Shown here: one piece after another, positions 1 to 64,000 of the stretch
Layout: every line of letters begins with the position of its first letter
Numbering within the stretch: the stretch's first letter is position 1
IMG/VR virus record: IMGVR_UViG_3300027668_001405
Location: 64,001-128,000 of that record
Direction: 5' to 3' (one strand)
Origin: a virus
Length of the DNA stretch: 64,000 bases
The notes under the pieces: generated by a model
Told to the model about the DNA's origin: nothing
The model's database searches: none
Seen by the model: the letters and a program-made list of their open reading frames with translations, nothing else
Made by a program: the position numbers and the translations under genes

Positions 1-8
1 GAAAAGTA

Positions 9-1025
9 ATGCTTGGTGCTCCATTTCCACCTGAAACATTTGATTGGCATAAGGACGAAGAAACTCGTCGTGTAATGCGACAGATTTTTGAAGAAACAGC
101 AGAGGACATAGAAGTGCTGTCGGGGATATTAAAGGACAAAGGCATCGAAGTGGTGCGTCCTAAGAATATATTTACAATCACAGGTGAAGAGCAGATTCAA
201 TTACCTTGGATGCATTGCGGATTTCCAAATCATCCGTTAATGCCTAGGGATACGTTAATGCCTTATGGCAATACAATATTTGAACTGTTTACAGGTAGCG
301 ATAATCGCTACTTTGAGAATCTGGCCTACTACGATCATTGTTCGCAATGGTTTAGAGAAGGTGCAGGTTGGGTTAGTATGCCAGGAGTACTAGTAGAAAG
401 TGGTAAGAAGTACGACCACTTTGTTAAAAACAATCGAGTACTATATCATGCGGCTAACATGATTAAGTGCGGAAGTCACGTTTTGTTTAGCCAACCCTAT
501 GAGGGAGACAACAAACGTGGCAGAGGTACGGAGCTGGGCCGTGAATGGATTCAACGTGAAATAAAGTTGCGATATCCTAATACCAAATTTTTGGACATTC
601 CAGTAGGAGGACATATCGATGGCAAAATAGCACTACTAAAACCTGGCGTACTAATGACTTGGAATAAGAACTGGGTTCCAGAAGAAATGAAACACTGGCA
701 CATTATAGAAGTGGCTGATGAATTTGATATGCCACAGGATTTTCAACAAACTCGTAAACAACGTTTCCATAAAGATTATGTAAGCAAGTGGCTTAGTCAT
801 TGGGTAGGTTGCCCAGACGAAAGTGTGTTTGACGTAAACGTATTATCACTAGATGAAAATACAGTTATATGCACAGGTAAAAATGAGGCCGCTTTTGCTG
901 AGATGGAAGCACATGGTATCGAACCAATTTACTGGAACTTTAGACACCAGTATTTTTGGGACGGTGGCATACATTGTTTAACAAGTGATATTGTTCGAGA
1001 AGGCGAGTGTGAGGACTATATCTAA
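9..1025 (+). CDS. Amidinotransferase (glycine / inosamine-phosphate amidinotransferase family); probably 5'-truncated by the window edge
   Basis: PRD, HIDG and C-terminal GGIHCLT motifs. The frame is open back to base 3 (K-V-M-L-G matches the N-terminal VIVG strand), so the true start is likely upstream. Confidence 0.85.
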   Translation: MLGAPFPPETFDWHKDEETRRVMRQIFEETAEDIEVLSGILKDKGIEVVRPKNIFTITGEEQIQLPWMHCGFPNHPLMPRDTLMPYGNTIFELFTGSDNRYFENLAYYDHCSQWFREGAGWVSMPGVLVESGKKYDHFVKNNRVLYHAANMIKCGSHVLFSQPYEGDNKRGRGTELGREWIQREIKLRYPNTKFLDIPVGGHIDGKIALLKPGVLMTWNKNWVPEEMKHWHIIEVADEFDMPQDFQQTRKQRFHKDYVSKWLSHWVGCPDESVFDVNVLSLDENTVICTGKNEAAFAEMEAHGIEPIYWNFRHQYFWDGGIHCLTSDIVREGECEDYI

Positions 1026-2072
1026 ATGCATTGGGCCAGACAAGTACATAATTTACAATTAGATATTTCTAGTCATTGTAATGCGGCTTGTGGTGCTTGT
1101 GTACGAAATAAAGATGGAGGAATAACAGAACCTCAACTAAGTCTAGATAATTTTGATGTTGCGTTATGGAAGCGTTTAGCATCAGAAGACACACGTGGCT
1201 GGTATGTAACTAAATTAACATTGAATGGTAATTGGGGTGATCCAATGATGCATCCAGATTTGATTGAGATGTTAGAAATATGGAATTATCATCACCCAGA
1301 ATCTTCGTTGTTTATTGCAACAAATGGAAGTATGCGAAGCAAACAGTTTTGGTTAGATCTTGCTAGAGTTTCTAGACAGTTTCCAAATTCTAAAGTTGAC
1401 TTTGCAGTTGATGGGTTAGCGGATACACATCATTTATATAGAAGAAAAACTATATTCTCTAAGCTAATAGAAAACATAAAACATTTTACAAGTGCCCAAG
1501 GCAATGCATGTATGATGATGACTGTGTTCAAACATAATCAACATCAAATTGAAGATGTAAGAGCATTAGCCGAAGAAACAAAGTGTAGGACATTTGTAGC
1601 AAGACGCAGTCACAGTGACGACATGCACATTAAAACTGATACTGAAGACTACACAATGTATGCTGGAGATACTAAGCAGTACAAGCAACAAACAAGATTT
1701 GATCAAGGTTGGAACAATAGTGATATCCGTGATGCTAGTGTGTATGGTCAAATTAACGAGCAATTTGATACACTATATGAATTTGCAGAGGATAGCAAGT
1801 GTCCTTGGTATAAGGATCAAGAAATACAAATAGACCCTTGGGGTGTTGTATGGCCTTGTTGTCATATAAGTCTACTAGGCGTAGATTTGGATAAACATAC
1901 ATTGACAGATTCAGCAGATAATAGTATAATAGAAGCTAGGAAGTCTAATAACTTGCACAACTATAGTCTGACTGAAGTACTATATAACGAATGGTTCTCA
2001 ACTACTGTACCGAATGCAGTAGAGAATGCATCGTGGCAGATATGTAGAAATAATTGCGGAGTATGTAAATAA
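1026..2072 (+). CDS. Radical SAM protein with C-terminal SPASM/twitch domain
   Basis: CNAACGAC (CxxxCxxC), GNWGDP, TNGS, VDG; C-terminal CPW...GVVWPCC...CRNNCGVC. Confidence 0.9.
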   Translation: MHWARQVHNLQLDISSHCNAACGACVRNKDGGITEPQLSLDNFDVALWKRLASEDTRGWYVTKLTLNGNWGDPMMHPDLIEMLEIWNYHHPESSLFIATNGSMRSKQFWLDLARVSRQFPNSKVDFAVDGLADTHHLYRRKTIFSKLIENIKHFTSAQGNACMMMTVFKHNQHQIEDVRALAEETKCRTFVARRSHSDDMHIKTDTEDYTMYAGDTKQYKQQTRFDQGWNNSDIRDASVYGQINEQFDTLYEFAEDSKCPWYKDQEIQIDPWGVVWPCCHISLLGVDLDKHTLTDSADNSIIEARKSNNLHNYSLTEVLYNEWFSTTVPNAVENASWQICRNNCGVCK

Positions 2073-3325
2073 TGTATAACAACCCAATGTTAAATGATTC
2101 AAGATATCCAACGTGCTTGGCACCTTGGAATGCTCTTACGATCAAATGGGGTGGAGCAGTACTTCCTGATATTATATACAATGGCAAGTTTGGAAACATT
2201 ACAAGACAAACGCTACCAGAGATATTAAACAGTGACGAAGCAGTTGCATTACGTAAGTCGCATGCAAGTAGAATTATTCCACCTGCGTGTTTAGCATGTA
2301 CTAAGAAAGAGAAAAGTGGTAAGAGTCGTAGAATGTATTTCTGGGACAAACTAGATGTAGATGTTAAAAAGGGCAGTATTAAAAATACAGCTAACAGTAA
2401 GCCAGACATACGTTACTTAGATTTTACTATCAGTAATAAATGTAACCTAGCATGTATACATTGTAATCCATTTGTAAGTACAGGCTGGACTAAAGATGGT
2501 AAAAAGTTAAATAAAGAAAAGCCGGACTATTGGGAACAATCACCTATTGGTTATCATGGCGTTGAAGATATGACGTTTTTGGATAACTTGTTTGCTGACC
2601 CTGAATACTTTCGTAACCTACAATGGGTTGCGTTAAGAGGAGGAGAGCCATTGTATGACGAGAGTTGTAAAGCAATCCTACAATGGTTTATTGACCAAGG
2701 GCTAGCTAAGAACATTATGCTAGATATCAGTACAAATGCTACAGTGTTTGACAATGACTTCCAAGAGATATTTAAGCACTTTAAACACATTGAGCTACTT
2801 ATTAGTATTGAAGCAGTAGACGAACTGTACAGCGTTGTACGTGGAGGTAAGACTACCTCATTTGAGCAACTAGAAGATAACATTGAAAAGTTTTATACAT
2901 ACGATAACATTGAAGTTGTGTTTGCCGTTACAGTAATGATTACAAATATATTTGGATTAGATAAAGTATGGAATTGGTTTAAAGAAAAGCATATGCACAG
3001 AGCTAGTATTAGCATGAGCAATGTTGTAGTTAACCCAGCCTATCTTAATATTGCATATATGCCAGATGTACTAAAATGGATTATGCATGACAAGTTACTA
3101 CAGATACCAGATCAAAGTATTTGGCCTAAGGGTAGCTATCATTCAGATGAGATACATTATCAAACTGGTATCCATGCTATACGTGATGGATTGCAAGTTG
3201 AAGTAGATGAAGAACTACAAGAAAAGCAATGGAGTCATTTTGTTAAATATACTAAAGACCTTGATAGATTACGAGGCACAGATACATTTAAATTAATTAA
3301 GGAATTAGCTTTATACAATGAATAA
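2072..3325 (+). CDS. Radical SAM protein with degenerate N-terminal twitch domain
   Basis: CNLACIHC, RGGEPL, STNAT, ISIEA. N-terminal CLAPW...CLAC is present but the usual PCC reads PDI. Confidence 0.9.
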   Translation: MYNNPMLNDSRYPTCLAPWNALTIKWGGAVLPDIIYNGKFGNITRQTLPEILNSDEAVALRKSHASRIIPPACLACTKKEKSGKSRRMYFWDKLDVDVKKGSIKNTANSKPDIRYLDFTISNKCNLACIHCNPFVSTGWTKDGKKLNKEKPDYWEQSPIGYHGVEDMTFLDNLFADPEYFRNLQWVALRGGEPLYDESCKAILQWFIDQGLAKNIMLDISTNATVFDNDFQEIFKHFKHIELLISIEAVDELYSVVRGGKTTSFEQLEDNIEKFYTYDNIEVVFAVTVMITNIFGLDKVWNWFKEKHMHRASISMSNVVVNPAYLNIAYMPDVLKWIMHDKLLQIPDQSIWPKGSYHSDEIHYQTGIHAIRDGLQVEVDEELQEKQWSHFVKYTKDLDRLRGTDTFKLIKELALYNE

Positions 3326-4265
3326 AATACAATATGGCACAATGGATAAGCCATTATCAATTAATAATCCAGACTTTACAAAAACAGGAAACAGTGTATG
3401 GAATCAACAGTACATGGAATACCTGACAGAAAATTACTTTCCTAATATTGATCCTGCTACACTGCCACAAGAACAAGATACATTCTTAGCAAACTATCCA
3501 AAATGGATTGCTAGTAGTAAGCTGAACAAGTTCAAAGGACTAGATGCATTTAAGCACAGGTTTGTTAGCTTAGGTGTAACACAGGCACTTGACTATTGGC
3601 ACTATTGGTGTCAAGCTAATGGATATAACTTAAAAGTATATAGAGGTGAGTACCCGTACAATAGAGATGCACAAATTAATAACCCAATGGAATGGGGAGA
3701 TAGCATTGATGACATTCCACTACAAAAAGGTGACGCAGTAATAGTAAGTGTTCCGTTTAGTGGTACAGGTAAAAAACCAGAGCATTGGCAAAAACTAATT
3801 AATACATGCAACGACCTTGACATTCCAGTGTTTGTTGATTGTGCATGGTTTGGTACATGTTTTGGTATTGAAATAAACTTAAATGAAGAATGCATTAAGA
3901 TGGTTGCATTTAGTACTACCAAAGGATTAAGTTGTGGAAACTGGCGCAGTGGAATTACTTTCAGTAGAGAAAATAAAGGAAGCCTGGCAGTACAAACAGA
4001 ATGGTATCATGGGATACATCTTAACTTAGCTATTGCTAATAGTTTAATGAAGGAATTTAGTCCTGACACTATTGCAAAGAAATACAAAGAAGCACACGTA
4101 GCAGTATGTGAGCATTATGGGTTTGAAACAACAAATACAGTACACATTGGTATAGCACCCGCAGGCCCAGATTGGGATGCGTATCATAGAGATGGTACTT
4201 ACAATAGAATTAATATTGCTAAAGCAATAAAGCGTTACAAAAACAAAGGCAACTTTTATGAGTGA
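3318..4265 (+). CDS. PLP-dependent aminotransferase-like protein (fold type I)
   Basis: VFVDCAW (Asp-x-Ala) and FSTTKGLSCGNWRSG (Schiff-base Lys, SxSK...R.G pattern). Confidence 0.65.
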   Translation: MNKIQYGTMDKPLSINNPDFTKTGNSVWNQQYMEYLTENYFPNIDPATLPQEQDTFLANYPKWIASSKLNKFKGLDAFKHRFVSLGVTQALDYWHYWCQANGYNLKVYRGEYPYNRDAQINNPMEWGDSIDDIPLQKGDAVIVSVPFSGTGKKPEHWQKLINTCNDLDIPVFVDCAWFGTCFGIEINLNEECIKMVAFSTTKGLSCGNWRSGITFSRENKGSLAVQTEWYHGIHLNLAIANSLMKEFSPDTIAKKYKEAHVAVCEHYGFETTNTVHIGIAPAGPDWDAYHRDGTYNRINIAKAIKRYKNKGNFYE

Positions 4266-4710
4266 TAAACCTATTAATATTACTACATCTAGATCTAATG
4301 ATTTTCCGATAAGAGCTAATTATATGTTTGACAACATTGGCCCAGGAAATTGTGAAGATATTATTTGGCAAAATGTAGTAGATACAGTAGGCGAAATTGA
4401 ACAGAATGAAATTGGTGTAGGTGTAACTCAAAGTTATCAGTACACAAAATTACATGACAAACCAATTATTTTAACAAAATGGCAAGGTATGAAAACAGCT
4501 AATGGACCCGAGTTTAGAATTGGATTAGGAAAAGGCATACCAGGTAGTAAACAAACTCCACCTATAATGTCTGGAAACTTTAAAACGGGTGTTCAAGTTA
4601 ATAGTACACTATCAATACAATCAGTTAAACTAGGCAGTAGACAAGGTAAGTTTTGTATTCAAACAGATGGTAAATGGTATGCTATTCAAATAGGAGATCA
4701 AGTTGAATAA
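4258..4710 (+). CDS. Hypothetical protein
   Basis: 150 aa ORF overlapping both neighbours in the operon; no recognised motif. Confidence 0.6.
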   Translation: MSDKPINITTSRSNDFPIRANYMFDNIGPGNCEDIIWQNVVDTVGEIEQNEIGVGVTQSYQYTKLHDKPIILTKWQGMKTANGPEFRIGLGKGIPGSKQTPPIMSGNFKTGVQVNSTLSIQSVKLGSRQGKFCIQTDGKWYAIQIGDQVE

Positions 4711-5836
4711 ACTACCTGACAATGCATGTGCATATCCTTTTAAGGCAAGTATGTTGATGCATGGTCAACCGGCAACACCTTGTTGCAGATTTCATACTAG
4801 GTTTCTTAAAGGCAATGGGTTTACTGAAATACGTGAAACAATGATGCGTAATGAATGGCATCCAGGATGTTACAAATGTAAGTCAGATGAAGAAGTTAAA
4901 GGTAGCAGTATGAGAACTGAAGCTGACGAATTCTTTGATGACTTTGATGACGTAGTACGTTTAGAGTACTTAGAAATAACTGTAGGCAGACTTTGTAATT
5001 TAGCATGTCTAAGTTGTGGTAGTGATTTTAGTACTACATGGGATAAAGATGAACTTGCATTAGGCATTAGTTCACCAGAGAAGATTAGCAAATTAAAAGA
5101 AGTACAGGAATACGATTTAGATAACATGGACCTAGATAATTTAAAACATATTAAGTTTATAAAAGTAACTGGTGGAGAACCGTTCTTGCATAAGCAGTTT
5201 TTAAATTTACTAACTAGACTAGCAGACAGTGGATTAGCTAAACAAATAGACATAGAAATATTTACAAATTGTACATACTATCCAGAGAAGAAGCTAGAGC
5301 TTGATAGCTTACTAGCGTTCAAACTAATACACATAAGTCCTAGTATTGATGGATATGGAACTACAAACGACCTCTTAAGATACCCTTCTAAGTGGAATAA
5401 AATTGAGGCAACACTTGACAAGTGGATAGAGCTAAAAGTAGCTACAGGACGCTTACACATAGCCACAGCCACCACTGTAAGCGTTATTAACGCCCCACAG
5501 CTACATGAGTTCATACATTGGGCGAGAATACATAAAGGAATAGATGTCGTGTTACAGACGGTATTTGAGCCACATTATTTAAGCGTAGAGCATTGGCCAA
5601 ATTGGTTCAAGCGTACACTAAAGTTAACAATTGATCAACAGTACACAGGCTTTAATAAGAACGCAGGTAAGTTTAAAGCTAGTCATAAACTATTAAAACA
5701 GTTATGTGAAACAAATACTACAACAGATAAGAGTGTACAATACGTAATAGAATTAAAGAAGATGCTGTCACATAGAGGGCAAGATATTAACATGGCACCT
5801 AAGTTTGCTAAGATATTGGAGTATCATGAAAGATAA
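4703..5836 (+). CDS. N-terminal twitch-domain radical SAM protein
   Basis: CAYPF...PCC...CYKC, then CNLACLSC, TGGEPF, TNCT, SIDG. Confidence 0.9.
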   Translation: MNKLPDNACAYPFKASMLMHGQPATPCCRFHTRFLKGNGFTEIRETMMRNEWHPGCYKCKSDEEVKGSSMRTEADEFFDDFDDVVRLEYLEITVGRLCNLACLSCGSDFSTTWDKDELALGISSPEKISKLKEVQEYDLDNMDLDNLKHIKFIKVTGGEPFLHKQFLNLLTRLADSGLAKQIDIEIFTNCTYYPEKKLELDSLLAFKLIHISPSIDGYGTTNDLLRYPSKWNKIEATLDKWIELKVATGRLHIATATTVSVINAPQLHEFIHWARIHKGIDVVLQTVFEPHYLSVEHWPNWFKRTLKLTIDQQYTGFNKNAGKFKASHKLLKQLCETNTTTDKSVQYVIELKKMLSHRGQDINMAPKFAKILEYHER

Positions 5837-7061
5837 TAAAGAATTAAAAAAGAGTGAGACATTCTGTATGTTACCATTTATGCATATATATGGAACAGCA
5901 GGTGGCGACTTAGTGCCGTGCTGTGAAGCACAGGAAACTCCATTAAACAACCCAGGCGAGACAGCTCTAGAAAGTTGGAACAACGACAACTACAAAGAAC
6001 TAAGACGTGCTTTATCAAATGACGAAAGACCAGATCGCTGTGAAGTGTGCTGGCACAATGAGGACAGTGGAGTAGTAAGCAATCGCAAGCAATGGGAAGA
6101 CGACAATTGGGAAACGTTTTCTAATGAGATAGAAGTTAATGACGATTGGAGTGTTAACAATTCACCTAAGTGGGTGGAACTAAAAGTAAGTAATTTTTGC
6201 AACCTAAAATGTATTATGTGCAGTACGCATAGTAGTTACAAGCGTGTTAAAGACTTAGACATTATAAGCAAGTACACAGCAGATGGATATGAAACTAGAC
6301 TTTTACGCCCAACTACTTTATTTGCAAGTTTAAATGAATGGCCCGAGTTATGGGAAAATGTTCATACACTACAATTTACAGGTGGAGAACCAATTATTAA
6401 CCAAGAGCATTATGACTTGCTTGAAGGGATACCTAAAGACATACGAAAGAATATAAAGTTACGTTACGCTACAAACCTAAGCATGATTAAGTTTAAGAAA
6501 TATGACTTAGTAGAAATATGGAACGAGTTTGCCGCTGTAAATATTAAAGTAAGCATGGACGGCATCGAAGACGTGTACAATTATATTAGACAAGATGGTG
6601 ATTGGGATACAGTATATGCTAACATGCTAGTACTGAGCAGTGAACCTACAATTAATTTAGCAGTAGGCATTACAGTACAATCACATAACGTATTTCATAT
6701 GCCAGAGTTTTATGACTTCTGGGCAGACAATATAGTTAAGCTAGATTTTATTACAGCTAACGTATTACACACACCTAAGTATTTAAGTCCAGCACTTTGG
6801 CCTGCTAACGTTAGGAAGCCTATAGTTGATAAGTTAAAAGAAGCATTGCCCAGACACCCAGAAATGAGAAAGTTTATTACTTACATGTTAAGAAATAAAC
6901 CAAATGCATTGAACTATTCAAAGATGCGTAAGTATACCAGAGATTTAGAAGCACGATATCCTAAAGAAATTACATTAAAAAGTATGCTTAAAAAGTATCT
7001 TAAAATAAAACTAGAAGGCATGGACATAGTTGATGAGAGGTTGAAGAATGAAAAAAGGTGA
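5826..7061 (+). CDS. N-terminal twitch-domain radical SAM protein
   Basis: FCMLPF...PCC...CEVC, CNLKCIMC, TGGEPI, TNLS, SMDG. Start placed at the second Met (5826); the ORF track gives 5805. Confidence 0.9.
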   Translation: MKDNKELKKSETFCMLPFMHIYGTAGGDLVPCCEAQETPLNNPGETALESWNNDNYKELRRALSNDERPDRCEVCWHNEDSGVVSNRKQWEDDNWETFSNEIEVNDDWSVNNSPKWVELKVSNFCNLKCIMCSTHSSYKRVKDLDIISKYTADGYETRLLRPTTLFASLNEWPELWENVHTLQFTGGEPIINQEHYDLLEGIPKDIRKNIKLRYATNLSMIKFKKYDLVEIWNEFAAVNIKVSMDGIEDVYNYIRQDGDWDTVYANMLVLSSEPTINLAVGITVQSHNVFHMPEFYDFWADNIVKLDFITANVLHTPKYLSPALWPANVRKPIVDKLKEALPRHPEMRKFITYMLRNKPNALNYSKMRKYTRDLEARYPKEITLKSMLKKYLKIKLEGMDIVDERLKNEKR

Positions 7062-8334
7062 AAAGGATTGGGACTATCAATTTGTAAGTGATTGCGAAAT
7101 TGTGAATGTCTTTATTCCTAAGAATACTCACCTATCAGGTCACGAAGAATTAAAACAAAAGCTATTGTTATTACAGCAAGTTGAGTGTGATAATCACTTG
7201 ACATCAAGCATAGTTAACCTGTATAATACAAGTAGTATTGAGTGGATTGAACACGTTAGAAAAATGGGACACAAGTATGTTGCATTTTGGTTTGATGGCT
7301 GCTGGCCTAAATCAGATGGCATTGAAAAGAAAATACTAACATACATTAATAGACTTGAGAAGAAAGATTGGGTAACCGCAGTGCATCCAAAGTACTTGGA
7401 TAGTTTAATGTTATTGAACATTGACGAGTTTATTGCTTGGCCTGCTAAAGCACCTAACTTTGGAACATACGCATTTTGGGCAGAGAATTGGATTAGTGAT
7501 TGTACTGTAGAGTTAAGCAAAACTATAGAAAGAAACATTGTAGTTGGTGCTCCACAATCAGACCCACAGAACTTTTTAAATGGATTAATGGATAAGAAGT
7601 ATACAGACCACACAATATCCAGAGGCGCTAGAGTTATTATTAAACGTAAGAATATACCTAGCAGTCCTATATACTTTGTTAACACAGAACGCAGTAGCCC
7701 AACAGTAGCAGATGCAATAAAACACACAGTATTCAAGCAGTATGTAGGCGCAGTGGCTGGTTTTAAGCTTCTATACTACGCTTACACGTACGGTATTGAT
7801 ATAGACAGCACTAAGTTCGTCTGGTATGATTTCGACGCAAACAGCGTACAATTTAAGCGTGACACTATTAAAAATTGGGATGGAAATGACTATCCTACAT
7901 GGGTTAAGGAATGGGTACACGCACATCCAGAAGCAAATGCAGAATTACTAAAACACGTTGATAAAGAATGGTTAAATATAGTAAAGCAATTCGGCGGAAA
8001 GCAACAGTGGTTAGACTTCTGGGTTCAAGTACAGATGTGTGAACATGAGTTTCTTACTGTTGACTTAGTTAATAATCACAAGGAAATAACAGACAGATTA
8101 GTTAATGGTGCAAGTACATTCTTTTGGAGCAGTAACATATACAGCTATGTATTGCTAAAAGTAATAAGCAAACCATTTACATTAGAACGCAGTTTTGCAG
8201 AGTTAATCACAAGGCTACAACAAATAGAAACATGTTGGTTCTCAGGCACTGATCCCAATGACAACGATTTAACATGTGATGTTAAATGGATTCTAGGATA
8301 CAGTACTAATGACAGCATAGGAACAGGAATATGA
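7048..8334 (+). CDS. Hypothetical protein, paralog of 8331-9713; possible C-terminal SAM-binding Rossmann-like domain
   Basis: Shares VAFWFDG/LAVLWAEG, WYDFD/WADFS, VDL/VNL and SSNIYSY/CSNIWLY blocks with the next ORF. The fold call is inference. Confidence 0.55.
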   Translation: MKKGEKDWDYQFVSDCEIVNVFIPKNTHLSGHEELKQKLLLLQQVECDNHLTSSIVNLYNTSSIEWIEHVRKMGHKYVAFWFDGCWPKSDGIEKKILTYINRLEKKDWVTAVHPKYLDSLMLLNIDEFIAWPAKAPNFGTYAFWAENWISDCTVELSKTIERNIVVGAPQSDPQNFLNGLMDKKYTDHTISRGARVIIKRKNIPSSPIYFVNTERSSPTVADAIKHTVFKQYVGAVAGFKLLYYAYTYGIDIDSTKFVWYDFDANSVQFKRDTIKNWDGNDYPTWVKEWVHAHPEANAELLKHVDKEWLNIVKQFGGKQQWLDFWVQVQMCEHEFLTVDLVNNHKEITDRLVNGASTFFWSSNIYSYVLLKVISKPFTLERSFAELITRLQQIETCWFSGTDPNDNDLTCDVKWILGYSTNDSIGTGI

Positions 8335-9713
8335 AATTAAACGTAAGAGACAATAAAGAGATATGCCACATAACACTAGATGAGCTTGTATGCCCAGAAC
8401 TAGATAGTGCATCTAATGATTACATATCAGTACTAAAGCATGTTACAAATATTAGTATTGTTAACACTGGAAATTCGTCATACATAATTAATGCAAAGCA
8501 AGAGCATCTAAATGATATATTTGCAGATTTAAAATCATTTGGATACAGGCTAGCAGTACTATGGGCAGAAGGAAATATGATTGATGAAGATTTAGATGCT
8601 GATTTAATTACGTGTGCAAATGAATGGGACGACAGTGAATGGGCAACAGCAGGTCATATACTTGATAGAAAGAATAACATGTATCCTACGTTTCATAATC
8701 AATGTGTAGTAATTAATTTAAAGACTGCAACGTACCTTAATCCAAAAGGCATAGTAAATGACTATGTAGCATCAAGTGAACATATGCATGATGACTACAC
8801 TCCAACCTGGATTAAAGGAGTATCAGATAGAATACCAAACAGCAGTGTAGAAAGCTATAATGTGTTTGACATGCTAATGAGAATGTCAATTAATAACGAA
8901 CAGCTAATATACAACTTGCCATTTAATGTACGAAAGAAAAAGATATGTGTGTACCCTGAAGATGATATACAATGGGCACAAGAAGCTATCTTTGAAGATT
9001 ACAGTAAGTTAACTGAACAACAAGCAATGGCTAAAATTTACGACATTCGAGATAACTATCCAGATAAGAAACCTTTGTTTGATTTTAAGGTAATGGAGCA
9101 TGCAGTTGTATACATAACTAATACAGAAGATGTACCACCGAGAAAGGACAGCCAAATAAACGTAGGTGTGTTTCCATGTAGTGGAATACATCAATTTAAG
9201 CATATTGCAAATAACATTAATACAATGGAAAAAGTAATATGGGCAGACTTTAGTACATACGCAATTAATTGGATGACAATAGTTGTAAATGAATGGAACG
9301 GTCAAGACTTTACTAAGTTCTACAAGGACAACATACACAGAATTAATTTTGCTGGCAATGCAGAATTTGACGAAGATTTAGTAGTACAGTTTTACGAAAG
9401 TTTTGCTGACAATGAATGGCTTGCAGTGTGGCATAAAATACAAAGTTTAGATCACGTGTTTCTAAAAGTCAATCTAATAGAACAATACGATATGGTGTTA
9501 CACCATATACCAAAGAATAAGAACGTATTACTGCAATGTAGTAACATATGGTTATACGAAGAAAATTACATTAACCGTGGATTCAAAGCCACCCACGCAG
9601 TACTTGATTATATTAAGCTAGCGTTAGATAAGTCCAACAAAGTTATATTTGTGGGCGATGCTAATGGTACGTTTTATGATTTAACAAACATAGGGAGAAA
9701 CAAATGGATATAG
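8331..9713 (+). CDS. Hypothetical protein, paralog of 7048-8334
   Basis: Same shared blocks as the preceding ORF; ATGA overlap. Confidence 0.55.
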   Translation: MKLNVRDNKEICHITLDELVCPELDSASNDYISVLKHVTNISIVNTGNSSYIINAKQEHLNDIFADLKSFGYRLAVLWAEGNMIDEDLDADLITCANEWDDSEWATAGHILDRKNNMYPTFHNQCVVINLKTATYLNPKGIVNDYVASSEHMHDDYTPTWIKGVSDRIPNSSVESYNVFDMLMRMSINNEQLIYNLPFNVRKKKICVYPEDDIQWAQEAIFEDYSKLTEQQAMAKIYDIRDNYPDKKPLFDFKVMEHAVVYITNTEDVPPRKDSQINVGVFPCSGIHQFKHIANNINTMEKVIWADFSTYAINWMTIVVNEWNGQDFTKFYKDNIHRINFAGNAEFDEDLVVQFYESFADNEWLAVWHKIQSLDHVFLKVNLIEQYDMVLHHIPKNKNVLLQCSNIWLYEENYINRGFKATHAVLDYIKLALDKSNKVIFVGDANGTFYDLTNIGRNKWI

Positions 9714-10564
9714 TACCAATGCCAGAAGCAAAGTCAATTGAGGAAATTGAACAAGAACAACATCATCATCAAGAGTTCCTTGATAAACGTAAGATACTTG
9801 AATACAAACATCATTTGTATCCTGAAGTAAACAAGCGTTGTAAAGACTTTATACAAAAATGGGGCGACAGTACAAAAGAACCTACTCGAGCAGATACAGA
9901 GCATGCACAAGGTCGCTTAGAAGAAGATTTTGAAGATGCCAATACAATTATTGATAATACTAGGCTACCTTGGGTACCAGTAAACATTTCAGTACCATGG
10001 AAGGACATTTGGTTAGAAGCTAGGCACTTGTTATACACCGAGTGCTTTACACCACACAGAACTGACGGCAGTGCAGGTTGGCTTAGTTTATGTATACATG
10101 GCATGTCGTCTGTGCATACAAACTGTGCAGAAGATTATAACTTGCCAGACGAAGCAGAAGAAGAATTAAGCGAATGGACAGACATAGCAAAGTTCTGCCC
10201 AATTACAGTTGAGTGGATGAAAGATGCAATGTTGTATGAGCAGTTTACTCGTGTAAGATTTATGTGTGTATTACCGGGTGGCTGGATTGAGCCTCACCGA
10301 GACACAGACAAAGTAGCTGGATTAGGTGCAACTAATGTTGCTATCAACAATCCAGATGGATGTAGACTAATTATGGAACAATATGGCGAGCTACCATTTA
10401 CACCTGGATCTGTTTTTAAAATAAATACTGGATATAATCATATGGTATATAATGATAGTAACGAGCCACGTTTTCATATGATATTTGACGGTCGACCAGA
10501 TGACACGTTTAAAAGGAAAGTAAACACTCAATATAATTGGATGTTCGACAAAAAGAAGAAATAA
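9704..10564 (+). CDS. 2OG-Fe(II) oxygenase, aspartyl/asparaginyl beta-hydroxylase-like
   Basis: RVRFMCVLPGGWIEPHRD (HxD), distal NHMVYN, EPRFHMIFD. Confidence 0.8.
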   Translation: MDIVPMPEAKSIEEIEQEQHHHQEFLDKRKILEYKHHLYPEVNKRCKDFIQKWGDSTKEPTRADTEHAQGRLEEDFEDANTIIDNTRLPWVPVNISVPWKDIWLEARHLLYTECFTPHRTDGSAGWLSLCIHGMSSVHTNCAEDYNLPDEAEEELSEWTDIAKFCPITVEWMKDAMLYEQFTRVRFMCVLPGGWIEPHRDTDKVAGLGATNVAINNPDGCRLIMEQYGELPFTPGSVFKINTGYNHMVYNDSNEPRFHMIFDGRPDDTFKRKVNTQYNWMFDKKKK

Positions 10565-10566
10565 TT

Positions 10567-11619
10567 ATGCCAAAGTGTTTAATGTTTAAAAATGGTGTTA
10601 CAATAGGACCGATCGGAAACGTTCGTCCTTGTTGTATGTACATGAATGACGACATTGAACAACGTTATAATGAAGATGGGTGGCGAGAAAAGTTTGACGA
10701 ACTATACGAACAAAGTCTAACTAAATGGCTGCCTAACTGTTATGAATGTAAAGCAGAAGAAGACCGAGGTGGCAACAGTCTACGCATGGATGCTAACAAA
10801 TGGTTTGACGGTAAAGAAGGAATTCAATATTGGGATTTAAAATTGCACAACACATGTAATCTTACGTGTGTAATGTGTAATCCAATAAGCAGTAGCAAAT
10901 GGCAGAAGCTAGTAAATGAGAATCCTGAAGAAGATTTCTTACGTGTTGTTAAAAGCGAAGCAAAGATTAAAACAGGGTGGCATAAAGATATACTTCCATT
11001 AATGATGGAACAGCTATATGACACTAAGTATTTAAAGTTTACAGGCGGAGAGCCTTTCTTAATACCACATGTAAGAAAGATTATTAAACGTTTGTATGAA
11101 GAAGAAGTATCACCAGCAGTACGACTAAGTATTATTACAAACGGCACAGTTCCAATTGATGCTGAAATGCTTAAAATGTTACTAACGTTTAAAGACGTAG
11201 TATTCCTAGTAAGCATAGATGGAATAGAAGAACGCTTTGAGTATATAAGACAAGGCGCTAACTGGAAAGAAGTAGAACAGAACCTAAAGACATTTAAGGA
11301 AATTGAGGTGAATAATAACAACTTCCACCTCAACATAAATTACTTGCCTATGTCAATAAATGCCGCACAAAACGAATCAGCAACAGAATGGGCTAAGAAG
11401 TTAAAAATTAACCTTAGTAAGAGTGTTGAAATATATAGGCCAAAGTATTTGACATATGCCAGTTTAAGTGTTAAACTAAGGGATAGATATAATATAACCT
11501 CAGTACATGAGTATGACGAGGAGCAATATAACCAATTATTAAAACATATGGCTATAAAAGATAAGTTACTAGGCACCGACTTTAAGAGTGCTTGCCCGGA
11601 GTTCTTTGAAGATGAGTAA
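10567..11619 (+). CDS. N-terminal twitch-domain radical SAM protein
   Basis: KCLMF...RPCC...CYEC, CNLTCVMC, TGGEPF, TNGT, SIDG. Start placed at MPKC (10567). Confidence 0.9.
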   Translation: MPKCLMFKNGVTIGPIGNVRPCCMYMNDDIEQRYNEDGWREKFDELYEQSLTKWLPNCYECKAEEDRGGNSLRMDANKWFDGKEGIQYWDLKLHNTCNLTCVMCNPISSSKWQKLVNENPEEDFLRVVKSEAKIKTGWHKDILPLMMEQLYDTKYLKFTGGEPFLIPHVRKIIKRLYEEEVSPAVRLSIITNGTVPIDAEMLKMLLTFKDVVFLVSIDGIEERFEYIRQGANWKEVEQNLKTFKEIEVNNNNFHLNINYLPMSINAAQNESATEWAKKLKINLSKSVEIYRPKYLTYASLSVKLRDRYNITSVHEYDEEQYNQLLKHMAIKDKLLGTDFKSACPEFFEDE

Positions 11620-12838
11620 AAAATTACCCAGCGATACTTTTTGTGTATTGCCATTTATGCATGCCGCAGTTAATCCTGGTGGTGGCTTTCGTGTTTGTTG
11701 TAACAGCAATCCAGCTAACAACAAGGTACTAAGAGATGACGGAAGTGGTAAAGCATATAGAATATTCAAAGACGACATTAACGAAATGTGGAACAGTCAA
11801 TGGCTACAAAAGATTCGTAAGGAATTTATTGCAGGCGAACGTCCTGAAACTTGCCAGAGATGTTTCCGTGAAGAAGATGCAGGCATACGTAGTCCACGTG
11901 CAGGTTATAATGAAAAGTGGTACAAGGAAGATGTTAAAGTAGCAGAAGTAATTCCATTAGACATACGTTATGTAGATCTACGTTTGGGTAACTTGTGCAA
12001 CTTGAAGTGTCGTATGTGTAATCCATGGAGCTCTAGCATGTGGGTAAAGGATTGGAACAAAGTTACTGGAACAGCAGAGCTTACACCAAACGAACCACTA
12101 AGCAAATCAGACCTTGAGTTTATGGAAGTAATGCAGGAATGGCCAGACCGTAAACAAACTGGTGTTAACTTTGTAGAGATTGCAAGCACTATAGAAGAAA
12201 TATATTTAACAGGTGGAGAGCCTACTTTAGCTATATCGCAGTATGCATTATTTGACTATTGTATTGAGAATGATTTAGCCAGCAATATTAAACTAAAATA
12301 CAATACTAACCTAACAAACATTCCACAGAAAATGATTGACTATTGGAGTCACTTCAAAGGTGTGCAACTTAATTGTAGTATTGATGCAACAGGTGCCAGA
12401 GACAGGTACGTTAGGTATCCAAGTAGTTGGATGAAAATAGAACAAACATTTGATAAGCTATTAGCACTACCTAATGTAGGTATTCAAGTGCATTGTACAG
12501 TACAAGTATTAAATATGTGTGCTATGAGTGAATTGTTTGATTGGACTAGAAGCAAAGGTATACCAGACAAAGATATATACTTAAACATTCTTAATCATCC
12601 TGAGATGTACAATATTCGTACACTACCTACAGACTTAAAACAACTAGCAGAACAACGTTTACAGAATTATTTAGACATTCCAAAAGTTGCAGACTGCATT
12701 AAGTATATGTGGGCTGAAGATTGGTATGATAAGCGTTGGCAAGAGTTTATTGACTTTAACAATAAGACAGATCAACTACAGAAAGGTAACCTACTTGAGG
12801 TGTGTCCAGAATTTACTAATTATATTGACCATAAATAG
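11612..12838 (+). CDS. N-terminal twitch-domain radical SAM protein
   Basis: FCVLPF...VCC...CQRC, CNLKCRMC, TGGEPT, TNLT, SIDA. Start placed at MSKK (11612). Confidence 0.92.
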   Translation: MSKKLPSDTFCVLPFMHAAVNPGGGFRVCCNSNPANNKVLRDDGSGKAYRIFKDDINEMWNSQWLQKIRKEFIAGERPETCQRCFREEDAGIRSPRAGYNEKWYKEDVKVAEVIPLDIRYVDLRLGNLCNLKCRMCNPWSSSMWVKDWNKVTGTAELTPNEPLSKSDLEFMEVMQEWPDRKQTGVNFVEIASTIEEIYLTGGEPTLAISQYALFDYCIENDLASNIKLKYNTNLTNIPQKMIDYWSHFKGVQLNCSIDATGARDRYVRYPSSWMKIEQTFDKLLALPNVGIQVHCTVQVLNMCAMSELFDWTRSKGIPDKDIYLNILNHPEMYNIRTLPTDLKQLAEQRLQNYLDIPKVADCIKYMWAEDWYDKRWQEFIDFNNKTDQLQKGNLLEVCPEFTNYIDHK

Positions 12839-12856
12839 TAGAAAGGGGAGAACAAC

Positions 12857-13537
12857 ATGGAATATTTAGATATATTAAAAAATAGAAGTACTACGTTCAG
12901 CTGGACAACCGAGATGATTCCAGATGATGTGCTACTTGAAGTATGTGAAGAAGTACATTTATATTGCCCAAGTAAGAATAAGAAAATACCTTATGTAGTT
13001 CATATAGTTGAAAATACAGAGCAAGAACAACGCAAAACAATACACTTAGCTTGTCATCGAAATACTGATAAATCTACAGCAGAAGATGGCGGCAATCCAC
13101 AAGTATTAGCTCCTACCCTAATAGCATTTGTTAAACGTGAGGTTGAAGAAGCAGAAACAAGATACCAAACAATTGAGAAACGTGACGAACTAGGTACTGC
13201 TAATACAGACAATATTGAAATTGGAATGGTTGCAGTAACATTTTTAAATGCACTTACTAGACGAGGATGGGATACAGGATTATGTCAATGTATAAGAGAC
13301 AGAGACGGACTTGGAGCCTTGTTAGGTTTAGGCGGCCCAATAGATTTGTTTATTGGAGTAGGTAGACGAGAGTTAGAATCTACTGAAGGTGCTGTAACAG
13401 AAAAAGTATTTGATGAATTTCATTGGCCAGCTTATAGAGATCCAAGAGATGACTTAATGAAGAAAATTCCATATCCGTATGGAATGAATCCGTATCCAAA
13501 ACCGGAATTCAATGACGTATATAAAATTAAAAAGTAA
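12857..13537 (+). CDS. Nitroreductase-like flavoprotein
   Basis: N-terminal LKNRSTTFSW (RxSxR-like), CPSKNKKIPY, and IEIGMVAVTFL...RRGWDTGLC pattern. Confidence 0.6.
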   Translation: MEYLDILKNRSTTFSWTTEMIPDDVLLEVCEEVHLYCPSKNKKIPYVVHIVENTEQEQRKTIHLACHRNTDKSTAEDGGNPQVLAPTLIAFVKREVEEAETRYQTIEKRDELGTANTDNIEIGMVAVTFLNALTRRGWDTGLCQCIRDRDGLGALLGLGGPIDLFIGVGRRELESTEGAVTEKVFDEFHWPAYRDPRDDLMKKIPYPYGMNPYPKPEFNDVYKIKK

Positions 13538-13546
13538 AGACACACT

Positions 13547-14110
13547 ATGAGAATAATTGCAACAGGAAACCCTAACTTTGGCGTAGCAAGTGCTATCGCT
13601 GAACGATGGCCAGAAACTACATTTGTTAATAGAACAGATTGGGGCTACGATTTATGCCAAGATGGATACAAAAAGAAGCTAGCAGAAAAGACTCTTAACT
13701 ATGACGTCTTTATTAACTGTTCCGCACTATGGCAGTACCACCAAACTCTCCTACTAGATGTAGTCTATAAAAACGCTTTAAAGAACCGTAAACGACTACA
13801 TATAGTTAGTTTAGGTAGCACTACTGACCGGGCCACTAAAGGCTCTGATTGGCACTATCAGCAAGAAAAGAAAGCGTTACGTAGTACAAGCAACGCATTG
13901 GGCTTAAAAAGCATATGGGCAGGCGGTCCTAAGGTAAGTTATGTTACATTTGGAACACTTGAGAACAATGCACACAAGCACCCAGGTAGAGCTGTAATGC
14001 AACTAAGTGAAGCAGTAGATATGATTGAATATGTAATTAGTCTTCCAGATCATTTAAACCTAAATGAAATAAGCATGGACCCAATACAAACAGAGTGGCC
14101 GAATGTCTGA
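13547..14110 (+). CDS. Short-chain dehydrogenase/reductase-like protein
   Basis: IIATGNPNFGVASAIA Rossmann start, DVFINCS, IVSLGS, YQQEK (YxxxK). Confidence 0.7.
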   Translation: MRIIATGNPNFGVASAIAERWPETTFVNRTDWGYDLCQDGYKKKLAEKTLNYDVFINCSALWQYHQTLLLDVVYKNALKNRKRLHIVSLGSTTDRATKGSDWHYQQEKKALRSTSNALGLKSIWAGGPKVSYVTFGTLENNAHKHPGRAVMQLSEAVDMIEYVISLPDHLNLNEISMDPIQTEWPNV

Positions 14111-15281
14111 AGATAAAATGTGCTACATGCCTTGGCACGGAATTACGCTGAGTGCTAATGGCGATATTAAACCTTGTTGTCAATTTAGTAACAAAGGACG
14201 TAGACCTAATACTGAACACGACACTATTATGGAAAACTTTAATAGTGAACGTATGCAAGAATTACGTGGACAGTTTCTAATAGGTGAACAACCTAAAGCA
14301 TGTAACAGTTGTTGGGAGAGAGAAGACTTAGTAGGCAAGAGTAGACGCTTATGGTTCAATGAAAAGTTTATGAAAGACGACGAAGCTTTTCAACAAGGAT
14401 ACAACCCGTCAGACCTAGTAGTACCTAATCCTAAATTATATCAAGCAGATATTAACTTGTCAAACGTATGCAATTTGAAGTGTCGTATGTGTGGAAGTTG
14501 GGCCAGTAACAGTTGGTTCAAAGAAGAAATAGCACTAGCAAAAATAGACAAACGTTATGAGAAGAATGAACGTGTTGTTCCAATACAACAATACGACTTA
14601 GAAGATTTACGCAATATGCTACCTCACTTGAAAGAAGTCAAACGTATAGACTTCAAGGGTGGCGAGCCTATGATGGCAAAGCATCACAATCAATTCCTGC
14701 AATGGCTTATTGAAGAAGATATGACAGACATAGAATTGTTTTACACTACCAACGGAACAGTACAGAATCCTAAAATTATGGACTTGCTCAAACACTTCAA
14801 ACGTGTTAGTATATGTTTTAGTATAGAAGGTACTGGAGATTTATATAGATACATCAGAGGCGGTAGGTATGACATAGAAGGTTTTGAAAAATGCGTAGCA
14901 GTTTACGACAAATTAGAAAACGTACAAATTATGTTTAATGTAACATTACAGAACTATAACGTATTCAACTTGCCTGAACTACATGAGTTTTTACACGATT
15001 TAGAAGATAAATATAACAGAGTAAGTGCTAAACATAGTTTTGGTACAATCTGTAATAAACCTGCTTACCTAAGCCCAATTAATTTACCAGACGATTTACG
15101 TGATCAAGCAGTTGAGCGTTTATCATTATATGAAGATTTCGACCAATTGGTAAAGAGTATGAATAAGCGTGTATTCGACCCAGAACTATGGGAAGTGTTT
15201 ATTAACTTTACTAACGACCTAGACAAAATGCGAGGAGACAGTGTGTTAAAATCTGTGCCTGAGCTAAAGGATCATTTTTAA
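14103..15281 (+). CDS. N-terminal twitch-domain radical SAM protein
   Basis: MCYMPW...KPCC...CNSC, CNLKCRMC, KGGEPM, TNGT, SIEG. Confidence 0.92.
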   Translation: MSEDKMCYMPWHGITLSANGDIKPCCQFSNKGRRPNTEHDTIMENFNSERMQELRGQFLIGEQPKACNSCWEREDLVGKSRRLWFNEKFMKDDEAFQQGYNPSDLVVPNPKLYQADINLSNVCNLKCRMCGSWASNSWFKEEIALAKIDKRYEKNERVVPIQQYDLEDLRNMLPHLKEVKRIDFKGGEPMMAKHHNQFLQWLIEEDMTDIELFYTTNGTVQNPKIMDLLKHFKRVSICFSIEGTGDLYRYIRGGRYDIEGFEKCVAVYDKLENVQIMFNVTLQNYNVFNLPELHEFLHDLEDKYNRVSAKHSFGTICNKPAYLSPINLPDDLRDQAVERLSLYEDFDQLVKSMNKRVFDPELWEVFINFTNDLDKMRGDSVLKSVPELKDHF

Positions 15282-16000
15282 TGCTAGTAGGAATTGAAGA
15301 CAACCATGCACCCAAAGACGAGTTACTTCGAGTAGAATGGAACTTAGGCAAACGTTGTAACTATAACTGTAGCTACTGTGGTAACGAACTACATAACAAG
15401 ACAAGCGACCATATGAATTGGGAAGTGTACACAGCTACAATTGATAAAATTGTTGCGGCAGCTAATGGCAAGAAGATTAAAATTAGTTTTACAGGTGGGG
15501 AACCATTTGTACATCCACAATTTATTGATATGATGAAGTATGCTAAAGAGAATGGCGTATACAGATTAAGTGTAACTACCAACGGAAGTCCACCACCAAA
15601 GATATATAAGAAAGCATTGCCGTACTTGCATTACGTAGTAATAAGCTACCACTTTGAATTTGCTTACCACGACAAAGTTATTAATAACATTGTAGGCATG
15701 TGGTCAGACATTCAAGAGTATCGCAAGCAAGATCAGTGGAAAGGTATGCACGTACACATTATGGCACTACCTGGAAAGCTAGCACAATGGCAAGAGATTA
15801 TAACAGAATTAAAAGACTGTGGAGTTGAATATACAATACGTAAAATTAGACCACGTGTTAACATGGCTCGAACAGGCTGGAACAAACCACATCAAGATGG
15901 AATGTTAGGGCAACACCCTACTCACGAAGAAACCGAGAAGTATGCAGGACAATATTATAGTCCGGAAGAAGAGGAATGGCTTACTGCCCAAAATGCTTAA
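15281..16000 (+). CDS. Radical SAM core domain only; N-terminal half of a homolog of 19875-21062
   Basis: EWNLGKRCNYNCSYC, TGGEPF, TTNGS, ISYHFE; no SPASM domain. Confidence 0.85.
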   Translation: MLVGIEDNHAPKDELLRVEWNLGKRCNYNCSYCGNELHNKTSDHMNWEVYTATIDKIVAAANGKKIKISFTGGEPFVHPQFIDMMKYAKENGVYRLSVTTNGSPPPKIYKKALPYLHYVVISYHFEFAYHDKVINNIVGMWSDIQEYRKQDQWKGMHVHIMALPGKLAQWQEIITELKDCGVEYTIRKIRPRVNMARTGWNKPHQDGMLGQHPTHEETEKYAGQYYSPEEEEWLTAQNA

Positions 16001-16619
16001 TCAATCAGATGACAAATTGGAAATTGAACTAACTAGCAAGTGTGCATTACAATGCCCAGCTTGTGCAAGAGTGACACAATCTGATATGAAACAAGAATGG
16101 GATGCAGGACATTTAAGCAAAGAATTATTATTTAGAATATGTGACACTACAAACTTTCATAGATATCAATTTGTAGGTTGTTACGGAGATCCTATATACC
16201 ATCCTGACTTTTTGGAAATATGTAAATATTTTATGGCAGCAGGTAAGAAGATACTAGTGCATACAAATGGTAGTGCAAAGCCAGAAAAGTTTTGGAAGGA
16301 AGCAGCAGACATAGTTTGGAAAGGATGTATATTTACATTCAGCGTTGATGGACTAGAAGATACTAACCACATATATCGTAAGGGTTCTAAGTGGAAGCAA
16401 ATATTAACAGCAATGAAATATATGGCTAGTATACCTAGAGAAAACAGACCAACATTAGAATGGAAGTTTTTAGTATTCCCATACAATAAGCATCAAATAG
16501 AAGAAGCACGTACACTAGCAAACGAGCTAGGGTTTACAAAGTTTGAAGCATGGGATAGTTATAGAAATGCTAATTCTTATAACGTACCAGCAGAGGAGCT
16601 TCATAACTATGTTTCATAA
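15993..16619 (+). CDS. Radical SAM core domain only; homolog of the N-terminal part of 1026-2072
   Basis: CALQCPAC, GCYGDP, HTNGS, SVDGL. Start placed at 15993; the ORF track gives 15942. Confidence 0.85.
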   Translation: MLNQSDDKLEIELTSKCALQCPACARVTQSDMKQEWDAGHLSKELLFRICDTTNFHRYQFVGCYGDPIYHPDFLEICKYFMAAGKKILVHTNGSAKPEKFWKEAADIVWKGCIFTFSVDGLEDTNHIYRKGSKWKQILTAMKYMASIPRENRPTLEWKFLVFPYNKHQIEEARTLANELGFTKFEAWDSYRNANSYNVPAEELHNYVS

Positions 16620-16938
16620 GAATTTAGATCCTCAGTGTAGAAAAGAGAACATGCAGGAAAAGAATAATATTCAGCTTAGTGCTACTGGTTATTTAAAACC
16701 TTGTTGTTTTTATGGTACAAGCATTAACTGGAAACAGCTAATGACATGGGCAGACAATCGAGGACTTGATATAGAGAATTTGAATATTACTAAACATAGT
16801 GTAGAGAAGATATATAACTCTCCATTATGGGCAAACATGTTGCTAGGACAAGTTACAGGCGACTTACCAACTCCATGTTGGGACCTGTGCAGAGTTAATA
16901 GCACAAATAAAATAGATGTAAAAAAACATGCAAAATAG
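16609..16938 (+). CDS. Free-standing SPASM/twitch domain protein
   Basis: PQC...GYLKPCC...PCWDLC; ATG at 16609 preceded by GAGGAG at 16593-16598. Confidence 0.75.
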   Translation: MFHKNLDPQCRKENMQEKNNIQLSATGYLKPCCFYGTSINWKQLMTWADNRGLDIENLNITKHSVEKIYNSPLWANMLLGQVTGDLPTPCWDLCRVNSTNKIDVKKHAK

Positions 16939-18235
16939 AGACCACGAACAACTAGCAATAAAGGAAGCTAAGGCCTGGTTACTCGAGCCTGGTAATAACT
17001 TCTGTGCTATGCCGTTTATACATATGGCAATTGAAGCCACTGGCGACATACGTCCATGTTGCATGGGCAAGCCTTTAGAAGGAATGAGTATAATAGGTAG
17101 TACAGTTGCAGAACAGTTCAGGTCTCCAATAAGAGAAGAGTTTGTAGAAAAATTTAGAAACAATTCAAAGCCAGCTGAGTGTTCAGCGTGTTGGAAAGAT
17201 CCTTTTATTAGAGCAAAGTTTTCAACCTCACCTGGAGCATTATCATCTACAATAAATTTTATGAACACTGGATCTATTGAGAAAGAACTAATATGGTTAG
17301 AGATTAAGCCGGGCAATAGATGTAATTTAAAGTGCAGGATATGTGGAGTACACAACAGTAGTGCATGGGCAAAAGATGCTAACTCATTACGCAATTTTAA
17401 ATTTGGCGAGAATGTTCCTTTTAAAGAAAGTGAAGCATTCCAAGTAACACAAGCTGGCGAGTGGATTGAAGATGAAAACTTCTGGACTCAACTGTCTGGA
17501 TTTGAGTCTATTGAGTTTTTACATTTTATGGGCGGAGAACCTTTTATGGTACCTGAACATTTTCAAATGCTAGAACACCTGGTTGCAATGCCACACTTGG
17601 ATACATCAAGAATAACGTTAGCTTACAATACAAATGGCACATATTTTCCTAGCGAAGAGAACTTAGAACTATATAAGAATTTTAAGAAAGTACATATGTC
17701 ACTAAGTATAGACGACTTTGGACCTAGATTTGAATATCAACGTAAACTAGCTGAATGGGACCAAGTAAAAGAGAACCTTAGAAAGTTTGCTTTATTAGGA
17801 GAAGATGATAAGTTCTTTGTTAATCTAGATCCTACTGTAAGTAACTATAACATATTTTACATGGCAGAGATTTGGGACGAGTTCACTAAACTTGGCTTTA
17901 GGTTTCAAAGAGGTGGATTGAATCATTTTGTATTTACTGGTCCAGATGCAATTATTAATATTCCAGTTGAGATGAAGAAAATAATAACTGATAAATATGA
18001 GTATGCACGTACAAATACAGGACTTGTTGAAGCCTATACAGTGTCAGCAATAGATTACATGAATAGTCAAAGACCAAATCCTGAAGCTTGGAGTGACTTC
18101 ATAAATAAAACTATGCACTTGGACAGTATCAGAAAAGAATCGTTTGAACAGACGTTTCCAGAGATGCATGCACTAATAAAGGGTACAGATGGTTTTAAGA
18201 GACAGATGGCTATAATGGAATCCATGAATGAATAA
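16928..18235 (+). CDS. N-terminal twitch-domain radical SAM protein
   Basis: FCAMPF...RPCC...CSAC, CNLKCRIC, MGGEPF, TNGT, SIDD. Confidence 0.92.
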   Translation: MQNRDHEQLAIKEAKAWLLEPGNNFCAMPFIHMAIEATGDIRPCCMGKPLEGMSIIGSTVAEQFRSPIREEFVEKFRNNSKPAECSACWKDPFIRAKFSTSPGALSSTINFMNTGSIEKELIWLEIKPGNRCNLKCRICGVHNSSAWAKDANSLRNFKFGENVPFKESEAFQVTQAGEWIEDENFWTQLSGFESIEFLHFMGGEPFMVPEHFQMLEHLVAMPHLDTSRITLAYNTNGTYFPSEENLELYKNFKKVHMSLSIDDFGPRFEYQRKLAEWDQVKENLRKFALLGEDDKFFVNLDPTVSNYNIFYMAEIWDEFTKLGFRFQRGGLNHFVFTGPDAIINIPVEMKKIITDKYEYARTNTGLVEAYTVSAIDYMNSQRPNPEAWSDFINKTMHLDSIRKESFEQTFPEMHALIKGTDGFKRQMAIMESMNE

Positions 18236-18590
18236 TTTTAAAAACTTAATCAAGCACTATGATGATAAACCGTCTGAAGAGGATAACGCAAACAATGTTA
18301 TGGCTCGTGATGAGAATGATTTCCGTGGATGGGAATGTTGGGCAGGAGTACAAAACATTACTATTAGTAATACGGGAGATGTGTACAGAGCAATATGTAA
18401 AGTGGGTGGTAAACTTGGAAACATTTATGATGGATTTGAGATGCCCCAAGAAACAATTATATGTAATAAGCCTAGATGTATTTGTTCAGCAGATGTGCAG
18501 TTATCTAAAGCGTTACCAGAGCACGTACATAAATTAAGAATAGGCAATGAATCAAACCAATTAAACTTTGATGACATATATAGATCATGA
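18228..18590 (+). CDS. Free-standing SPASM-like domain matching the C-terminus of 19875-21062
   Basis: NDFRGWECWAG...C...LGNI...C...CICSAD aligns with NKFKGWECSSG...C...LGNI...C...CVSSAD. Confidence 0.75.
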   Translation: MNNFKNLIKHYDDKPSEEDNANNVMARDENDFRGWECWAGVQNITISNTGDVYRAICKVGGKLGNIYDGFEMPQETIICNKPRCICSADVQLSKALPEHVHKLRIGNESNQLNFDDIYRS

Positions 18591-19885
18591 ACAATTATAA
18601 CAAATTTAAAGAACGAGCAATAGGCAAGCTACATGGGATGCCAGTAGACAAAGAAACATTTTGTCCACTACCATTTGTACATGTTAGCACAATGCCACAT
18701 GGTGAAGTTAAACTATGTTGTAGAGCTCAACCACCTAAGAACGGAACAAACCCTAACGTTAAGAATCCTGAGTTTAATCTTAAAGATTATTGGCACAGTG
18801 AATATATGAATGAGGTGCGTGATGACTTAATATTAGGTGTAAAGAATTCACAGTGTAGTAATTGCTGGAAGATGGAAGACAACGAAATTGTTAGTTTACG
18901 TATGAATAGAATTACTGACTTAATGGACAACGATACATACAAACAGAATATAAACAAGTACCTAGTAGAACGTGAAGTAGATTTTAGTATTCCACTAATT
19001 GAACTTAAACTAAGCAACGTGTGCAACTTTAAGTGTCGCATGTGTTGGCCAAAGGATAGTTCAAAGTGGGTAACAGACTGGGATAAAGTTTCTAAATTTT
19101 ACAGTGAAGGCGACCAGCGTTACATAGAAGAGATTGTAGATAGCAACGGCCTACGTAAATCTAGGGTAATGAATTTATATGAGAAGGATAAAGACTTTGT
19201 TGATCAATTACTTGAATTGATGTCAACAGTTGAAGAAATAGAATTTGCCGGAGGCGAACCATTAATGGATCCAATACATTATCGTGTATTAAACAACATA
19301 CCAAATCCTGAGAATGTTACACTAAAATACAGCACAAACCTAAGCATTATGAAGATGGGCAAAAACAACGTAATTGACTTGTGGAAGAAGTTCAAGAGCA
19401 TTAAACTTACAATTAGCATAGATGGATATAAAGATCTTAATGCTAAAATTAGACGTGGTGCTGACTGGGACCTACTAAAGCATAACATTGCACTTGTTAA
19501 AGAGCATTGTCCTAACATAGATGTAATCAAAGGATCAACATGTATTAGCGGTATGAACGCAGAAGACTTGGGCAAAACAGCTGAAGCTATTGTGTTTGAA
19601 TTAGGTATACATTGGCACACAAGTCGTGTACAATGGCCCGATTTTTTACATGCTAACGTATTAAGCCCTGTACAACTAAAACGCGGTATTGATAGCTTAC
19701 AGACGCTCTTAGACACCCTGCCGGGGCGTGATAACGTACCCAGACAGTTTATGATGGAAACACATATTAAAGGTGCAATGAGCTGGTTAGAGTCATGTAT
19801 AGAGAAAAACGAACACCACAACAAATACACAAAATTTACTGAATTTAATGCAAAAATAACGGAGATGGATACAAATGGAAAATAA
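18587..19885 (+). CDS. N-terminal twitch-domain radical SAM protein
   Basis: FCPLPF...LCC...CSNC, CNFKCRMC, AGGEPL, STNLS, SIDG. Confidence 0.92.
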   Translation: MNNYNKFKERAIGKLHGMPVDKETFCPLPFVHVSTMPHGEVKLCCRAQPPKNGTNPNVKNPEFNLKDYWHSEYMNEVRDDLILGVKNSQCSNCWKMEDNEIVSLRMNRITDLMDNDTYKQNINKYLVEREVDFSIPLIELKLSNVCNFKCRMCWPKDSSKWVTDWDKVSKFYSEGDQRYIEEIVDSNGLRKSRVMNLYEKDKDFVDQLLELMSTVEEIEFAGGEPLMDPIHYRVLNNIPNPENVTLKYSTNLSIMKMGKNNVIDLWKKFKSIKLTISIDGYKDLNAKIRRGADWDLLKHNIALVKEHCPNIDVIKGSTCISGMNAEDLGKTAEAIVFELGIHWHTSRVQWPDFLHANVLSPVQLKRGIDSLQTLLDTLPGRDNVPRQFMMETHIKGAMSWLESCIEKNEHHNKYTKFTEFNAKITEMDTNGK

Positions 19886-21062
19886 AGAAGACTTGAAATG
19901 GAGCGAATATGACTTTACTAAAACACCATACGATAAGTTGGTGCGTGTGGGTCAGCGTAATATTCTGTACCGCGACATGTTTACTGTTAGTTGGTTGCTT
20001 GGCCGTTTTTGCAACTATAATTGTAGCTACTGTTGGCCTTACGCTAGGAGTGGTAAAAAAGATCACAGACCTACTGAACTAAATTTAAAGACTATTGATG
20101 AGATTAAACGTCAAGCACGTGAACGTGGATTTAATAGTTTCCACTTTAGTCTAAGTGGAGGCGAACCAACTTTCCATCCAGGCTACTTAGACATGTTAAA
20201 GCATCTAAGTGATGATGCACATAACACAAACTATACAAGTGTACACATGACATCAAATTGTAGTCGTAATATGAAATGGTTTAAGACATATTGTGAATAC
20301 GCAAGTAAATTCCATCGTGCAAGTATTACAGCTAGTTTGCATACTGAACATGTTAACACACCTGAGAAGATGCAAGACTTGGCAGAGAAATTAATCATGT
20401 GTCAAGAACATGATGTACAGGTAACTATTAACATGGTTATGGTTCCTGATCTATTCCAAGAATATTATGATAATGCATTATTTTATCATAACCAAGGAAT
20501 TAACGTTACGCTAAAACCTCAATCAGATCCAACAGCAAGTAAAATTGTAGATGGTTACACACCTGAGATGTTAGCTAAGTTGCACAACGGTATGCCACAA
20601 CGTAGTTACACAGAAGCTAAAGCACAACATAAGCAGTTAGTGGTTAGACCTAAGCCTACATTTAAAATTGATAAAGACGATCATTATCGTAAGCAAACAG
20701 CGGCAGTGCCGTGGAATATGCAAGTAGAATTTAGAGACGATAAAGGTGATCCATATTACATGGACCAAGCAGAACGTTTTAATGCGTTTAACTTTAATAA
20801 GTTTAAAGGGTGGGAATGTAGTAGTGGATATCGTAGTATTATTATCCGTGAACCTGATGGAAGTGTGAAGCGTAGTTATAGCTGTCACGATCAACCTCTA
20901 GGTAACATTGAAACAGGATTTAAGTTGTTTGATGGACCTAAGGTGTGTACAACAGATTCATGTGTTAGTAGTGCAGATAGTAAAATCCCCAAACGAGCGC
21001 CGGGGACTAAGTTGCCTTTATGGCCAGGTGATAAAACATATGAGCATGGAACGTTTGACTAA
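19875..21062 (+). CDS. Radical SAM protein with C-terminal SPASM-like domain
   Basis: SWLLGRFCNYNCSYC, SGGEPT, TSNCS; C-terminal GWEC...C...C...C. Confidence 0.9.
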   Translation: MENKEDLKWSEYDFTKTPYDKLVRVGQRNILYRDMFTVSWLLGRFCNYNCSYCWPYARSGKKDHRPTELNLKTIDEIKRQARERGFNSFHFSLSGGEPTFHPGYLDMLKHLSDDAHNTNYTSVHMTSNCSRNMKWFKTYCEYASKFHRASITASLHTEHVNTPEKMQDLAEKLIMCQEHDVQVTINMVMVPDLFQEYYDNALFYHNQGINVTLKPQSDPTASKIVDGYTPEMLAKLHNGMPQRSYTEAKAQHKQLVVRPKPTFKIDKDDHYRKQTAAVPWNMQVEFRDDKGDPYYMDQAERFNAFNFNKFKGWECSSGYRSIIIREPDGSVKRSYSCHDQPLGNIETGFKLFDGPKVCTTDSCVSSADSKIPKRAPGTKLPLWPGDKTYEHGTFD

Positions 21063-21063
21063 G

Positions 21064-21534
21064 CTATTTTATGTTAGCCCACTTCTTTTCTGAACAGCCT
21101 TCTTTCTGTGCCCAACGAATAAACAATCCACACTCTCTACCATTAGCTTCAATCTCCCAAGGCAGATCCCAATAGTCTGTGGCATCACTAATCATTTGAT
21201 CTTTCCACTTCCAATACTTTGCTTTACTGGCCTGTGTGTTTGAGTGTACGTAGTCAGTCATCTCTCTACGAGCATACTGTTTAACATGTACCATTTCGTG
21301 TGCAACAGTTTCTAGCATTGTACGCAAGCCTACAGTATGATCAACTTCAATAAAGAAGTCTCTATCTGTCTCACGCAAACAATATCCGTTTGCATCACCT
21401 TTTAGTTTTGTTAGTTTAACCTCTATTCTAAGACTTGCCATACGTGGCATTAATTTCTTTATGCAATAATTAACCATAGAACGAGCATACTCACGTTGGC
21501 GAGTCTTGCCTCCTATAATTTCAATATCATTCAT
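21064..21534 (-). CDS. SprT-like zinc metallopeptidase
   Basis: TVAHEMVHVKQY (HExxH) and downstream PWEIEA. Confidence 0.7.
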   Translation of the reverse strand: MNDIEIIGGKTRQREYARSMVNYCIKKLMPRMASLRIEVKLTKLKGDANGYCLRETDRDFFIEVDHTVGLRTMLETVAHEMVHVKQYARREMTDYVHSNTQASKAKYWKWKDQMISDATDYWDLPWEIEANGRECGLFIRWAQKEGCSEKKWANIK

Positions 21535-21538
21535 AATA

Positions 21539-21754
21539 TTATCTTTCTAATACACAAAACGAACCAAAGTGCTTATCAAAAACACTTACTAAATTTTCAT
21601 AATCCCCTGACATCATTTCTTTTGTAATTAATGCGCCGTCCATATTAAGTTGTCTAGCAAAGTTGCTAGCATGAGCCATCATATTAAACGCATTACCTTC
21701 AGGGCCTGTTAAGTCAATAACTACCTCAGTAACTGGTTGCTTTTCTCTAATCAT
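21539..21754 (-). CDS. Phage hypothetical protein
   Basis: 71 aa; IDLTGPEGNAF motif that I recognise as recurring in tailed phages. Confidence 0.6.
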   Translation of the reverse strand: MIREKQPVTEVVIDLTGPEGNAFNMMAHASNFARQLNMDGALITKEMMSGDYENLVSVFDKHFGSFCVLER

Positions 21755-22113
21755 TTGCTAATTCCTAAAAAGTCTGTTTTCAACACTTCCAATTGATTAA
21801 TTGAATCAGGGTACTTTGTAAGCAAATCTACTGGATCAAGTTTATCTGCCATCTCTTCAAACGATTGATAAAAAGCTTCTGGTGTTTCAAACTTATCACC
21901 AACTGCCATAAAACAATCAGCATCAACATAGTTCCAATTAATAGCTCCATCTTCGTCTATGTTCTCAGAATTAGCAATAGCTTTTATCATAGTTGTTTCC
22001 AACATATCTTGTTGCTTCAATGTGTTCCAAAGACTTTCAGGAATAACTTGGTAGCCCATAATTGTTTTTGCGTTACAGTATTCTGCGTAAGTATTATATT
22101 TGCTTGCTATCAT
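21751..22113 (-). CDS. Hypothetical protein (putative early gene)
   Basis: 120 aa ORF directly downstream of a consensus sigma70 promoter. Confidence 0.6.
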   Translation of the reverse strand: MIASKYNTYAEYCNAKTIMGYQVIPESLWNTLKQQDMLETTMIKAIANSENIDEDGAINWNYVDADCFMAVGDKFETPEAFYQSFEEMADKLDPVDLLTKYPDSINQLEVLKTDFLGISK

Positions 22114-22127
22114 TTTGTAGTTCCTTG

Positions 22128-22184
22128 CTTTGTTTAACTTATACTACTATTATAGCAAGAACTCTTGGTACTGTCAACCTTTTT
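22128..22184. repeat. 57 bp promoter-containing direct repeat, copy 1 (copy 2 at 48898-48954)
   Basis: Identical except two AC/GT dinucleotide differences (4 mismatches), by manual alignment. Confidence 0.85.
22149..22177 (-). promoter_or_regulatory. sigma70-type promoter with internal palindrome
   Basis: Minus strand TTGACA (22177-22172), 17 nt, TATAAT (22154-22149); CAAGAACTCTTG at 22156-22167. Confidence 0.85.
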
Positions 22185-22244
22185 ATTCATTAAAAAACCC
22201 TGTAAAAACAAGGCTTTATAATTTATTTTGATTTAATTTTAAAT

Positions 22245-22751
22245 TTATCTAACTATTTGGTTGATTATTCCCTGATCTACGCCATTAGCCTTCAGTTCTT
22301 TTTCCTTAGGAGGCAATGCAAAACGTTTAATCCTGTCAAACGTAAACTCATCATTGCTTATTAGGCCACCCTTTTGCTCTTCTTTAACTTTAAACTGGCC
22401 TTCCATTGGAGTACCTTCTTCTGCCTTCTGCTTCATGCCTTGCATCTTCTTTGCATTCTCTTTTGTGTATGGCATTCTGTAATACGTTGGTCTAGGTTCG
22501 TCAGCATGCCTAACCAAAAAGTAAATGTTGGGCTTTTGTACTTCTGCCCATAACACTGTTACTTCACCTTTTGGTAGTGCATCAACTGGCGTACCTTGTA
22601 GTACATATATCGAATAGCCTGTAAATATACTGCTCACTAATACAAGTGGGATTAAAAAGAACGTAATAACGTTATTCTTTCCAGTTTGTATAATAGCATA
22701 TATAGCAACCACTGCTAACATGAACAGTAAAATTGTAGCTAGGTAAATCAT
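22245..22751 (-). CDS. Membrane protein with two N-terminal hydrophobic segments
   Basis: Hydrophobic YLATILLFMLAVVAIYAII and VITFFLIPLVLVSSIF; start placed at 22751. Confidence 0.6.
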   Translation of the reverse strand: MIYLATILLFMLAVVAIYAIIQTGKNNVITFFLIPLVLVSSIFTGYSIYVLQGTPVDALPKGEVTVLWAEVQKPNIYFLVRHADEPRPTYYRMPYTKENAKKMQGMKQKAEEGTPMEGQFKVKEEQKGGLISNDEFTFDRIKRFALPPKEKELKANGVDQGIINQIVR

Positions 22752-22851
22752 TATATACCTTTCAGTTTCGTAAAGCCTGAAAATGAACGACATTTTGCTG
22801 CCTGAGATCTTTGAAAACGATTCAATCCTCTAGCTAAAAATATATCTTGTA

Positions 22852-23934
22852 TCATTGGGTTTCCTCCTGTTTAAGTGGATGTGCAGGATCTACATTTAAG
22901 TATTTCCCCCACTCTGCATAGTAATGACGCATACCAACTTCATCGTGTATAGTATTGTTTTCGTGTCTACCATGTAGTATGTTTCTTCGTTCTGTTCCTG
23001 GTGCCATTGCTACACCCTGTCCTGTTACTCCTAGCAAATCTTCATGTAAGTTACGACCAAATGGACCCCATATAGAGTTATGATCATTTACACGTTGCTT
23101 TCGTTCTTCTGGAGTATCTTTTAATAATCCGTATCCACGGAATTCAATTAATACGCTGTTTGGTCCTAGTGGAGTAATACTATCACTACGATACGCACTA
23201 CCACGTAGGTTAAAATTGTAACCTGGAAACAAGTCTACCATGTACCACTGATTTGGTGGAACACCTGGAAAGCTCAATGCTCCTCTATCTGCGGCTCCTT
23301 CAAACTTATCATACTGCACTTCAAAGCTACCAACATTAACATGCCCGTTGTCAAACCCTGTACATGCACGAGCAAAGTACTCAGGAGTGAATCCGGTAAT
23401 TCTATTAAAGTAATGCATGTAATCGTGATAGAACTCACTGTTAGTATCATGCCATAGTTTATAGTTTGTAGGTATAATTGCTTTATGATAATGGAACACT
23501 TCTAGTTCCTCTGTATCAATAGCTGTATCAATACAATCAAATGCACCGTCTGTCCATTCTTCAACACTCATACTTGGTTCAGGATTTAGTGTTGTCCATA
23601 CCATGCCTCCGTGTTTTACTTCACAAGGTAATTCCTTTGCACCAACAAGATTAGCCCAGGTTGTAATACCTGCTACGCCACGTATGTTACCAGGATTAAT
23701 ATATGATTTAATATGGTCACCGTGATTTACTATGACTATGTTTTGAAATGCAATCTGTGATGTTCTATAGCTACCTATTTCTTTTATTTCACTTTTATGT
23801 ATAATTGGGATCCATACTTTAGCAAAGATTTCTTTAATCTCTTCTTCGTATATTTCTTGACTGCTGTAGCACTCGCTACTAATATATTCAACTGTTGGTT
23901 CTTCTAACCAATTTTTATGATTACGGGCTGGCAT
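22852..23934 (-). CDS. Ring-hydroxylating oxygenase alpha-subunit homolog lacking the Rieske [2Fe-2S] ligands
   Basis: N-terminal Y.S.EIYEEEIKEIFAKVW..IHKSEI; catalytic-domain NYKL...EFYHDYMH and NLHED. No CxH...CxxH motif. Confidence 0.75.
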   Translation of the reverse strand: MPARNHKNWLEEPTVEYISSECYSSQEIYEEEIKEIFAKVWIPIIHKSEIKEIGSYRTSQIAFQNIVIVNHGDHIKSYINPGNIRGVAGITTWANLVGAKELPCEVKHGGMVWTTLNPEPSMSVEEWTDGAFDCIDTAIDTEELEVFHYHKAIIPTNYKLWHDTNSEFYHDYMHYFNRITGFTPEYFARACTGFDNGHVNVGSFEVQYDKFEGAADRGALSFPGVPPNQWYMVDLFPGYNFNLRGSAYRSDSITPLGPNSVLIEFRGYGLLKDTPEERKQRVNDHNSIWGPFGRNLHEDLLGVTGQGVAMAPGTERRNILHGRHENNTIHDEVGMRHYYAEWGKYLNVDPAHPLKQEETQ

Positions 23935-23974
23935 AATTAATCTCCTATGCGTTATCCTTCTTCAATATTTATCA

Positions 23975-24574
23975 TTATGGCATTGCTCCACCATTTGGAA
24001 CAACATTTTTAAAGTGCTGGAATATTTCTGTAACAAATCCTTCTGCATCTATCGTAAACGCAGGCAATCTATTAATTTCTCGCTTTCTAGTTATAACACC
24101 TGATATGCTGTATACTTCTCTATAAGGGTTAACCTTTAGTACAGTAACAGTATAGTCAACTGGCTCTGGTCCACGCTTGGAATATCCATGCACTGATACA
24201 AAATAGTCGCCTGGTATAATACCTCTAATAGTTGCTGTTTCTCTATTAGACTTTACGACTAGTGTTACTCCGTCAACAACAATCCTATCGTTGGCATGTC
24301 CTAGATCATCTCTGTCTAGGTGTACAGGAGTATTTTCTCTATTACTAAATCCTACAGGGTGGTCTTCATCACGTGCAACCCATAAGTCCATGTCATCTGT
24401 CAGTTCTTTGTTCCATTCTAAGATGATAACAAATTCTGCCTTATTGGGTATGTCAGCTTTTTTGCTTATGGGATTGATTAGCAGAAATGCTATTACAAAT
24501 AATAGCACAAAGCCAATCAGAACATTGAATAGCAGGTCCACAAAGGACAAATTAGAATGAAATCTTCTAGCCAT
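23975..24574 (-). CDS. MotB/ExbD-like single-pass membrane protein with YfaP/DUF2135-like soluble domain
   Basis: SFVDLLFNVLIGFVLLFVIAF TM segment with a membrane Asp; DMDLWV...DRDDLG...PGDY.V.VH pattern. Confidence 0.55.
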   Translation of the reverse strand: MARRFHSNLSFVDLLFNVLIGFVLLFVIAFLLINPISKKADIPNKAEFVIILEWNKELTDDMDLWVARDEDHPVGFSNRENTPVHLDRDDLGHANDRIVVDGVTLVVKSNRETATIRGIIPGDYFVSVHGYSKRGPEPVDYTVTVLKVNPYREVYSISGVITRKREINRLPAFTIDAEGFVTEIFQHFKNVVPNGGAMP

Positions 24575-25007
24575 GCTCTTCTTCTTGCATTACTATTTGT
24601 ACCTTAACAAACAAGCTAGCAACAAGTCCACACAATGTAGTTAACAATGCTGTACTCATACCACTTGCCATGTCTGTGATAACTTGTTTCATACTATCAA
24701 CATTACTTGGGTCAATGTTAGCAAAACTACTTCCTAGCATTAGCATGAAACCTATTACAGTTCCTACCATGCCTATAGTCATGCACGACTCTGCCATAAA
24801 GAACGGCAGATCTAAATTAATTTTTTGTTTGAAATTACGGTAACCTACTATCAGTGTAGCTGTTGCCCATATGGTTATGATTACAAAGCTCAACTTGGTT
24901 ACATCATTGTCTATAAGAAATTGGATAGCATCAAAATATACTGCTATACCTACGGCGATTGCTTGCACAACTGCAATTAACCACCAGATTAAAAACGTTC
25001 TATTCAT
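24567..25007 (-). CDS. MotA/TolQ/ExbB proton-channel family protein
   Basis: IGMVGTVIGF and GMSTALLTTLCGL signature helices. Confidence 0.8.
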   Translation of the reverse strand: MNRTFLIWWLIAVVQAIAVGIAVYFDAIQFLIDNDVTKLSFVIITIWATATLIVGYRNFKQKINLDLPFFMAESCMTIGMVGTVIGFMLMLGSSFANIDPSNVDSMKQVITDMASGMSTALLTTLCGLVASLFVKVQIVMQEEEHG

Positions 25008-25026
25008 CTTAGTCCCTCTATATTAT

Positions 25027-25305
25027 TTACCTAATATTATTAGATAAACGCATCAGCATAGCCTGCTTTTCATCAAGCAGTAAGTACACTTTCATTGGTG
25101 TATCATCTGAAATACAACAACGTTCTAACTCACTCCATATTTCTGTAACAGTACCAATAGCGGCCTTGCTGTTACCTACGAAGAAAATCTTCTGGTCTTG
25201 ATACTCTTTTACTACTTGCTTTATATAGGCGGGAGTGCCCGTCAGTTTAAAAGATATTAAATTACCCATGTGTTCCGGACCATTTTCAATAGTCAGTTTC
25301 ATCAC
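25027..25305 (-). CDS. Hypothetical protein
   Basis: 92 aa ORF in operon context. Confidence 0.5.
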   Translation of the reverse strand: MMKLTIENGPEHMGNLISFKLTGTPAYIKQVVKEYQDQKIFFVGNSKAAIGTVTEIWSELERCCISDDTPMKVYLLLDEKQAMLMRLSNNIR

Positions 25306-26209
25306 ATAATACCTTCGCTAAGAATTTGCTATTAGTAATTAGTTTCAATCTTGTAAACTCATCTGCACAGACAAAGGTATCATAAAACGTATTATACAGT
25401 TCTATGTTAGGTTGGATATGTAGTTTTTGTTCACATATGTATTTATAATAATCCTTACTAGTATCCTTGTTTAGAAGTTTATCCATGTATATTATGTCGT
25501 CTTGTATCTCAACTACATCACTAATGTCTTCATCATCAATATTGAATTTAAATTCTTTAACCCATTTCTTTGTGACAATTTTATTCATAGAAGCTAGGCC
25601 TCTAACAATTGCCATCTCTGCAAGTGATACTGGCTTCTCGTCTAGCCATAGTTTAGTATCTTCTAATGGACCATCAATTTGTTCAGCTATTTTAGTTAGC
25701 ACTGTGTCGTAGCTAATATCTTCATCTACTGATCCAAGATCAAATACACGCTTTAGTTTGTTTATATTACTTGCACATATTACGTTCGTACTTCCATAAT
25801 TAAAACGCTTGTTCCAATCCCAAATATATAATGCACCAGTTTGTCTTACTAAAAACTTAGGTTGATCATCTGGTAGGTTTATGTTGTACGTGCTGTGTGG
25901 TAATACAAATTTAAAATGACTGTCGAGTAAAGGTAGATCTTCTATGTCAGTACAAGGCTTTAAGGCCTTATTTAATAGTCCAATGTGATCTGGTGCCAGC
26001 TCTAGAGCTTTAAGGTTTTTGTGAATGTTGCTAGGGCCAATTACATCTTCCCCATCTTCATTTTTAAAATAGGTTTGTTTATTCCACATGTCATCTAAAC
26101 TCTGTGGAAACGCACCCATGTCATGAGAGTAGGTCAGCAAGTGATCTAATACACTTGACTGCCCACACGCATTTCTATGATTTATGTTTACTAGAAGATT
26201 ATTTATTGC
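25286..26209 (-). CDS. Hypothetical protein
   Basis: About 307 aa; start placed at MAINN (26209) to reduce overlap with the clamp loader. Confidence 0.6.
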   Translation of the reverse strand, partial: AINNLLVNINHRNACGQSSVLDHLLTYSHDMGAFPQSLDDMWNKQTYFKNEDGEDVIGPSNIHKNLKALELAPDHIGLLNKALKPCTDIEDLPLLDSHFKFVLPHSTYNINLPDDQPKFLVRQTGALYIWDWNKRFNYGSTNVICASNINKLKRVFDLGSVDEDISYDTVLTKIAEQIDGPLEDTKLWLDEKPVSLAEMAIVRGLASMNKIVTKKWVKEFKFNIDDEDISDVVEIQDDIIYMDKLLNKDTSKDYYKYICEQKLHIQPNIELYNTFYDTFVCADEFTRLKLITNSKFLAKVLCDETDY

Positions 26210-27131
26210 CATTAAGTGTTCTACTGATTTCAATCAATGTAGCACTTAGGTTAATCTCTGGATCGGCTACCTGTGTATGCTTAATCATGCCTTCGCGAAT
26301 TGCAAGTACACAACTATCATATGTGAAGTCGTCATGTGTATATAAATCCAAGTTCTTGTATAGCCAAGTAAAGATGTCATTGTATTCATCTGCCCTTGCA
26401 CTGCCTACAATAAGTTTACGTGCATCTTGTATCTTACCTGCTCTAAACAGTTCTACCATGTTAACACGCCACTCGCTTGTACTTCCACCATCTTCTGGTA
26501 GTAGTAGCTTGTTATCAACAATAGTCATTTGCACTGTGTTAATAGTTTTACGCAAGTCTGGATAGTTTGCACGAACCATTGCATCTAATGTTTCTAAGTC
26601 AAAGTCAACTTTATTGTCTGCAAGTATTTCAGCAACCCGTACTGTAAAGTCTGTTTGGTCTAATGATTCAATGTGGAATCCTTGACACCTACTGTGTAAT
26701 GCAGGAATAATCATGTTAGGATAGTTACACGTTAAAATAAATCGTACACTGTGATGATACTGTTCCATAACTCCACGCAATGCCGCTTGACCTTCTGGAC
26801 TAATATGATCAGCCTCATCAAGTAGAATAACTTTAAAGTCACCCCATGGCATAGTTTCACTAAACGCTGAAATCTTCTTACGAATCATTTCAACACCATT
26901 GTCTCGACTAGCGTTAATGTAAAGTACATCTGCTGGTTCTAGGCCCAACTCTTTAATTAGTACTTTAGCTAGTGTAGTTTTACCTGTGCCAGGACTACCA
27001 CTAAACAATAGATGAGGAATGCCTTTATCGTCAATCCAGTTTTGCACTTGCTTACGCTGTGCTTCATCTTTAAATACGTACTCTTTTACATTGTCTGGTC
27101 GATACTTTTCAACCCATAAATCTCTAGCCAT
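26199..27131 (-). CDS. Clamp loader small subunit (RFC / T4 gp44-like AAA+)
   Basis: LWVEKYRP, GSPGTGKT Walker A, ILLDEAD Walker B, SRC motif. Confidence 0.95.
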   Translation of the reverse strand: MARDLWVEKYRPDNVKEYVFKDEAQRKQVQNWIDDKGIPHLLFSGSPGTGKTTLAKVLIKELGLEPADVLYINASRDNGVEMIRKKISAFSETMPWGDFKVILLDEADHISPEGQAALRGVMEQYHHSVRFILTCNYPNMIIPALHSRCQGFHIESLDQTDFTVRVAEILADNKVDFDLETLDAMVRANYPDLRKTINTVQMTIVDNKLLLPEDGGSTSEWRVNMVELFRAGKIQDARKLIVGSARADEYNDIFTWLYKNLDLYTHDDFTYDSCVLAIREGMIKHTQVADPEINLSATLIEISRTLNGNK

Positions 27132-27133
27132 CT

Positions 27134-27313
27134 TTAATCAATCTCCATTAGTTTTTCGTCTTCATCATCATAAGGTACCTCAGGGTTTAAATCCTGTACT
27201 TCTTGTTGTGTATAACAGCTTGGGTCTTTAATACCGTACTTGTTCATCATACCAAGTGCCCATGTAGACACGTCATCTCTAGTTTTAAAAGTCATGTTAC
27301 CTCTATGTTTCAT
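27134..27313 (-). CDS. Small hypothetical protein not in the ORF track
   Basis: Manual translation MKHRGNMTFKTRDDVSTWALG...EKLMEID*; follows a sigma70 promoter. Confidence 0.5.
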   Translation of the reverse strand: MKHRGNMTFKTRDDVSTWALGMMNKYGIKDPSCYTQQEVQDLNPEVPYDDEDEKLMEID

Positions 27314-27324
27314 TGTTATAGTTT

Positions 27325-27353
27325 ATTATACAGTAATATGACACTAAAGTCAA
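27325..27353 (-). promoter_or_regulatory. sigma70-type promoter
   Basis: TTGACT, 17 nt, TATAAT on the minus strand. Confidence 0.7.
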
Positions 27354-27505
27354 TCACTGATAATTTTGGTTTCCCAATTCTCAGCACAATCTTCTGCATA
27401 TCTTTTACTATGACCTTGACAGTCACGTATATGAACAAGTTTGCCTTCTTCATCATACATCTCTACAATGTATGATTTTACTTCTTTAACTATCGCTTTT
27501 CTCAT
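27350..27505 (-). CDS. Small hypothetical protein not in the ORF track
   Basis: Manual translation MRKAIVKEVKSYIVEMYDEEGK...NWETKIISD* (51 aa); fills the gap in the operon. Confidence 0.5.
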   Translation of the reverse strand: MRKAIVKEVKSYIVEMYDEEGKLVHIRDCQGHSKRYAEDCAENWETKIISD

Positions 27506-27674
27506 TTTGTTTGATCCGTTCTTGAATCAGCACATGTTGTTCTTCAATTAGTTTACGTTGTCGTTCTAATTCAAGGTACTGTTCTTCGATGTCATCTAAA
27601 CGTTGTTTCTTAATATCCGGAAATTGCAATACATTATCATCCATCCATTTAGACTTGAAAACTTTATCTGTCAT
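27486..27674 (-). CDS. Small coiled-coil hypothetical protein
   Basis: MTDKVFK...; start placed at 27674. Confidence 0.45.
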   Translation of the reverse strand: MTDKVFKSKWMDDNVLQFPDIKKQRLDDIEEQYLELERQRKLIEEQHVLIQERIKQNEKSDS

Positions 27675-27906
27675 CTTGCTTATCTTTCTTTGCTGGAAAT
27701 TGTGAAGGGAATGCTCTTTCAAGCATATCTGCGATCATTATGATCAATACAGTCGCCCAACCTAATGGACCTGCTACAAACAAGTAAGTAAACATTTGCC
27801 AATTCTTTGCTTCCTTACCTACATGTTTCTTTGCGTACATAATTATACACATAAACCAAACTATTGCAACTATTATACATAGTAGCATCATTGCATATTT
27901 TTCCAT
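27664..27906 (-). CDS. Small membrane protein
   Basis: Two hydrophobic segments. Confidence 0.5.
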   Translation of the reverse strand: MEKYAMMLLCIIVAIVWFMCIIMYAKKHVGKEAKNWQMFTYLFVAGPLGWATVLIIMIADMLERAFPSQFPAKKDKQDDR

Positions 27907-27907
27907 T

Positions 27908-28117
27908 TTACCACCATCCTAATGTTCTACCGTTGCCGGCTATAATTGCCATACAAGTTGCAACGTGTAGTACTATCCAAAATGTTCTAAACGCTAGTGC
28001 CTTTTTAACATCACTTTGGAGAATAGGCAAAAATTCTGGCTTGTCCTCGTCTGTAATCCCAATTGGCATACCTACTGTTCTAGCCCATACTTTTAAGAAT
28101 CTTCGTTGCCCACTCAT
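27908..28117 (-). CDS. Small hypothetical membrane protein
   Basis: KVWARTVGMPIG...FWIVLHVATC; C-terminal hydrophobic helix. Confidence 0.55.
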   Translation of the reverse strand: MSGQRRFLKVWARTVGMPIGITDEDKPEFLPILQSDVKKALAFRTFWIVLHVATCMAIIAGNGRTLGWW

Positions 28118-29064
28118 TAAATCTTATGTGTAAACAAACTGCTTACACTTTCTTCATTACTTACTCTTCGAATTGCTTCACCAAACATAGTTGATACACT
28201 TACTACTCGTGTTTTCTTACAATTGCTTGGACAGCTAAATTCAATACTATCTGTAATAACAAGTTCTTCAAGAGCACTGTCTTCTACTTTCTGACATGCT
28301 TTATTAGTCAGTACACCGTGTGTGATATAAGCTCGTACACTTAATGCACCTGCGTCCATAATTGCTTGTGCGGCATTACATAACGTTCCACCACTATCAA
28401 TAATGTCGTCTACTAGAATAGCATGTTGTCCTTCAACAACACCAATCAACCCCATAACTTCACTCTCACCAGCTCGTGGTCGACGTTTGTCTACAATAGC
28501 AATATCACCACCAAACATATCTGCAAATTTACGAGCTCGTACTGTACCGCCTGCATCAGGACTTACAAATACTGTACCAGCACTAGTGTCTACATTATAT
28601 TTAATATCTTTTGCGAATGCAATGCGTGATGTTAAATCATCAACAGGAATATCAAAGAAGCCCTGTATCTGTCCTGCGTGTAAATCCATTGTAAGGATTC
28701 TATCTGCACCGGATTCAGTAATTAGGTTTGCTACTAGTTTTGCTGTAATAGGTGTGCGACTTGCACTTTTACGATCTTGTCGAGCGTAACCAAAGTAAGG
28801 GATAACTGCTGTGATACGTCTAGCACTGCTACGTTTAGCGGCGTCTATCATTATCATTAGTTCCATTAGGTTGTCGTTAACAGGTGTACTTGTTGATTGT
28901 ATGATGAAAACATCCTCGCCTCTAATGTTTTCGTTAAACTCAACACTAGTCTCGCCGTCTGGAAAAGACTTAATTTCAGCTGGTACAAGTGTCGCAAAAC
29001 AATGGTCCGCAATTTTGGTTGCCATTTCAATGTTACTGTTGCCTGCGATTATTTTCATCTTCAT
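28117..29064 (-). CDS. prs: Ribose-phosphate pyrophosphokinase (PRPP synthetase)
   Basis: [51 protein letters not shown]. Confidence 0.97.
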
Positions 29065-29103
29065 TCAGTTCCCATTCTCTTTGATTGTTTGTAAGTTATG
29101 TAT

Positions 29104-29132
29104 ATTATAGTATACTTTAGGATGCTTGTCAA
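29104..29132 (-). promoter_or_regulatory. sigma70-type promoter upstream of prs
   Basis: TTGACA, 17 nt, TATAAT on the minus strand. Confidence 0.8.
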
Positions 29133-29153
29133 TAGCTATTTCAAACTATTTGG

Positions 29154-29189
29154 AAAAAAAGCTACAGCAAACAGGCCGCCTGCTGTAGC
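29154..29189 (-). terminator. Rho-independent terminator downstream of clpP
   Basis: GCTACAGCA...TGCTGTAGC 9 bp stem followed by T7 on the minus strand. Confidence 0.85.
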
Positions 29190-29199
29190 CAATAATTAA

Positions 29200-29841
29200 C
29201 TAGTAAGTGTCAACTATTTTATCTGCGATACCGTGTTTTACCGCTTCTTCTGCACTTAACCATACATCTTCTGCAGGTAGTAAGATTTCTCTGATTTTCT
29301 TTTCAGGTAATCCTGTGCAACGTTTATAGTGTTCTATCATACGTGCTGTTGATAGTTCAAACTCTTTAACACGTGCAAATAGTTCGTGTTCTTTACCTAC
29401 TGAACCCCAACTATATTGGTGTGATAAGATACTTGTATTTCGTGTTAAAATACGTCTACCCTTTTCGCCTGCCATAAATGCAAGCACTCCACATGATGCA
29501 ATCATTCCTAAGCCAACTGTCTTAATTGGTATAGCTGATCCTTTCATAGTATCAATCATACCAAAAGCGGCATGTACTGATCCTCCAGGACTGTTAATAA
29601 TCAGTGTTAGTTCATTAGGACGCTCACTATCTGGTAGTAAGTTTTTCTCAATAATCCATTGAACTACGGGTTTTGTTGTTTCGTAAGTAAACCCATCTGC
29701 AAAGTAGTATACACCTGCATCCCACATCATTTGTCCAGGTTGCTTTGGTTGTCCTAATGGTGCTGGCTTTGCGCCTGCTGGACCACCTTCTAGGGCATCG
29801 CCCATTTGTGCAATTGCACTTTGTAATTTATCAAAATCCAT
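29200..29841 (-). CDS. clpP: ClpP-like protease subunit
   Basis: INSPGGSV, GMIASCG (Ser), SHQ (His), WLSAEEAVKHGIAD. Confidence 0.9.
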   Translation of the reverse strand: MDFDKLQSAIAQMGDALEGGPAGAKPAPLGQPKQPGQMMWDAGVYYFADGFTYETTKPVVQWIIEKNLLPDSERPNELTLIINSPGGSVHAAFGMIDTMKGSAIPIKTVGLGMIASCGVLAFMAGEKGRRILTRNTSILSHQYSWGSVGKEHELFARVKEFELSTARMIEHYKRCTGLPEKKIREILLPAEDVWLSAEEAVKHGIADKIVDTY

Positions 29842-29897
29842 TTATATTCCTTGTTTAATTTTAAAGTTGTTTACGACTTATCTCGTCGCCTTAATTG

Positions 29898-30275
29898 TTA
29901 ACCTACTGCGACACGACTAGTGTCATCTGATGGTCGTTTACGTACTGACTTTGGAAGTATTGCAATTGTATTATCTTCCATTGGGTTAGTGTCATTTACT
30001 GCTAGGCACTCGTCGTTGTCAATTAGATAAAGTTTTAAATCTTCGTTAATCTTTAGTCCATTACTCCAACGTCCATGTGCAACCATGACGTACTCACCTT
30101 CTTTAATAAAGTCAATTTCTGACCCAACACTGTATACCTTAAACCAACGTGGTCTAACTGCATTCTCAGTAGCATCTTTTTCTGTAAGTATAATGCCACC
30201 TTGTGTTGTTATTGTTTGATCTGGCTTATCAATCATCTCTGCCAAAATCTTATTTTTTGTTGCTTTAACTATCAT
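29898..30275 (-). CDS. GroES/Cpn10-like co-chaperonin
   Basis: TQGGIILT...KVYSVG...IKEGEYV pattern. Confidence 0.7.
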   Translation of the reverse strand: MIVKATKNKILAEMIDKPDQTITTQGGIILTEKDATENAVRPRWFKVYSVGSEIDFIKEGEYVMVAHGRWSNGLKINEDLKLYLIDNDECLAVNDTNPMEDNTIAILPKSVRKRPSDDTSRVAVG

Positions 30276-30278
30276 TGT

Positions 30279-30650
30279 TTACTCCGTTTCAATGTCTTCC
30301 ATTGTTCCATCACTGTACTCAACCTCAAAATACTGACTTCCGTTATCTCTGGTTCTTGCAGTACGTGATACTTCTGTTACTTTCGTAGCAGTCTTCTTAG
30401 CAGGTTTGTCTACGGGCGTAGTGTCTGTCTCTGGCGCCTGTATACTTACTGGTTCTGTTACACCTGGCACTGTCTTGTCATAGTACTTATTAGCAATATC
30501 TTCTCTTGATATTTCTACGTTGTTTCTATTATCAATAATGTCGCCACGTGCATTCATGTTCAAGTTGCTTACTGCCCTTGTGTTTTCATGTTTTGCCGCC
30601 AATGCTGCCATATCTAGCACTTGGCCTTTAGCTGTTTTTACTCTTTTCAT
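30279..30650 (-). CDS. Hypothetical protein
   Basis: 123 aa; NMNARGDII motif; no function recognised. Confidence 0.6.
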   Translation of the reverse strand: MKRVKTAKGQVLDMAALAAKHENTRAVSNLNMNARGDIIDNRNNVEISREDIANKYYDKTVPGVTEPVSIQAPETDTTPVDKPAKKTATKVTEVSRTARTRDNGSQYFEVEYSDGTMEDIETE

Positions 30651-31147
30651 TTTAAGAACTCCTTGATATCAAGTTTATATTTTATGCTATCTATGCGATG
30701 CACACCTAGCAAGTACAGGCAGTAACTAGCTACACTACTACCTCTTCCCACGCCTAGTACTATGTCATTTTTATCACAAGTATCAACTAGGTATTTTAGG
30801 AATTTTAACACAATTACCATGCCTCTGTTTTCATATTCAAGAAGCTCGGTATATACTCTGTCACGTTGCTGTGCTGTAGTACAACGTTCCATTAACATCT
30901 CATTTATATTTATGTTCAAATATTCGTCGGGCATATTCCATTTACGCAAACATTCCTCAACATATGTATCACTGTTATCTTCGTAGTCTGCATTAACCAA
31001 TTCATCTAGGTCAAATGTTTCACACCACTCGTTATAAGTGTTAATTGGTGCAACATCGTCCATAATAACGTTATTTACATTACTACCGCTTAGCCAGCCG
31101 TCAACAATGTCCTGTTCGGAAATAACGTATTGCTTATTTTTGTTCAT
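30647..31147 (-). CDS. DNA polymerase III alpha (DnaE)-like fragment
   Basis: RVYTELLEY...GVGRGSSVASYCLYLLGVHRID; stops before the catalytic PDIDxD motif. Confidence 0.7.
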   Translation of the reverse strand: MNKNKQYVISEQDIVDGWLSGSNVNNVIMDDVAPINTYNEWCETFDLDELVNADYEDNSDTYVEECLRKWNMPDEYLNININEMLMERCTTAQQRDRVYTELLEYENRGMVIVLKFLKYLVDTCDKNDIVLGVGRGSSVASYCLYLLGVHRIDSIKYKLDIKEFLK

Positions 31148-31165
31148 ATGCATCCTACTATTATA

Positions 31166-31471
31166 TTACTTTTTGGCATAAAAGTCAAGCATTTCTTTAA
31201 TTGATTCTGCCTCTGGTATTTCTTCTGGTAGTATAACTTCGCCAATTTCTAGCACTGATCCATCTATTTTATCATTTTTCATCATAGCTGTTTGCACGAT
31301 CTGGTTCTTGTGATCTCTAATTAAGTCAATAAACAAATTAATTTGATCTAACATCTCACCACTCATCTGTGCTTTGGCAGCGGCTAGTACCTTCTTAAGC
31401 ATTTGCTTTTCAAATTCAATAGTCTCTTCCATTGTAAGTGTTTCAAGTGCTTTATCTTTGTAATTAATCAT
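31166..31471 (-). CDS. Hypothetical protein
   Basis: 101 aa ORF in operon context. Confidence 0.55.
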   Translation of the reverse strand: MINYKDKALETLTMEETIEFEKQMLKKVLAAAKAQMSGEMLDQINLFIDLIRDHKNQIVQTAMMKNDKIDGSVLEIGEVILPEEIPEAESIKEMLDFYAKK

Positions 31472-31914
31472 CTCATCATGTCCACTCGTTTTTGGTGTCT
31501 TCCACCTTCGAACTTTGTAGTAAAGAATGTTTTAATTATGGACTTAGCTTTTTGTAAACTAGTAAAATCAGCACCCAAGCATAATACATTTGCATCATTG
31601 TGCTTACGTGCCATTTCAGCTTCTTTTTCTGTTCTACAAACTACTGCTCTTACGCCCGGTACTCTGTTAGCTGTAATTGAAACTCCATAACCTGACCCAC
31701 AAATTAAAATACCTACATTTGATGCTTTACTAGATATTTCAATAGCTAGCTTGTTTGCAATTATAGGGTAATCTGTTTTAACTTCTGTGTGTGGTCCAAC
31801 ATCGTAGAACACAGAGATATCAAAAGTAAGATCTTTATCAATTGGAGTTAACCATTTTGATAATTGGTCTTTAAATTCATAACCTCTATGGTCTGAAGCA
31901 ATGCACAAATCCAT
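31468..31914 (-). CDS. rpiB: Ribose-5-phosphate isomerase B
   Basis: ASDHRG, GILICGSGYG...ANR, ARKHNDANVLCLG, FEGGRH. Confidence 0.93.
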   Translation of the reverse strand: MDLCIASDHRGYEFKDQLSKWLTPIDKDLTFDISVFYDVGPHTEVKTDYPIIANKLAIEISSKASNVGILICGSGYGVSITANRVPGVRAVVCRTEKEAEMARKHNDANVLCLGADFTSLQKAKSIIKTFFTTKFEGGRHQKRVDMMR

Positions 31915-32322
31915 CTAGATATCTCCGTCCTGACGGTTTTCACTATAGTATGCATCAAAGTCACCACCTGGGTAACGTGCTTTAAGTTTGTCAATGTTCA
32001 TTTGAATAACTTCATTTGGATCAATTTTTAGTGCCATGCACCCTTGCATCCAATACCACATTACATCGCCTAGTTCACGTTGCATATGATAAATGTTGTC
32101 TTCGGACATTGGCTTACCTTGAAACATAGCTTTTTTAACTATCTCAGTAAACTCTCCGGCTTCTGCACCTAGTCCACAACTTGCGGTTAGTAAACGTGGC
32201 ATATCCACGTTCTTGTTTAGATCGTTCCAGTTAGCAATAAACGCATCATTGTTTTTGCTTTGTTCACTGGTAACGGCATCTACGAATTCTTCGTACTTCT
32301 TTAGATCAATTTGTTTAGTCAT
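31915..32322 (-). CDS. mazG: MazG-like nucleotide pyrophosphohydrolase
   Basis: GLGAEAGEFTEIVKK and ELGDVMWY; start placed at MTKQ (32322). Confidence 0.9.
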   Translation of the reverse strand: MTKQIDLKKYEEFVDAVTSEQSKNNDAFIANWNDLNKNVDMPRLLTASCGLGAEAGEFTEIVKKAMFQGKPMSEDNIYHMQRELGDVMWYWMQGCMALKIDPNEVIQMNIDKLKARYPGGDFDAYYSENRQDGDI

Positions 32323-32335
32323 TTTACTCTCTCTG

Positions 32336-32731
32336 TTATTTAGATACGTTAACTTCACTAGCTAACTTATACGCTGAGTCATTAGCTTCTATTTTATCCA
32401 TATCAAAGTTTACGCTTTCTCCACATCCACAACTACTGCTTGATGCTGGATTAACTACTTCTAACATGGTACCCATAAGGTCTTGTTTTAGTTCCAGTGT
32501 CGTTCCAAATAAGAACATAATGCTTGCACTGTCAACGGCCATTTTGTGCCCGTTATCCATTATTATAACATGATCTGCTTTAGTGTCAAGCTCTGATTCT
32601 TCTTTTAATTTCCATTCATAACTAAATCCTGCACAACCACCGCCACGTAATCCTAATACAGGAACTTTGTTTTCGTTCATTTCACTTATATTAGTTAAGT
32701 GGTGCATTGCTTTGTCTGTTACTTTTATCAT
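32336..32731 (-). CDS. iscA: A-type Fe-S carrier (IscA/SufA/HesB)
   Basis: GGGCAGFSY and SCGCGESV; start placed at MIKVTD (32731). Confidence 0.92.
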   Translation of the reverse strand: MIKVTDKAMHHLTNISEMNENKVPVLGLRGGGCAGFSYEWKLKEESELDTKADHVIIMDNGHKMAVDSASIMFLFGTTLELKQDLMGTMLEVVNPASSSSCGCGESVNFDMDKIEANDSAYKLASEVNVSK

Positions 32732-33273
32732 TTTTCTATCTCCAAAGAGTTTACTGTCCAAAAGTTACTCTTACTAACTTCGGGTGAGTTGAGATATTGC
32801 AAGTTTACAATAGACACACCACCTAAAACTTGTGCGCCTGTCTGCTTTATCAATCTCTTGGTAGCAATCATACTACCTCCTGTTGCTATAAGATCGTCTG
32901 CAATAATAACTCTTGCAGTATGACCAAGTATACCTTCTTGTATTGTAAGTGTATCACTTCCATATTCAAGTTCATACGTTTCTTCTAATAGCTGTCCTGG
33001 GTATTTAGCGCCTTTCTTCCGAACCATTGTAAAAGGCAAGCCCATAGCATATGCTAAAGCCGCTCCAATTACAAATCCTCTGCTCTCAATACCAACAATA
33101 TGAGTAGGGAATAGAAACGCTTCGTCACATTCCTTTGCCATATGTTTTACTAACGGATTCCACATAGGACTACTGAACAAACTATTTACATCGTAGAAGT
33201 TAACTCCTGCAATTGGATAGTCTGGTACTGTTCTAATGAAATCTTTAATGTTTGTTATGTCTAATTCTTCCAT
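32728..33273 (-). CDS. apt: Adenine phosphoribosyltransferase
   Basis: IRTVPDYP..GVNFYD, GIESRGF, RKKG, YELEYG, IIADDLIATGGS. Confidence 0.93.
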   Translation of the reverse strand: MEELDITNIKDFIRTVPDYPIAGVNFYDVNSLFSSPMWNPLVKHMAKECDEAFLFPTHIVGIESRGFVIGAALAYAMGLPFTMVRKKGAKYPGQLLEETYELEYGSDTLTIQEGILGHTARVIIADDLIATGGSMIATKRLIKQTGAQVLGGVSIVNLQYLNSPEVSKSNFWTVNSLEIEK

Positions 33274-33285
33274 GTGTTTTTATCC

Positions 33286-34245
33286 TTATATGTCGTATGT
33301 GTTTACTTTTTTATAGTCTCGTTCAATTCTAATCATTCTACCATCAAATAACGGCAAACCTTTTAGTTTTACTATTTTAAATATATCATTCCATAAAGAA
33401 TGAGAAGTAGATCGACCACTTTTATAAGTATTCTTTTCAGCCCACAGGCCTAATATTTTATATGGGTTTTCTTTTAACCATCTTGATTTATTAAATCGTA
33501 CAGTATGTGCAAAGAATAAATCATCTGGAGATGTGCTAATACCATCACTATTATAATTAAGTCCAACATTACTTGTAAGATATGTTTCTGCCTCCCAATT
33601 ATGAATCTGATAGTGGGTACCATTGACTTGGGAATGATATGAAAAATCATTAAAAATCATTAGAAGTTGATGAGCAAAATCACTGTAGTACTGTGTCATT
33701 TCTTCTCGTTGATCCTGGCTCAGTCTTTCTTCATCATACCAGTACTTCTTTCCCATTCTAACATCCCATCTCATTCTCAATACAATATCGTATTCAGCTG
33801 TTGGTACTAAGTTGTATGCATGAAATGCACTAACAATCTGCCCATAAGCCATTGGAGACACTTTCTCGTAAAATTCCATTAACTGCTTATCTGTTAATGT
33901 ACTAAACTTATGTGTCTCGTCCCAGCCAACTTTGTAAGGTAATCTATGTGCTAGGTCTTGTCTTACCCATTCCCAAATCTCTTTTTGGTTGCTTTGCTTA
34001 AATGCTACTTGGTTATGCAGTGGATCAGGAAGTTCACATTGATCCCATGTATGCCCAAAATTATCCATAGTAACTACTGGTTCTGGAGAATGACGTCCAG
34101 TCATCTGCTTTACTAATTGCTTCCTAACTTCATAAAAGAAGTTTTGATTAGATTCCCTAATCGATACCTCTTTATTACCGTCTTGGTGATTAAAATTGCG
34201 TGTTAGTCCACTGTAACAAATTGCTATTCTTATGGGATGTGCCAT
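33286..34245 (-). CDS. Hypothetical protein, possibly glycosyltransferase-like
   Basis: IAICYSGLTR...HTWD...YDIVLRMRWD...DDLFF pattern resembles GT-A-like phage proteins; inference. Confidence 0.35.
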   Translation of the reverse strand: MAHPIRIAICYSGLTRNFNHQDGNKEVSIRESNQNFFYEVRKQLVKQMTGRHSPEPVVTMDNFGHTWDQCELPDPLHNQVAFKQSNQKEIWEWVRQDLAHRLPYKVGWDETHKFSTLTDKQLMEFYEKVSPMAYGQIVSAFHAYNLVPTAEYDIVLRMRWDVRMGKKYWYDEERLSQDQREEMTQYYSDFAHQLLMIFNDFSYHSQVNGTHYQIHNWEAETYLTSNVGLNYNSDGISTSPDDLFFAHTVRFNKSRWLKENPYKILGLWAEKNTYKSGRSTSHSLWNDIFKIVKLKGLPLFDGRMIRIERDYKKVNTYDI

Positions 34246-35460
34246 TTAATGAGCGGCCCAAACTACTGTGTTTAGATCAATTCCATCTTTATACATATCC
34301 CATAAAGGTGACAGATCTCTTAATTTCTTTACCTTGTCTCTAACAAGTCTAATTGCTTCGTCTACTTCGGCTTCAGTTGTGTAACGTCCTACACTAAAAC
34401 GTATAGAACTAGCTGATAACTCATCTGCTAAACCTAATGCTCTAAGAACATAAGATGGTTCTAAACTTGATGATGTACAAGCAGAGCCTGATGATACTGC
34501 AATGTCTGATACTGCCATTAGTAACGATTCACCTTCTACATAGCTAAAGCTAATATTTAAGTTACTGCCAATACGTTGTTCCATATCGCCATTTACTTTT
34601 ACTTCTTCCATATCTGAGAAGCCAGCGTACAATCTATCTCTAAGAGCACGTGTTCTAACTTCTTCGTCTGCCATACATTCTTGAGCAATTTCAAATGCTT
34701 CGCCTATCCCAACAATTTGATGAGTAGCTAGTGTACCTGAACGCATTCCACGTTCGTGCCCACCTCCATGCATTTGTGCTTCAAGTCTGACTCGAGGCTT
34801 ACGTGATACATAAAGAGCTCCCATGCCTTTTGGCCCGTATATCTTATGTGCTGAAAAGCTCATTAAGTCTACTGGAAGTGCTTTTAAGTCTATTGGAATT
34901 TTACCAACTGACTGTGCAGCATCGACGTGAAAAAATACTTTGTTTGCTCTGCATATATCGCCTATAGCTTGTAAGTCTTGTATTACACCAATCTCATTAT
35001 TAACGTGCATAAATGACGCTAAGATTGTGTCTTCTCTTACTGTAGCTTTAAATTCTTCAATGTCTAATAGCCCACTAGGTAACGGAGTCATATAAGTTAC
35101 TTCGAATCCTTCACGTTCTAATTGACGACAAGTATCAAGTACTGCTTTATGTTCTGTCTTTAGGGTAATAATATGCTTGCCTTGTTTTTGGTAAAACTGT
35201 GCAATACCTTTAAGTGCTAAGTTGTTTGATTCTGTTGCACCCGAAGTCCATACTATTGCTCTAGGATCACAATTTACTAAATCTGCTACTTGGTTACGAG
35301 CTTTCTCTACTGCCGCTTCTGCTTGCCAGCCATACATGTGTGAACGTGATGCTGGGTTTCCAAAGGTACCTGTTAATGTTAAACACTCTGCCATTTTCTG
35401 TGCTACTCTGGCATCTACTGGTGTTGTTGATGAGTAATCCATATACGTTGGAGTCTTCAT
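34246..35460 (-). CDS. iscS: Cysteine desulfurase IscS
   Basis: [28 protein letters not shown] (PLP Lys), SSGSACTS (catalytic Cys), C-terminal SPLWDMY; start placed at 35460. Confidence 0.97.
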
Positions 35461-35461
35461 A

Positions 35462-35836
35462 TTAGCCTTCCTCTTGTTGATCACTTTCTGTTGGGCCGTA
35501 GTCATCATAAGAGCTTAGTCCATCATCAGGGAAATCATACATTGCCATCGGGTCCGAAGTATAATACGGGTCATTAAATGCCGGATCATCTTCGCCTGTT
35601 ACACCTTTAACTTCTGGAACAAAATGCATTAGTGTGCTTTCAACACCTTGCTTTAATGTTGCCATACTACTAGCACAACCACTGCAACTTCCGCTTAGTT
35701 GTGTTTTTAAAATACCGCTATCCATATTAAAGTCAATAACGTTAACTTGTCCACCATGCGCCGCTACATTGGGCGTAACATACTCGTCCATGACTGATGA
35801 AATTTGCTCGAGTATATCTTCTTTACTTCTACTCAT
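35462..35836 (-). CDS. NifU C-terminal (Nfu) domain Fe-S carrier
   Basis: HGGQV...[16 protein letters not shown] (CxxC). Confidence 0.9.
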
Positions 35837-35978
35837 ATTTGTACCTCGTTTTTTTAACAGCCATCATGTGGATGCTACGTTCTGGTTTATCTTTACGTGT
35901 TGCAAATTGATAGCCGCTAATAAATGAAATTACTATTACTGTTGCGATTGCTAAAACATGCCATACTATAAATGTCAT
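35829..35978 (-). CDS. Small membrane protein not in the ORF track
   Basis: Manual translation MTFIVWHVLAIATVIVISFISGYQF...YKYE* (49 aa); AGGAG upstream. Confidence 0.55.
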   Translation of the reverse strand: MTFIVWHVLAIATVIVISFISGYQFATRKDKPERSIHMMAVKKTRYKYE

Positions 35979-36133
35979 ATTGACTCTCCTGTCTGTTTAA
36001 TATAATGGTGCTTATATGCTTTCATGCTTGAAAGTTTAATACGCTCCATGTGCTTAGTTGCTTCTTGTTGGTTATTATATTCACCAACAACTACTTCATT
36101 CTCAAATCTCGGTATATATACAACTTGAAACAT
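35975..36133 (-). CDS. Small hypothetical protein not in the ORF track
   Basis: Manual translation [19 protein letters not shown]...QTGESI* (52 aa); overlaps both neighbours by 1-4 nt. Confidence 0.55.
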   Translation of the reverse strand: MFQVVYIPRFENEVVVGEYNNQQEATKHMERIKLSSMKAYKHHYIKQTGESI

Positions 36134-36495
36134 TATTCGTCTCCTTTTCCAGGTTCTGCTGAAAGCAGTTCTCGTTTATTCGGTTTGCCTTTCCATTCGG
36201 CTGCATCGGGTGGAACATCATCTGGTCGAGCCAATGTAATATTCGGCCAGGCATTTTCACCCTCGCTATACTTAGTATTTATATCCATCCAGTATTGTAG
36301 TTCAGAACCTTCCAAAACATTATCAGCCCTAATAGCATCTACTGGGCATTCAGGCTCACAAACTCCACAGTCGATACACTCGTCTGGGTTAATTACTAGG
36401 AAGTTTTCACCTTCGTAAAAACAATCAACTGGACAAACTTCTACACAGTCCATATGCTTACATTTAATACAATCTTCTGTTACTAGATACGTCAT
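36133..36495 (-). CDS. fdxA: 7Fe ferredoxin (FdxA type)
   Basis: [18 protein letters not shown] and [13 protein letters not shown]. Confidence 0.95.
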
Positions 36496-36508
36496 AATTC
36501 GCCTTTAA

Positions 36509-36799
36509 TTAAAATCCTAAAATCATTCTTGTTTCTTCGCTCATCTGGTCTGGACCAAATGTAGGTTCAAATGTAACTCTTACATCACATGTATCTACAC
36601 TTTCTACTAGACAAACTGCATCATGGACTTCTGCTACGATTGCATCAGCGAATGCACAAAACGCACTTGTTAAAGTCATAACGATATCAACATGTGCTTC
36701 CTTAATATTTATTTCATAAATCAATCCCAAATCATATACGTTTATACTAATCTCTGGGTCATATACTTTTCTCAGTTCTTCAATTATCTGTTCTTTCAC
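36509..36799 (-). CDS. SufT/MIP18 (DUF59) Fe-S assembly protein
   Basis: VYDPEISINVYDLGLIY and MTLTSAFC. Confidence 0.9.
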   Translation of the reverse strand: MKEQIIEELRKVYDPEISINVYDLGLIYEINIKEAHVDIVMTLTSAFCAFADAIVAEVHDAVCLVESVDTCDVRVTFEPTFGPDQMSEETRMILGF

Positions 36800-37629
36800 T
36801 TCTTCATTCCTTTCGATAAAATCTCAGCTATTAAAAATTGCCCTTTTTGATTGATATGCATACAACCACAAAGAAAGTCTTTCTTATAGTTGGGACGCAT
36901 TGCAACCTGCTCTCTAACACTGTATCCAAGAGTTAAACAACGTTCTAATTCGTAGTCTGTTATGTGTTCCATCATTTCTTGTACTGCTACGTTAACTTCG
37001 TAATTATACCAGTAAAACTCTTTGTTATGTGCTTTACACAACAATTGCACTACTCGTATAAATTCTAGTTGACGTTGCTGTATATGCTTTGTATTGCTCA
37101 TATACAGTTTTGTTAGCTTCACGTATTCTTGTATATTTCTTAACTCGTCTACGTTAGGCGCATCACCGCAATTGTCTTTACCGTACAAATTGTCTTGCAA
37201 AGTACGAAGTGACTCTGCGTGACTAGTTCCCAATCGTTGACTCATTGTTTCTTCTATACACAATTGATAAGGTCTACTTGCAACCCCGTCTACTGTATTA
37301 AACTCTCTGCTATAGTAAATCTCTTCTTTACTACTTTGCTTGAGTTCTGGCTTATTTTCTAAGTTGTCAAATGGTATTGGAACATAATCGTAATTGAGCC
37401 GAGGCTCAATTACTAATGTTGAACAATCATCTAAATAGCCACTGTTAAAAGCGTAGGTTATCTGAGCTAACATTGTTTCGTTGTTAATGCCCGATAACCC
37501 AAAGTTTTTAACAGGCCTATCTAGTAGGTGCCCGATATACTCGCAATATGATTTGGGTACTAATCCACTTTCAAAGTCATTGCAGACTCCTTGTGTATGA
37601 CTAGTGCCAAAAAATGCAAGTGTATTCAT
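36796..37629 (-). CDS. SGNH/GDSL-like hypothetical protein
   Basis: FFGTSHTQG, NFGLSG, C-terminal HINQKG. Confidence 0.45.
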   Translation of the reverse strand: MNTLAFFGTSHTQGVCNDFESGLVPKSYCEYIGHLLDRPVKNFGLSGINNETMLAQITYAFNSGYLDDCSTLVIEPRLNYDYVPIPFDNLENKPELKQSSKEEIYYSREFNTVDGVASRPYQLCIEETMSQRLGTSHAESLRTLQDNLYGKDNCGDAPNVDELRNIQEYVKLTKLYMSNTKHIQQRQLEFIRVVQLLCKAHNKEFYWYNYEVNVAVQEMMEHITDYELERCLTLGYSVREQVAMRPNYKKDFLCGCMHINQKGQFLIAEILSKGMKK

Positions 37630-38150
37630 TATTCAGGAGCCAAAGCTTCTGAACTTAAAGTAGCCTGTTGCTCTACTCTATTTTTTGGTAGCAAGATTAC
37701 TGCGTTAGGTGTGTATATTGCACTGTTAGCACCATGCTCTGATACTTCAGCACTTTCCACCCAACAACGTCCATCTGTCTTTTTACGGATCAAGCTGTCT
37801 GCAAAATTAAATGCATGTTCTGCAAATTTCTCTGCACCAACTCCATCAAACAGTCTAATCTCTGCAAGGTTCAAAGCATCTAGTTCTTTAAACTTTTCAA
37901 GGTGTGGATCTGTTCTGTCTAAACATAGTTTATGATCGAAGTTATCTTCAAGCCACGCTTTCAACGGTTTTAGTCCGCCGAAGTCTACTGCCCAGTTATT
38001 ATTGTCCAAATGGCTAGCACCAAATGTAAATTTAAATGCTAGACTGTACCCATGTAGCAAATGACAATGTGAGTGATCTGCATTGGGTTGACGGAATACT
38101 GCACTTAGTCCAATATTGTGTCCGTATGTTTTTGTGCTTAAATAAGCCAT
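37629..38150 (-). CDS. queD: 6-carboxytetrahydropterin synthase / 6-pyruvoyl-tetrahydropterin synthase
   Basis: SHCHLLHGY, DFGGLK, FDHK, AEKFAE, SEHGAN. Confidence 0.88.
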   Translation of the reverse strand: MAYLSTKTYGHNIGLSAVFRQPNADHSHCHLLHGYSLAFKFTFGASHLDNNNWAVDFGGLKPLKAWLEDNFDHKLCLDRTDPHLEKFKELDALNLAEIRLFDGVGAEKFAEHAFNFADSLIRKKTDGRCWVESAEVSEHGANSAIYTPNAVILLPKNRVEQQATLSSEALAPE

Positions 38151-38169
38151 AGTTATTCTCCATTAATAA

Positions 38170-38212
38170 TTGCGGCAGAGTATTTTACGAGGGATGACGC
38201 AGTAAGGCCTCA
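38170..38212 (-). ncRNA. Candidate cis-regulatory RNA (H-type pseudoknot, preQ1-I-like layout) upstream of queD
   Basis: UGAGG/CCUCG stem, 15 nt loop, A-rich UAAAAUA linker, loop UGCG complementary to downstream CGCA; ends about 9 nt before the GGAG Shine-Dalgarno. Confidence 0.4.
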
Positions 38213-38221
38213 GGTGTAAAT

Positions 38222-38428
38222 TTACGCTGTTTGTAAGTTTACTGCTGAAGAACCTCTTTGACCTTCTTCAACTTCAAACGACAGTTCGTCGCCTTCATTT
38301 AATCCGTTCATTCCTGAACTTCTAACTGCTGAAGAATGTACAAATACATCCTTTTCTTTGTCGTGTCTTTCGATAAATCCGTAGCCTTTAGTAGCATCGA
38401 ACCATTTTACTTTTCCTGTTATTGTCAT
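38222..38428 (-). CDS. cspA: Cold-shock protein
   Basis: [15 protein letters not shown] (RNP1) and DVFVH (RNP2). Confidence 0.95.
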
Positions 38429-38495
38429 GTTTTCCTTAGTTTGTTAATTGTTGTTTTCTAACAGCAATGTTTATATTACTAATGTAATTATACAC

Positions 38496-39239
38496 TTATT
38501 TGTGCTGTTTGTCAAGAGCATATCTTACGTGTTGGCGAATTACATTATTTGGGGTTGCATCACGTTTGTGCAAGACCTTATAATTGTTATATATAAGTAA
38601 TTCGTTTGGTTTCCAGTGATGTGTATACATATGCTCTTGTTTATATACTGCTTCTTTCAACTGTTCTTCCAAATCTGTTTCAGTGTATGCTTCACTATAA
38701 AAGTAAAATGGGCCATAATCATCTTCCCATACTAGATCGTGTGTCGCTCTGTTTTTCCGTCTCCAAGCTCTTTCTTGTAAGTCGCTTTTAAATGTATACG
38801 GATATTCTTTTTGTGTCATATACTTTGTAATGCTATTTAAGCATTTAACGCCTTTAGCTGACGCTTTTAAAGCGTCTGTGCTTGCGTTGTACACACTTTG
38901 CATGTCTAAGTAGTGTGTTGGGCTACTGCCTTTATCAGCTTTAATACAGTACAATCCTACAAATGGGTGTATATCTTTGCTGTATGCACGATCGTGATGC
39001 CATAGCATATCGTCTGCATGATTTAGCTTTTCGCCTTCTTCGTCTTCAATGCCTATTGTTACTTCTTTTCTGCCATACATATCTTGATTGAGTAAATTAC
39101 CAAATAATTCAATAGTTCCTCTACCTGCGTTTTGAACGCATATGATGCCGTATGCTCCATTGTGAAAATCTTTCACTAATTCAGGAGTAATCCAATCTAC
39201 GTCGACTTCGTGTTTAAATTTATATTTTTCTGTAGTCAT
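38496..39239 (-). CDS. TauD/TfdA-like 2OG-Fe(II) dioxygenase
   Basis: WHHD (HxD) and HHWKPNELLIYNNYKVLHKR. Confidence 0.8.
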   Translation of the reverse strand: MTTEKYKFKHEVDVDWITPELVKDFHNGAYGIICVQNAGRGTIELFGNLLNQDMYGRKEVTIGIEDEEGEKLNHADDMLWHHDRAYSKDIHPFVGLYCIKADKGSSPTHYLDMQSVYNASTDALKASAKGVKCLNSITKYMTQKEYPYTFKSDLQERAWRRKNRATHDLVWEDDYGPFYFYSEAYTETDLEEQLKEAVYKQEHMYTHHWKPNELLIYNNYKVLHKRDATPNNVIRQHVRYALDKQHK

Positions 39240-39783
39240 TTGTTAACGGATTTTCACCCCTCCATATAATATGTTGCCAGCATTCGTCACCTTCACCTGG
39301 TGCAGTTTGCCACTCATAATCTTCTAAGACCCAATCCTTGTGTCTACAATTATAATTTAACCCTCTGTGCAAATTACGCATTACTTTATGATTACCATGT
39401 TCTCTGCTTACAAAGTGTTTAGTTAAGCCGTTAGCAATTGCAAATTCAACTTGTTGATCTGCATGTTCTGCTGTAAATGTGCTTAATCCTTTAACATGGT
39501 ATTTGTGTATACGCAATCCTTTTTGTGCTACGTTTAATTTCTTGCTAGTGTAGTACCTACTAAGTACTCTAACACCACCATTATAAAAATCTCTTGTTCT
39601 AGCTACACTACCTGCAATTGGATCACCATCATCGTCCCATGTTACACTATAGCATAAGTTTTCGTCACTGCTTAAACTTTCTATATCGTAATTATGAGGC
39701 AATCTATTCAAAGGATCTTTTAGCGACTCTTCAAATAGTGCTATAAGTTCCAATGGTATCCAATCTGTAGTTTCTGTGTGCAT
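39220..39783 (-). CDS. Hypothetical GNAT-like protein, related to 41862-42374
   Basis: IAGSVARTRDFYNGGVRVLSRYY beta-strand pattern and Q...A...FVSRE segment; fold is inference. Confidence 0.4.
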   Translation of the reverse strand: MHTETTDWIPLELIALFEESLKDPLNRLPHNYDIESLSSDENLCYSVTWDDDGDPIAGSVARTRDFYNGGVRVLSRYYTSKKLNVAQKGLRIHKYHVKGLSTFTAEHADQQVEFAIANGLTKHFVSREHGNHKVMRNLHRGLNYNCRHKDWVLEDYEWQTAPGEGDECWQHIIWRGENPLTNDYRKI

Positions 39784-40733
39784 TAGCTTTCTTTAAGAGT
39801 TTTGTAATTAAATGCAATACGGTAAAGTAACCGATCACCTTTAACTGCATTACGTGCATGGTAACTCATAAACTGATCGTTAATGATTAAGTCACCTGTT
39901 TTCCAATGATGATGATACATATACTGTGGCTGGAATAAGTGTTTATGCAAAGCGTCTAATAATGGCTTTGCTTCTTCCAATGTAATCTCTTCTTTGGTTT
40001 CTTTGTTCCTAAGTTTACGCATAACACCAAAGTGTCCTGTGTAAATTGCTTTAGGACTATTCTCTTGATCCCACCAGCCAGGAATAGTTCTAAAAGGATG
40101 TTGAACAATTAATGGTTTCCAACTACCTCTTACTGGATTGAGCTCCTTGTCACCTTTACGTCCTGTACTTTTTAAGTTACCTTCAAATATTGCTAGTAAC
40201 TCGTCCATGCCTTTATTTAAATTCTCATCATCAAATTGATATATGCTATTATCTTTGTCGAACTGTGCCCAATACTCGTACTTGTCCGCTGCTTCTTTTA
40301 AGTCCTGTGGTAAATCTACATATGCTTGATGACTATTTAAATAACTAGTTACAACTTGCTCTCCGGGCTTAACACAATAGAACGCAATGCAAGATTCCCT
40401 TACATGTTTCCAATGACGCCAGTTTCCATTGTTATGCCAACCTAATTCACTTTCGGGAAATAAGCCAACAAACTTTCCATCTTCATCTTTTTCATTTGTT
40501 ACTCTACTTATGCCAGGATAGTCTTTGTGTTCAAAGTAAACATCAAAACCGGCTTTGCGTGGACTGTACAATGTGCCAATACTTGTTGCACCTGCTAGCA
40601 GTTCTTCTTCATTGAGATTGGCACCTGGAATATACGCAATAATATCCTTTGGTTGGTTACGAATAACCTCATGCCAGTTCTCTGGATCTCTCATATCTAA
40701 ATTATATTCTGTCGCTGTAAACTTATAGTCCAT
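39783..40733 (-). CDS. TauD/TfdA-like 2OG-Fe(II) dioxygenase with atypical H-x-N motif
   Basis: WHNN, PLIVQHP, YHHHWKTGDLIINDQ..YHAR. Confidence 0.75.
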   Translation of the reverse strand: MDYKFTATEYNLDMRDPENWHEVIRNQPKDIIAYIPGANLNEEELLAGATSIGTLYSPRKAGFDVYFEHKDYPGISRVTNEKDEDGKFVGLFPESELGWHNNGNWRHWKHVRESCIAFYCVKPGEQVVTSYLNSHQAYVDLPQDLKEAADKYEYWAQFDKDNSIYQFDDENLNKGMDELLAIFEGNLKSTGRKGDKELNPVRGSWKPLIVQHPFRTIPGWWDQENSPKAIYTGHFGVMRKLRNKETKEEITLEEAKPLLDALHKHLFQPQYMYHHHWKTGDLIINDQFMSYHARNAVKGDRLLYRIAFNYKTLKES

Positions 40734-40736
40734 TCT

Positions 40737-41462
40737 TTACCTCTTAATTAATCTTATAAACCAAGCACCCGGGTCTAATTGCCAGAAGTGCTTTCCTATT
40801 TTCCAATTCCTGGAGTCTTCATGATGGTTTTTATGCCACCCTTCACCACCTGTTAAAATATTAGCAATCCAACTATTCTTAGGTTTGCCTGATTCCGTAT
40901 GTGGTATTAAATTGACAAGGCCGTAGCCGTGAAATGCTAACACTACTGGCATACAAAATCCAAACAAGAATAATGTAGGACTCATTACTAGTAATACTAG
41001 CATTAAACCTAAAATTAATGTAAAGTAGTGAGTGTGAAAAAACTTTATACAAGGTGTATTTAAACCTTTAATCATTTTTCTTTCGATAGTTACGTCATTG
41101 CCCCATTGACTAGTATAAACTTTAAAGAATCCTTTGAGTGTAGGACTATGTGGATCCTTATGTGTATCAGTGTATGCATGATGCATTCTATGTGTAGCCG
41201 CCCAAGTCAACACTGGACCTGGATTTGCAAACAATCCAATAATTTGAGCATACCACTCATACCATGGACCTGTTTCAAACGACCTGTGACTAAAGTATCT
41301 GTGATATCCAGAACTTATAGCCGAAGCCGCTATCCACTGCCACCATAAAAAACTACATACAAACATCCATAACTCACCAACTATAATAGCTGGTATAATC
41401 ATAATGTGACATAACGCATGTATTGAAAGAAGTTTGCTAGTTACTGAAACTTTTTTGAACAT
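40737..41462 (-). CDS. Membrane fatty acid desaturase (delta-9/acyl-CoA type)
   Basis: Three His boxes GYHRYFSH, HRMHH, GEGWHKNHH; DPHSP. Confidence 0.92.
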   Translation of the reverse strand: MFKKVSVTSKLLSIHALCHIMIIPAIIVGELWMFVCSFLWWQWIAASAISSGYHRYFSHRSFETGPWYEWYAQIIGLFANPGPVLTWAATHRMHHAYTDTHKDPHSPTLKGFFKVYTSQWGNDVTIERKMIKGLNTPCIKFFHTHYFTLILGLMLVLLVMSPTLFLFGFCMPVVLAFHGYGLVNLIPHTESGKPKNSWIANILTGGEGWHKNHHEDSRNWKIGKHFWQLDPGAWFIRLIKR

Positions 41463-41477
41463 GCTTTACCCTTCAAA

Positions 41478-41750
41478 TTACGTAGTTACTGTAGAGTCTA
41501 CTGTAGTAGTGTATGCCGCGGCTGCAATTTCATCTGCGTGTGCAGTAGTAAATGCATCACTTGTTGATTCATCAGGGAATGTAAGAACGACAACAACGCC
41601 TGTTCCTGCTTCCGTTACATCCATAGTACCGTTTGTTACATATTCTGTGTTGTAAACACCACATTTACCGTGCTCGGCTATCCATTCAGCAGCAGTTGCA
41701 TAGGTATTACTATTCTCTGTTACTAGGGTAGCTGTTTTAACATAAGCCAT
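41478..41750 (-). CDS. Small Thr/Ala/Val-rich acidic protein
   Basis: 90 aa; AGGAG upstream; no recognised motif. Confidence 0.6.
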   Translation of the reverse strand: MAYVKTATLVTENSNTYATAAEWIAEHGKCGVYNTEYVTNGTMDVTEAGTGVVVVLTFPDESTSDAFTTAHADEIAAAAYTTTVDSTVTT

Positions 41751-41791
41751 ATTTAATCTCCTTTATACACCTTCTAGTGTATTATACTGTT

Positions 41792-41855
41792 ATATTACAT
41801 TATTTATCATCTTTTGTCAACTAGATATTGACAGATAAATAAAGTAGTATATAAT
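41792..41855. promoter_or_regulatory. Divergent promoter region with mirrored TTGACA and GATAAATA boxes
   Basis: Plus strand TTGACA 41828-41833, 16 nt, TATAAT 41850-41855. Minus strand TTGACA 41820-41815. GATAAATA on both strands (41834-41841 plus; 41808-41801 minus). Confidence 0.7.
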
Positions 41856-41861
41856 AAAGTT

Positions 41862-42374
41862 ATGATAATAAAAGAAAATCCAGGCAAAAGAGACATAGAG
41901 TTCTTCGGTTACATATGTGAAGACATGGGTTACATGAATAATGCTAGTCTCGAAGCTATGAAATATGAGTGGTGTTTACAACACGAAGGCATGTGGTGGG
42001 CGGCCTATAGTGACAATGTGATTGTTTCTATGGCAGGATGTCATAAGTTTCATGATGGACATAGAATGATGTTCAGAGGTGTACAAAGCATGGTAGCTCA
42101 AGGTGGATTAGGTAAAAGTCATATGACAAGTATCCCATGGAAGTGGATACTGCCAAAACAATTAGAATGGGCACAGAGCTCGGATACACAACCTGCATAC
42201 ATAACAACAAATGTTGAAAATGATGCAAGTGGCAAAATGAATAGAACAGATAGATTGTTTCATTTGTTAGCTAAACAAGGAATCGTTGATCATTACACTG
42301 AAGAAGAGATTTACGGAACACTTCAATCAGTATGGAAACTCAACATTAGGAAATATTATGAAACATTGGTTTGA
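41862..42374 (+). CDS. GNAT-like acetyltransferase
   Basis: IVSMAGCHKF...HRMMFRG strands, AYITTN; fold is inference. Confidence 0.45.
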   Translation: MIIKENPGKRDIEFFGYICEDMGYMNNASLEAMKYEWCLQHEGMWWAAYSDNVIVSMAGCHKFHDGHRMMFRGVQSMVAQGGLGKSHMTSIPWKWILPKQLEWAQSSDTQPAYITTNVENDASGKMNRTDRLFHLLAKQGIVDHYTEEEIYGTLQSVWKLNIRKYYETLV

Positions 42375-42648
42375 TTGGAAACATTTAAGAATAGCAGAAT
42401 ACTTAAACAGCGATAAAAGAGACAATTTTATTGTATTGTATTTTAAACATATGTGGGTAGGATTTAGAGAAGCAGGTAAGCAATTGCTTATGTGTTTTGC
42501 AAGTATTATACATGCAATCTTTCCACCATTGTTTAATTTTAAATTATTAGAAATAGTAATTAACCAAGCAATAGGATTGCATAAGTTTTTACCACAACAT
42601 CCTGACTGGAAAAAATTAAAAGATGAACTTAACAAAGATAATAAGTAA
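42358..42648 (+). CDS. Small hypothetical protein (DUF6356-like)
   Basis: HL...YFKHM...ASIIHAIFP pattern; start placed at 42358 after AGGA. Confidence 0.5.
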   Translation: MKHWFDWKHLRIAEYLNSDKRDNFIVLYFKHMWVGFREAGKQLLMCFASIIHAIFPPLFNFKLLEIVINQAIGLHKFLPQHPDWKKLKDELNKDNK

Positions 42649-43300
42649 CGGTACAACAATACGTACAAGTGGAACTACAGGTCCTAGTAAGCCTATATGG
42701 CAAAGTCCTGAGAAATTAGAGCATGCAAATAAAGCCGCAATAAAATGTCAGGGTATTACTGCTACTAGTAAAGTTCTTACAGTGTGTTCGTTAGATCACG
42801 CAGGTGGTTTACTAGCTCAAACACTGCCAGCAATAAGTGTTGGTGCTCCTGTAACTATAACACCGTTTAATGCATTTAAATGGATTAGCGAAATTACAAA
42901 GTTTACACACAGTCACTTAACACCTAATATGGCAAGGGCTGTTATGGGTACTAAGACATTTAAAACAATAGACATGACAGGTATTGTTATTATGTGTGGC
43001 AGTGATAGAGTACAGTCAGATATTATACAAGCATTCATTAACAAGGGTGCTACGTTTATTGTAAATTGGGGCATGAGTGAAGTAGGTCCTGTAGCTATAA
43101 ACAAAACATACAAGCCAGGTGATGAAGTGTTACACACAGATATCATTATGGGTGATACTACTTACTGTGAAACTAAAATTATAGATAACGAACTGTATGT
43201 ATACGGTGAAATTAGTGTTTATGATGATTGGTTTGCAACAGGTGATTTAGTAGAATACAAAGACGGTAGTTTTTGGTACTTAGGGAGAAAACATGCGTAA
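42623..43300 (+). CDS. Minimal AMP-binding (ANL superfamily) enzyme
   Basis: TSGTTGPSK (A3), WGMSEVGP (A5), FATGDL (A7), ends at YLGRK (A8 hinge). Confidence 0.8.
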   Translation: MNLTKIISNGTTIRTSGTTGPSKPIWQSPEKLEHANKAAIKCQGITATSKVLTVCSLDHAGGLLAQTLPAISVGAPVTITPFNAFKWISEITKFTHSHLTPNMARAVMGTKTFKTIDMTGIVIMCGSDRVQSDIIQAFINKGATFIVNWGMSEVGPVAINKTYKPGDEVLHTDIIMGDTTYCETKIIDNELYVYGEISVYDDWFATGDLVEYKDGSFWYLGRKHA

Positions 43301-44048
43301 ATTAAAAAACAAACATGTGTTCATAAGCTTCGAACAAGGTGCAAGTGGACATAAGCTAGCTAGAGTATTAGCTACTATGCCGTGTATGCATTGGTATAGC
43401 TGTGAAGAAAATGGGATAAACCCATGGAACGTTTCTAAACCAAATAGTTACAGTGGACAACGACAACAAAGTAAATATCACTTTGATAGGATTACACCAA
43501 AGGGTAAACTTCCACCCACACATGACTATGTAGAGAAGTATCTACCTAATGAAAAAGCGTACTATAAAATATTTGACGAAGTGTTTGAAAAGAATGGTGG
43601 AGCAGATATTATAAATGATGGCAAGAGAGTACTGTATCCAACTCATAGCATGCCAAGTAAGCTATTAGAATATTTTCCCAATAGCTTAATCATTAATATT
43701 GTGCATGATGCAGATATAACTACAGACAGATACATGGATATTGTTACTAAGTTTCCAGGCTACGTTAAGCATTATGGCATTGTGCCGCCTGATAATGAAT
43801 ACTTAAAGTTTTTAGAGATTCTACATGGTAGAAAATCAGACTTAACAATAGCAGATATTTGGGCTTTTGAACGTAAGAAGAAATTTTACTCAGAAGTATA
43901 CGAAGATAAACTACGTAAAGAAGTTTATGCTAGAATGTTTTCAAATAGAGTTTTTAGAAATGCAGTTGATCACCCGAACGTGTTCAGCACTACAACAAAA
44001 TTTGATTACAAAGGAATAAAGGAATGGTTAAATGAGCGACTACAATAA
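43293..44048 (+). CDS. Hypothetical protein, possible sulfotransferase-like P-loop fold
   Basis: VFISFEQGASGHKLARVL N-terminal strand-loop-helix; inference. Confidence 0.3.
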   Translation: MRKLKNKHVFISFEQGASGHKLARVLATMPCMHWYSCEENGINPWNVSKPNSYSGQRQQSKYHFDRITPKGKLPPTHDYVEKYLPNEKAYYKIFDEVFEKNGGADIINDGKRVLYPTHSMPSKLLEYFPNSLIINIVHDADITTDRYMDIVTKFPGYVKHYGIVPPDNEYLKFLEILHGRKSDLTIADIWAFERKKKFYSEVYEDKLRKEVYARMFSNRVFRNAVDHPNVFSTTTKFDYKGIKEWLNERLQ

Positions 44049-44778
44049 CGTGACGTATATGAGCGACCACGCACCAGACTTTAGTAATGTAATTTTTGTT
44101 ACAGGTGCTCCTGGTAGTAAATGGAGTGCAGTAAGTTGGGTACTAAGTGAGTCACCAATGTTAGATGTTAGTACAAGTGATAGAACTGACAAACGTCTTA
44201 TGGTGCATGATGCAATATATGGTGGAGTAAGACACACAGGTGTTTACTTTGGCCCAGGAAATGAACTAGGAAAAAACTTTGACAATATTGACACGTTGTC
44301 TAGACGAGCAGTTCATAAAGAAATTAAGAAGGCGTGGAAAGAGTGGGATATGAACAAGCATTATATTGTACGTTGCCATCAATTCATATATAATTGGGAT
44401 CATATGATTAAAACATTTCCCGAAGCTAAGTTTGTAACTGTTACAAGGCCTCCAGAAAGTTGTGTAGCAGGCTGGACAAGTGTTGGTGGTATTGATACAC
44501 CTTATCCACACTACAAAGAATTCTATAAAACACAAGAAAATGCAATCAAGCAAATTAAACTAGAATCAAAATTAGCACATAAGGCATTTCATGAACATTC
44601 AATGGATGTACATGTAGCAAGCCGTGGTCATTTTTATCAGGATTTTTTACTAGACCCAGAAGAAGAGTCTGGTTTAGACAAATACATTAAACATTTAGAG
44701 GGGTATCAATGGACTAACACCGGAGATCCACTTATGAATCTAAAACATGATGTTCTGATCGGTTACCTAAATTTCTAG
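44032..44778 (+). CDS. Sulfotransferase-like P-loop protein
   Basis: IFVTGAPGSKWS and FPEAKFVTVTRPP..C (IhlvRdP-like). Confidence 0.45.
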   Translation: MSDYNNVTYMSDHAPDFSNVIFVTGAPGSKWSAVSWVLSESPMLDVSTSDRTDKRLMVHDAIYGGVRHTGVYFGPGNELGKNFDNIDTLSRRAVHKEIKKAWKEWDMNKHYIVRCHQFIYNWDHMIKTFPEAKFVTVTRPPESCVAGWTSVGGIDTPYPHYKEFYKTQENAIKQIKLESKLAHKAFHEHSMDVHVASRGHFYQDFLLDPEEESGLDKYIKHLEGYQWTNTGDPLMNLKHDVLIGYLNF

Positions 44779-45583
44779 TAACCTCTGTTACTTTACCTTT
44801 TGCATTAAACTCAAATTGAGTATTGCCAATTTGTATATGGCCGTGCTGTAAATCTTGCCATGCATCAATTGCATAACTTCTCCAATTCGCTTTATACTGT
44901 AAAAATTCATTACCTTCACTGAACCTCATAAAGTTCCAAGGCTTATCTGTTTTTACATGATCCCAATTCCACTCTGAATCCATTGTTCTTGTTTTTATTT
45001 CTTCTACTTCTAATTTAGGGAATGCAGGATATGTGTCAACATGCATAGTAATTGGTCGTGTCATTGAGGGAGTTGTAAATTCTTTTGGTATACTCGTACC
45101 AATGTCACTTGTTATACGAAAACTTTCACCCGGTGGTGCAAAACCCGGTTCGTCAAAGTGAGTGTAAATACATTTTATAGTTTGAAACCCACATAACCAT
45201 AAAGCCATAAGTCTTCCACTGCCTGGATGTACTCTATATCTATTATGCCAAGGCTCATGCACTATTTGTGGATAGAATATTAATTGATCGTATTGTATAA
45301 GCTCTGCAAGATAGAATATTTTACTAACATCTTCCAGTATTTCTCTATATGGCATTTCATTGTTGGTTATTTTTTCTTCTTGAAATGCTAGTACGTGTTC
45401 AATAGGTAATTGTCTATATTCTTCTAGCTTAGAAACTAGATCTTTCATTGGCGAATGTAGTAAATCCCAACCAACATAACTAGACGCTATATAACCACCC
45501 ATCTTTTCGTGATGTGTTAGCCAGTGTTTAAACATGTAATGGCTTGCAAATTCTTTTAAATGCTCGTAATGTTCTACAGGCAC
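44732..45583 (-). CDS. Hypothetical protein with a ParB/Srx-like motif
   Basis: YRVHPGSGRLMAL resembles the ParB-N G.hRl.A motif; weak. Confidence 0.3.
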   Translation of the reverse strand: MPVEHYEHLKEFASHYMFKHWLTHHEKMGGYIASSYVGWDLLHSPMKDLVSKLEEYRQLPIEHVLAFQEEKITNNEMPYREILEDVSKIFYLAELIQYDQLIFYPQIVHEPWHNRYRVHPGSGRLMALWLCGFQTIKCIYTHFDEPGFAPPGESFRITSDIGTSIPKEFTTPSMTRPITMHVDTYPAFPKLEVEEIKTRTMDSEWNWDHVKTDKPWNFMRFSEGNEFLQYKANWRSYAIDAWQDLQHGHIQIGNTQFEFNAKGKVTEVTRNLGNRSEHHVLDS

Positions 45584-46278
45584 AACATACCAGCCATATT
45601 GGTATGCCAGTCGTGTCCAGGATGATCGTTATCACGTGCTAACGGATAATCGTCTTTAGGTAATTGACTAATGTGTGTTTGTTTTAGTTCAATATCGTTA
45701 GCTACACAATAAGAAGTTAGTAACATTTTATTCTTTTTGTAGTTATAGTCGTCTGCTTTGCTATTCATTAATGATGCATAACCACTTATCCATGTAGGTG
45801 ATTTCATCTCTGCTTTTATAGCTTCATCTGATAGATTTTTAAATTTGTCTAGTCCGCCTTTTGCACTAATGTATTCTCTGCGTTCTTTAAACGTCCATAA
45901 TACATGTATAACGGTCGGTTTAAACGTCTTACAATATGCAATTGCAAGCCTTGCTATTAGATCGTTGCTAGCACCGTTTATACCGCAATTTACAGCGTCT
46001 AGCATGCCAGGCCAGTGTATGTTTACTCCATATCCAAACGTATAACTACACCCAAATGCTGCCGATGCTCCCATTGCAGGAACCATTCTACCTCGATAGC
46101 GCCAGTCATTAATAAAGTAGTCTACACTCTGTGGTTTCCAGCCCTGTGCTACGCCCTGATCCTTCTCATTTTGATCTAGCCAAATACGCATTCCTGGCCT
46201 TTCGTGTCCTAACGTAAAAACACTGAACCAATCTGATTCAGTGTGTTTTGCTTCCATAAAGTCTGTATGTTTGATCAT
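45574..46278 (-). CDS. SGNH/GDSL-like hypothetical protein
   Basis: AFGCSYTFG, NCGINGASND, C-terminal DNDHP; start placed at 46278. Confidence 0.5.
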   Translation of the reverse strand: MIKHTDFMEAKHTESDWFSVFTLGHERPGMRIWLDQNEKDQGVAQGWKPQSVDYFINDWRYRGRMVPAMGASAAFGCSYTFGYGVNIHWPGMLDAVNCGINGASNDLIARLAIAYCKTFKPTVIHVLWTFKERREYISAKGGLDKFKNLSDEAIKAEMKSPTWISGYASLMNSKADDYNYKKNKMLLTSYCVANDIELKQTHISQLPKDDYPLARDNDHPGHDWHTNMAGMLCL

Positions 46279-46282
46279 TAAC

Positions 46283-46954
46283 TTAGTATGCCCAACGATA
46301 AAAATAGTGCGAACCAACTTGAGTGATTCGTGCCATGCCTCGATCATGTATCCAATTAGGACTGATAGCTACGGTGTGATAGTGTGTACTGCCTTCTGTA
46401 ACGTCTGGTAGCAATTGCTCTGACCCAGGTAGTGTTGCTTGAAGAACCATTGTTGCAATATCCTTAGCAAGCCAATACGAAGCTTCGTCCTTCATCTCAT
46501 CAGCTTTTCCATCACAGAACCAGCTAAACTGACATCTGTTCTTAACAGGAAAGTATACACGTTCTGCATCAATTAAATCAGTATCTTGCCTAGTTTTCCA
46601 ACTCTCTTTTGTTGGACCTTGCCTTACTACATCACAAATAGTATCAGGATAACGAGGATCGTCTACACGATTTAACACAACCATTGTAGTTGCATACATA
46701 CCAGCATAACCATCGCTTCGTGCTTCAAAGTACATGTTCTCAGTTAAACATAATGCTTCTTCGCCACTGTAACCTGTTGTAAATTGAGTATCCATTAGAT
46801 ATGCATTACTATTAAGTATCTCATAAGCTGGCAGTACGCCTGTAGTATCTGCTTTTACTGGCCAAATGCCTATTGATAACATAAAGAGTGCTGTTGCTGC
46901 CGCACAATTCATTACGCCACCAACTGCTAATCCTAATAATTTCATTTTTTTCAT
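46283..46954 (-). CDS. Cell wall hydrolase (SleB / Hydrolase_2)
   Basis: CL..NMYFEAR, VVLNRV, P.TICDVV.Q, CQFSWFCDG, GSTHYH, GSHYFY; N-terminal signal/anchor. Confidence 0.9.
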   Translation of the reverse strand: MKKMKLLGLAVGGVMNCAAATALFMLSIGIWPVKADTTGVLPAYEILNSNAYLMDTQFTTGYSGEEALCLTENMYFEARSDGYAGMYATTMVVLNRVDDPRYPDTICDVVRQGPTKESWKTRQDTDLIDAERVYFPVKNRCQFSWFCDGKADEMKDEASYWLAKDIATMVLQATLPGSEQLLPDVTEGSTHYHTVAISPNWIHDRGMARITQVGSHYFYRWAY

Positions 46955-46989
46955 GTTAACTACCTATTATTTGTTTTGTTTATATACAT

Positions 46990-47018
46990 ATTATACTGTA
47001 AGATGTCTTGGTTGTCAA
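46990..47018 (-). promoter_or_regulatory. sigma70-type promoter with internal palindrome
   Basis: TTGACA, 17 nt, TATAAT; TAAGATGTCTTG at 46999-47010. Confidence 0.85.
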
Positions 47019-47021
47019 CCT

Positions 47022-48269
47022 TTAATTTGAAGAAACATGTTGATAATTTTTTCTCCAATCATTTCCTGTTACTTGTTTTAATGAGTAATCTACTACCTTT
47101 ACTATAGGTTTGACTGATTCAACTGAGCTGATACAAAGTGCATTAAATCCAGTAATTTCGTCAATTCCTTCTCGTACATGGAACATTCTCATTGAAGCAT
47201 GCATATCATCTGACCTAGTTGGATCAAACTTTACACCAGTTACTTCTTTCATCATTACAGCTATTCCATATGCGTGTTGATGAGTAAACTTACGAGCTAA
47301 GTCTTTACTAACAGCGTTCCTTACTTTTGCATGCCACTTCCTGCTTTTAAACTTATCCCAATCAACAATAGCTAAGTTAACTAGTTCTGCTGATGCTGTT
47401 AATTTCTTCTGTAACTTTGGTGGTACCTCTGCACCCCATAGTTTAGCAATGTAAACATAACCAAGTGCTGACTGTACTCCTAATGAGTGATACCATTGAG
47501 CTCTAGAACCTCTAAACGAATTATTATTAATATATCCATCATCAAAGAATAGTTTGCTTATTTCTTTGAACCTAAAGTTAATTTCTTTAGCGGCAAGCTT
47601 CTTATCACCTGTCCAGGCTGCATAAGTTAATGTTGTCATTCCACCATTAGCAAATTGATAAAAACCTGAATCTTTTTTCCCCCATACATCGGGCTTCATA
47701 AACCTCTTCCACATTCCTTCAACATATTTGTCTATGATTGCAATTTCTGCTTTAGTCATGCTAGATTTTAATTTAATTACGTTAGTTAAGTAGTGACCAA
47801 AGAAATGCATTGCACCTTGATACTCGTGATAATAACATGGTGCGTTAGGGTCATTATTTTCCCAACACTTTGGCTTATGCTGTAATTCGGCACGATTAAT
47901 AGTGTTATATAATTGATTTGCCTCTGCAAGATCTACTGCAAGGTCTATTGCAATTTGAATGTTAGCTTCGTTGTTATTAACTAGTGCATTGTGTGTAGCT
48001 ACTTTCCATTTTTTAACAGGACCAATCATAGCCTGCCCACTATCAAGTGATGTACCATTTTTTGTGTGTTCTTCACTCCAATCAAATCCAAGAATATTTT
48101 GGAAATCTTCAAGTAAGAACTTAGAACTAAAAGTGTTATTAGGCATAGCATCACACTGCTTAACCTCTTCAGTAAAGAAATGGTTTGCAAAGGTAATATC
48201 TTTGCCTGTAGTTTTTGCTAACGCTGATGTTGATAATAATGTTATTAAAATAATCGCATAGTATTTCAT
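47022..48269 (-). CDS. Secreted protein, possibly alginate-lyase-like (alpha/alpha barrel)
   Basis: Signal peptide; DGYINNNSFRGSRAQWYH segment resembles alginate-lyase-family proteins; unverified. Confidence 0.4.
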   Translation of the reverse strand: MKYYAIILITLLSTSALAKTTGKDITFANHFFTEEVKQCDAMPNNTFSSKFLLEDFQNILGFDWSEEHTKNGTSLDSGQAMIGPVKKWKVATHNALVNNNEANIQIAIDLAVDLAEANQLYNTINRAELQHKPKCWENNDPNAPCYYHEYQGAMHFFGHYLTNVIKLKSSMTKAEIAIIDKYVEGMWKRFMKPDVWGKKDSGFYQFANGGMTTLTYAAWTGDKKLAAKEINFRFKEISKLFFDDGYINNNSFRGSRAQWYHSLGVQSALGYVYIAKLWGAEVPPKLQKKLTASAELVNLAIVDWDKFKSRKWHAKVRNAVSKDLARKFTHQHAYGIAVMMKEVTGVKFDPTRSDDMHASMRMFHVREGIDEITGFNALCISSVESVKPIVKVVDYSLKQVTGNDWRKNYQHVSSN

Positions 48270-48271
48270 AA

Positions 48272-48460
48272 TTACTCCGTTAGGGTTGTGTTAATAGATG
48301 GTGCTTCTACACATAGAAACACTGCTGAAGGATTTGGGCTTTCATTGGATACTGTAACCAATGCTTCATAGCAAAATTCTTCATACTTAAAGTCAGCTAC
48401 CTTTAAGGCACTAACCTGTGGGTCCTCAATACTTATTAATACCAAAACTAAAAGCCACAT
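48272..48460 (-). CDS. Small hypothetical protein
   Basis: 62 aa; hydrophobic N-terminus, two Cys. Confidence 0.5.
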   Translation of the reverse strand: MWLLVLVLISIEDPQVSALKVADFKYEEFCYEALVTVSNESPNPSAVFLCVEAPSINTTLTE

Positions 48461-48882
48461 TATGCTACAGCCCTCTCCAGGTATTCACACGTGTAGTTTA
48501 ACCTTTCACCTGCTGGTCCCATTAGATAGGATTCTGATTTGCCTGAATAATCACCGTTCCAATAGGCTTCGGCTTTGGTGAACTTAGTGGCAGTATACTC
48601 CCCACCAAATAGGCTTTTGGTTACGTTCCAAGGAGTTTCCCATGACTCGCACACAATAGCATTATTCTGCTCTACAGTAGAACTCTCGATTGTTTCACTG
48701 CTACCAAAATCAGCATGCTCTACGAACCGAGCGATCATTAACGCATCTTGCTCGGTGGTAGTACCAGCCATAACAAAGGTGGAACCACCCTTGAACTTCC
48801 AATATTGTGGACATTCGCCCGTACCGTCCCAATCATGGGCGCCATAATTCTCTTTAAACTGTGTTTGAATTACTAATTTCAT
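48460..48882 (-). CDS. Phage hypothetical protein (putative early gene)
   Basis: ENYGAHDWDGTGECPQYWKFKGG motif that I recognise from other phages; follows a sigma70 promoter. Confidence 0.7.
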   Translation of the reverse strand: MKLVIQTQFKENYGAHDWDGTGECPQYWKFKGGSTFVMAGTTTEQDALMIARFVEHADFGSSETIESSTVEQNNAIVCESWETPWNVTKSLFGGEYTATKFTKAEAYWNGDYSGKSESYLMGPAGERLNYTCEYLERAVA

Positions 48883-48897
48883 ATTACGTTCTCCTAA

Positions 48898-48954
48898 CTT
48901 TGTTTAACTTATACTACTATTATAGCAAGAGTTCTTGGTGTTGTCAACCTTTTT
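48898..48954. repeat. 57 bp promoter-containing direct repeat, copy 2
   Basis: Matches 22128-22184 with 4 mismatches. Confidence 0.85.
48919..48947 (-). promoter_or_regulatory. sigma70-type promoter with internal palindrome
   Basis: TTGACA, 17 nt, TATAAT; CAAGAGTTCTTG at 48926-48937. Confidence 0.85.
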
Positions 48955-49137
48955 TTACCAAAAATACATAAAATTTGGGTCATTTTTCAATAAAACAGTA
49001 ACATTATTAGATAGTGTCATTGCATTACTGCTTATTTCTACTACTTTAACTGCTTTAAACCCACTGTATTTGTATTCATCTTGATCTGTGCTTTTGGGCC
49101 AAAGTGTTACATAATTTCCTATTTTTACATTTTCCAT
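48955..49137 (-). CDS. Small hypothetical protein
   Basis: 60 aa ORF in an early-gene run. Confidence 0.5.
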   Translation of the reverse strand: MENVKIGNYVTLWPKSTDQDEYKYSGFKAVKVVEISSNAMTLSNNVTVLLKNDPNFMYFW

Positions 49138-49334
49138 TAATCTAAATCACACACCCATTCTTTGCCTGTGAATTCTGCAACCAATGTATCCGTGCTTAGA
49201 CCAAATGGTGAACGGATAGTTGCTAGTGGCTTAGTAGTGAATTCGCATATAGTGCTAGACACAACATCTACTTTCTTAACGCCATAGTCTGTGTCATACC
49301 CGCGATTTAAAAAGTGTACATTTAGTTTTTGCAT
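49137..49334 (-). CDS. Small hypothetical protein
   Basis: 65 aa; AGGA upstream; follows a promoter. Confidence 0.55.
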   Translation of the reverse strand: MQKLNVHFLNRGYDTDYGVKKVDVVSSTICEFTTKPLATIRSPFGLSTDTLVAEFTGKEWVCDLD

Positions 49335-49371
49335 TGTGTTTTCCTTCTTAATTTATCTAACTTGTACTTAT

Positions 49372-49400
49372 AGTATATAGCAAGACGTCTTGCTTGTCAA
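49372..49400 (-). promoter_or_regulatory. sigma70-type promoter with perfect 14 bp palindrome
   Basis: TTGACA, 17 nt, TATACT; GCAAGACGTCTTGC at 49380-49393. Confidence 0.85.
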
Positions 49401-49585
49401 CCACTTTCTTCCACTTCTGAGTATATTTCTTTTAGCATTGTTTGTAAACACCTAGCCATTTTGAGTTGTGTTGGAGTTAGGCTAGCAATGAAATCTGAAC
49501 ATTCTTTTGCTGTTTCTAATTCTTGCATATGCTCTAGCATTACAACTTGCATATAGGTTAAGTCTGCTATGTCATATGTTTGCAT
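49397..49585 (-). CDS. Small hypothetical protein
   Basis: 62 aa; AGGA upstream. Confidence 0.55.
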   Translation of the reverse strand: MQTYDIADLTYMQVVMLEHMQELETAKECSDFIASLTPTQLKMARCLQTMLKEIYSEVEESG

Positions 49586-49617
49586 GGTGTTTCCTTTGTG
49601 TTTGTTTCCTTAATACA

Positions 49618-49646
49618 GTTATAGCAAATGATTAAGGTTTACGCAA
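49618..49646 (-). promoter_or_regulatory. sigma70-like promoter
   Basis: TTGCGT, 17 nt, TATAAC. Confidence 0.5.
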
Positions 49647-49688
49647 CCGAACAGAAGTATAAAAAATGGTATAAGAAGTATAGGTCAC

Positions 49689-49709
49689 AAAAAAACCCCA
49701 ACTAAGGGG
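49689..49709 (-). terminator. Rho-independent terminator
   Basis: CCCC-TTAGTT-GGGG followed by T7 on the minus strand. Confidence 0.7.
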
Positions 49710-49721
49710 CAAATGTATAAG

Positions 49722-49907
49722 TTATTGTTTTCCGTGCCATCGAAATATAATATCATATAGTCGTTGCAAGTAATATTGTGTAAACCGTAGTCTAGTTTCT
49801 TTAAATGGTTCTGGATGCGGTATCATACCTCTCTGACCATACAATGGCCACTTTGAAGATCCGCCGTATGTGTTACGCATATAATTATCATAGATAACAC
49901 TTTTCAT
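49722..49907 (-). CDS. Small hypothetical protein
   Basis: Start placed at MKSVIY (49907) to avoid overlap with the upstream ORF. Confidence 0.45.
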   Translation of the reverse strand: MKSVIYDNYMRNTYGGSSKWPLYGQRGMIPHPEPFKETRLRFTQYYLQRLYDIIFRWHGKQ

Positions 49908-49908
49908 T

Positions 49909-50163
49909 TTATCCCCAATCCTTATGGTCACCAAATTCTTCATTTTGTCTATAGCCTTCATTGTAGGCTAGGATTTCTGCTTCTGTCATATCCTCTTCTT
50001 TTACTTTTGTAGAATTATGTGTTCCCCCTAGGAAGTAATGAGGGCGTCCTGGGCGTCGATAATAACTATCAGCTCCACCTCTGTCGTGTGGACCACCATG
50101 TCGTTTGTCAAACTCAGTAAGTTTGTCAATTGTATTTTGAATATCGTGTCCAAGAGTTTCCAT
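49909..50163 (-). CDS. Phage hypothetical protein
   Basis: HGGPHDRGGADSYY...PHY...AYNEGY motif that I recognise from other phages. Confidence 0.7.
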   Translation of the reverse strand: METLGHDIQNTIDKLTEFDKRHGGPHDRGGADSYYRRPGRPHYFLGGTHNSTKVKEEDMTEAEILAYNEGYRQNEEFGDHKDWG

Positions 50164-50198
50164 AGTTTTATTCCTTATATTTTCTATGTAGTAGTTCT

Positions 50199-50227
50199 AC
50201 AATAACATGTAAAGAACTGTATGTCAA
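50199..50227 (-). promoter_or_regulatory. sigma70-type promoter
   Basis: TTGACA, 17 nt, TATTGT. Confidence 0.6.
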
Positions 50228-50233
50228 CCTAAA

Positions 50234-50809
50234 CTAGGTAAAGTCTTTAAAAAAGTCTTTCCTATACAGACATGCCATTATTTCTCTTATAAGATATACG
50301 TACTTACTACCTTGTTCGCTCCATGGTGAAATGTGTAACGCAAGTTCAATTGCTGATGTAGATTTCCATATTGTATTTTGCCATTCTAGTTCTTTTCTAA
50401 AGTCTGCATATACCTCTAAGTTACTAAGTATCCACATATAGTGTTTAATACTTTCACAGTAGTTTGCATATTTCTTAACACCCCAAGGTGCGTTTGGATT
50501 TCCTTTAGCTTTCATTTGTGGATCCTCTTTATTCCACGTTCTAATACCAAATAAATTATTTCCTTCTACTGCAAATCTGCTTTTGCCCCATGCTGTTTCA
50601 TGTGCGGCCATTGCAACGATAAGTTCTATTGGAATTTGTGTGTTTTTAGGATAGGCGGTTGTATCGGCATATATAACATCAACGCATCGTTTGATATCAT
50701 ATGCAAAGTCTCTACTACTTATTTCTGATGCATTTGCCTGTAATGTAAACATAGCAACTGCAAGGAACGCTAGTATTCTTTTCACTAAATATTTATTAAT
50801 ATTTGGCAT
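50234..50809 (-). CDS. Glucosaminidase (GH73 / Bax-like) peptidoglycan hydrolase
   Basis: AMAAHETAWGKSRFAVEGNNLFGIR, Y...ES...Y. True start may be the GTG at 50785 (VKRILAFLAV signal peptide). Confidence 0.85.
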   Translation of the reverse strand: MPNINKYLVKRILAFLAVAMFTLQANASEISSRDFAYDIKRCVDVIYADTTAYPKNTQIPIELIVAMAAHETAWGKSRFAVEGNNLFGIRTWNKEDPQMKAKGNPNAPWGVKKYANYCESIKHYMWILSNLEVYADFRKELEWQNTIWKSTSAIELALHISPWSEQGSKYVYLIREIMACLYRKDFFKDFT

Positions 50810-50817
50810 ATAGTAAT

Positions 50818-50846
50818 ATTATACGTTTACTTCGATTAGTTGTCAA
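50818..50846 (-). promoter_or_regulatory. sigma70-type promoter
   Basis: TTGACA, 17 nt, TATAAT. Confidence 0.75.
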
Positions 50847-51009
50847 TGGTTCTTTTACTGGGTTTTTTGCGTATTTTGTCTATTATTTTCTTCTTTATAG
50901 GCGAAATAGCAACATCTCCAACAGTAACAGTACCAATTCCCTTTAATGTAAACAGTGAAGGGCCACATGCATTAAGCATTAAAAAGCAACTAATCAATAG
51001 TAATCGCAT
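50836..51009 (-). CDS. Small putative lipoprotein not in the ORF track
   Basis: Manual translation MRLLLISCFLMLNAC-GPSLF...KKPSKRTIDN* (57 aa); lipobox L-N-A-C; TAATG coupling to the polB stop. Confidence 0.65.
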   Translation of the reverse strand: MRLLLISCFLMLNACGPSLFTLKGIGTVTVGDVAISPIKKKIIDKIRKKPSKRTIDN

Positions 51010-53702
51010 TACCACTCAAATAGGTTAGTGAACGTTGTTTTAGCTGCCGCTTTATCTAAGCCCCAATCGAGAACACCAAGTAAGTTTTCTAACTTCTTAC
51101 TTACTACAATTTCTTCCATTTGATCATCATCAAAAGGCAATACCTTAAACCATTCTGGGAGCCTTGTTTCGTCTGTGGGATATCCTACACTTGTAAAGCC
51201 CATTGGATTATCTTTCAAACGACATACAATTGTTTTCATACCATCTGTAATTTCTACTGCATAATTATCGCTGTTAATCTGACGTAACTTATTCCAATTC
51301 AATGCCGCTGTAACGTGTCCAGGCATAGCAGGCTTCTTAACATCTTTAAGAGCTTTGCCGTTGTTGTGTGCATGATTACGATCTTTATCATAACGTGCCA
51401 TTTTACCTCGATACGCTGTTAAGTTATTAACACGCTTTGGACTACCTTTTTGCCAACTAGGCTTTTCACGATACTCTTTACGGAACTCAATAATACGTTC
51501 AAGTACTTCTTGTTCTTCTGTACCAGTAAGTACTTTTAACAATAGCTCTTTGAGAAAGTCTTGCATCCATACAGGAGTATCACTACGTTTTAGATCTAAG
51601 CCCATTGCTTTAATGTAACCATCTTTGCCGTCATTGTCCTCACGTTTACCTTCATTATCAAACACAAGCATTGCATAACGCTTCTTTGTAATAAAGATAC
51701 CTGCACTACCAACCATTTCTCGTCCTGCGGCAATAATCTCACCTAGTTCAAGTGTTGTGTGAAATGACTTATTCATAAAGCCAGGAAACGTTTTGTTTAC
51801 TTCTTCACAAACTGCATCATAGTAAGCAATAATATTATCTCTATCCCAATTAATTTCACCCTTGTTAATCTGTTCCTTTAACATAGGATATGCACTAAAG
51901 TAAGTAGAGTCAGTATCACCATATACAATTGCATCACCTTGGTGATCATAAACGCCTGCCATAACCTTATTAAGTTCGCCTGCCATGTGTTTAGCAATGC
52001 AACGACCTGTAAGTGTTGTACTCTGTCCCAAGCGACTATCAAAGAATCTACTACCAGGATTAAGTAACGCACCATATAAACTGTTCAAGTTAATCTTCTT
52101 AACCAACTGTCGCTTATCCCAATACGCAAACTTATCGCCACCTTCATCACGTGCCGCACGTGCTTTTGATTGTAAAACTTTACGTTCAGCATACCAACGC
52201 TCTAGCAATCCAGGAATAACACCTTTCTTTTCATATGTAAAGATTGTGCCGTTTGCACTCATTATCCAAGGCTGTCCACTATTAAATACAATTTCATATA
52301 TCTCTGCACCTGTTGCTTCAAAACTAGTTCCGTCTTCAAAGTCTAAGTGTAGTATTTCTTCAATATCTTTTTCCATTACCTTTTCATATTCCGGACACGC
52401 AAATCGTCCTTCCCATGCTTCAGCAACTGTCTTAGCATTTGCAATTAATTCTTTTGTGTACACTTGTCTAACTTGACCAATAATAGTTTCAGTACTCATA
52501 TTACAACTACGGATAATACTAGGATACAGTGAGTTCAAGTCAATACTGCCTACCCATTTATGCATACCTTTTTTAGGTGTTGCAACATATGCACCTGCCG
52601 CTGATGTTGTGTCTTTGTCATAACGTTTGTCTGGACAGATAAGACCCTGTGCATGTGCTTCGTTAAGAATAGCTTGGTCTGTTTGTGCAACTGCACCCAT
52701 TGTTGTTTGTAGTAGAACTGTGTTAGAGTGTGCTAGTACATTAGCTAAGTCAATAAACTGTAGCTTTGCATCTAGTTTAACAAGCAAGTCAACGTCTTGC
52801 CTCGAATATGCAATAAACTTTTCAAAGTCATTGTTGTATAACTGATCTAGTGTGCCTTCGTATTCTACTTTACGCTCACCAAGCTCATAATCACCAATTG
52901 CATCTAATGCATAACTGTGCATTTCATGATATGTATACTTGCGATAAAGTTGCATGTAATCCATGTGTACACGCCCAATAGTATCATACGTTTGTTGTAC
53001 AGCACCAAAGCGTTCAAACTCACGTGGCTTAGGAAACTTATCCCATAAACAAAATCTACGTGTGTGACTCTTGCTTAATACTTTTGCTACACGATTAACA
53101 AGATATGGAATATCAAAGCCTTCGCTGTTCCAACCAGTCATTACGTCTGCATCATCAATTAGATCTAAAAATGCTTCAAGCATTTCACGTTCAGTACTAA
53201 ACAAAATAGTATTTTCAAACTTATCAGTAATTTCAGTAGCCGCGGCCATTGTTAATGTCTTAGGTGCAATAGATAAACATATAGTTGTATTCATCCAACT
53301 GTTGTGTAAGCTAATTGCTGTTACTGCGTTAAATGGATCATGTGGTGGAGCAAAGCCTACATCTTTATTAAAGTCTGTCTCAATATCAAAGAAACAAATA
53401 TTAAGATCTGGTGTTTCAGTAGGATCATAATTCTCTGCGAATGTTTTAAAGATTACATTCACATCACTCTCATACAAGCCTTTGTGTCCGTTAATCTTTT
53501 TCTCAGTATTAAACTTCTTGCTAGTGTTGCATACAACACGCTCAAGCTTCTCGCCAAATATACTAGTATACTTGCCACGTTGCTCTTTATAATAAAATGT
53601 ATACTTTGCTGGAATTTCTTTAAATTCACGTTTACCATTAACACGTTCTACAACGTGTACAATGTCTTTATCTCTGTCGTGTGTTGCGTCTACATAGCTC
53701 AT
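51009..53702 (-). CDS. polB: Family B DNA polymerase with 3'-5' exonuclease
   Basis: ExoI FDIETD, ExoII WNSEGFD, ExoIII YSRQD; DLNSLYPSI, KINLNSLYG, YGDTDS; no intein-sized insertion. Confidence 0.97.
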   Translation of the reverse strand: MSYVDATHDRDKDIVHVVERVNGKREFKEIPAKYTFYYKEQRGKYTSIFGEKLERVVCNTSKKFNTEKKINGHKGLYESDVNVIFKTFAENYDPTETPDLNICFFDIETDFNKDVGFAPPHDPFNAVTAISLHNSWMNTTICLSIAPKTLTMAAATEITDKFENTILFSTEREMLEAFLDLIDDADVMTGWNSEGFDIPYLVNRVAKVLSKSHTRRFCLWDKFPKPREFERFGAVQQTYDTIGRVHMDYMQLYRKYTYHEMHSYALDAIGDYELGERKVEYEGTLDQLYNNDFEKFIAYSRQDVDLLVKLDAKLQFIDLANVLAHSNTVLLQTTMGAVAQTDQAILNEAHAQGLICPDKRYDKDTTSAAGAYVATPKKGMHKWVGSIDLNSLYPSIIRSCNMSTETIIGQVRQVYTKELIANAKTVAEAWEGRFACPEYEKVMEKDIEEILHLDFEDGTSFEATGAEIYEIVFNSGQPWIMSANGTIFTYEKKGVIPGLLERWYAERKVLQSKARAARDEGGDKFAYWDKRQLVKKINLNSLYGALLNPGSRFFDSRLGQSTTLTGRCIAKHMAGELNKVMAGVYDHQGDAIVYGDTDSTYFSAYPMLKEQINKGEINWDRDNIIAYYDAVCEEVNKTFPGFMNKSFHTTLELGEIIAAGREMVGSAGIFITKKRYAMLVFDNEGKREDNDGKDGYIKAMGLDLKRSDTPVWMQDFLKELLLKVLTGTEEQEVLERIIEFRKEYREKPSWQKGSPKRVNNLTAYRGKMARYDKDRNHAHNNGKALKDVKKPAMPGHVTAALNWNKLRQINSDNYAVEITDGMKTIVCRLKDNPMGFTSVGYPTDETRLPEWFKVLPFDDDQMEEIVVSKKLENLLGVLDWGLDKAAAKTTFTNLFEW

Positions 53703-54166
53703 ATTTTATACTCAAAGTTTTGGGTAGTAGGATTAATGTTAATTAACCTAGCACCGTTTCTAATGTGATAATGTGTCGCCATTGGCGTTAGTGGTGATAA
53801 TGTCATAATAGTTTCTATGTTACCTTTTGTCCTCATAAATTTTAAAAGCTCTTCCATGATCTTTTTGCCTGCACCTTTTTTCAAAGACCAAACTGTGTAT
53901 GCTATTGCTATCTTGCCATCTACGTGACTCATAAGATCTAGTTCTTTAACAGTAGTCGGAATTTCATCTGTGTACGCAATACAAATAACACCTTCTATAT
54001 CGCCATCGTATTGTAGTCCAAATATCTTCCTACCTTTGTCTTTGCGAAATTCGTTGCTTAGTTCGGGCCTAACAGGATCATGTGTTATATCAATGCTATC
54101 TAATTCTACTATTTCTGCTCGCTTGATCCAACTATAAAAGTCGAAATCGTATCCTGCTATTTTCAT
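53699..54166 (-). CDS. Hypothetical protein, GNAT-like
   Basis: AYTVWS.KKGAGK and TLSP...A..YH..NGA pattern. Confidence 0.45.
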   Translation of the reverse strand: MKIAGYDFDFYSWIKRAEIVELDSIDITHDPVRPELSNEFRKDKGRKIFGLQYDGDIEGVICIAYTDEIPTTVKELDLMSHVDGKIAIAYTVWSLKKGAGKKIMEELLKFMRTKGNIETIMTLSPLTPMATHYHIRNGARLININPTTQNFEYKI

Positions 54167-55347
54167 AAATTGATTTTCCAGTATTTTTCTAATTGTGGGA
54201 TATAGTTAAGTATACTTGTTTTTCTGTGTTTGTCAAGTATTTCCGTTGTTTTACAGAAGAAATTCCAATCATCTATATCTTCTTCTGTGCGAGGTTTTCT
54301 AAGTGAATATATTAATGCGTCTGTATATTTTGAATTAGCTTCTAACCAATCTGCTAATTCCAACTTGTACTCTACATCAGGGTGAACTGACATACGCAAG
54401 TATCTAGGAAATGCAAGTGGGCTATTAAATAAGCCGGCGTTATGTGTTAAAACATGTTCACTACCCCATTCAACATATTCTTTAATGTTATACACATTGA
54501 GTAGTTGTGGAGTATATGACATACTAATTTTAAAATTGTGCTGTTGTTCTATAATTCTATCTTGTATTAACTTACCTTTATACTTTCCAATTGGTGTGCT
54601 TGGACGAATGTATTCATACAAATGATTTATGCCGTCCATACTTACAATTAGTTTTGCATTTAGTTTTGTTAATTTCTTTACAATATCATCTTTTACTAAT
54701 GTAAGATTAGTTATAATTTTTAACTCTCCTTTGTAGCTGTGTTCATTTAACTTATCCAATAGGTAAACAAACTGCGGTGTATAAAAAGGTTCGCCACCAC
54801 TTACATCAATTAATGATGCATTTAAAAACTCTTGTAAATTATCATCTACAACATTACTTGGTAGCCCATAATCTCTGCCTTTGGGATTAAAAATTGCTCT
54901 TCCAACTTCGTCTCCTAATGCATCGGATAATACTTTAGCATCTTTATACCAACCTGTGCTTCTATGTGGACTGCACATAGTACATCTTAGATTACATGCA
55001 TTACTAAAGTCTATCTTAATCTTACGTAGTTTTCCCGGTTGAGTTCCTTTGGTTGCTCCATGAGCAAATTCGCTAAAGTTATTATAACGCATACTTTGAC
55101 CAACAGCTTCTTCACCATTAATACAAAGTTCACATCCAGATGGTAAAATATTAGTAAGTGTTTGCTTTCTTGCTAACTGATAATCTTCACTATCAAATGC
55201 TTGCTGTATACTCATGTCGTTAATGTTTCCAACAAAGCCTTTATGTATGCAACAGAATCCTATACGTCCTTCTTGATCAACGTGTACTTCGTTATGTGGA
55301 CTTACGCAATAAGTGTTATCTGGACTGGGTCTATTTTGTGAAGACAT
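54163..55347 (-). CDS. N-terminal twitch-domain radical SAM protein (isolated copy)
   Basis: YCVSP...FCC...CELC, CNLRCTMC, SGGEPF, ITNLT, SMDG; start placed at MSSQ (55347). Confidence 0.9.
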   Translation of the reverse strand: MSSQNRPSPDNTYCVSPHNEVHVDQEGRIGFCCIHKGFVGNINDMSIQQAFDSEDYQLARKQTLTNILPSGCELCINGEEAVGQSMRYNNFSEFAHGATKGTQPGKLRKIKIDFSNACNLRCTMCSPHRSTGWYKDAKVLSDALGDEVGRAIFNPKGRDYGLPSNVVDDNLQEFLNASLIDVSGGEPFYTPQFVYLLDKLNEHSYKGELKIITNLTLVKDDIVKKLTKLNAKLIVSMDGINHLYEYIRPSTPIGKYKGKLIQDRIIEQQHNFKISMSYTPQLLNVYNIKEYVEWGSEHVLTHNAGLFNSPLAFPRYLRMSVHPDVEYKLELADWLEANSKYTDALIYSLRKPRTEEDIDDWNFFCKTTEILDKHRKTSILNYIPQLEKYWKINL

Positions 55348-56440
55348 ACACACCCTCGAATTTTTCTCTACCCTCTTTCTTATCATTGCCCACACCGGGT
55401 CTAGTGTTAAGCATCATCTTAATTGTTTCTGTGTGTTTAAACCCACACTTCTCAGCTAATTCAATCCAACGGTCAACTACAAAGTATTCTTTATTACCAT
55501 AGCTTTTATAATCAGCAATGTTAGTAGCAAATACTCCATCTGAGTTTAAACCTTTGTGTATGTTTTGCATTGTGGGTGCAACATATCCTTCAAACCAATC
55601 ATCCATTGTAGTGTATTTAACCATGCACTGCGTTGGTTCGTCTGAGTATTTTTCTAAATTAAAATAAGGTGGGCTACTAAATGCTAAGTCAATATTTTCG
55701 CATTGGTATTCTTCTGAAGGTGAACAAATAATCTCAGAATCATTTCCCATTAATTTATCTAAATAATTTAAATAGTTAAATGTTTCTGTGTTTGGATCTG
55801 TGCCAATATAAGTGTAGTTCATGTTACTACTATTGATACCCAACAACCTACCTCCGTATCCACAACTGTAATCATATACTCTGCCCCATAGTACAGGACA
55901 TAAACGTTCTGCAATTGCCCTTGCATTTTTAGGTTTAAAGTTTTGTACGTTCTCACCTGTTACTAATTCAAGTGAACGTCTAACGGCTGTAGGATATACT
56001 AACTTGTTGCCTTCTCTAAACTCAAAACATATTCTTATAGCTCTGCGTAGTTTTGCATCATTAAAGAACCTGTCTTTTAAACTATTACTACCTCGGCCTT
56101 TTGGTTCAGCTGTTTGCATATTAGTAAATACAAACCTGTTGATTGTTTGACCTTGATTATTTCCAAGTCCTATTCTATTGTTTTCTACTTTGTTGTAAGA
56201 TGAAGATTTAAAATTCTTAATTGCAGTTTTTAAACCTTGTTCAGTGAAATAGATAATTGGTACAATACCTCTGTTACGATAGATATTGAATACACGCTCT
56301 ATTGTGTCTTGTGGATCTTTTTGATATACTTCGTTGGTAAACGTATCCAATTCACTATAGTGATCTTCATATCCTGTGAACTCATCATTGTGAATGTGTT
56401 CTGGTTTGATACCCCAGAATGAATGGATACGCTCTATCAA
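55331..56440 (-). CDS. Amino-type DNA methyltransferase (N4-C or N6-A)
   Basis: Motif I YDYSCGYGGR, IGTDP, motif IV FSSPPY. Confidence 0.8.
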   Translation of the reverse strand: MIERIHSFWGIKPEHIHNDEFTGYEDHYSELDTFTNEVYQKDPQDTIERVFNIYRNRGIVPIIYFTEQGLKTAIKNFKSSSYNKVENNRIGLGNNQGQTINRFVFTNMQTAEPKGRGSNSLKDRFFNDAKLRRAIRICFEFREGNKLVYPTAVRRSLELVTGENVQNFKPKNARAIAERLCPVLWGRVYDYSCGYGGRLLGINSSNMNYTYIGTDPNTETFNYLNYLDKLMGNDSEIICSPSEEYQCENIDLAFSSPPYFNLEKYSDEPTQCMVKYTTMDDWFEGYVAPTMQNIHKGLNSDGVFATNIADYKSYGNKEYFVVDRWIELAEKCGFKHTETIKMMLNTRPGVGNDKKEGREKFEGVYVFTK

Positions 56441-56441
56441 T

Positions 56442-56768
56442 TTACTCTCCTAGAAAGTACTTGAGTAATCCGGTTGTGTAAATGAAAATGGCAACTCCGT
56501 TAATAAAGACTAAGGCTCTATCATGCCATATCATACCAACTACTAACCAACCAGTAACTCCAATAAGAGAAATAAGCATACTCCATGGATGAACGTTTGC
56601 ACTTACTAACGCCATACCACAAAGAATAAAGAAACTAGCTGTCCATTTAATATACCAGTCTGTAGTATGTAATGGAGTAATTTTCTTAAAGACTCTAGTG
56701 GAGTCTAACTTCTTGATCTTCTCATCAAGTTTTACCCGAGCTACTTGCTCAATACTTTCCTTGGCCAT
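56442..56768 (-). CDS. Membrane protein (DUF6552/PnuC-like)
   Basis: DWYIKWTAS...GWLVVG..WHDRAL...N; three TM segments. Confidence 0.55.
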   Translation of the reverse strand: MAKESIEQVARVKLDEKIKKLDSTRVFKKITPLHTTDWYIKWTASFFILCGMALVSANVHPWSMLISLIGVTGWLVVGMIWHDRALVFINGVAIFIYTTGLLKYFLGE

Positions 56769-57025
56769 TAGTCTGCTCGTCCAACAACTTCGAGAATAGT
56801 TTCAAGTGTATCGAAATCATCTCTGTGCTTGTGGAATTCTGCTTTGTGTGCAACTTTGATTGCTTTAGTTAACACTCCGGGCTTAATGCCCATTTCTTCA
56901 GCAATATGTTTTACAGTATCTCGAAGACCCTCATTTAAAGTCTCGACCTCTGTCATAACATGTGTGCCTTCTGTGATAAGCTGTTTTAGCTTATTGATAT
57001 CTTCCGTACCGAACGTAATGCTCAT
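56768..57025 (-). CDS. Small dsDNA-binding protein (T4 DsbA-like)
   Basis: Helical 85 aa protein, L.D.VK.IAEE.GIKP..L.KAIK pattern. Confidence 0.55.
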   Translation of the reverse strand: MSITFGTEDINKLKQLITEGTHVMTEVETLNEGLRDTVKHIAEEMGIKPGVLTKAIKVAHKAEFHKHRDDFDTLETILEVVGRAD

Positions 57026-57052
57026 AGTTTACTTCTCCTGTGTTAATATGTT

Positions 57053-57081
57053 ATTATACAGTTATTTTAAGCAATTGTCAA
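57053..57081 (-). promoter_or_regulatory. sigma70-type promoter
   Basis: TTGACA, 17 nt, TATAAT. Confidence 0.8.
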
Positions 57082-57933
57082 TTGATTTCTGATGATATTT
57101 TGTACCTTTTGCGTGATTAGTTTAATATCTGCTTCTTCGCCACGGTTTCTACGAACGGCTTCTAGCGTTGCTAGTGCAAACATTGTTTTAGCTTGTAAGG
57201 TCTCAAAATTGTGTTGATACTGCTGATACAGGTAACTAATTGTCTTTAACTTGTTAGCTACTGTGTTAAGGTTGATATCCCATTTGTGATATCCGTTATG
57301 TTGCTTATATTCAGTTATCCATGGTTTCATATTTGTATTAGGTTTAATTCCTAACTTGCTATATGTTGCTGTAGCATCTTCTAACCAATCGTCCATTTCT
57401 AGTATTACATCTGTATGTCTTGCCCAGTCAATGTCTTGATTTTGATATTGGTTATATACGTACTTCCAGGTTTCTTTTAAACTTACAAACTTATTCATTT
57501 CGTCGCTGTATTCACGCTTTAAGAATAAGTCCATATACTTATAACTGTTTTTGCCCATTGCAGTAGTAATTACTTTGATTGGGAGGTTATGCGTATCTCT
57601 CCATTCAATTAATTGTTCTGTGTTTGTAGCATGTGTAAACAATGCAATATTCTTATCTGTGGATAAGTTTTTCCATTGTAAACATAAATCTTGGATTGTT
57701 TTAAGAGACATCGTTTCATTGTTTCTTGCGGTGTGAGTGTATATTGATGCATACGAAGTTGGAATATTCCACCAATCTTCTATTACTGTTGCACTGTTAA
57801 ACTCTGCACCGGGTTCTTCTAGCCAAAGGTTTTTGTGTACTATATTATAAAATTCAGGGCTTTGATTAATTATGTATGTTAACGCACTTGCACTGATTGC
57901 ACTACGGGTACATACTAGATATATTTGATTCAT
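57067..57933 (-). CDS. Hypothetical protein
   Basis: 288 aa; N-terminal strand-loop-helix weakly resembling 43293 and 44032. Confidence 0.5.
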   Translation of the reverse strand: MNQIYLVCTRSAISASALTYIINQSPEFYNIVHKNLWLEEPGAEFNSATVIEDWWNIPTSYASIYTHTARNNETMSLKTIQDLCLQWKNLSTDKNIALFTHATNTEQLIEWRDTHNLPIKVITTAMGKNSYKYMDLFLKREYSDEMNKFVSLKETWKYVYNQYQNQDIDWARHTDVILEMDDWLEDATATYSKLGIKPNTNMKPWITEYKQHNGYHKWDINLNTVANKLKTISYLYQQYQHNFETLQAKTMFALATLEAVRRNRGEEADIKLITQKVQNIIRNQLTIA

Positions 57934-58712
57934 TTATTCATGAATACTTTGGGTAGGTAGTTCCATGCTTTGCCTTGTATTTTCCATTGCATATAATCGT
58001 ATCCTTCCCATTGAGTAAATCGGGGTAATGATGGGTCAAACACTTTACGAGTAACGGGATCAGTAAACTGTTCGGCTTCTGGTCCAAAGCATACTGCTAC
58101 ACCTGGGTCGAACCAAATAGCATCATTAGCCTGTTCATTGGAAACCTGGTTGGGCTTTGTTCCATCTCTATTACCAAAGATTCCTGTTAGCTTGTCTTCA
58201 TAATTATTCCACATCCAGTTAGTAAAGTATGCTATTTTCTGGTCTTCATTGCCTTCATGAAACTGACCTTCTGTGCAACGAAATGTTCCTACTTTATGTC
58301 CTAGGTTTAATATCTCACTAAGTAGTACACCAAGTCCCATACCTTCGTGTCTAGTAGCTAATTCGTGTATAACTTTTTCTTTATGTTCTTCTGAATACAA
58401 CCATGTGCTTGGTCCACTCTTAACACATAGGAACATAGCTGGTGCTTGTGCTACTGGTATCATGTACTCACGTGGAATATCGGGATGTTTAACATCATTT
58501 TTAGGCTGCCAGTATATGTTTTTAAGTAGCCAGTGTCTTATATCTGAATCGCTATCGTCAAGATAGATCCAAATATCAGATTTAGCATCACATTGTAATG
58601 GTAGGTTGTTTAGAACTGTTTCTAGATGATCTATATGTTCTTTAGGTATTGTTCGGTTGGTCTCTGAAAATTTTCTAACGGTATATCGATTAGTCCACTG
58701 TTTAGCGTCCAT
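57930..58712 (-). CDS. Nitroreductase-like protein
   Basis: W.NRYTVRKFS (RxSxRxF), QAPAMF, GMGLGV...LNLG..VG. Confidence 0.55.
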   Translation of the reverse strand: MDAKQWTNRYTVRKFSETNRTIPKEHIDHLETVLNNLPLQCDAKSDIWIYLDDSDSDIRHWLLKNIYWQPKNDVKHPDIPREYMIPVAQAPAMFLCVKSGPSTWLYSEEHKEKVIHELATRHEGMGLGVLLSEILNLGHKVGTFRCTEGQFHEGNEDQKIAYFTNWMWNNYEDKLTGIFGNRDGTKPNQVSNEQANDAIWFDPGVAVCFGPEAEQFTDPVTRKVFDPSLPRFTQWEGYDYMQWKIQGKAWNYLPKVFMNK

Positions 58713-58715
58713 TGC

Positions 58716-59000
58716 CTATCGCCTCTTTTTCTCAAGTGCTTTTATACGTTTTTCTAATTCTTCTATTTTTATAGTTAGTTTTGGATTGGCTGCTTTCCAT
58801 GCATCTGGGTTATGCTGTAACCAAGTAAAGCCCCAACGATTAACTAAAAAGTCTAACGTTGCTTGCCACTTGTTAATAGCCCAAAAAGCCATGTAAGTAT
58901 CTTTAATCCAATATATGAATAAAGCACCAAATATACTACCTGCTAGTGCTGTCCAGATCCATAACCTGTTTGTCGCCATTTCTAATATAGTATCCCACAT
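58716..59000 (-). CDS. Small membrane/coiled-coil protein
   Basis: N-terminal TM segment, C-terminal coiled coil. Confidence 0.55.
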   Translation of the reverse strand: MWDTILEMATNRLWIWTALAGSIFGALFIYWIKDTYMAFWAINKWQATLDFLVNRWGFTWLQHNPDAWKAANPKLTIKIEELEKRIKALEKKRR

Positions 59001-60076
59001 TATGCGTTCGCCCTGTTAAGTGTTAGCTGTGCCCACTGTTCTCTACCTGCACCAGCTTGTGTTGGTATAATACTAATGCTTGTCGAAGCACTATGTCCGC
59101 CTCGTCTAAAGGCAATTAAATCATTTTCGTTTTTAATCATTGCAAACTTTTGGTTAGGAAAACTGCATAGCAATAATGCATCAAAGTCATCTCTATTTTT
59201 ATACCATGCAAAGTTAGCTTTTAAATAAGCATCTTCTATTGCTATTGGATCATCTGTCGATTCAAATGCTTTTACAACAGGATCTGCAAAACTATCTAAA
59301 TCCATTTTTAGTAGCTCTGACATTAAAGCCCTTCTATTATTTCTACTGGCTGGATCCGATAATGGTAAGTCAATTGCTAGTGCTTTAATAAATGGACCAA
59401 GACCTAAACTGCCGCCTTTGCCTCCAATAGCACCTATAATTGATTCAAGACCCAATTGATTAGCAAATTTGTCTAGTATTGAACGTTTAGCTTTTTGTGA
59501 TCCGCCGCCGTAACCTATACGTCCGCCTGTGCTTGATACTGCTGATTTTAATTCAACTTTACCAATGCCATCAATTTCTAGATCACCTTCGCCACTTGCT
59601 AGTCTAATTTTATTACTTAAACATGCTAGTGCGTATTCGCCTGGGCCTTTTTGTTTACGCCCTGTTCCGTAGTTCTTTAAATCGTGGAATACTTTTAGTG
59701 CTGTTGGGTGTGTAAATACATTTGAAAAACTTGTTAATGGTGAGTCCAAACTTCCGATATCAATAACTCCACCTTTTCCTAGCTGGTCTGTCATTTCTGA
59801 TATTGACTTATAATCACTATCTGCATCAGCAATAATTTTAGTTAAGTCTTGCATAACTAAAGTCTTTTCTTTATCACTTAATGGTTCACCTTCTAAAGGA
59901 ACGTTAAACGCTTGTGCGACATTATCGCCAATTACTCCGGTATTTAATATTCTATAAATTTTGTCTAACAGTTTAGCATCTTCTTCATTGTCTGCTTTTA
60001 AGCCTGCAATCTTGGACACAATGTTTTGTTGTTCCGTTGACAAGTCTTCATATTCGAATAATTTTTGTAGTCTCAT
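59000..60076 (-). CDS. Hypothetical protein with PD-(D/E)xK-like nuclease motif
   Basis: GPGEYAL...GEGDL...KVELKS. Confidence 0.45.
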   Translation of the reverse strand: MRLQKLFEYEDLSTEQQNIVSKIAGLKADNEEDAKLLDKIYRILNTGVIGDNVAQAFNVPLEGEPLSDKEKTLVMQDLTKIIADADSDYKSISEMTDQLGKGGVIDIGSLDSPLTSFSNVFTHPTALKVFHDLKNYGTGRKQKGPGEYALACLSNKIRLASGEGDLEIDGIGKVELKSAVSSTGGRIGYGGGSQKAKRSILDKFANQLGLESIIGAIGGKGGSLGLGPFIKALAIDLPLSDPASRNNRRALMSELLKMDLDSFADPVVKAFESTDDPIAIEDAYLKANFAWYKNRDDFDALLLCSFPNQKFAMIKNENDLIAFRRGGHSASTSISIIPTQAGAGREQWAQLTLNRANA

Positions 60077-60102
60077 AGTTTTACTTCCTTTTGTATACAG
60101 TA

Positions 60103-60750
60103 CTATTTATAATAAAAACCTATTTGTGCATTGGACAAATTGCCATCTGCATCATCTTCGGCTTTCTTAAAAACATATCCACATTGTTCAAATTCCATGA
60201 ACATTTGCGGGTCTTCATGTGCCCATATAGGTATAACTATATTTGCCCACTTAGGGTAACTAATGTTGTGCTTAAGATGCACTTCAATTACTTTCCCACC
60301 CTTAAAATCAATGTTTATATGCTTTGCCGCTGTTAACGTGTCGACCCAATCCGGTAGTTCTAACTTAGGCAGTGGATCAACTCTTGTCCATTTGTTAAAC
60401 GTTGTAAGGTTGCTCATATGATGATGGCCTTGCATCGCTTGCTGTGGATATAACTCTCCTTTACGGAAAGTATAATCTACACTAATTAAATCACCTTCAA
60501 AAAACTCACACCAAAAATGTCCTGGTGTGGTAATAGTTTCACCTTCTTTAAGTTCTACTATCCTAGCTGATACAGACATATTACTTAAATTGATAATAGG
60601 TCTCTCAACATACTTGCCAGTCTTTGGAACTGGCACTGTGCTAGGTCCACATAAGTATCCAAGTTTTTCACTTAGTTCTAACTTATTGTAAACCCATTTT
60701 AACGTTGGATAATTAACCCAACTATCTGCGTTCTTTAATAGATCGTCCAT
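60103..60750 (-). CDS. Phage hypothetical protein (degenerate ATP-grasp-like)
   Basis: WVYNKLELSEKLGY.CGP...P..G.Y..RP..NL..M pattern, FWCEFFEG. Confidence 0.55.
   Translation of the reverse strand: MDDLLKNADSWVNYPTLKWVYNKLELSEKLGYLCGPSTVPVPKTGKYVERPIINLSNMSVSARIVELKEGETITTPGHFWCEFFEGDLISVDYTFRKGELYPQQAMQGHHHMSNLTTFNKWTRVDPLPKLELPDWVDTLTAAKHINIDFKGGKVIEVHLKHNISYPKWANIVIPIWAHEDPQMFMEFEQCGYVFKKAEDDADGNLSNAQIGFYYK
60104..60111 (-). promoter_or_regulatory. T4-late-like promoter TATAAATA
   Basis: Exact TATAAATA 27 nt upstream of the 60076 start; overlaps the Tyr-Lys-stop codons of the upstream gene. Confidence 0.5.
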
Positions 60751-60943
60751 TTTGTATTCCAGTACACTGTGTACATCTACAACTATCGCATGCTTTTATT
60801 GAATATGGCTGATGGCCATTGTTTGCATCGACTGCATAGTGTTTCACTTGTTCCCAACGTGCAGACCCACAGTGACTTGGACTTCCACAATTCTGGCAAC
60901 TACTGCCTGTATGTCCTACTGCTTTGTTAACGAATTCTACCAT
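60722..60943 (-). CDS. Small Cys-rich (zinc-binding-like) protein
   Basis: CQNCGSPSHCG and CDSCRCTQC. Confidence 0.55.
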   Translation of the reverse strand: MVEFVNKAVGHTGSSCQNCGSPSHCGSARWEQVKHYAVDANNGHQPYSIKACDSCRCTQCTGIQNGRSIKERR

Positions 60944-61002
60944 TTGGCGATCGCTTTATACAACTGTTGTTGGGTATTTGCGTTCTGAAATCTGTTAATC
61001 AA

Positions 61003-61266
61003 TTACTTGATTGCTTTCCATAACTGTGTTACTAACTTGTCTTTAGTAAGCCGTCTATCAAGTTCAATACCATGTATTCTACCAATCTCTTCTAGCTTGG
61101 CTTTTGATAATGAAGAAAGATCTTTCTTTGCTTTAAAAGTAGGCTTGATTACTAATTCGTTTGTAACGTCTTTAGCTTTCTTAGCTGTCTTCTTAACTTC
61201 TTTTGTCAGTACTAATGCTTCTTCAACTGGTGCTGAGTGAAACATTGTTGTTATCCATTTAAACAT
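61003..61266 (-). CDS. Small basic protein with Rho-N/HeH-like C-terminus
   Basis: LSSLSKAKLEEIGR.HGIELDRRLTKDKLV. Confidence 0.5.
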   Translation of the reverse strand: MFKWITTMFHSAPVEEALVLTKEVKKTAKKAKDVTNELVIKPTFKAKKDLSSLSKAKLEEIGRIHGIELDRRLTKDKLVTQLWKAIK

Positions 61267-61298
61267 ATTTTTCTCCTAGTTTAACTAATACGGATGTA

Positions 61299-62600
61299 TT
61301 AGCTTTTCTTTCTGTTTGCCAGCCATTTAACTCTTTCCTCAATTCGGTTAGCGTTGTTACGACTGTCTTCTTTCTTAGTTATATATCTTAATAACTGTGT
61401 TTTAACTCCTGTTGGAACACCTTCTTCATACTCTTTGGTATCCATTTTGTAGACACTAATGTCTTCATCACTAAATGGTGTACCGCCTTGTATATCATGT
61501 CCAACATGAATCTGTGATTTGTTTCCACTTGTATTATTATAGTCTATTCTTGCGTCTAAGTCAAGTGCTTTTACTTCTTTATCTGAAGCTTTTTCTACGC
61601 CTACAAAGTTAGCTTTATCGTTCTGTCTATGTCCACCACCTGTTACAGTACCAGTATTACGGTATGATACTTTATAGTACTCACCATCTGGACCATTAAT
61701 GTAGTCAACATTTTTTGCTAACAAGTCTAATTCGTTTAACGAGTGTTGCTTGGCATCTACTCTTACGTGTGGTACTTTATGTACAACGTTTGCAACTTCA
61801 AGTAAACCTAAATTATCTAATTCATCATTTATCCACTGATACGGGTCGCCATCTCTAGCTTTTTGTGTACCATATGGCATATCGCCGTTGTCTGAAAAGT
61901 ATGAAAATAATTCATAGTATATTTCATCAAAGTCCATAATATCAGCACCTTGCTTTAACTGTTCCCATTCTTTTGGATACTTAGCTAATATGGTTTCTGG
62001 AGAACTTGATGCACTGAAATAAGCATCTGCTTCGTTAGTATGGCTATCTTCCATTTTAGCAAATCTATCTCTTTGTGCTTTTTTAGCGGCTTCATCTTCG
62101 GCATCCATCTTTGCAACACTAGCGTCTCTATGCTTTTGTAAAGCATCGCCTTTTAGTTTGTGTGCTAAGTCTGCATTGCCATCACCATTGCCTGCTAAAC
62201 TCTTACCACCATTATAAGCGCCTGCTTTAGCCGCTTGGTCTGATGCACTTGATCTAGCTTCTTCAACTCCACGTTGACTACCAATGTGATTCTTAATCAT
62301 TGCTTTAATATCTTCGCCTGCAATTCTAAATGCACTAGCAAACTCACGTTCACTCATGCCCATTGCATCAGCAAGTCCAGGTTCGCCATCGCCTCTGTAC
62401 ATATCCCATAATTCTTGATACGTACCTTCTGCTAACATAGTATCCCATGTTAAATTAAGTTTACGTGTTGACACTTCCATAGCAATTTCTTTAGCCGAGA
62501 ATCTATCATGTGCTTGACTAGTATATTTACGTAGGTCTCTGTTCTTCATTGTTTCCAACGTTTCGCCTAATCTTAAAAATGATCCATTGCTAAATTTCAT
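61299..62600 (-). CDS. Hypothetical modular protein, probable virion head protein
   Basis: 433 aa, charged, segments separated by [LIV]-x-E motifs. Confidence 0.5.
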   Translation of the reverse strand: MKFSNGSFLRLGETLETMKNRDLRKYTSQAHDRFSAKEIAMEVSTRKLNLTWDTMLAEGTYQELWDMYRGDGEPGLADAMGMSEREFASAFRIAGEDIKAMIKNHIGSQRGVEEARSSASDQAAKAGAYNGGKSLAGNGDGNADLAHKLKGDALQKHRDASVAKMDAEDEAAKKAQRDRFAKMEDSHTNEADAYFSASSSPETILAKYPKEWEQLKQGADIMDFDEIYYELFSYFSDNGDMPYGTQKARDGDPYQWINDELDNLGLLEVANVVHKVPHVRVDAKQHSLNELDLLAKNVDYINGPDGEYYKVSYRNTGTVTGGGHRQNDKANFVGVEKASDKEVKALDLDARIDYNNTSGNKSQIHVGHDIQGGTPFSDEDISVYKMDTKEYEEGVPTGVKTQLLRYITKKEDSRNNANRIEERVKWLANRKKS

Positions 62601-62604
62601 GTGC

Positions 62605-62763
62605 TTAGTCCTTAATAATTGTTTTTACTTTTGTTTCAGATGGCTTACTAGCTGACTGAAGTAGTAGTGACTTAGGAACTGCTATCTTTGCAGTATCGCC
62701 TGTAGTCTTGCCTACATCTATCTTGTTAAGTAATTGTCTCATACTCTCTGTTGCTTTTGACAT
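62605..62763 (-). CDS. Small hypothetical protein not in the ORF track
   Basis: Manual translation MSKATESMRQLLNKIDVG...KTIIKD* (52 aa); AGGAG upstream. Confidence 0.55.
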   Translation of the reverse strand: MSKATESMRQLLNKIDVGKTTGDTAKIAVPKSLLLQSASKPSETKVKTIIKD

Positions 62764-62772
62764 AGTTATCTC

Positions 62773-63006
62773 CTATTTCTTTTTAGATTTATTAAAAATT
62801 CCATCAGCAATGCCTCTACGTTTTTTCTTAGGTGCTTTTACTACTGGAGCTTCTTGTTTTATTTCTGCAGGCTTTACGACTGCTGGTTTAGTAGCAACTG
62901 CTGTTTCTGGCTCTGCAGATGCTAATTGTTGGCGTCTTGCTTCTGCATTGGCCAATTGTTGTTCATTCATGTGATCCATATTAGTTTCCTGCTTTTTTCT
63001 TAGCAT
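62773..63006 (-). CDS. Small low-complexity protein
   Basis: Ala/Lys/Pro-rich; probable start at MDHMNE. Confidence 0.5.
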   Translation of the reverse strand: MLRKKQETNMDHMNEQQLANAEARRQQLASAEPETAVATKPAVVKPAEIKQEAPVVKAPKKKRRGIADGIFNKSKKK

Positions 63007-64000
63007 TAGCTAGTGCATTTTTAAACATGTCTTTTGCTACTACTTTTAATTCACCTGTACGTTTTTCGTCAAACGCCATATCTTCTTTAACTGAAGCAAA
63101 CACAGGCTTATCATAAAAACCTTTTTTCTTTAGTTTCTTTGGTTGATTTGGTTGCTTTGGGTCTTTTGGTGCTGGTTTACTTGGTTGTGGCACTGCCGGT
63201 TTACTTGGTTTATTTGGTACTGGCATTGGCTCTACACTTGGTTTTGGTGAAGGTTGTGCTGGTTTACTTGGTGGTTTTTTCTGCATTGGTTTTTTTGGTG
63301 CGTCAGGAGCACTAGGCTTGTGGTGGGGGTGTTTGTGAGCACCAAAGTCTTCTTTAATATCTTTAGCTTTAGGCTTATCGTGTCCCCAACCTTTTTTCTT
63401 TAACTCTAAATGATCAGCTTCAACTTTACACATTTTGCCTTTTCCTGTTTTAGGATCGTACATCATGTGTGGTTTAAACTTGTCACCAGCTTTGCTTTCT
63501 GAAACCTTTTGAGCAATGTTTTTAAATACATATGCTGGGTCGCCTGCTTTATAACGTTGCCAAGCTGGAGTATTAGCATTTTTATCTGCTTGTGTTACTT
63601 CCATCTTTGGTGTATCAATATTGTCAGCTCCGCCACTGCCTTCGTTTCTCAACGGTGCATTTGGTAAGTCCATTTCTTTCCAGTCTTCGTATGTAATGTA
63701 TATGTCTGAATCTGGATCGTAGTAAGAACCTTCTCTTGGATCATAATATACTACTTTGCCAATACGTGTCATAAACGGACCTTCTAATCCATCACGTTCT
63801 TGATATCTATCTTTATCAATTGGCTTCATTGATTCCCAATCTTCTTGTAACGCTGAATCGTGCATACGTTCAGGTATCTTTCCAAGTGGAATAGGTCTAG
63901 CATGTTTTAAATCTGCGTTTGCAACTGAACCTTCATAACCGTATGAACGATCAAATATATGTTCCCATCCGCCTTCTGCTGTTTTACGTATATAAGATAT
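62981..64000 (-). CDS. Large modular Pro/Lys-rich protein, 5'-truncated by the window edge; probable virion protein
   Basis: The frame of the 62981-63865 ORF stays open for 45 more codons to base 64000 (ISYIRKTAEGGWEHIF...PERM). Confidence 0.65.
   Translation of the reverse strand: MSYIRKTAEGGWEHIFDRSYGYEGSVANADLKHARPIPLGKIPERMHDSALQEDWESMKPIDKDRYQERDGLEGPFMTRIGKVVYYDPREGSYYDPDSDIYITYEDWKEMDLPNAPLRNEGSGGADNIDTPKMEVTQADKNANTPAWQRYKAGDPAYVFKNIAQKVSESKAGDKFKPHMMYDPKTGKGKMCKVEADHLELKKKGWGHDKPKAKDIKEDFGAHKHPHHKPSAPDAPKKPMQKKPPSKPAQPSPKPSVEPMPVPNKPSKPAVPQPSKPAPKDPKQPNQPKKLKKKGFYDKPVFASVKEDMAFDEKRTGELKVVAKDMFKNALANAKKKAGN
63130..63330 (-). repeat. Imperfect Pro-Lys/Pro-Ser-Lys-Pro coding repeats
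   Basis: Plus-strand ggtttacttgg(t) recurs; protein reads PSKPAQPSPKPSVEPMPVPNKPSKPAVPQPSKPAPKDPKQPNQPKK. Confidence 0.7.

Follow-up and report, generated by a model that had tools for sequence, protein, structure and literature searches.

Layout of the gene run and its radical SAM enzymes

The window analyzed here is a 64,000-nucleotide stretch (positions 64,001 to 128,000) of IMG/VR virus record IMGVR_UViG_3300027668_001405, a 138-kb fragment with a CheckV completeness of about 40%. The fragment carries a T4-type DNA polymerase that is 45–47% identical to jumbo-phage polymerases, and near-identical DNA occurs in at least 14 marine runs from at least 13 studies; to judge from these sequences, the source is an uncultured, widespread marine T4-like jumbo (giant) phage. 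Positions 9–21062 hold 22 tightly packed open reading frames (orf1 to orf22), all on the plus strand, and the 21 junctions between them comprise 18 overlaps, one abutting pair and two gaps (9 and 18 nt). With Met starts that are conserved in relatives (orf17 at 15993 instead of 15942, orf18 at 16609 instead of 16543), the two long overlaps, 59 and 77 nt, are reduced to only 8 and 11 nt. The left edge at position 9 is an artefact of the window and not a true boundary, as same-strand genes continue upstream, including three further twitch radical SAM enzymes (rSAMs). The first of two amidinotransferases lies just upstream of the window, and a nucleosidase gene also lies upstream of the block. 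The run spans at least 29 kb, the 22-gene block being its right-hand part (about two thirds); orf22 is its last gene, with convergent genes beyond. A PRPP synthetase gene is also present within the window.

The CxxxCxxC motif occurs in exactly 12 ORFs, all of which match PF04055, so that the count made in the sequence-only reading (22 same-strand, mostly overlapping ORFs, 12 with the motif) was reproduced. The gathering score is exceeded by 11 of the 12, orf6 scoring 28.2 against 29.5 but passing the N-terminal twitch rSAM model NF033640; the whole fragment has 22 rSAM genes, of which 12, all intact, lie in this 21-kb block. Eight ORFs pass NF033640 (cut-off 170 bits) over its full length with 196–380 bits, and carry the N-terminal Cys module, CxxxCxxC and GGEP: orf3 (2072..3325, 250 bits), orf6 (4703..5836, 222), orf7 (5805..7061, 311), orf11 (10537..11619, 196), orf12 (11588..12838, 380), orf15 (14103..15281, 314), orf19 (16928..18235, 272) and orf21 (18587..19885, 297). 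The contig has 15 such copies, and related fragments have 7–25 matches each. Seven of the eight show the pattern C-x17-CC-x27..50-CxxC, in agreement with the earlier count of eight twitch modules, seven of them intact. The eighth, orf3, had been called degenerate, and this did not hold: its module has only three Cys, with D-[I/V/A] in place of CC, but this form is kept in phage and bacterial orthologues and dN/dS is 0.04, which rules out a decaying domain. The shortest copy, orf11, lacks the C-terminal helices. The best family match, orf12, has over 1200 homologues at E<=1e-10; its orthologues in marine metagenomes are 50–89% identical.

Pairwise identity among the eight twitch paralogs is only 21–30%, and the paralogs are under purifying selection (dN/dS 0.04–0.30); they are neither near-identical nor pseudogenised, and together with their separate tree positions (see below) this bears out the view that they are highly diverged, old and non-redundant. 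Transcription was also apparent, as pieces from a metatranscriptome library cover all 30 bins of the stretch. Synteny extends to 15 related viral contigs at 63–92% identity, and an 11-gene core keeps its order in 15/15, while orf15–orf21, orf13 and orf5 come and go; the orf15–orf21 block is missing from the more distant relatives.

No solved rSAM structure was found by sequence with the orf12 profile. Its AF2 model (pLDDT 85) has an rSAM fold with mixed neighbours at Z 9.7–11.5, both peptide maturases (SkfB 11.5, anSME 10.6, CteB 10.2) and enzymes of sugars or nucleosides (BlsE, viperin, MoaA), and the parallel with BtrN drawn earlier amounts to no more than an analogy. Weak NCBIfam alignments of the rSAM paralogues are mostly to peptide maturases; several paralogues weakly match prokaryotic viperin (orf11 E 2e-11) and MoaA, with viperin model scores of 43 bits against a cut-off of 180. 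In the literature we found no characterised member of NF033640 and no paper on the N-terminal twitch or SPASM architecture.

Split and free modules and the accessory enzymes

Two further rSAMs, orf2 (1026..2072, PF04055 E 6e-8) and orf22 (19875..21062, PF04055 E 5e-14), had been credited with C-terminal SPASM-type modules. The Cys patterns of these modules were confirmed, but neither matched Pfam SPASM at E<0.01. In orf2 the Cys are residues 259, 278, 279, 340, 344 and 347, with partial alignments to SPASM maturase models and an hhalign E of 0.024 between the C-terminus and the twitch profile. The orf22 protein scores 35.6 bits with NF038073 (cut-off 200), and is 75–92% identical across all phage relatives and 58–62% in bacterial loci.

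The remaining rSAMs, orf16 (15281..16000, PF04055 E 6e-15) and orf17 (15993..16619, PF04055 E 3e-10), are core-only, as first described. Of the two free SPASM domains reported alongside them, one stands: orf18 (16609..16938) is a free twitch-type Fe-S domain that just passes PF13186 (21.8 bits vs 21.5), has four invariant Cys and resembles the N-terminal twitch of the paralogues (hhalign E 1e-4). It is predicted to dock on orf17, which has a conserved Met start and 28% identity to the orf2 core; in Bdellovibrionia the counterparts of this pair run twitch first, then core. The other, orf20 (18228..18590, dN/dS 0.06), was rejected as a free SPASM, since no SPASM model matches it; no likeness to the N-terminal twitch was found either, and it matches NF038073 positions 195–254 and is 36% identical to orf22 residues 288–376. 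The orf16 protein is 37% identical to orf22 residues 34–115, and the two parts are fused at L022:9118-10104 and split but adjacent in L020 and G006; orf16 and orf20 are the core and Cys-rich halves of a single split orf22-like rSAM gene.

Among the accessory genes, orf1 (9..1025) encodes the second amidinotransferase. Its profile, built with bacterial orthologues, matches StrB1 (1bwd, E 1e-41) as well as SxtG, HsvA and AGAT; the FWDGGxHCxTxD Cys motif and the H..D are invariant, and Bdellovibrionales orthologues are 45–47% identical. On this evidence orf1 appears to be a true, StrB1-like amidinotransferase; its solved relatives all act on small amines, StrB1 being an inosamine-phosphate amidinotransferase. 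The fold-type-I PLP enzyme orf4 (3318..4265, PF00155 E 9e-6) is aminotransferase-like, with weak PDB matches only, an invariant Asp174 and Lys (of an F-S-T-T-K motif), and 42–49% identity to Bdellovibrionales orthologues. An Fe(II)/2OG oxygenase of the Asp/Asn beta-hydroxylase family is encoded by orf10 (9704..10564, PF05118 E 7.5e-11), in which HxD...H and an Arg are invariant and weak PDB matches point to proline 4-hydroxylase and AspH. The short SDR-like oxidoreductase orf14 (13547..14110) has weak family matches only, with an invariant N-terminal T-G-x3-G-x-A and S...Y-x3-K and 67–90% identity among relatives. Two genes are sporadic: orf13 (12857..13537), a nitroreductase-family flavoenzyme (PF00881 E 4e-5) with orthologues in L001 and L013 only, and orf5 (4258..4710), a 150-aa protein for which no family match was found and which recurs only in L001, L013 and L014.

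The two-domain protein orf8 (7048..8334) has no match in Pfam, NCBIfam or PHROG, and more than 90% of its family's ESM Atlas clusters are viral; orf9 (8331..9713) is its full-length paralogue (hhalign E 4e-38 over 418 columns). In a poor AF2 model (pLDDT 55), residues 13–170 of orf8 resemble UDP-Glc pyrophosphorylase (Z 8.3) and many GT-A enzymes (Z 5–6.4), and residues 228–426 resemble methyltransferase-like folds (Z 5–7). A GT-A-like plus methyltransferase-like identity for the pair is thus a lead only. The bacterial versions of this domain follow a PF05118 oxygenase domain in a fused protein.

Bacterial counterparts

In a tree of 61 sequences, the 12 phage twitch copies included never group together, and 9 of the 12 pair one-to-one with specific paralogues on chromosomes of Bdellovibrionia or Parcubacteria (SH-aLRT 94–100). 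The partners are G006/Bd46 paralogues for orf3 (support 99), G006/Bd46/Bd65 paralogues for orf6 (96), bacterial paralogues for orf7 (99), G006 L100_11088 for orf15 (99), two G006 paralogues for orf19 (98) and G006 L100_13393 for orf21 (99); orf11 has no supported pairing. The G006 chromosome carries its cluster at G006:C1:745-776 kb, on a 917-kb contig, with homologues of orf1, 3, 4, 6, 7, 8/10, 12, 15, 16, 17, 18, 19, 20 and 21 at 30–50% identity. The family is found in 49 of 121 genomes of this order and in 0 of 14 model genomes.

The Bdellovibrionia clusters thus hold one-to-one orthologues of most operon genes, at that same level of identity, together with both the orf16/orf20 split pair and the orf17/orf18 pair. 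They differ from the phage block in gene order and strand and in having the oxygenase fused to the orf8/9 domain, and they are flanked by glycosyltransferase, UDPGP and other sugar genes; like the block, they are known from genes alone. The commonest neighbour of bacterial loci is GT2, a family present at 11 of 74 loci and accounting for 9 of 148 sampled neighbours (raw counts); UDP-Glc dehydrogenase, AsnB, UDPGP, RmlC/D, TylF, WbsX, carbamoyltransferase and BacA are found there too. The separate orthologue groups common to phage and Bdellovibrionia indicate that the twitch paralogues do different jobs, and the sharing of accessory genes as well indicates that an old, already diversified pathway was passed between phage and bacteria as a block. 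The sharing of one enzyme set between a phage and predatory Bdellovibrio-like bacteria is new, as are the one-to-one twitch orthology, the apparent true amidinotransferase, the GT2 neighbourhoods, the predicted docking of orf18 on orf17 and the split orf16/orf20 gene.

A candidate tailoring pathway and its known relatives

We propose, with a probability of about 0.5, that the run encodes a multi-step pathway of radical tailoring in which a sugar-type molecule acquires amino and guanidino groups; the substrate would be a sugar, ulosonic acid, cyclitol or nucleotide-sugar. In each rSAM the SAM cluster would abstract one particular hydrogen atom and the N-terminal twitch cluster would accept or donate an electron, leading at one position to C-OH oxidation, epimerisation, dehydration or C-C bond formation. 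Ketones so made could be transaminated by orf4, and the resulting amines turned into guanidines by orf1 and the upstream amidinotransferase, with arginine as donor. The oxygenases would install hydroxyls, the SDR would reduce or oxidise, orf8 and orf9 might transfer or methylate the sugar, and the upstream nucleosidase would clear the inhibitory by-product 5'-deoxyadenosine. The product could be placed on the virion or on the surface of the infected cell, or could act as a free metabolite.

This sugar-type reading is favoured by the StrB1-like amidinotransferases, the PLP enzyme with its Lys, the short SDR and the Fe/2OG oxygenases, all with intact catalytic residues, and by the bacterial neighbours GT2, UDP-sugar dehydrogenase, UDPGP, RmlC/D, TylF and carbamoyltransferase. 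It is weakened by the finding of no GT2 or CMP-sugar synthetase on five phage fragments (28–56% complete), by the low-confidence model and middling Z scores behind the GT-A-like call for orf8/orf9, and by the fold neighbours of orf12, which include as many peptide-modifying as sugar-modifying rSAMs. Protein residues are the classical hydroxylation targets of PF05118 oxygenases, which also counts against it, and a single small sugar undergoing at least 15 radical steps would have no precedent that we know of.

The earlier proposal had left glycan, protein and small molecule side by side, and the evidence now leans towards a small molecule of the sugar type or a building block of a glycan. We consider it unlikely that the rSAMs act as post-translational modifiers of a protein or ribosomal peptide whose gene lies elsewhere (such as a virion protein or secreted peptide), each introducing a cross-link, epimerisation or oxidation at a site of its own while the oxygenases hydroxylate residues. 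A large set of diverged paralogues would be a good fit for a polymer with many sites to modify, and the best fold matches of orf12, the weak maturase alignments and the protein-hydroxylase family of orf10 all point that way. However, the operon has no precursor gene, RRE/PqqD, leader peptidase or exporter, and with all intergenic gaps at 18 nt or less it has no room for a peptide-substrate gene; nothing equivalent to the small ORFs u2 and u6 (upstream) and orf5 is present in the bacterial clusters, whose neighbours are glycan enzymes and not RiPP genes, and StrB1/AGAT-type amidinotransferases, PLP enzymes and SDRs act on small molecules.

Less probable still is a pathway for a nucleotide or nucleic acid, such as a hypermodified protective DNA base or a viperin-style chain-terminating nucleoside analogue. 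The viperin and MoaA matches, the presence of viperin, BlsE and MoaA among the top folds and the PRPP synthetase in the window are consistent with it, but the viperin scores fall far under the cut-off, the run lacks a DNA glycosylase, transglycosylase, kinase or polymerase-linked gene, and the same cassette adjoins glycosyltransferases in bacterial chromosomes. We give the least credence to a toolbox of independent rSAMs that act on different host metabolites or defence molecules and are held together by co-regulation only: the variable presence of orf15–orf21, orf13 and orf5, and the bacterium G008, with as many as nine copies in recent tandem arrays, would fit, but the 11-gene core is constant, and the same rSAM orthologue groups and accessory enzymes travel together in phage and bacteria, the signature of a pathway.

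Among known systems, the eight twitch ORFs resemble the NF033640 family in score and motifs, and differ in that 8 copies (15 on the contig) occur in one phage, each in a separate orthologue group. The sugar-type reading can also be compared with the aminocyclitol pathways to streptidine and 2-deoxystreptamine, which use a dehydrogenase or BtrN, an aminotransferase and StrB1. The same three classes recur (twitch rSAM or SDR, PLP enzyme, amidinotransferase), and among solved structures StrB1 matches orf1 best. The rSAMs here have no sequence match to BtrN or any solved rSAM, orf4 is a weak PF00155 member and not of the DegT/StsC sugar-aminotransferase family, and no inositol-phosphate synthase or kinase was seen; the likeness is one of logic and does not make the run a member of these pathways.

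Campylobacter phages CP220 and CPt10 have 11–12 rSAM genes per genome, five of them clustered with a 'glycine amidinotransferase'; Timms et al. (2010, PMC2853527) judged that this cluster had been gained as one block. These modules are precedents of the gene run described here. The CP220 amidinotransferase is a distant orf1 homologue (24% identity, E 1e-16), and its module adjoins two nucleotide-sugar transferase-like genes and a PAP2 phosphatase. Its rSAMs are like orf17 and orf2 (a core with a Cys domain at the C-terminus) rather than of the N-terminal twitch type. Homologues of the PLP enzyme, of orf8/9 and of the PF05118 protein were not found in the module, which the present cluster exceeds three- to fourfold in size. 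In the cultured T4-like marine cyanophage S-SCSM2R (PMC12801897), a homologous amidinotransferase (26% identity) is followed by 2OG oxygenases and adjoined by kdsA/kdsB, in a region without the swarm of twitch rSAMs. The sugar-transferase-like neighbours in CP220 and the kdsA and kdsB neighbours in S-SCSM2R further favour the sugar-type reading.

Layout of the run and its twitch paralogues

Radical SAM (rSAM) enzymes catalyze reactions that rank among the most difficult in biology, and 12 of them are encoded in a run of 22 plus-strand ORFs (orf1–orf22) spanning positions 9 to 21062 of the window, which corresponds to G000:C1:64001-128000 in a linear 137,797-bp IMG/VR virus record (completeness ~40%, CheckV). 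The sequence-only reading had described these ORFs as mostly overlapping, and they are: adjacent ORFs overlap at 18 of 21 junctions, abut at one, and are separated by 9 and 18 nt at the remaining two. The two long overlaps are artefacts that arise from choosing the longest ORF; with the starts of orf17 and orf18 moved to 15993 and 16609, at Met codons conserved in related phages, they become ordinary overlaps of 8 and 11 nt. GC skew is positive across the whole run and negative from ~21 kb, where convergent genes begin. No terminator-like site was found on the plus strand inside the run, promoter-like sites occur at chance level (75 vs. 74.5), and no Rfam family scored above threshold in the window or the 18 kb upstream. 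The run extends to the left beyond the window edge: its upstream part, on the same strand, encodes three additional twitch rSAMs, another amidinotransferase, a member of the PNP/MTA-nucleosidase family and other products that match no family. It also includes, a few kb ahead of its first rSAM genes, a DUF2201 putative metallopeptidase that has a VWA-like domain (L094:6986-8164; G000 52985-54163). Downstream of the run, the minus strand carries a PRPP synthetase homologue (phrog_619, window 28117-29064) and a strong match (E 8e-141) to the unnamed phage family phrog_12787 (window 34246-35508).

All 12 ORFs with a CxxxCxxC motif, proposed as radical SAMs, matched PF04055 in an HMM search, 11 of them above 29.5 bits; orf6 scored 28.2 bits against this gathering score and nonetheless passed NF033640, the NCBIfam model N_Twi_rSAM ('twitch domain-containing radical SAM protein'). 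Membership of NF033640 was defined as a whole-protein HMM score of at least 170 bits across the full model length, and all eight ORFs that had been read as N-terminal twitch enzymes are members, i.e. orf3 (250 bits), orf6 (222), orf7 (311), orf11 (196), orf12 (380), orf15 (314), orf19 (272) and orf21 (297), while orf2, orf16, orf17 and orf22 align to its core alone, at ~40–46 bits. In an alignment, the eight share an N-terminal C-x17-CC-x27..50-CxxC pattern, followed by S-x-R, CNLxCxxC and the SAM-binding motif GGEP, which is invariant among them. The N-terminal module is thereby predicted to provide the Cys ligands for one auxiliary [4Fe-4S] cluster. A SPASM domain, with two auxiliary clusters, was taken to be a seven-Cys motif C-terminal to the core that matches PF13186 or TIGR04085; the Pfam SPASM matches of the twitch ORFs sit N-terminally, and these modules are assigned to the twitch type because they carry only four or five Cys. 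The pattern is complete in seven of the eight. The remaining one, orf3, has three Cys and had been called degenerate; since D-[I/V/A] takes the place of the CC pair in all orthologues (four related phages and two Bdellovibrionia genomes) and dN/dS is 0.04, it is instead a conserved three-Cys twitch variant. The whole contig encodes 15 NF033640 members above the cut-off and seven other rSAMs. One member outside the run (217 bits) is found on the minus strand at window 54163-55395, far from the operon, where it adjoins a DNA polymerase gene (51009-53702); it forms a long branch with no placement in the tree.

Split enzymes and accessory genes

Besides the eight twitch enzymes, the run has four other rSAMs and two small Cys-rich ORFs. 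The C-terminal SPASM-type modules of orf2 and orf22 are present as Cys-rich extensions, but gave no Pfam SPASM match at E<0.01. In addition, the core ORF orf16 and the Cys-rich orf20 correspond to the N- and C-terminal parts of orf22, respectively, at 36–37% identity, and both orf22 and the orf16/orf20 pair are only distant relatives of the STM4011-family rSAM model NF038073, as the cut-off of 200 bits was not reached by orf22 (35.6 bits) or orf20 (21.9 bits). Three states of the pair were observed: fused in one 328-aa ORF (related locus L022, 9118-10104); split but adjacent, in another related locus (L020:7656-8701) and in the Bdellovibrionia genome G006 (L100:12295-13400); and split with an insert of one to three rSAM genes between the halves, in this phage (window 15281-16000 and 18228-18590) and its close relatives. 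Purifying selection acts on each half (dN/dS ~0.06), which argues that orf16 and orf20 form a working two-chain enzyme. One of the two putative core-only rSAMs, orf17, kin to the orf2 core, retains that description, and the other, orf16, would be the core half of a split orf22-like rSAM. Similarly, of the two putative free SPASM domains, orf18 is indeed free and matches PF13186 at threshold (21.8 vs. 21.5 bits), but is of the twitch type, with four invariant Cys and an hhalign match to the N-terminal twitch at E 1e-4; orf20 showed no likeness to the N-terminal twitch profile and would be the Cys-rich half of the split enzyme.

The genes for orf17 and orf18 are neighbors in the phage (window 15993-16938) and, in reversed order, in bacteria (L016:5581-6690). 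Their predicted complex scored 0.82 (best control, 0.01), a mark that 58 of 80 solved complexes attained, as did 2 of 110 mismatched pairs; runs share at least 84% of contacts, partner pLDDT is at least 80, and in the predicted interface the strand ahead of the SAM-cluster motif pairs with the twitch hairpin. These predictions support binding of orf17 to orf18, a result that may reflect likeness to core-plus-twitch enzymes solved as single chains, and the pair looks like a natural two-chain form of the twitch rSAM architecture. A programmed frameshift joining the two was considered and dropped, as a Met conserved in three phages gives the 11-nt overlap and the order is reversed in bacteria. 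A further arrangement occurs at L020:5029-7659, where an 876-aa ORF joins an unassigned N-terminal part of ~480 aa to an orf15-like twitch rSAM.

Among the accessory genes, orf1 encodes a true amidinotransferase: its profile matches StrB1 (E 1e-41), SxtG, HsvA and AGAT at E 1e-41 to 1e-35, and H202, D204 and Cys323 of GGxHC are invariant. A fold-I PLP enzyme with a conserved Lys is encoded by orf4, a short SDR-like protein with T-G-x3-G and S...YxxxK by orf14, and a nitroreductase-family protein, present in few relatives, by orf13. A 187-aa gene of the G006 cluster was rejected as an orf14 homologue on comparison. Sequence searches of the PDB with orf4, orf8 and orf13 returned nothing or weak matches only. 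The orf10 product belongs to the Fe(II)/2OG oxygenases of PF05118 (Asp/Asn beta-hydroxylase family; 42.6 vs. 22.6 bits), with the HxD...H triad present and H198, D200, H246 and R256 invariant; compared with KdoO (Kdo 3-hydroxylase), a putative oxygenase encoded just upstream of the window conserves HxD...H but had no Pfam match at E<0.01 and no PDB match for its profile. Finally, orf8 and orf9 are paralogous over their full length (hhalign E 4e-38) and belong to a virus-dominated family without any model. In a poor AF2 model of orf8, the N-terminal half resembles GT-A or nucleotidyltransferase folds (Z 5–8.3) and the C-terminal half methyltransferases (Z 5–7), a resemblance to be taken as a lead only; Foldseek gave methyltransferases at E ~0.04–0.2 and nothing at E<=0.001, and the ESM Atlas returned unnamed viral clusters only. 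Bacterial fusion proteins of 678–808 aa place a 2OG oxygenase domain in front of an orf8/orf9-like domain (L046:12172-14394, L016:11955-13991 and L065:12623-15049), the former matching PF05118 in L046 and only weakly PF03171 in L016. Because the two are fused in bacteria and their phage counterparts are separate adjacent genes, the oxygenase and the orf8/orf9-like protein may well act together.

Distribution in marine phages and Bdellovibrionia

The synteny expected of related phages was found: orf3, 4, 6, 7, 8, 9, 10, 11, 12, 14 and 22 keep their order in 15 related viral contigs, at 63–92% identity, and the block orf15–orf21 is limited to the closer relatives among these contigs. Related fragments carry 7–25 NF033640 matches each. 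More than 1200 homologues of orf12 were retrieved at E<=1e-10, and the best 120 clusters, 50–89% identical, come from marine metagenomes, including Tara. Four RNA libraries, drawn from three studies, also have contigs with pieces of the stretch, and one library covers 30 of 30 bins; these runs were kept as contigs only and record presence in RNA libraries rather than transcription, strand or level, so that they fit transcription, with DNA carry-over as an alternative. Against 50,697 phage records, neither megablast of the 21 kb nor tblastn of orf22 gave a match; the related-locus search with orf9 and the comparison of orf15 alone with genome contigs found none, and the alignment of the eight paralogues offered no region of sufficient conservation for a search. 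The cultured, 255-kb Vibrio phage K566 carries a small cluster of four twitch-type rSAM genes (L095, 161548-168284 of OZ196521.1), has no homologue of the accessory enzymes there, and is a possible minimal experimental model.

A scan for the conserved motif pattern, with one genome per prokaryote species, identified 78 loci, mostly in Bdellovibrionales MAGs. Single bacterial genomes hold 7–20 family members, and within the order to which G006 belongs the family occurs in 49 of the 121 genomes sampled (many with at least 8 copies), vs. 0 of 14 model organisms. In G006 itself, a stretch of ~30 kb on a 917-kb contig contains homologues (30–50% identity) of orf1, 3, 4, 6, 7, 8/10 (fused), 10, 12 and 15–21, as well as of upstream genes, and on its flanks are genes of cellular type (sigma-70, a Ser/Thr kinase and a UDPGP-family enzyme). 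The claim that the paralogues are old and highly diverged was borne out, both by their pairwise identity of 21–30% within the eight and by a maximum-likelihood tree of 61 twitch rSAMs, in which the 12 phage copies never cluster together and 9 of 12 pair with one particular bacterial paralogue (SH-aLRT 94–100). This pairing argues that the paralogues were already distinct when the phage and bacterial versions parted, and that the pathway moved as a block, in either direction. G008, a 1.9-Mb Bdellovibrionales chromosome, harbors tandem arrays of seven and nine twitch rSAMs (L097 6844-14781; L098 4617-8763; L099 653-9774), 12 of whose genes form one recent clade, a young expansion unlike the old phage paralogues. 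Four loci, L019, L020, L022 and L088, labeled as MAGs of Crocinitomicaceae, Bdellovibrionales (MAG-22), Gammaproteobacteria (MED685) and Rickettsiales (MED657), may represent phage DNA that ended up in bacterial MAGs through binning, and were excluded from the bacterial neighbor tally as phage-like. The first and third carry orf22 at 73–75% identity, the second and third have a phage-like gene order, and L088 contains 13 consecutive rSAM genes.

Candidate substrates and comparison with known systems

The original observation is confirmed in nearly every detail, and its interpretation as a multi-step radical tailoring line for a glycan, protein or small molecule is partly supported and can be narrowed. 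We favor, at a probability of about one half, a many-step radical tailoring pathway in which a sugar-type molecule gains amino and guanidino groups. Bacterial neighborhoods, read from the locus sequences with our own ORF calls, bear on this. Among 148 sampled, de-duplicated neighbors, GT2 glycosyltransferases were the commonest family (9), with WbsX, TylF, RmlC, RmlD and BacA also present; the most recurrent neighbor cluster was a GT2 (11 of 74 loci), a carbamoyltransferase and an MFS transporter recur as well, and one G008 tandem array lies directly beside genes for a UDP-sugar dehydrogenase, a GT2 and an AsnB-type amidotransferase. On five incomplete phage fragments, no GT2 or CMP-sugar synthetase was found, which counts, with low weight, against a self-contained glycan pathway. 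Also against it, the predicted fold of orf12 (model pLDDT 85) matches SkfB, anSME, BlsE, viperin and CteB, tied at Z 10–11.5, and is equally close to peptide rSAMs and to sugar/nucleoside rSAMs. In a comparison aimed at BtrN-type sugar/aminocyclitol dehydrogenases, the orf12 profile found no PDB chain at E<=0.001.

Modification of a protein or peptide is unlikely. RiPP hallmarks (a precursor peptide gene, an RRE/PqqD domain, a leader peptidase or a dedicated exporter) were absent by Pfam and NCBIfam from the 22 ORFs and the scanned upstream genes, no conserved small ORF is common to phage and bacterial clusters, and intergenic gaps of at most 18 nt leave no room for a substrate gene in the run, although a peptide precursor could be encoded outside the operon. 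Nucleotide or DNA chemistry, to which the same tie in fold extends on the nucleoside side, is distinctly improbable beside the sugar-related bacterial neighborhoods, and a loose toolbox of independent enzymes, in a run whose orf15–orf21 block is confined to closer relatives and whose other genes largely keep their order, is very doubtful.

In its fullest and unlikely form, the sugar-type pathway would mean that a marine jumbo phage of cosmopolitan distribution carries, and expresses in infection, a complete rSAM-driven route of at least 25 enzymes to a heavily tailored guanidino-sugar or aminoglycoside-like compound, as a block inherited from or donated to predatory Bdellovibrionia. If true, no phage would be known to have a more complex biosynthetic pathway, and the N-terminal-twitch rSAM family would gain its first function, with more than 12 new radical reactions on carbohydrates. 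Since the 8 paralogues (15 on the contig) are each kept as their own orthologue group across phages and bacteria, as many distinct uncharted reactions would be implied. Near-identical DNA (96–98% of sampled words) occurs in at least 14 marine runs from at least 13 studies, pointing to an abundant phage whose product would be made at scale in the sea, and the connection with predatory bacteria suggests that the product matters in attacks of one microbe on another, or is a surface decoration common to both. Our literature search found nothing on N-terminal twitch or SPASM architecture or on Bdellovibrio rSAM clusters, and no characterized member of the NF033640 family. The question is testable now, with Vibrio phages K566 and K567, Campylobacter phage CP220 and Bdellovibrionales as cultured handles.

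Systems of this kind are already known, with Campylobacter phages CP220 and CPt10 as precedent and the family already modelled by NF033640. CP220 has 11 rSAM genes, including a five-rSAM module with a 'glycine amidinotransferase' described in 2010 (PMC2853527), and two nucleotide-sugar-transferase-like genes and a PAP2 phosphatase adjoin this rSAM-amidinotransferase module. In cyanophage S-SCSM2R, a homologous amidinotransferase adjoins kdsA, kdsB and 2OG oxygenases (PMC12801897). Both neighborhoods fit a sugar-type substrate. New in the present analysis are a tree resolved orthologue by orthologue, a history for the split rSAM, the three-Cys twitch as a conserved variant, a predicted complex of core and twitch, and figures for selection and prevalence.

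Follow-up and report, generated by a model that had tools for sequence, protein, structure and literature searches.

Fe–S genes of the locus and their neighbours

We analysed a 64,000-nucleotide stretch of viral DNA (the window), which is part of a 137,797-bp IMG/VR record with a completeness of ~40%. The virus is a marine jumbo phage of roughly 350 kb, related to the Rak2/Atu_ph07 group (in the polymerase comparison its nearest matches are Atu_ph07/Rak2-like, at 45–47%). Five Fe–S genes named in a preliminary description (A-type carrier, IscS, Nfu, FdxA-type 7Fe ferredoxin and stand-alone DUF59) were confirmed between 32336 and 36799 on the minus strand by Pfam, NCBIfam and PDB sequence searches, with key residues kept. 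The set is interrupted by two genes not related to Fe–S clusters. The features are as follows:

1026..21062, plus strand: array with 12 radical SAM genes as candidate clients, convergent with the Fe–S unit
29160..29190, minus strand: strong terminator-like hairpin following ClpP (14 pairs and a T run), where the Fe–S unit probably ends
32336..32731, minus strand: A-type Fe–S carrier of the IscA/ErpA/SufA superfamily (PF01521, 8.5e-10)
32728..33273, minus strand: adenine phosphoribosyltransferase, APRT (NF002636, 165.8 bits versus a cut-off of 125), interrupting the set
33286..34245, minus strand: 319-aa virus-specific non-Fe–S protein, possibly glycosyltransferase-like (no Pfam or NCBIfam match), interrupting the set
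34246..35460, minus strand: IscS cysteine desulfurase, group I (PF00266, 6e-83)
35462..35836, minus strand: lone Nfu domain, ending in an acidic C-terminal tail (PF01106, 3.1e-20)
35829..36133, minus strand: two small ORFs of 52 and 49 aa (no family match)
36133..36495, minus strand: FdxA-type 7Fe ferredoxin, [3Fe-4S] and [4Fe-4S] (Fer4 and DUF3470)
36509..36799, minus strand: stand-alone, single-domain, SufT-like DUF59 (PF01883, 5.5e-17)
36796..37629, minus strand: 277-aa protein (no Pfam or NCBIfam match)
37629..38150, minus strand: QueD/PTPS-like gene of the 7-deazaguanine pathway (PF01242, 1e-12; under the QueD equivalog cut-off)
38487..38515, minus strand: intergenic promoter with a perfect sigma-70 consensus (TTGACA-17-TATAAT), where the Fe–S unit probably starts
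54163..55395, minus strand: thirteenth radical SAM gene, N-terminal SPASM and core

The IscS protein (translation probably begins at M17 of the 35508 ORF, with the Nfu stop codon and the iscS start one base apart) passes both IscS equivalog cut-offs of NCBIfam and aligns with E. coli IscS over the full 404 residues (E ~1e-195, about three quarters identical by a hand count of the alignment); it retains the PLP-lysine motif [10 protein letters not shown], the active-site loop [10 protein letters not shown] and the C-terminal tail. The carrier passes only the subfamily model TIGR00049 in NCBIfam, and its three ligand Cys are invariant across six viral copies. Nfu keeps its CxxC, which aligns with that of human NFU1. 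An Nfu CxxC domain and a three-Cys carrier, parts that hand [4Fe-4S] clusters to their targets, are common to the phage and to E. coli NfuA/ErpA, and the radical SAM enzyme LipA regains its auxiliary cluster through NfuA. However, the phage Nfu matches only the C-terminal half of the NfuA models, having an acidic tail and no N-terminal targeting domain, and the phage carrier, extended at its C-terminus by ~25 aa, stays below the equivalog cut-offs for ErpA, IscA and SufA. FdxA aligns full length with Azotobacter vinelandii ferredoxin I (FdI), with every cluster Cys and the DUF3470 tail present, and passes the FdxA_Protbact equivalog cut-off (148.6 bits versus 135); it differs from proteobacterial FdxA in being phage-encoded. 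The DUF59 protein was aligned to TM0487 with the conserved Cys kept, and it scores under the SufT and SUF_assoc cut-offs of NCBIfam.

The APRT stop overlaps the carrier start codon (ATGA), an overlap that couples the two genes translationally, and the pair is conserved in three related phages (G004, G007 and G003). The Atlas look-alikes of the 319-aa protein are viral hypothetical proteins, and a distant homologue occupies the same slot in G004. The 49-aa ORF is conserved in G007 (68% identity), and the 277-aa protein is 32% alike to the G007 gene at the same place, over 94 aa only.

Perfect sigma-70 consensus matches are in excess in the window (12 observed versus 0.13 expected by chance), and such promoters are co-oriented with the genes in both the array and the Fe–S unit. 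Host RNA polymerase probably transcribes a ~9 kb unit from the promoter at 38515–38487 to the terminator at 29190–29160, a putative operon in which the Fe–S genes would be joined by QueD, APRT, MazG, RpiB and ClpP. The island around the Fe–S genes is mixed (Prs, RpiB, MazG, ClpP, TauD and desaturase); the same strand carries a membrane fatty-acid desaturase gene and a ring-hydroxylating alpha-subunit-like gene, whose product has a weak match to the catalytic domain only (9e-05, below cut-off). At least 14 DNA runs, drawn from many studies, contain the stretch in nearly identical form, and both the array and the Fe–S block are represented among contigs of RNA libraries (two studies), although strand, level and timing are not readable from contigs.

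Radical SAM load and Fe–S genes in related phages

The window has 13 radical SAM genes, as counted earlier (12 in the array, plus 54163–55395). The whole record has 21 PF04055 matches and 23 proteins with CxxxCxxC (21–23 radical SAM genes), and many of these enzymes have extra cluster domains. An MTA/SAH-nucleosidase-like gene (encoding a PNP_UDP_1 protein) sits inside the array, and the record further has MetK and peroxiredoxin genes and, away from the Fe–S set, a SufE gene; flavodoxin, ferredoxin reductase and glutaredoxin genes are absent from its 137,797 bp (~40% complete). IscU and SufBD are missing from the window, as first described, and also from the entire ~40% complete record, but a scaffold-less set acting only late in cluster delivery is not a property of the lineage: seven out of 24 related records encode IscU, and in four of these the gene follows iscS immediately on the 3' side.

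Composition and position of the Fe–S set differ between close relatives, i.e. the set is fluid. The complete genome G018 encodes 19 radical SAM enzymes and also has FdxA, MetK, two carriers and an IscU that is fused, in the order iscU-iscA, with a carrier; the order iscS-iscU-CxxxCxxC/SPASM gene is seen in G002 and G005, and iscS-radical SAM in G004. DUF59 is found in G000, G007 and G020 only, Nfu in four out of 24 records and SufE in G000 only. G015 has eight radical SAM genes and zero Fe–S genes in 127 kb; in the 200 kb of G017, IscU and two carriers are accompanied by only three radical SAM genes. The isolated enteric/soil relatives Phosso, Atu_ph07, GAP32 and 121Q have 1–4 radical SAM genes each, and all four are without MetK and Fe–S genes, both of which are present among the relatives rich in radical SAM genes. 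The proposal that array and Fe–S set are one system is not borne out: the two are convergent units on opposite strands, the putative Fe–S operon includes unrelated genes, and the two nearest relatives lack IscS at this position (G007 has nothing between Nfu and APRT, and in G004 IscS lies 80 kb away).

It had also been proposed that the Fe–S set is matched to the radical SAM load. Profiling of records selected by polymerase and no shorter than 75 kb agrees with this overall (radical SAM density versus number of Fe–S families: Spearman rho 0.74, p 0.009, n=11), but not in the aquatic clade alone, where the correlation is not significant (rho 0.49, p=0.27). The case for matching is weak, the overall correlation being due to the contrast between aquatic and enteric/soil phages. 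IMG/VR abounds in A-type carriers (at least 571 confirmed matches), and 15 out of 20 other carrier-encoding viral contigs sampled (30–135 kb) have no radical SAM gene, a count against matching that says little because most of these contigs are 10–37% complete.

IscS was captured from Pseudothioglobaceae: the tree places phage IscS inside this family, and it is 84% identical to IscS of Candidatus Pseudothioglobus aerophilus. The phage copies form a supported clade with 75–88% mutual identity (four out of five other copies at 86–88%); the G004 copy branches apart, and its separate branching suggests that IscS may have been captured twice. Marine metagenomes contain at least 120 IscS clusters at 85–89% identity, some on contigs of 180–330 kb, and the GC content has drifted in the direction of the phage's own (0.39 versus 0.37). 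The infected host is likely a member of Pseudothioglobaceae (SUP05/Arctic96BD-19) and an ISC user; host representatives already have the full iscRSUA-hscBA-fdx operon and NfuA, and FdxA is present in one out of five host-family genomes examined (Ca. Pseudothioglobus aerophilus only). As compared with this operon (Candidatus Pseudothioglobus/Thioglobus), phage IscS is an equivalog, and in phage relatives iscU still follows iscS (and in G018 iscA follows iscU); however, IscR, HscB, HscA and the [2Fe-2S] Fdx are absent from the phage (in this record also IscU), its genes are scattered among unrelated ones, and Nfu, DUF59 and the 7Fe ferredoxin are non-operon additions.

Possible roles of the Fe–S genes

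A set of Fe–S supply, carrier and ferredoxin genes beside so large a radical SAM load is read most economically as serving that load; the interpretation first given to the locus is partly supported. We suggest, with a probability of about one half, that the genes are a flexible auxiliary module raising the infected cell's making, delivery and repair of [4Fe-4S] clusters, its main beneficiaries most likely being the 21–23 radical SAM enzymes of the phage. Host-derived IscS would pass sulfur from cysteine to host IscU (or to a phage IscU outside this fragment), and the carrier, the lone Nfu and the stand-alone DUF59 would pass clusters to apo-proteins or repair them there. FdxA may feed electrons, conjecturally as the radical SAM reductant; we know of no demonstration that a 7Fe FdxA reduces radical SAM enzymes. 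MetK would supply SAM, the nucleosidase-like protein and APRT would remove by-products and salvage adenine, SufE could be another sulfur acceptor and peroxiredoxin could protect against peroxide. Foreign Fe–S/radical SAM enzymes often require matching biogenesis and electron-transfer partners (PMC8896826), and single-domain SufT and Nfu are important under high Fe–S demand (PMC4982691). In Staphylococcus aureus, SufT and Nfu (like the phage genes, a stand-alone DUF59 and an Nfu-domain protein) aid Fe–S maturation when cofactor demand is high (PMC4982691), the situation proposed for the phage; the phage DUF59, however, is under the SufT/SUF_assoc cut-offs and not beside sufBC.

A tentative alternative is that these are generic host-boosting auxiliary metabolic genes, sustaining the host's Fe–S enzymes of respiration, sulfur oxidation and central metabolism during infection in sea water that is oxic and poor in iron, with no special tie to the array and with co-occurrence due to jumbo phages hoarding metabolic genes. 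The abundance of viral carriers, the sampled contigs without radical SAM genes (little informative at 10–37% completeness), the mixed island and the few radical SAM genes of G017 are all in line with this, and Fe–S assembly genes are reported to be widespread among the auxiliary genes of photic-zone and Thioglobus viruses (PMC5332604, PMC10721903). But the host representatives own the full operon and NfuA, MetK, the nucleosidase-like gene and APRT suit radical SAM turnover and not respiration, and iscS adjoins radical SAM genes in three relatives.

It is rather improbable that the clients or roles lie outside the array, i.e. in the 7-deazaguanine pathway (QueE, QueD), in an IscS sulfur relay for thio-modification of tRNA, DNA or cofactors, or in the desaturase or ring-hydroxylase-like protein fed by FdxA. 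The QueD-like gene is three genes upstream in the putative unit (in G003 it adjoins FdxA-APRT-carrier), and a QueE-like radical SAM gene is 900 bp from iscS in G005, but five to seven biogenesis genes are beyond what one QueE explains. IscS scores 423 bits on the DndA model of NCBIfam, below the DndA cut-off, while passing those for IscS, and dnd, tusA, thiI and mnmA-type partners were not found in the record by general annotation. Desaturase and oxygenase-type enzymes often use ferredoxins, and both candidates are on the Fe–S strand; the ring-hydroxylase-like match, however, is the weak one given above. Recently captured host genes riding in a hypervariable slot with little or no benefit would explain the varying position of IscS between close relatives, its possible double capture and the empty slot in G007, yet this is very improbable, given intact reading frames with catalytic residues kept, the supported IscS clade, the metagenomic clusters, the GC drift and the recurrence of the stretch across DNA runs.

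In the module reading, a giant ocean phage carries its own Fe–S making and delivery genes, which probably help to supply its radical SAM enzymes. That Fe–S genes serve viral Fe–S proteins has already been proposed for smaller marine phages (PMC5332604): TARA_ERS488813_N000010, a T4-like uncultivated marine myovirus of 183 kb, was described with 12 radical SAM genes alongside an A-type carrier and a PaaD-like DUF59 gene (Nishimura et al. 2017, PMC5332604), so the present phage is a fuller version and not the first case. Both are marine and combine carrier, DUF59 and many radical SAM genes, but the present phage is of another lineage, roughly 350 kb in size, carries roughly double the number of radical SAM genes and adds IscS, Nfu, FdxA, SufE, MetK and the nucleosidase-like gene (the main text of PMC5332604 has no mention of cysteine desulfurase, Nfu or ferredoxin). 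Its gene set is the fullest seen in our analysis. ClpP, the last gene before the terminator-like hairpin, is listed as Fe–S-related by Nishimura et al. 2017 (PMC5332604).

The Fe–S genes and their products

Five Fe–S genes are found within 32336-36799 on the minus strand, as the preliminary description had listed them, and each is confirmed by family scores and key residues. The best reading of this set, to which we give a probability of about 0.5, is that it supports Fe–S enzymes encoded by the phage itself, chiefly those of the radical SAM type.

Genes of the Fe–S stretch, in their order from 36799 to 32336
minus strand, stand-alone DUF59 protein (PF01883)
minus strand, FdxA-type 7Fe ferredoxin (equivalog plus DUF3470)
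minus strand, two small ORFs
minus strand, lone Nfu domain (PF01106)
start probably 35460, minus strand, IscS (NF010611, TIGR02006)
minus strand, 319-aa virus-specific protein between IscS and APRT
minus strand, APRT (adenine phosphoribosyltransferase), adjoining the carrier gene
32336-32731, minus strand, A-type carrier (PF01521, TIGR00049)

The IscS protein passes both IscS equivalog cut-offs (NF010611, 721.9 bits against 548; TIGR02006, 707.2 against 643.2) and its alignment with E. coli IscS covers the whole length, with the PLP lysine, the mobile-loop Cys used in catalysis (SSGSAC) and the C-terminal tail (...WAAH) all conserved; lysine, loop and tail are invariant across six phage copies. 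The tail is used by IscS for IscU binding. By sequence the protein is classed as a group I cysteine desulfurase of the IscS subfamily, and because all relatives have 404 aa, translation probably begins at M17 (35460), one base past the Nfu stop codon. The FdxA protein (equivalog, 148.6 bits against 135; DUF3470 tail, 3e-12) has the Cys patterns CxxCxxxxC...CP and CxxCxxCxxxCP aligned with those of A. vinelandii FdI; it is a 7Fe ferredoxin with one predicted [3Fe-4S] and one predicted [4Fe-4S] cluster.

The other three products belong to their families without reaching a narrower class. The carrier is assigned to PF01521 (39.3 bits against 26.3) and to the subfamily model TIGR00049 (69.3 against 58.8), with invariant ligand cysteines C33, C101 and C103 (pattern C-x(n)-C-G-C), but it is below all three equivalog cut-offs (ErpA, 66.5 bits against 117; SufA, 65.5 against 136; IscA, 45.9 against 150.6) and is not assigned to ErpA, IscA or SufA proper. 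Its gene in G000 (the record under study) and those in the related viral records G004, G007 and G003 encode a C-terminal extension of ∼25-35 residues past the CGCG motif, missing from canonical carriers and from the copies in two other relatives, G018 and G001. The Nfu protein (PF01106, 72.5 bits against 27) keeps its CxxC, with CSGC aligned to CTSC of NFU1. NfuA consists of an N-terminal degenerate A-type domain followed by a C-terminal Nfu domain; the phage protein matches the NfuA model only at positions 105-181 of 190 (58.7 bits against 269), and a two-domain NfuA is ruled out. The DUF59 protein (PF01883, 62.3 bits against 23.5) has its conserved Cys aligned with that of TM0487; its scores against TIGR02945 (103.8 bits against 143.4) and TIGR03406 (84.4 against 202.6), together with the lack of neighbouring sufBC genes in a record without SufBD, place it outside the SufT and SUF-associated equivalogs. 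The 319-aa protein next to IscS was considered as a hidden Fe–S factor and rejected, as it belongs to a virus-only family, possibly glycosyltransferase-like.

The window covers bases 64001-128000 of its source, a linear IMG/VR record with a CheckV completeness of ∼40%. Its family-B DNA polymerase (51009-53702, phrog_262) shares 45-47% identity with those of the jumbo phages Phosso, Atu_ph07, GAP32 and 121Q, the record encodes a gp44-like clamp loader, and G018, an IMG/VR relative with terminal repeats, is 346,856 bp long; together these argue that the record is a fragment of a ∼350-kb jumbo myovirus. GC content is uniform along the window (0.34-0.39).

Scaffold and radical SAM load among relatives

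The window was said to hold no IscU or SufBCD scaffold; this is borne out for IscU and SufBD, which are absent also from the whole 137,797-bp record (∼40% complete), so that a complete ISC system, in which IscS is joined by IscU, the HscBA chaperones and a [2Fe-2S] Fdx, is not found in it. We assembled a panel of 24 records, including six IMG/VR contigs collected via IscS, thirteen long contigs collected via the polymerase and four isolated jumbo phages, and scanned each for radical SAM, IscS, IscU, carrier, Nfu, DUF59 and DUF3470/FdxA families. IscU is encoded in seven out of 24: in G002, G003, G005 and G010 its gene immediately follows iscS (3' side), in the complete genome G018 it immediately precedes a carrier gene (5' side), and in G004 it is located elsewhere. 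The absence of a scaffold is therefore at most a property of the fragment, not of the lineage. HscBA-sized genes were not found near iscS in any phage locus examined. The IscU of G017, a related jumbo-phage contig, is a single 468-aa frame (L263:1817-3223, which is G017:C1:70816-72222) whose NifU_N halves are ∼320 residues apart; the insert has a weak match to the Hint module (8e-05, below cut-off) and may be an intein within a viral IscU.

The order Nfu-[slot]-APRT-carrier-MazG is kept in G000, G004 and G007, and the contents of the slot vary: IscS and the 319-aa gene in G000, only a distant homologue of the 319-aa gene in G004, and nothing in G007. In G004, iscS is located 80 kb from this slot, and its next gene encodes a radical SAM/SPASM protein; similarly, G002 and G005 have the order iscS-iscU-CxxxCxxC/SPASM gene. 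Within the panel, Nfu is found in four records, DUF59 in G000 and G007 only, and SufE in G000 alone, so SufE is rejected as a feature of the clade.

The window contains 13 radical SAM genes, as counted before, and the whole record has 21 radical SAM Pfam matches and 23 proteins with CxxxCxxC. Six of the proteins carry a SPASM-type auxiliary domain N-terminal to the CxxxCxxC core, the reverse of the usual order.

Radical SAM genes with an N-terminal SPASM-type domain
2072-3325, plus strand
5805-7061, plus strand
11588-12838, plus strand
14103-15281, plus strand
16928-18235, plus strand
54163-55395, minus strand

Two genes of the array, 7048-8334 (428 aa) and 8331-9713 (460 aa), encode proteins with neither a Pfam match nor a CxxxCxxC motif.

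The proposed match between the Fe–S set and this load is weak. Among the polymerase-selected records of at least 75 kb (n=11), those with more Fe–S families tend to have a higher density of radical SAM genes (Spearman 0.74, p 0.009), and the difference in density between records with any Fe–S gene and records with none has p=0.052; but for the seven aquatic records alone rho is 0.49 (p=0.27), thus the signal is mostly one contrast, between the aquatic clade and the enteric/soil isolates. Carrier genes abound in viral contigs (at least 571 matches). Out of 20 carrier-encoding contigs of 30-135 kb, 15 have no radical SAM gene and two have arrays of 7-8, the absences being weak evidence because most of the sampled contigs are small fragments. 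DUF59 was rejected as a marker of radical-SAM-rich phages: it is absent from both array-bearing carrier contigs and present in one array-less contig.

Transcription of the Fe–S stretch

The radical SAM array ends at 21062 on the plus strand and the minus-strand block that holds the Fe–S genes ends at 21064, thus the two are convergent neighbours and not one operon. The window has 12 perfect TTGACA-N16-18-TATAAT sites, nearly all co-oriented with the genes, where chance alone would give 0.13.

Perfect sigma-70 promoters
1902, 7198 and 41828, plus strand
14435, 22149, 29104, 32562, 38487, 46990, 48919, 50818 and 57053, minus strand

This excess suggests, from motif matches, that the metabolic region is transcribed by the host polymerase (early-type). 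Only these perfect 12/12 matches stand out, as general sigma-70-like and terminator scans gave no overall excess over shuffles; for the T4 late-promoter motif TATAAATA there were three matches where 10 were expected, hence no enrichment and no timing class. A perfect promoter (38515-38487, minus strand) sits in the gap upstream of the Fe–S genes, and reading on along that strand one meets no strong hairpin with a T run before 29190-29160, directly after ClpP; the Fe–S genes therefore probably share a ∼9-kb unit, read by the host polymerase, with QueD, APRT, MazG, RpiB and ClpP. The promoters at 1902 and 7198, inside the array, would be compatible with the same temporal class for the array and this unit. 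Two other perfect promoters lie within genes: 32589-32562 (minus strand) is internal to the carrier gene and 14435-14463 is antisense within the array.

At least 14 marine DNA (metagenome) runs contain a nearly identical copy of the Fe–S stretch, which also occurs in RNA-library contigs from two studies. Over 17000-36999 such contigs span the last radical SAM genes and the Fe–S genes at 99% identity or more. They do not refute co-expression; nor can they establish it, since level, timing and strand are not visible in contigs and some DNA may have been carried over.

Several neighbours are worth recording. Just upstream of the Fe–S unit and on the same strand, 38496-41462 encodes two TauD-family 2OG oxygenases and a membrane fatty-acid desaturase, 75-90% conserved in G007. 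A 168-aa ORF (30647-31153) matches only part of the NTPase domain of DNA polymerase III alpha (PF07733, 2.5e-09), an odd stand-alone fragment that is 74% conserved in G004 and G007. The gene at 22852-23934 encodes a protein like the alpha subunit of ring-hydroxylating oxygenases, with a weak match to the catalytic domain only (PF00848, 9e-05, below cut-off) and no Rieske domain reported, and 24567-25007 encodes a small MotA/ExbB proton-channel-like protein (PF01618, 6.7e-09).

Function, published modules and host origin

Further genes of the record could be connected with radical SAM chemistry. SufE overlaps MetK, followed by a peroxiredoxin; a PNP_UDP_1 (MTA/SAH-nucleosidase-like) protein is encoded inside the array; the APRT and carrier genes overlap by ATGA; and Prs and RpiB genes are near the Fe–S set. 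MetK is also present in the radical-SAM-rich G003, G004 and G018, and was not found in G017 or in the four isolated phages. No flavodoxin, FNR-type reductase or glutaredoxin is encoded in the record. Radical SAM turnover yields 5'-deoxyadenosine, from which a nucleosidase releases adenine, and APRT salvages the adenine with PRPP. A wider reading, which we regard as doubtful, is that the phage carries a nearly self-sufficient support kit for radical SAM enzymes, with carriers fitted to its own proteins. In such a kit IscS and SufE would mobilise sulfur, the carrier, Nfu and DUF59 would deliver and repair clusters, FdxA would be a dedicated low-potential reductant, MetK would supply the cosubstrate, and the nucleosidase, APRT, Prs and RpiB would clear the by-product and salvage adenine. 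Together with peroxide protection, the kit would allow more than 20 radical SAM enzymes to work as an oxygen-sensitive pathway in an aerobic host with a streamlined genome, and the carriers would be adapted to the unusual radical SAM proteins with an N-terminal auxiliary-cluster domain.

Support of the phage's own Fe–S enzymes has precedent as a proposal: Nishimura et al. 2017 (PMC5332604) described carrier and/or IscU genes in 16 marine viral genomes and suggested that virally encoded Fe–S proteins are what such assembly genes serve. Among these genomes is a T4-like one of 183 kb that combines 12 radical SAM genes with a carrier, PaaD/DUF59, Cas4 and Grx. IscS, Nfu and ferredoxin, all present in our record, are not mentioned in that study. 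Thioglobus viruses carrying Fe–S genes have also been described (PMC10721903), and in two recent reviews of jumbo phages no mention is made of Fe–S or radical SAM genes. The set is thus a fuller jumbo-phage form of a published viral auxiliary module; what is new is the host assignment and the extra parts (IscS, Nfu, FdxA, SufE, MetK, nucleosidase and APRT), and the evidence does not stretch to the terms scaffold-less, one system and matched. If the link to radical SAM enzymes is real, this phage would be a clearer example than any other of a virus that brings many oxygen-sensitive metalloenzymes together with their cofactor supply, reductant and by-product handling. The ability of such pathways to run in aerobic ocean bacteria with streamlined genomes would then be accounted for. 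The set would also offer a natural, compact group of helper genes for heterologous expression of difficult radical SAM enzymes, a known bottleneck (PMC8896826).

Among GenBank phages, megablast of the 4.5-kb stretch gave no match and tblastn gave no credible IscS and no match for Nfu; the IscS matches were only small unannotated fragments, or records that resemble host DNA and have iscR adjoining, and were rejected. There is therefore no isolated phage usable as a model. Among cellular organisms, Ca. Pseudothioglobus aerophilus (84%) and Ca. Thioglobus (80%) have the closest IscS proteins, both encoded in genuine iscRSUA-hscBA-fdx operons. In the ML tree, five phage IscS form one clade (SH-aLRT 97), sister to Ca. 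P. aerophilus (99) and nested with it within the Pseudothioglobaceae clade (100). The G004 copy (L098:8201-9415) is placed apart from these five, among other Pseudothioglobaceae-like sequences, a hint that the phage lineage captured iscS a second time, independently. Out of five host-family genomes, all encode a two-domain NfuA (196-201 aa), all have DUF59 only as the N-terminus of a ∼370-aa protein, and one, Ca. P. aerophilus, has FdxA; thus the phage brings second versions of IscS and of the Nfu function, and its stand-alone DUF59 has no counterpart in these hosts. The likely hosts, the SUP05/Arctic96BD-19 group, are important for ocean sulfur and carbon cycling; laboratory cultures exist for some members of the Thioglobus/Pseudothioglobus group. 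The phage lineage appears widespread: marine metagenomes contain more than 120 clusters of IscS with 85-89% identity, and near-identical IscS genes are also located on metagenome contigs of 250-330 kb.
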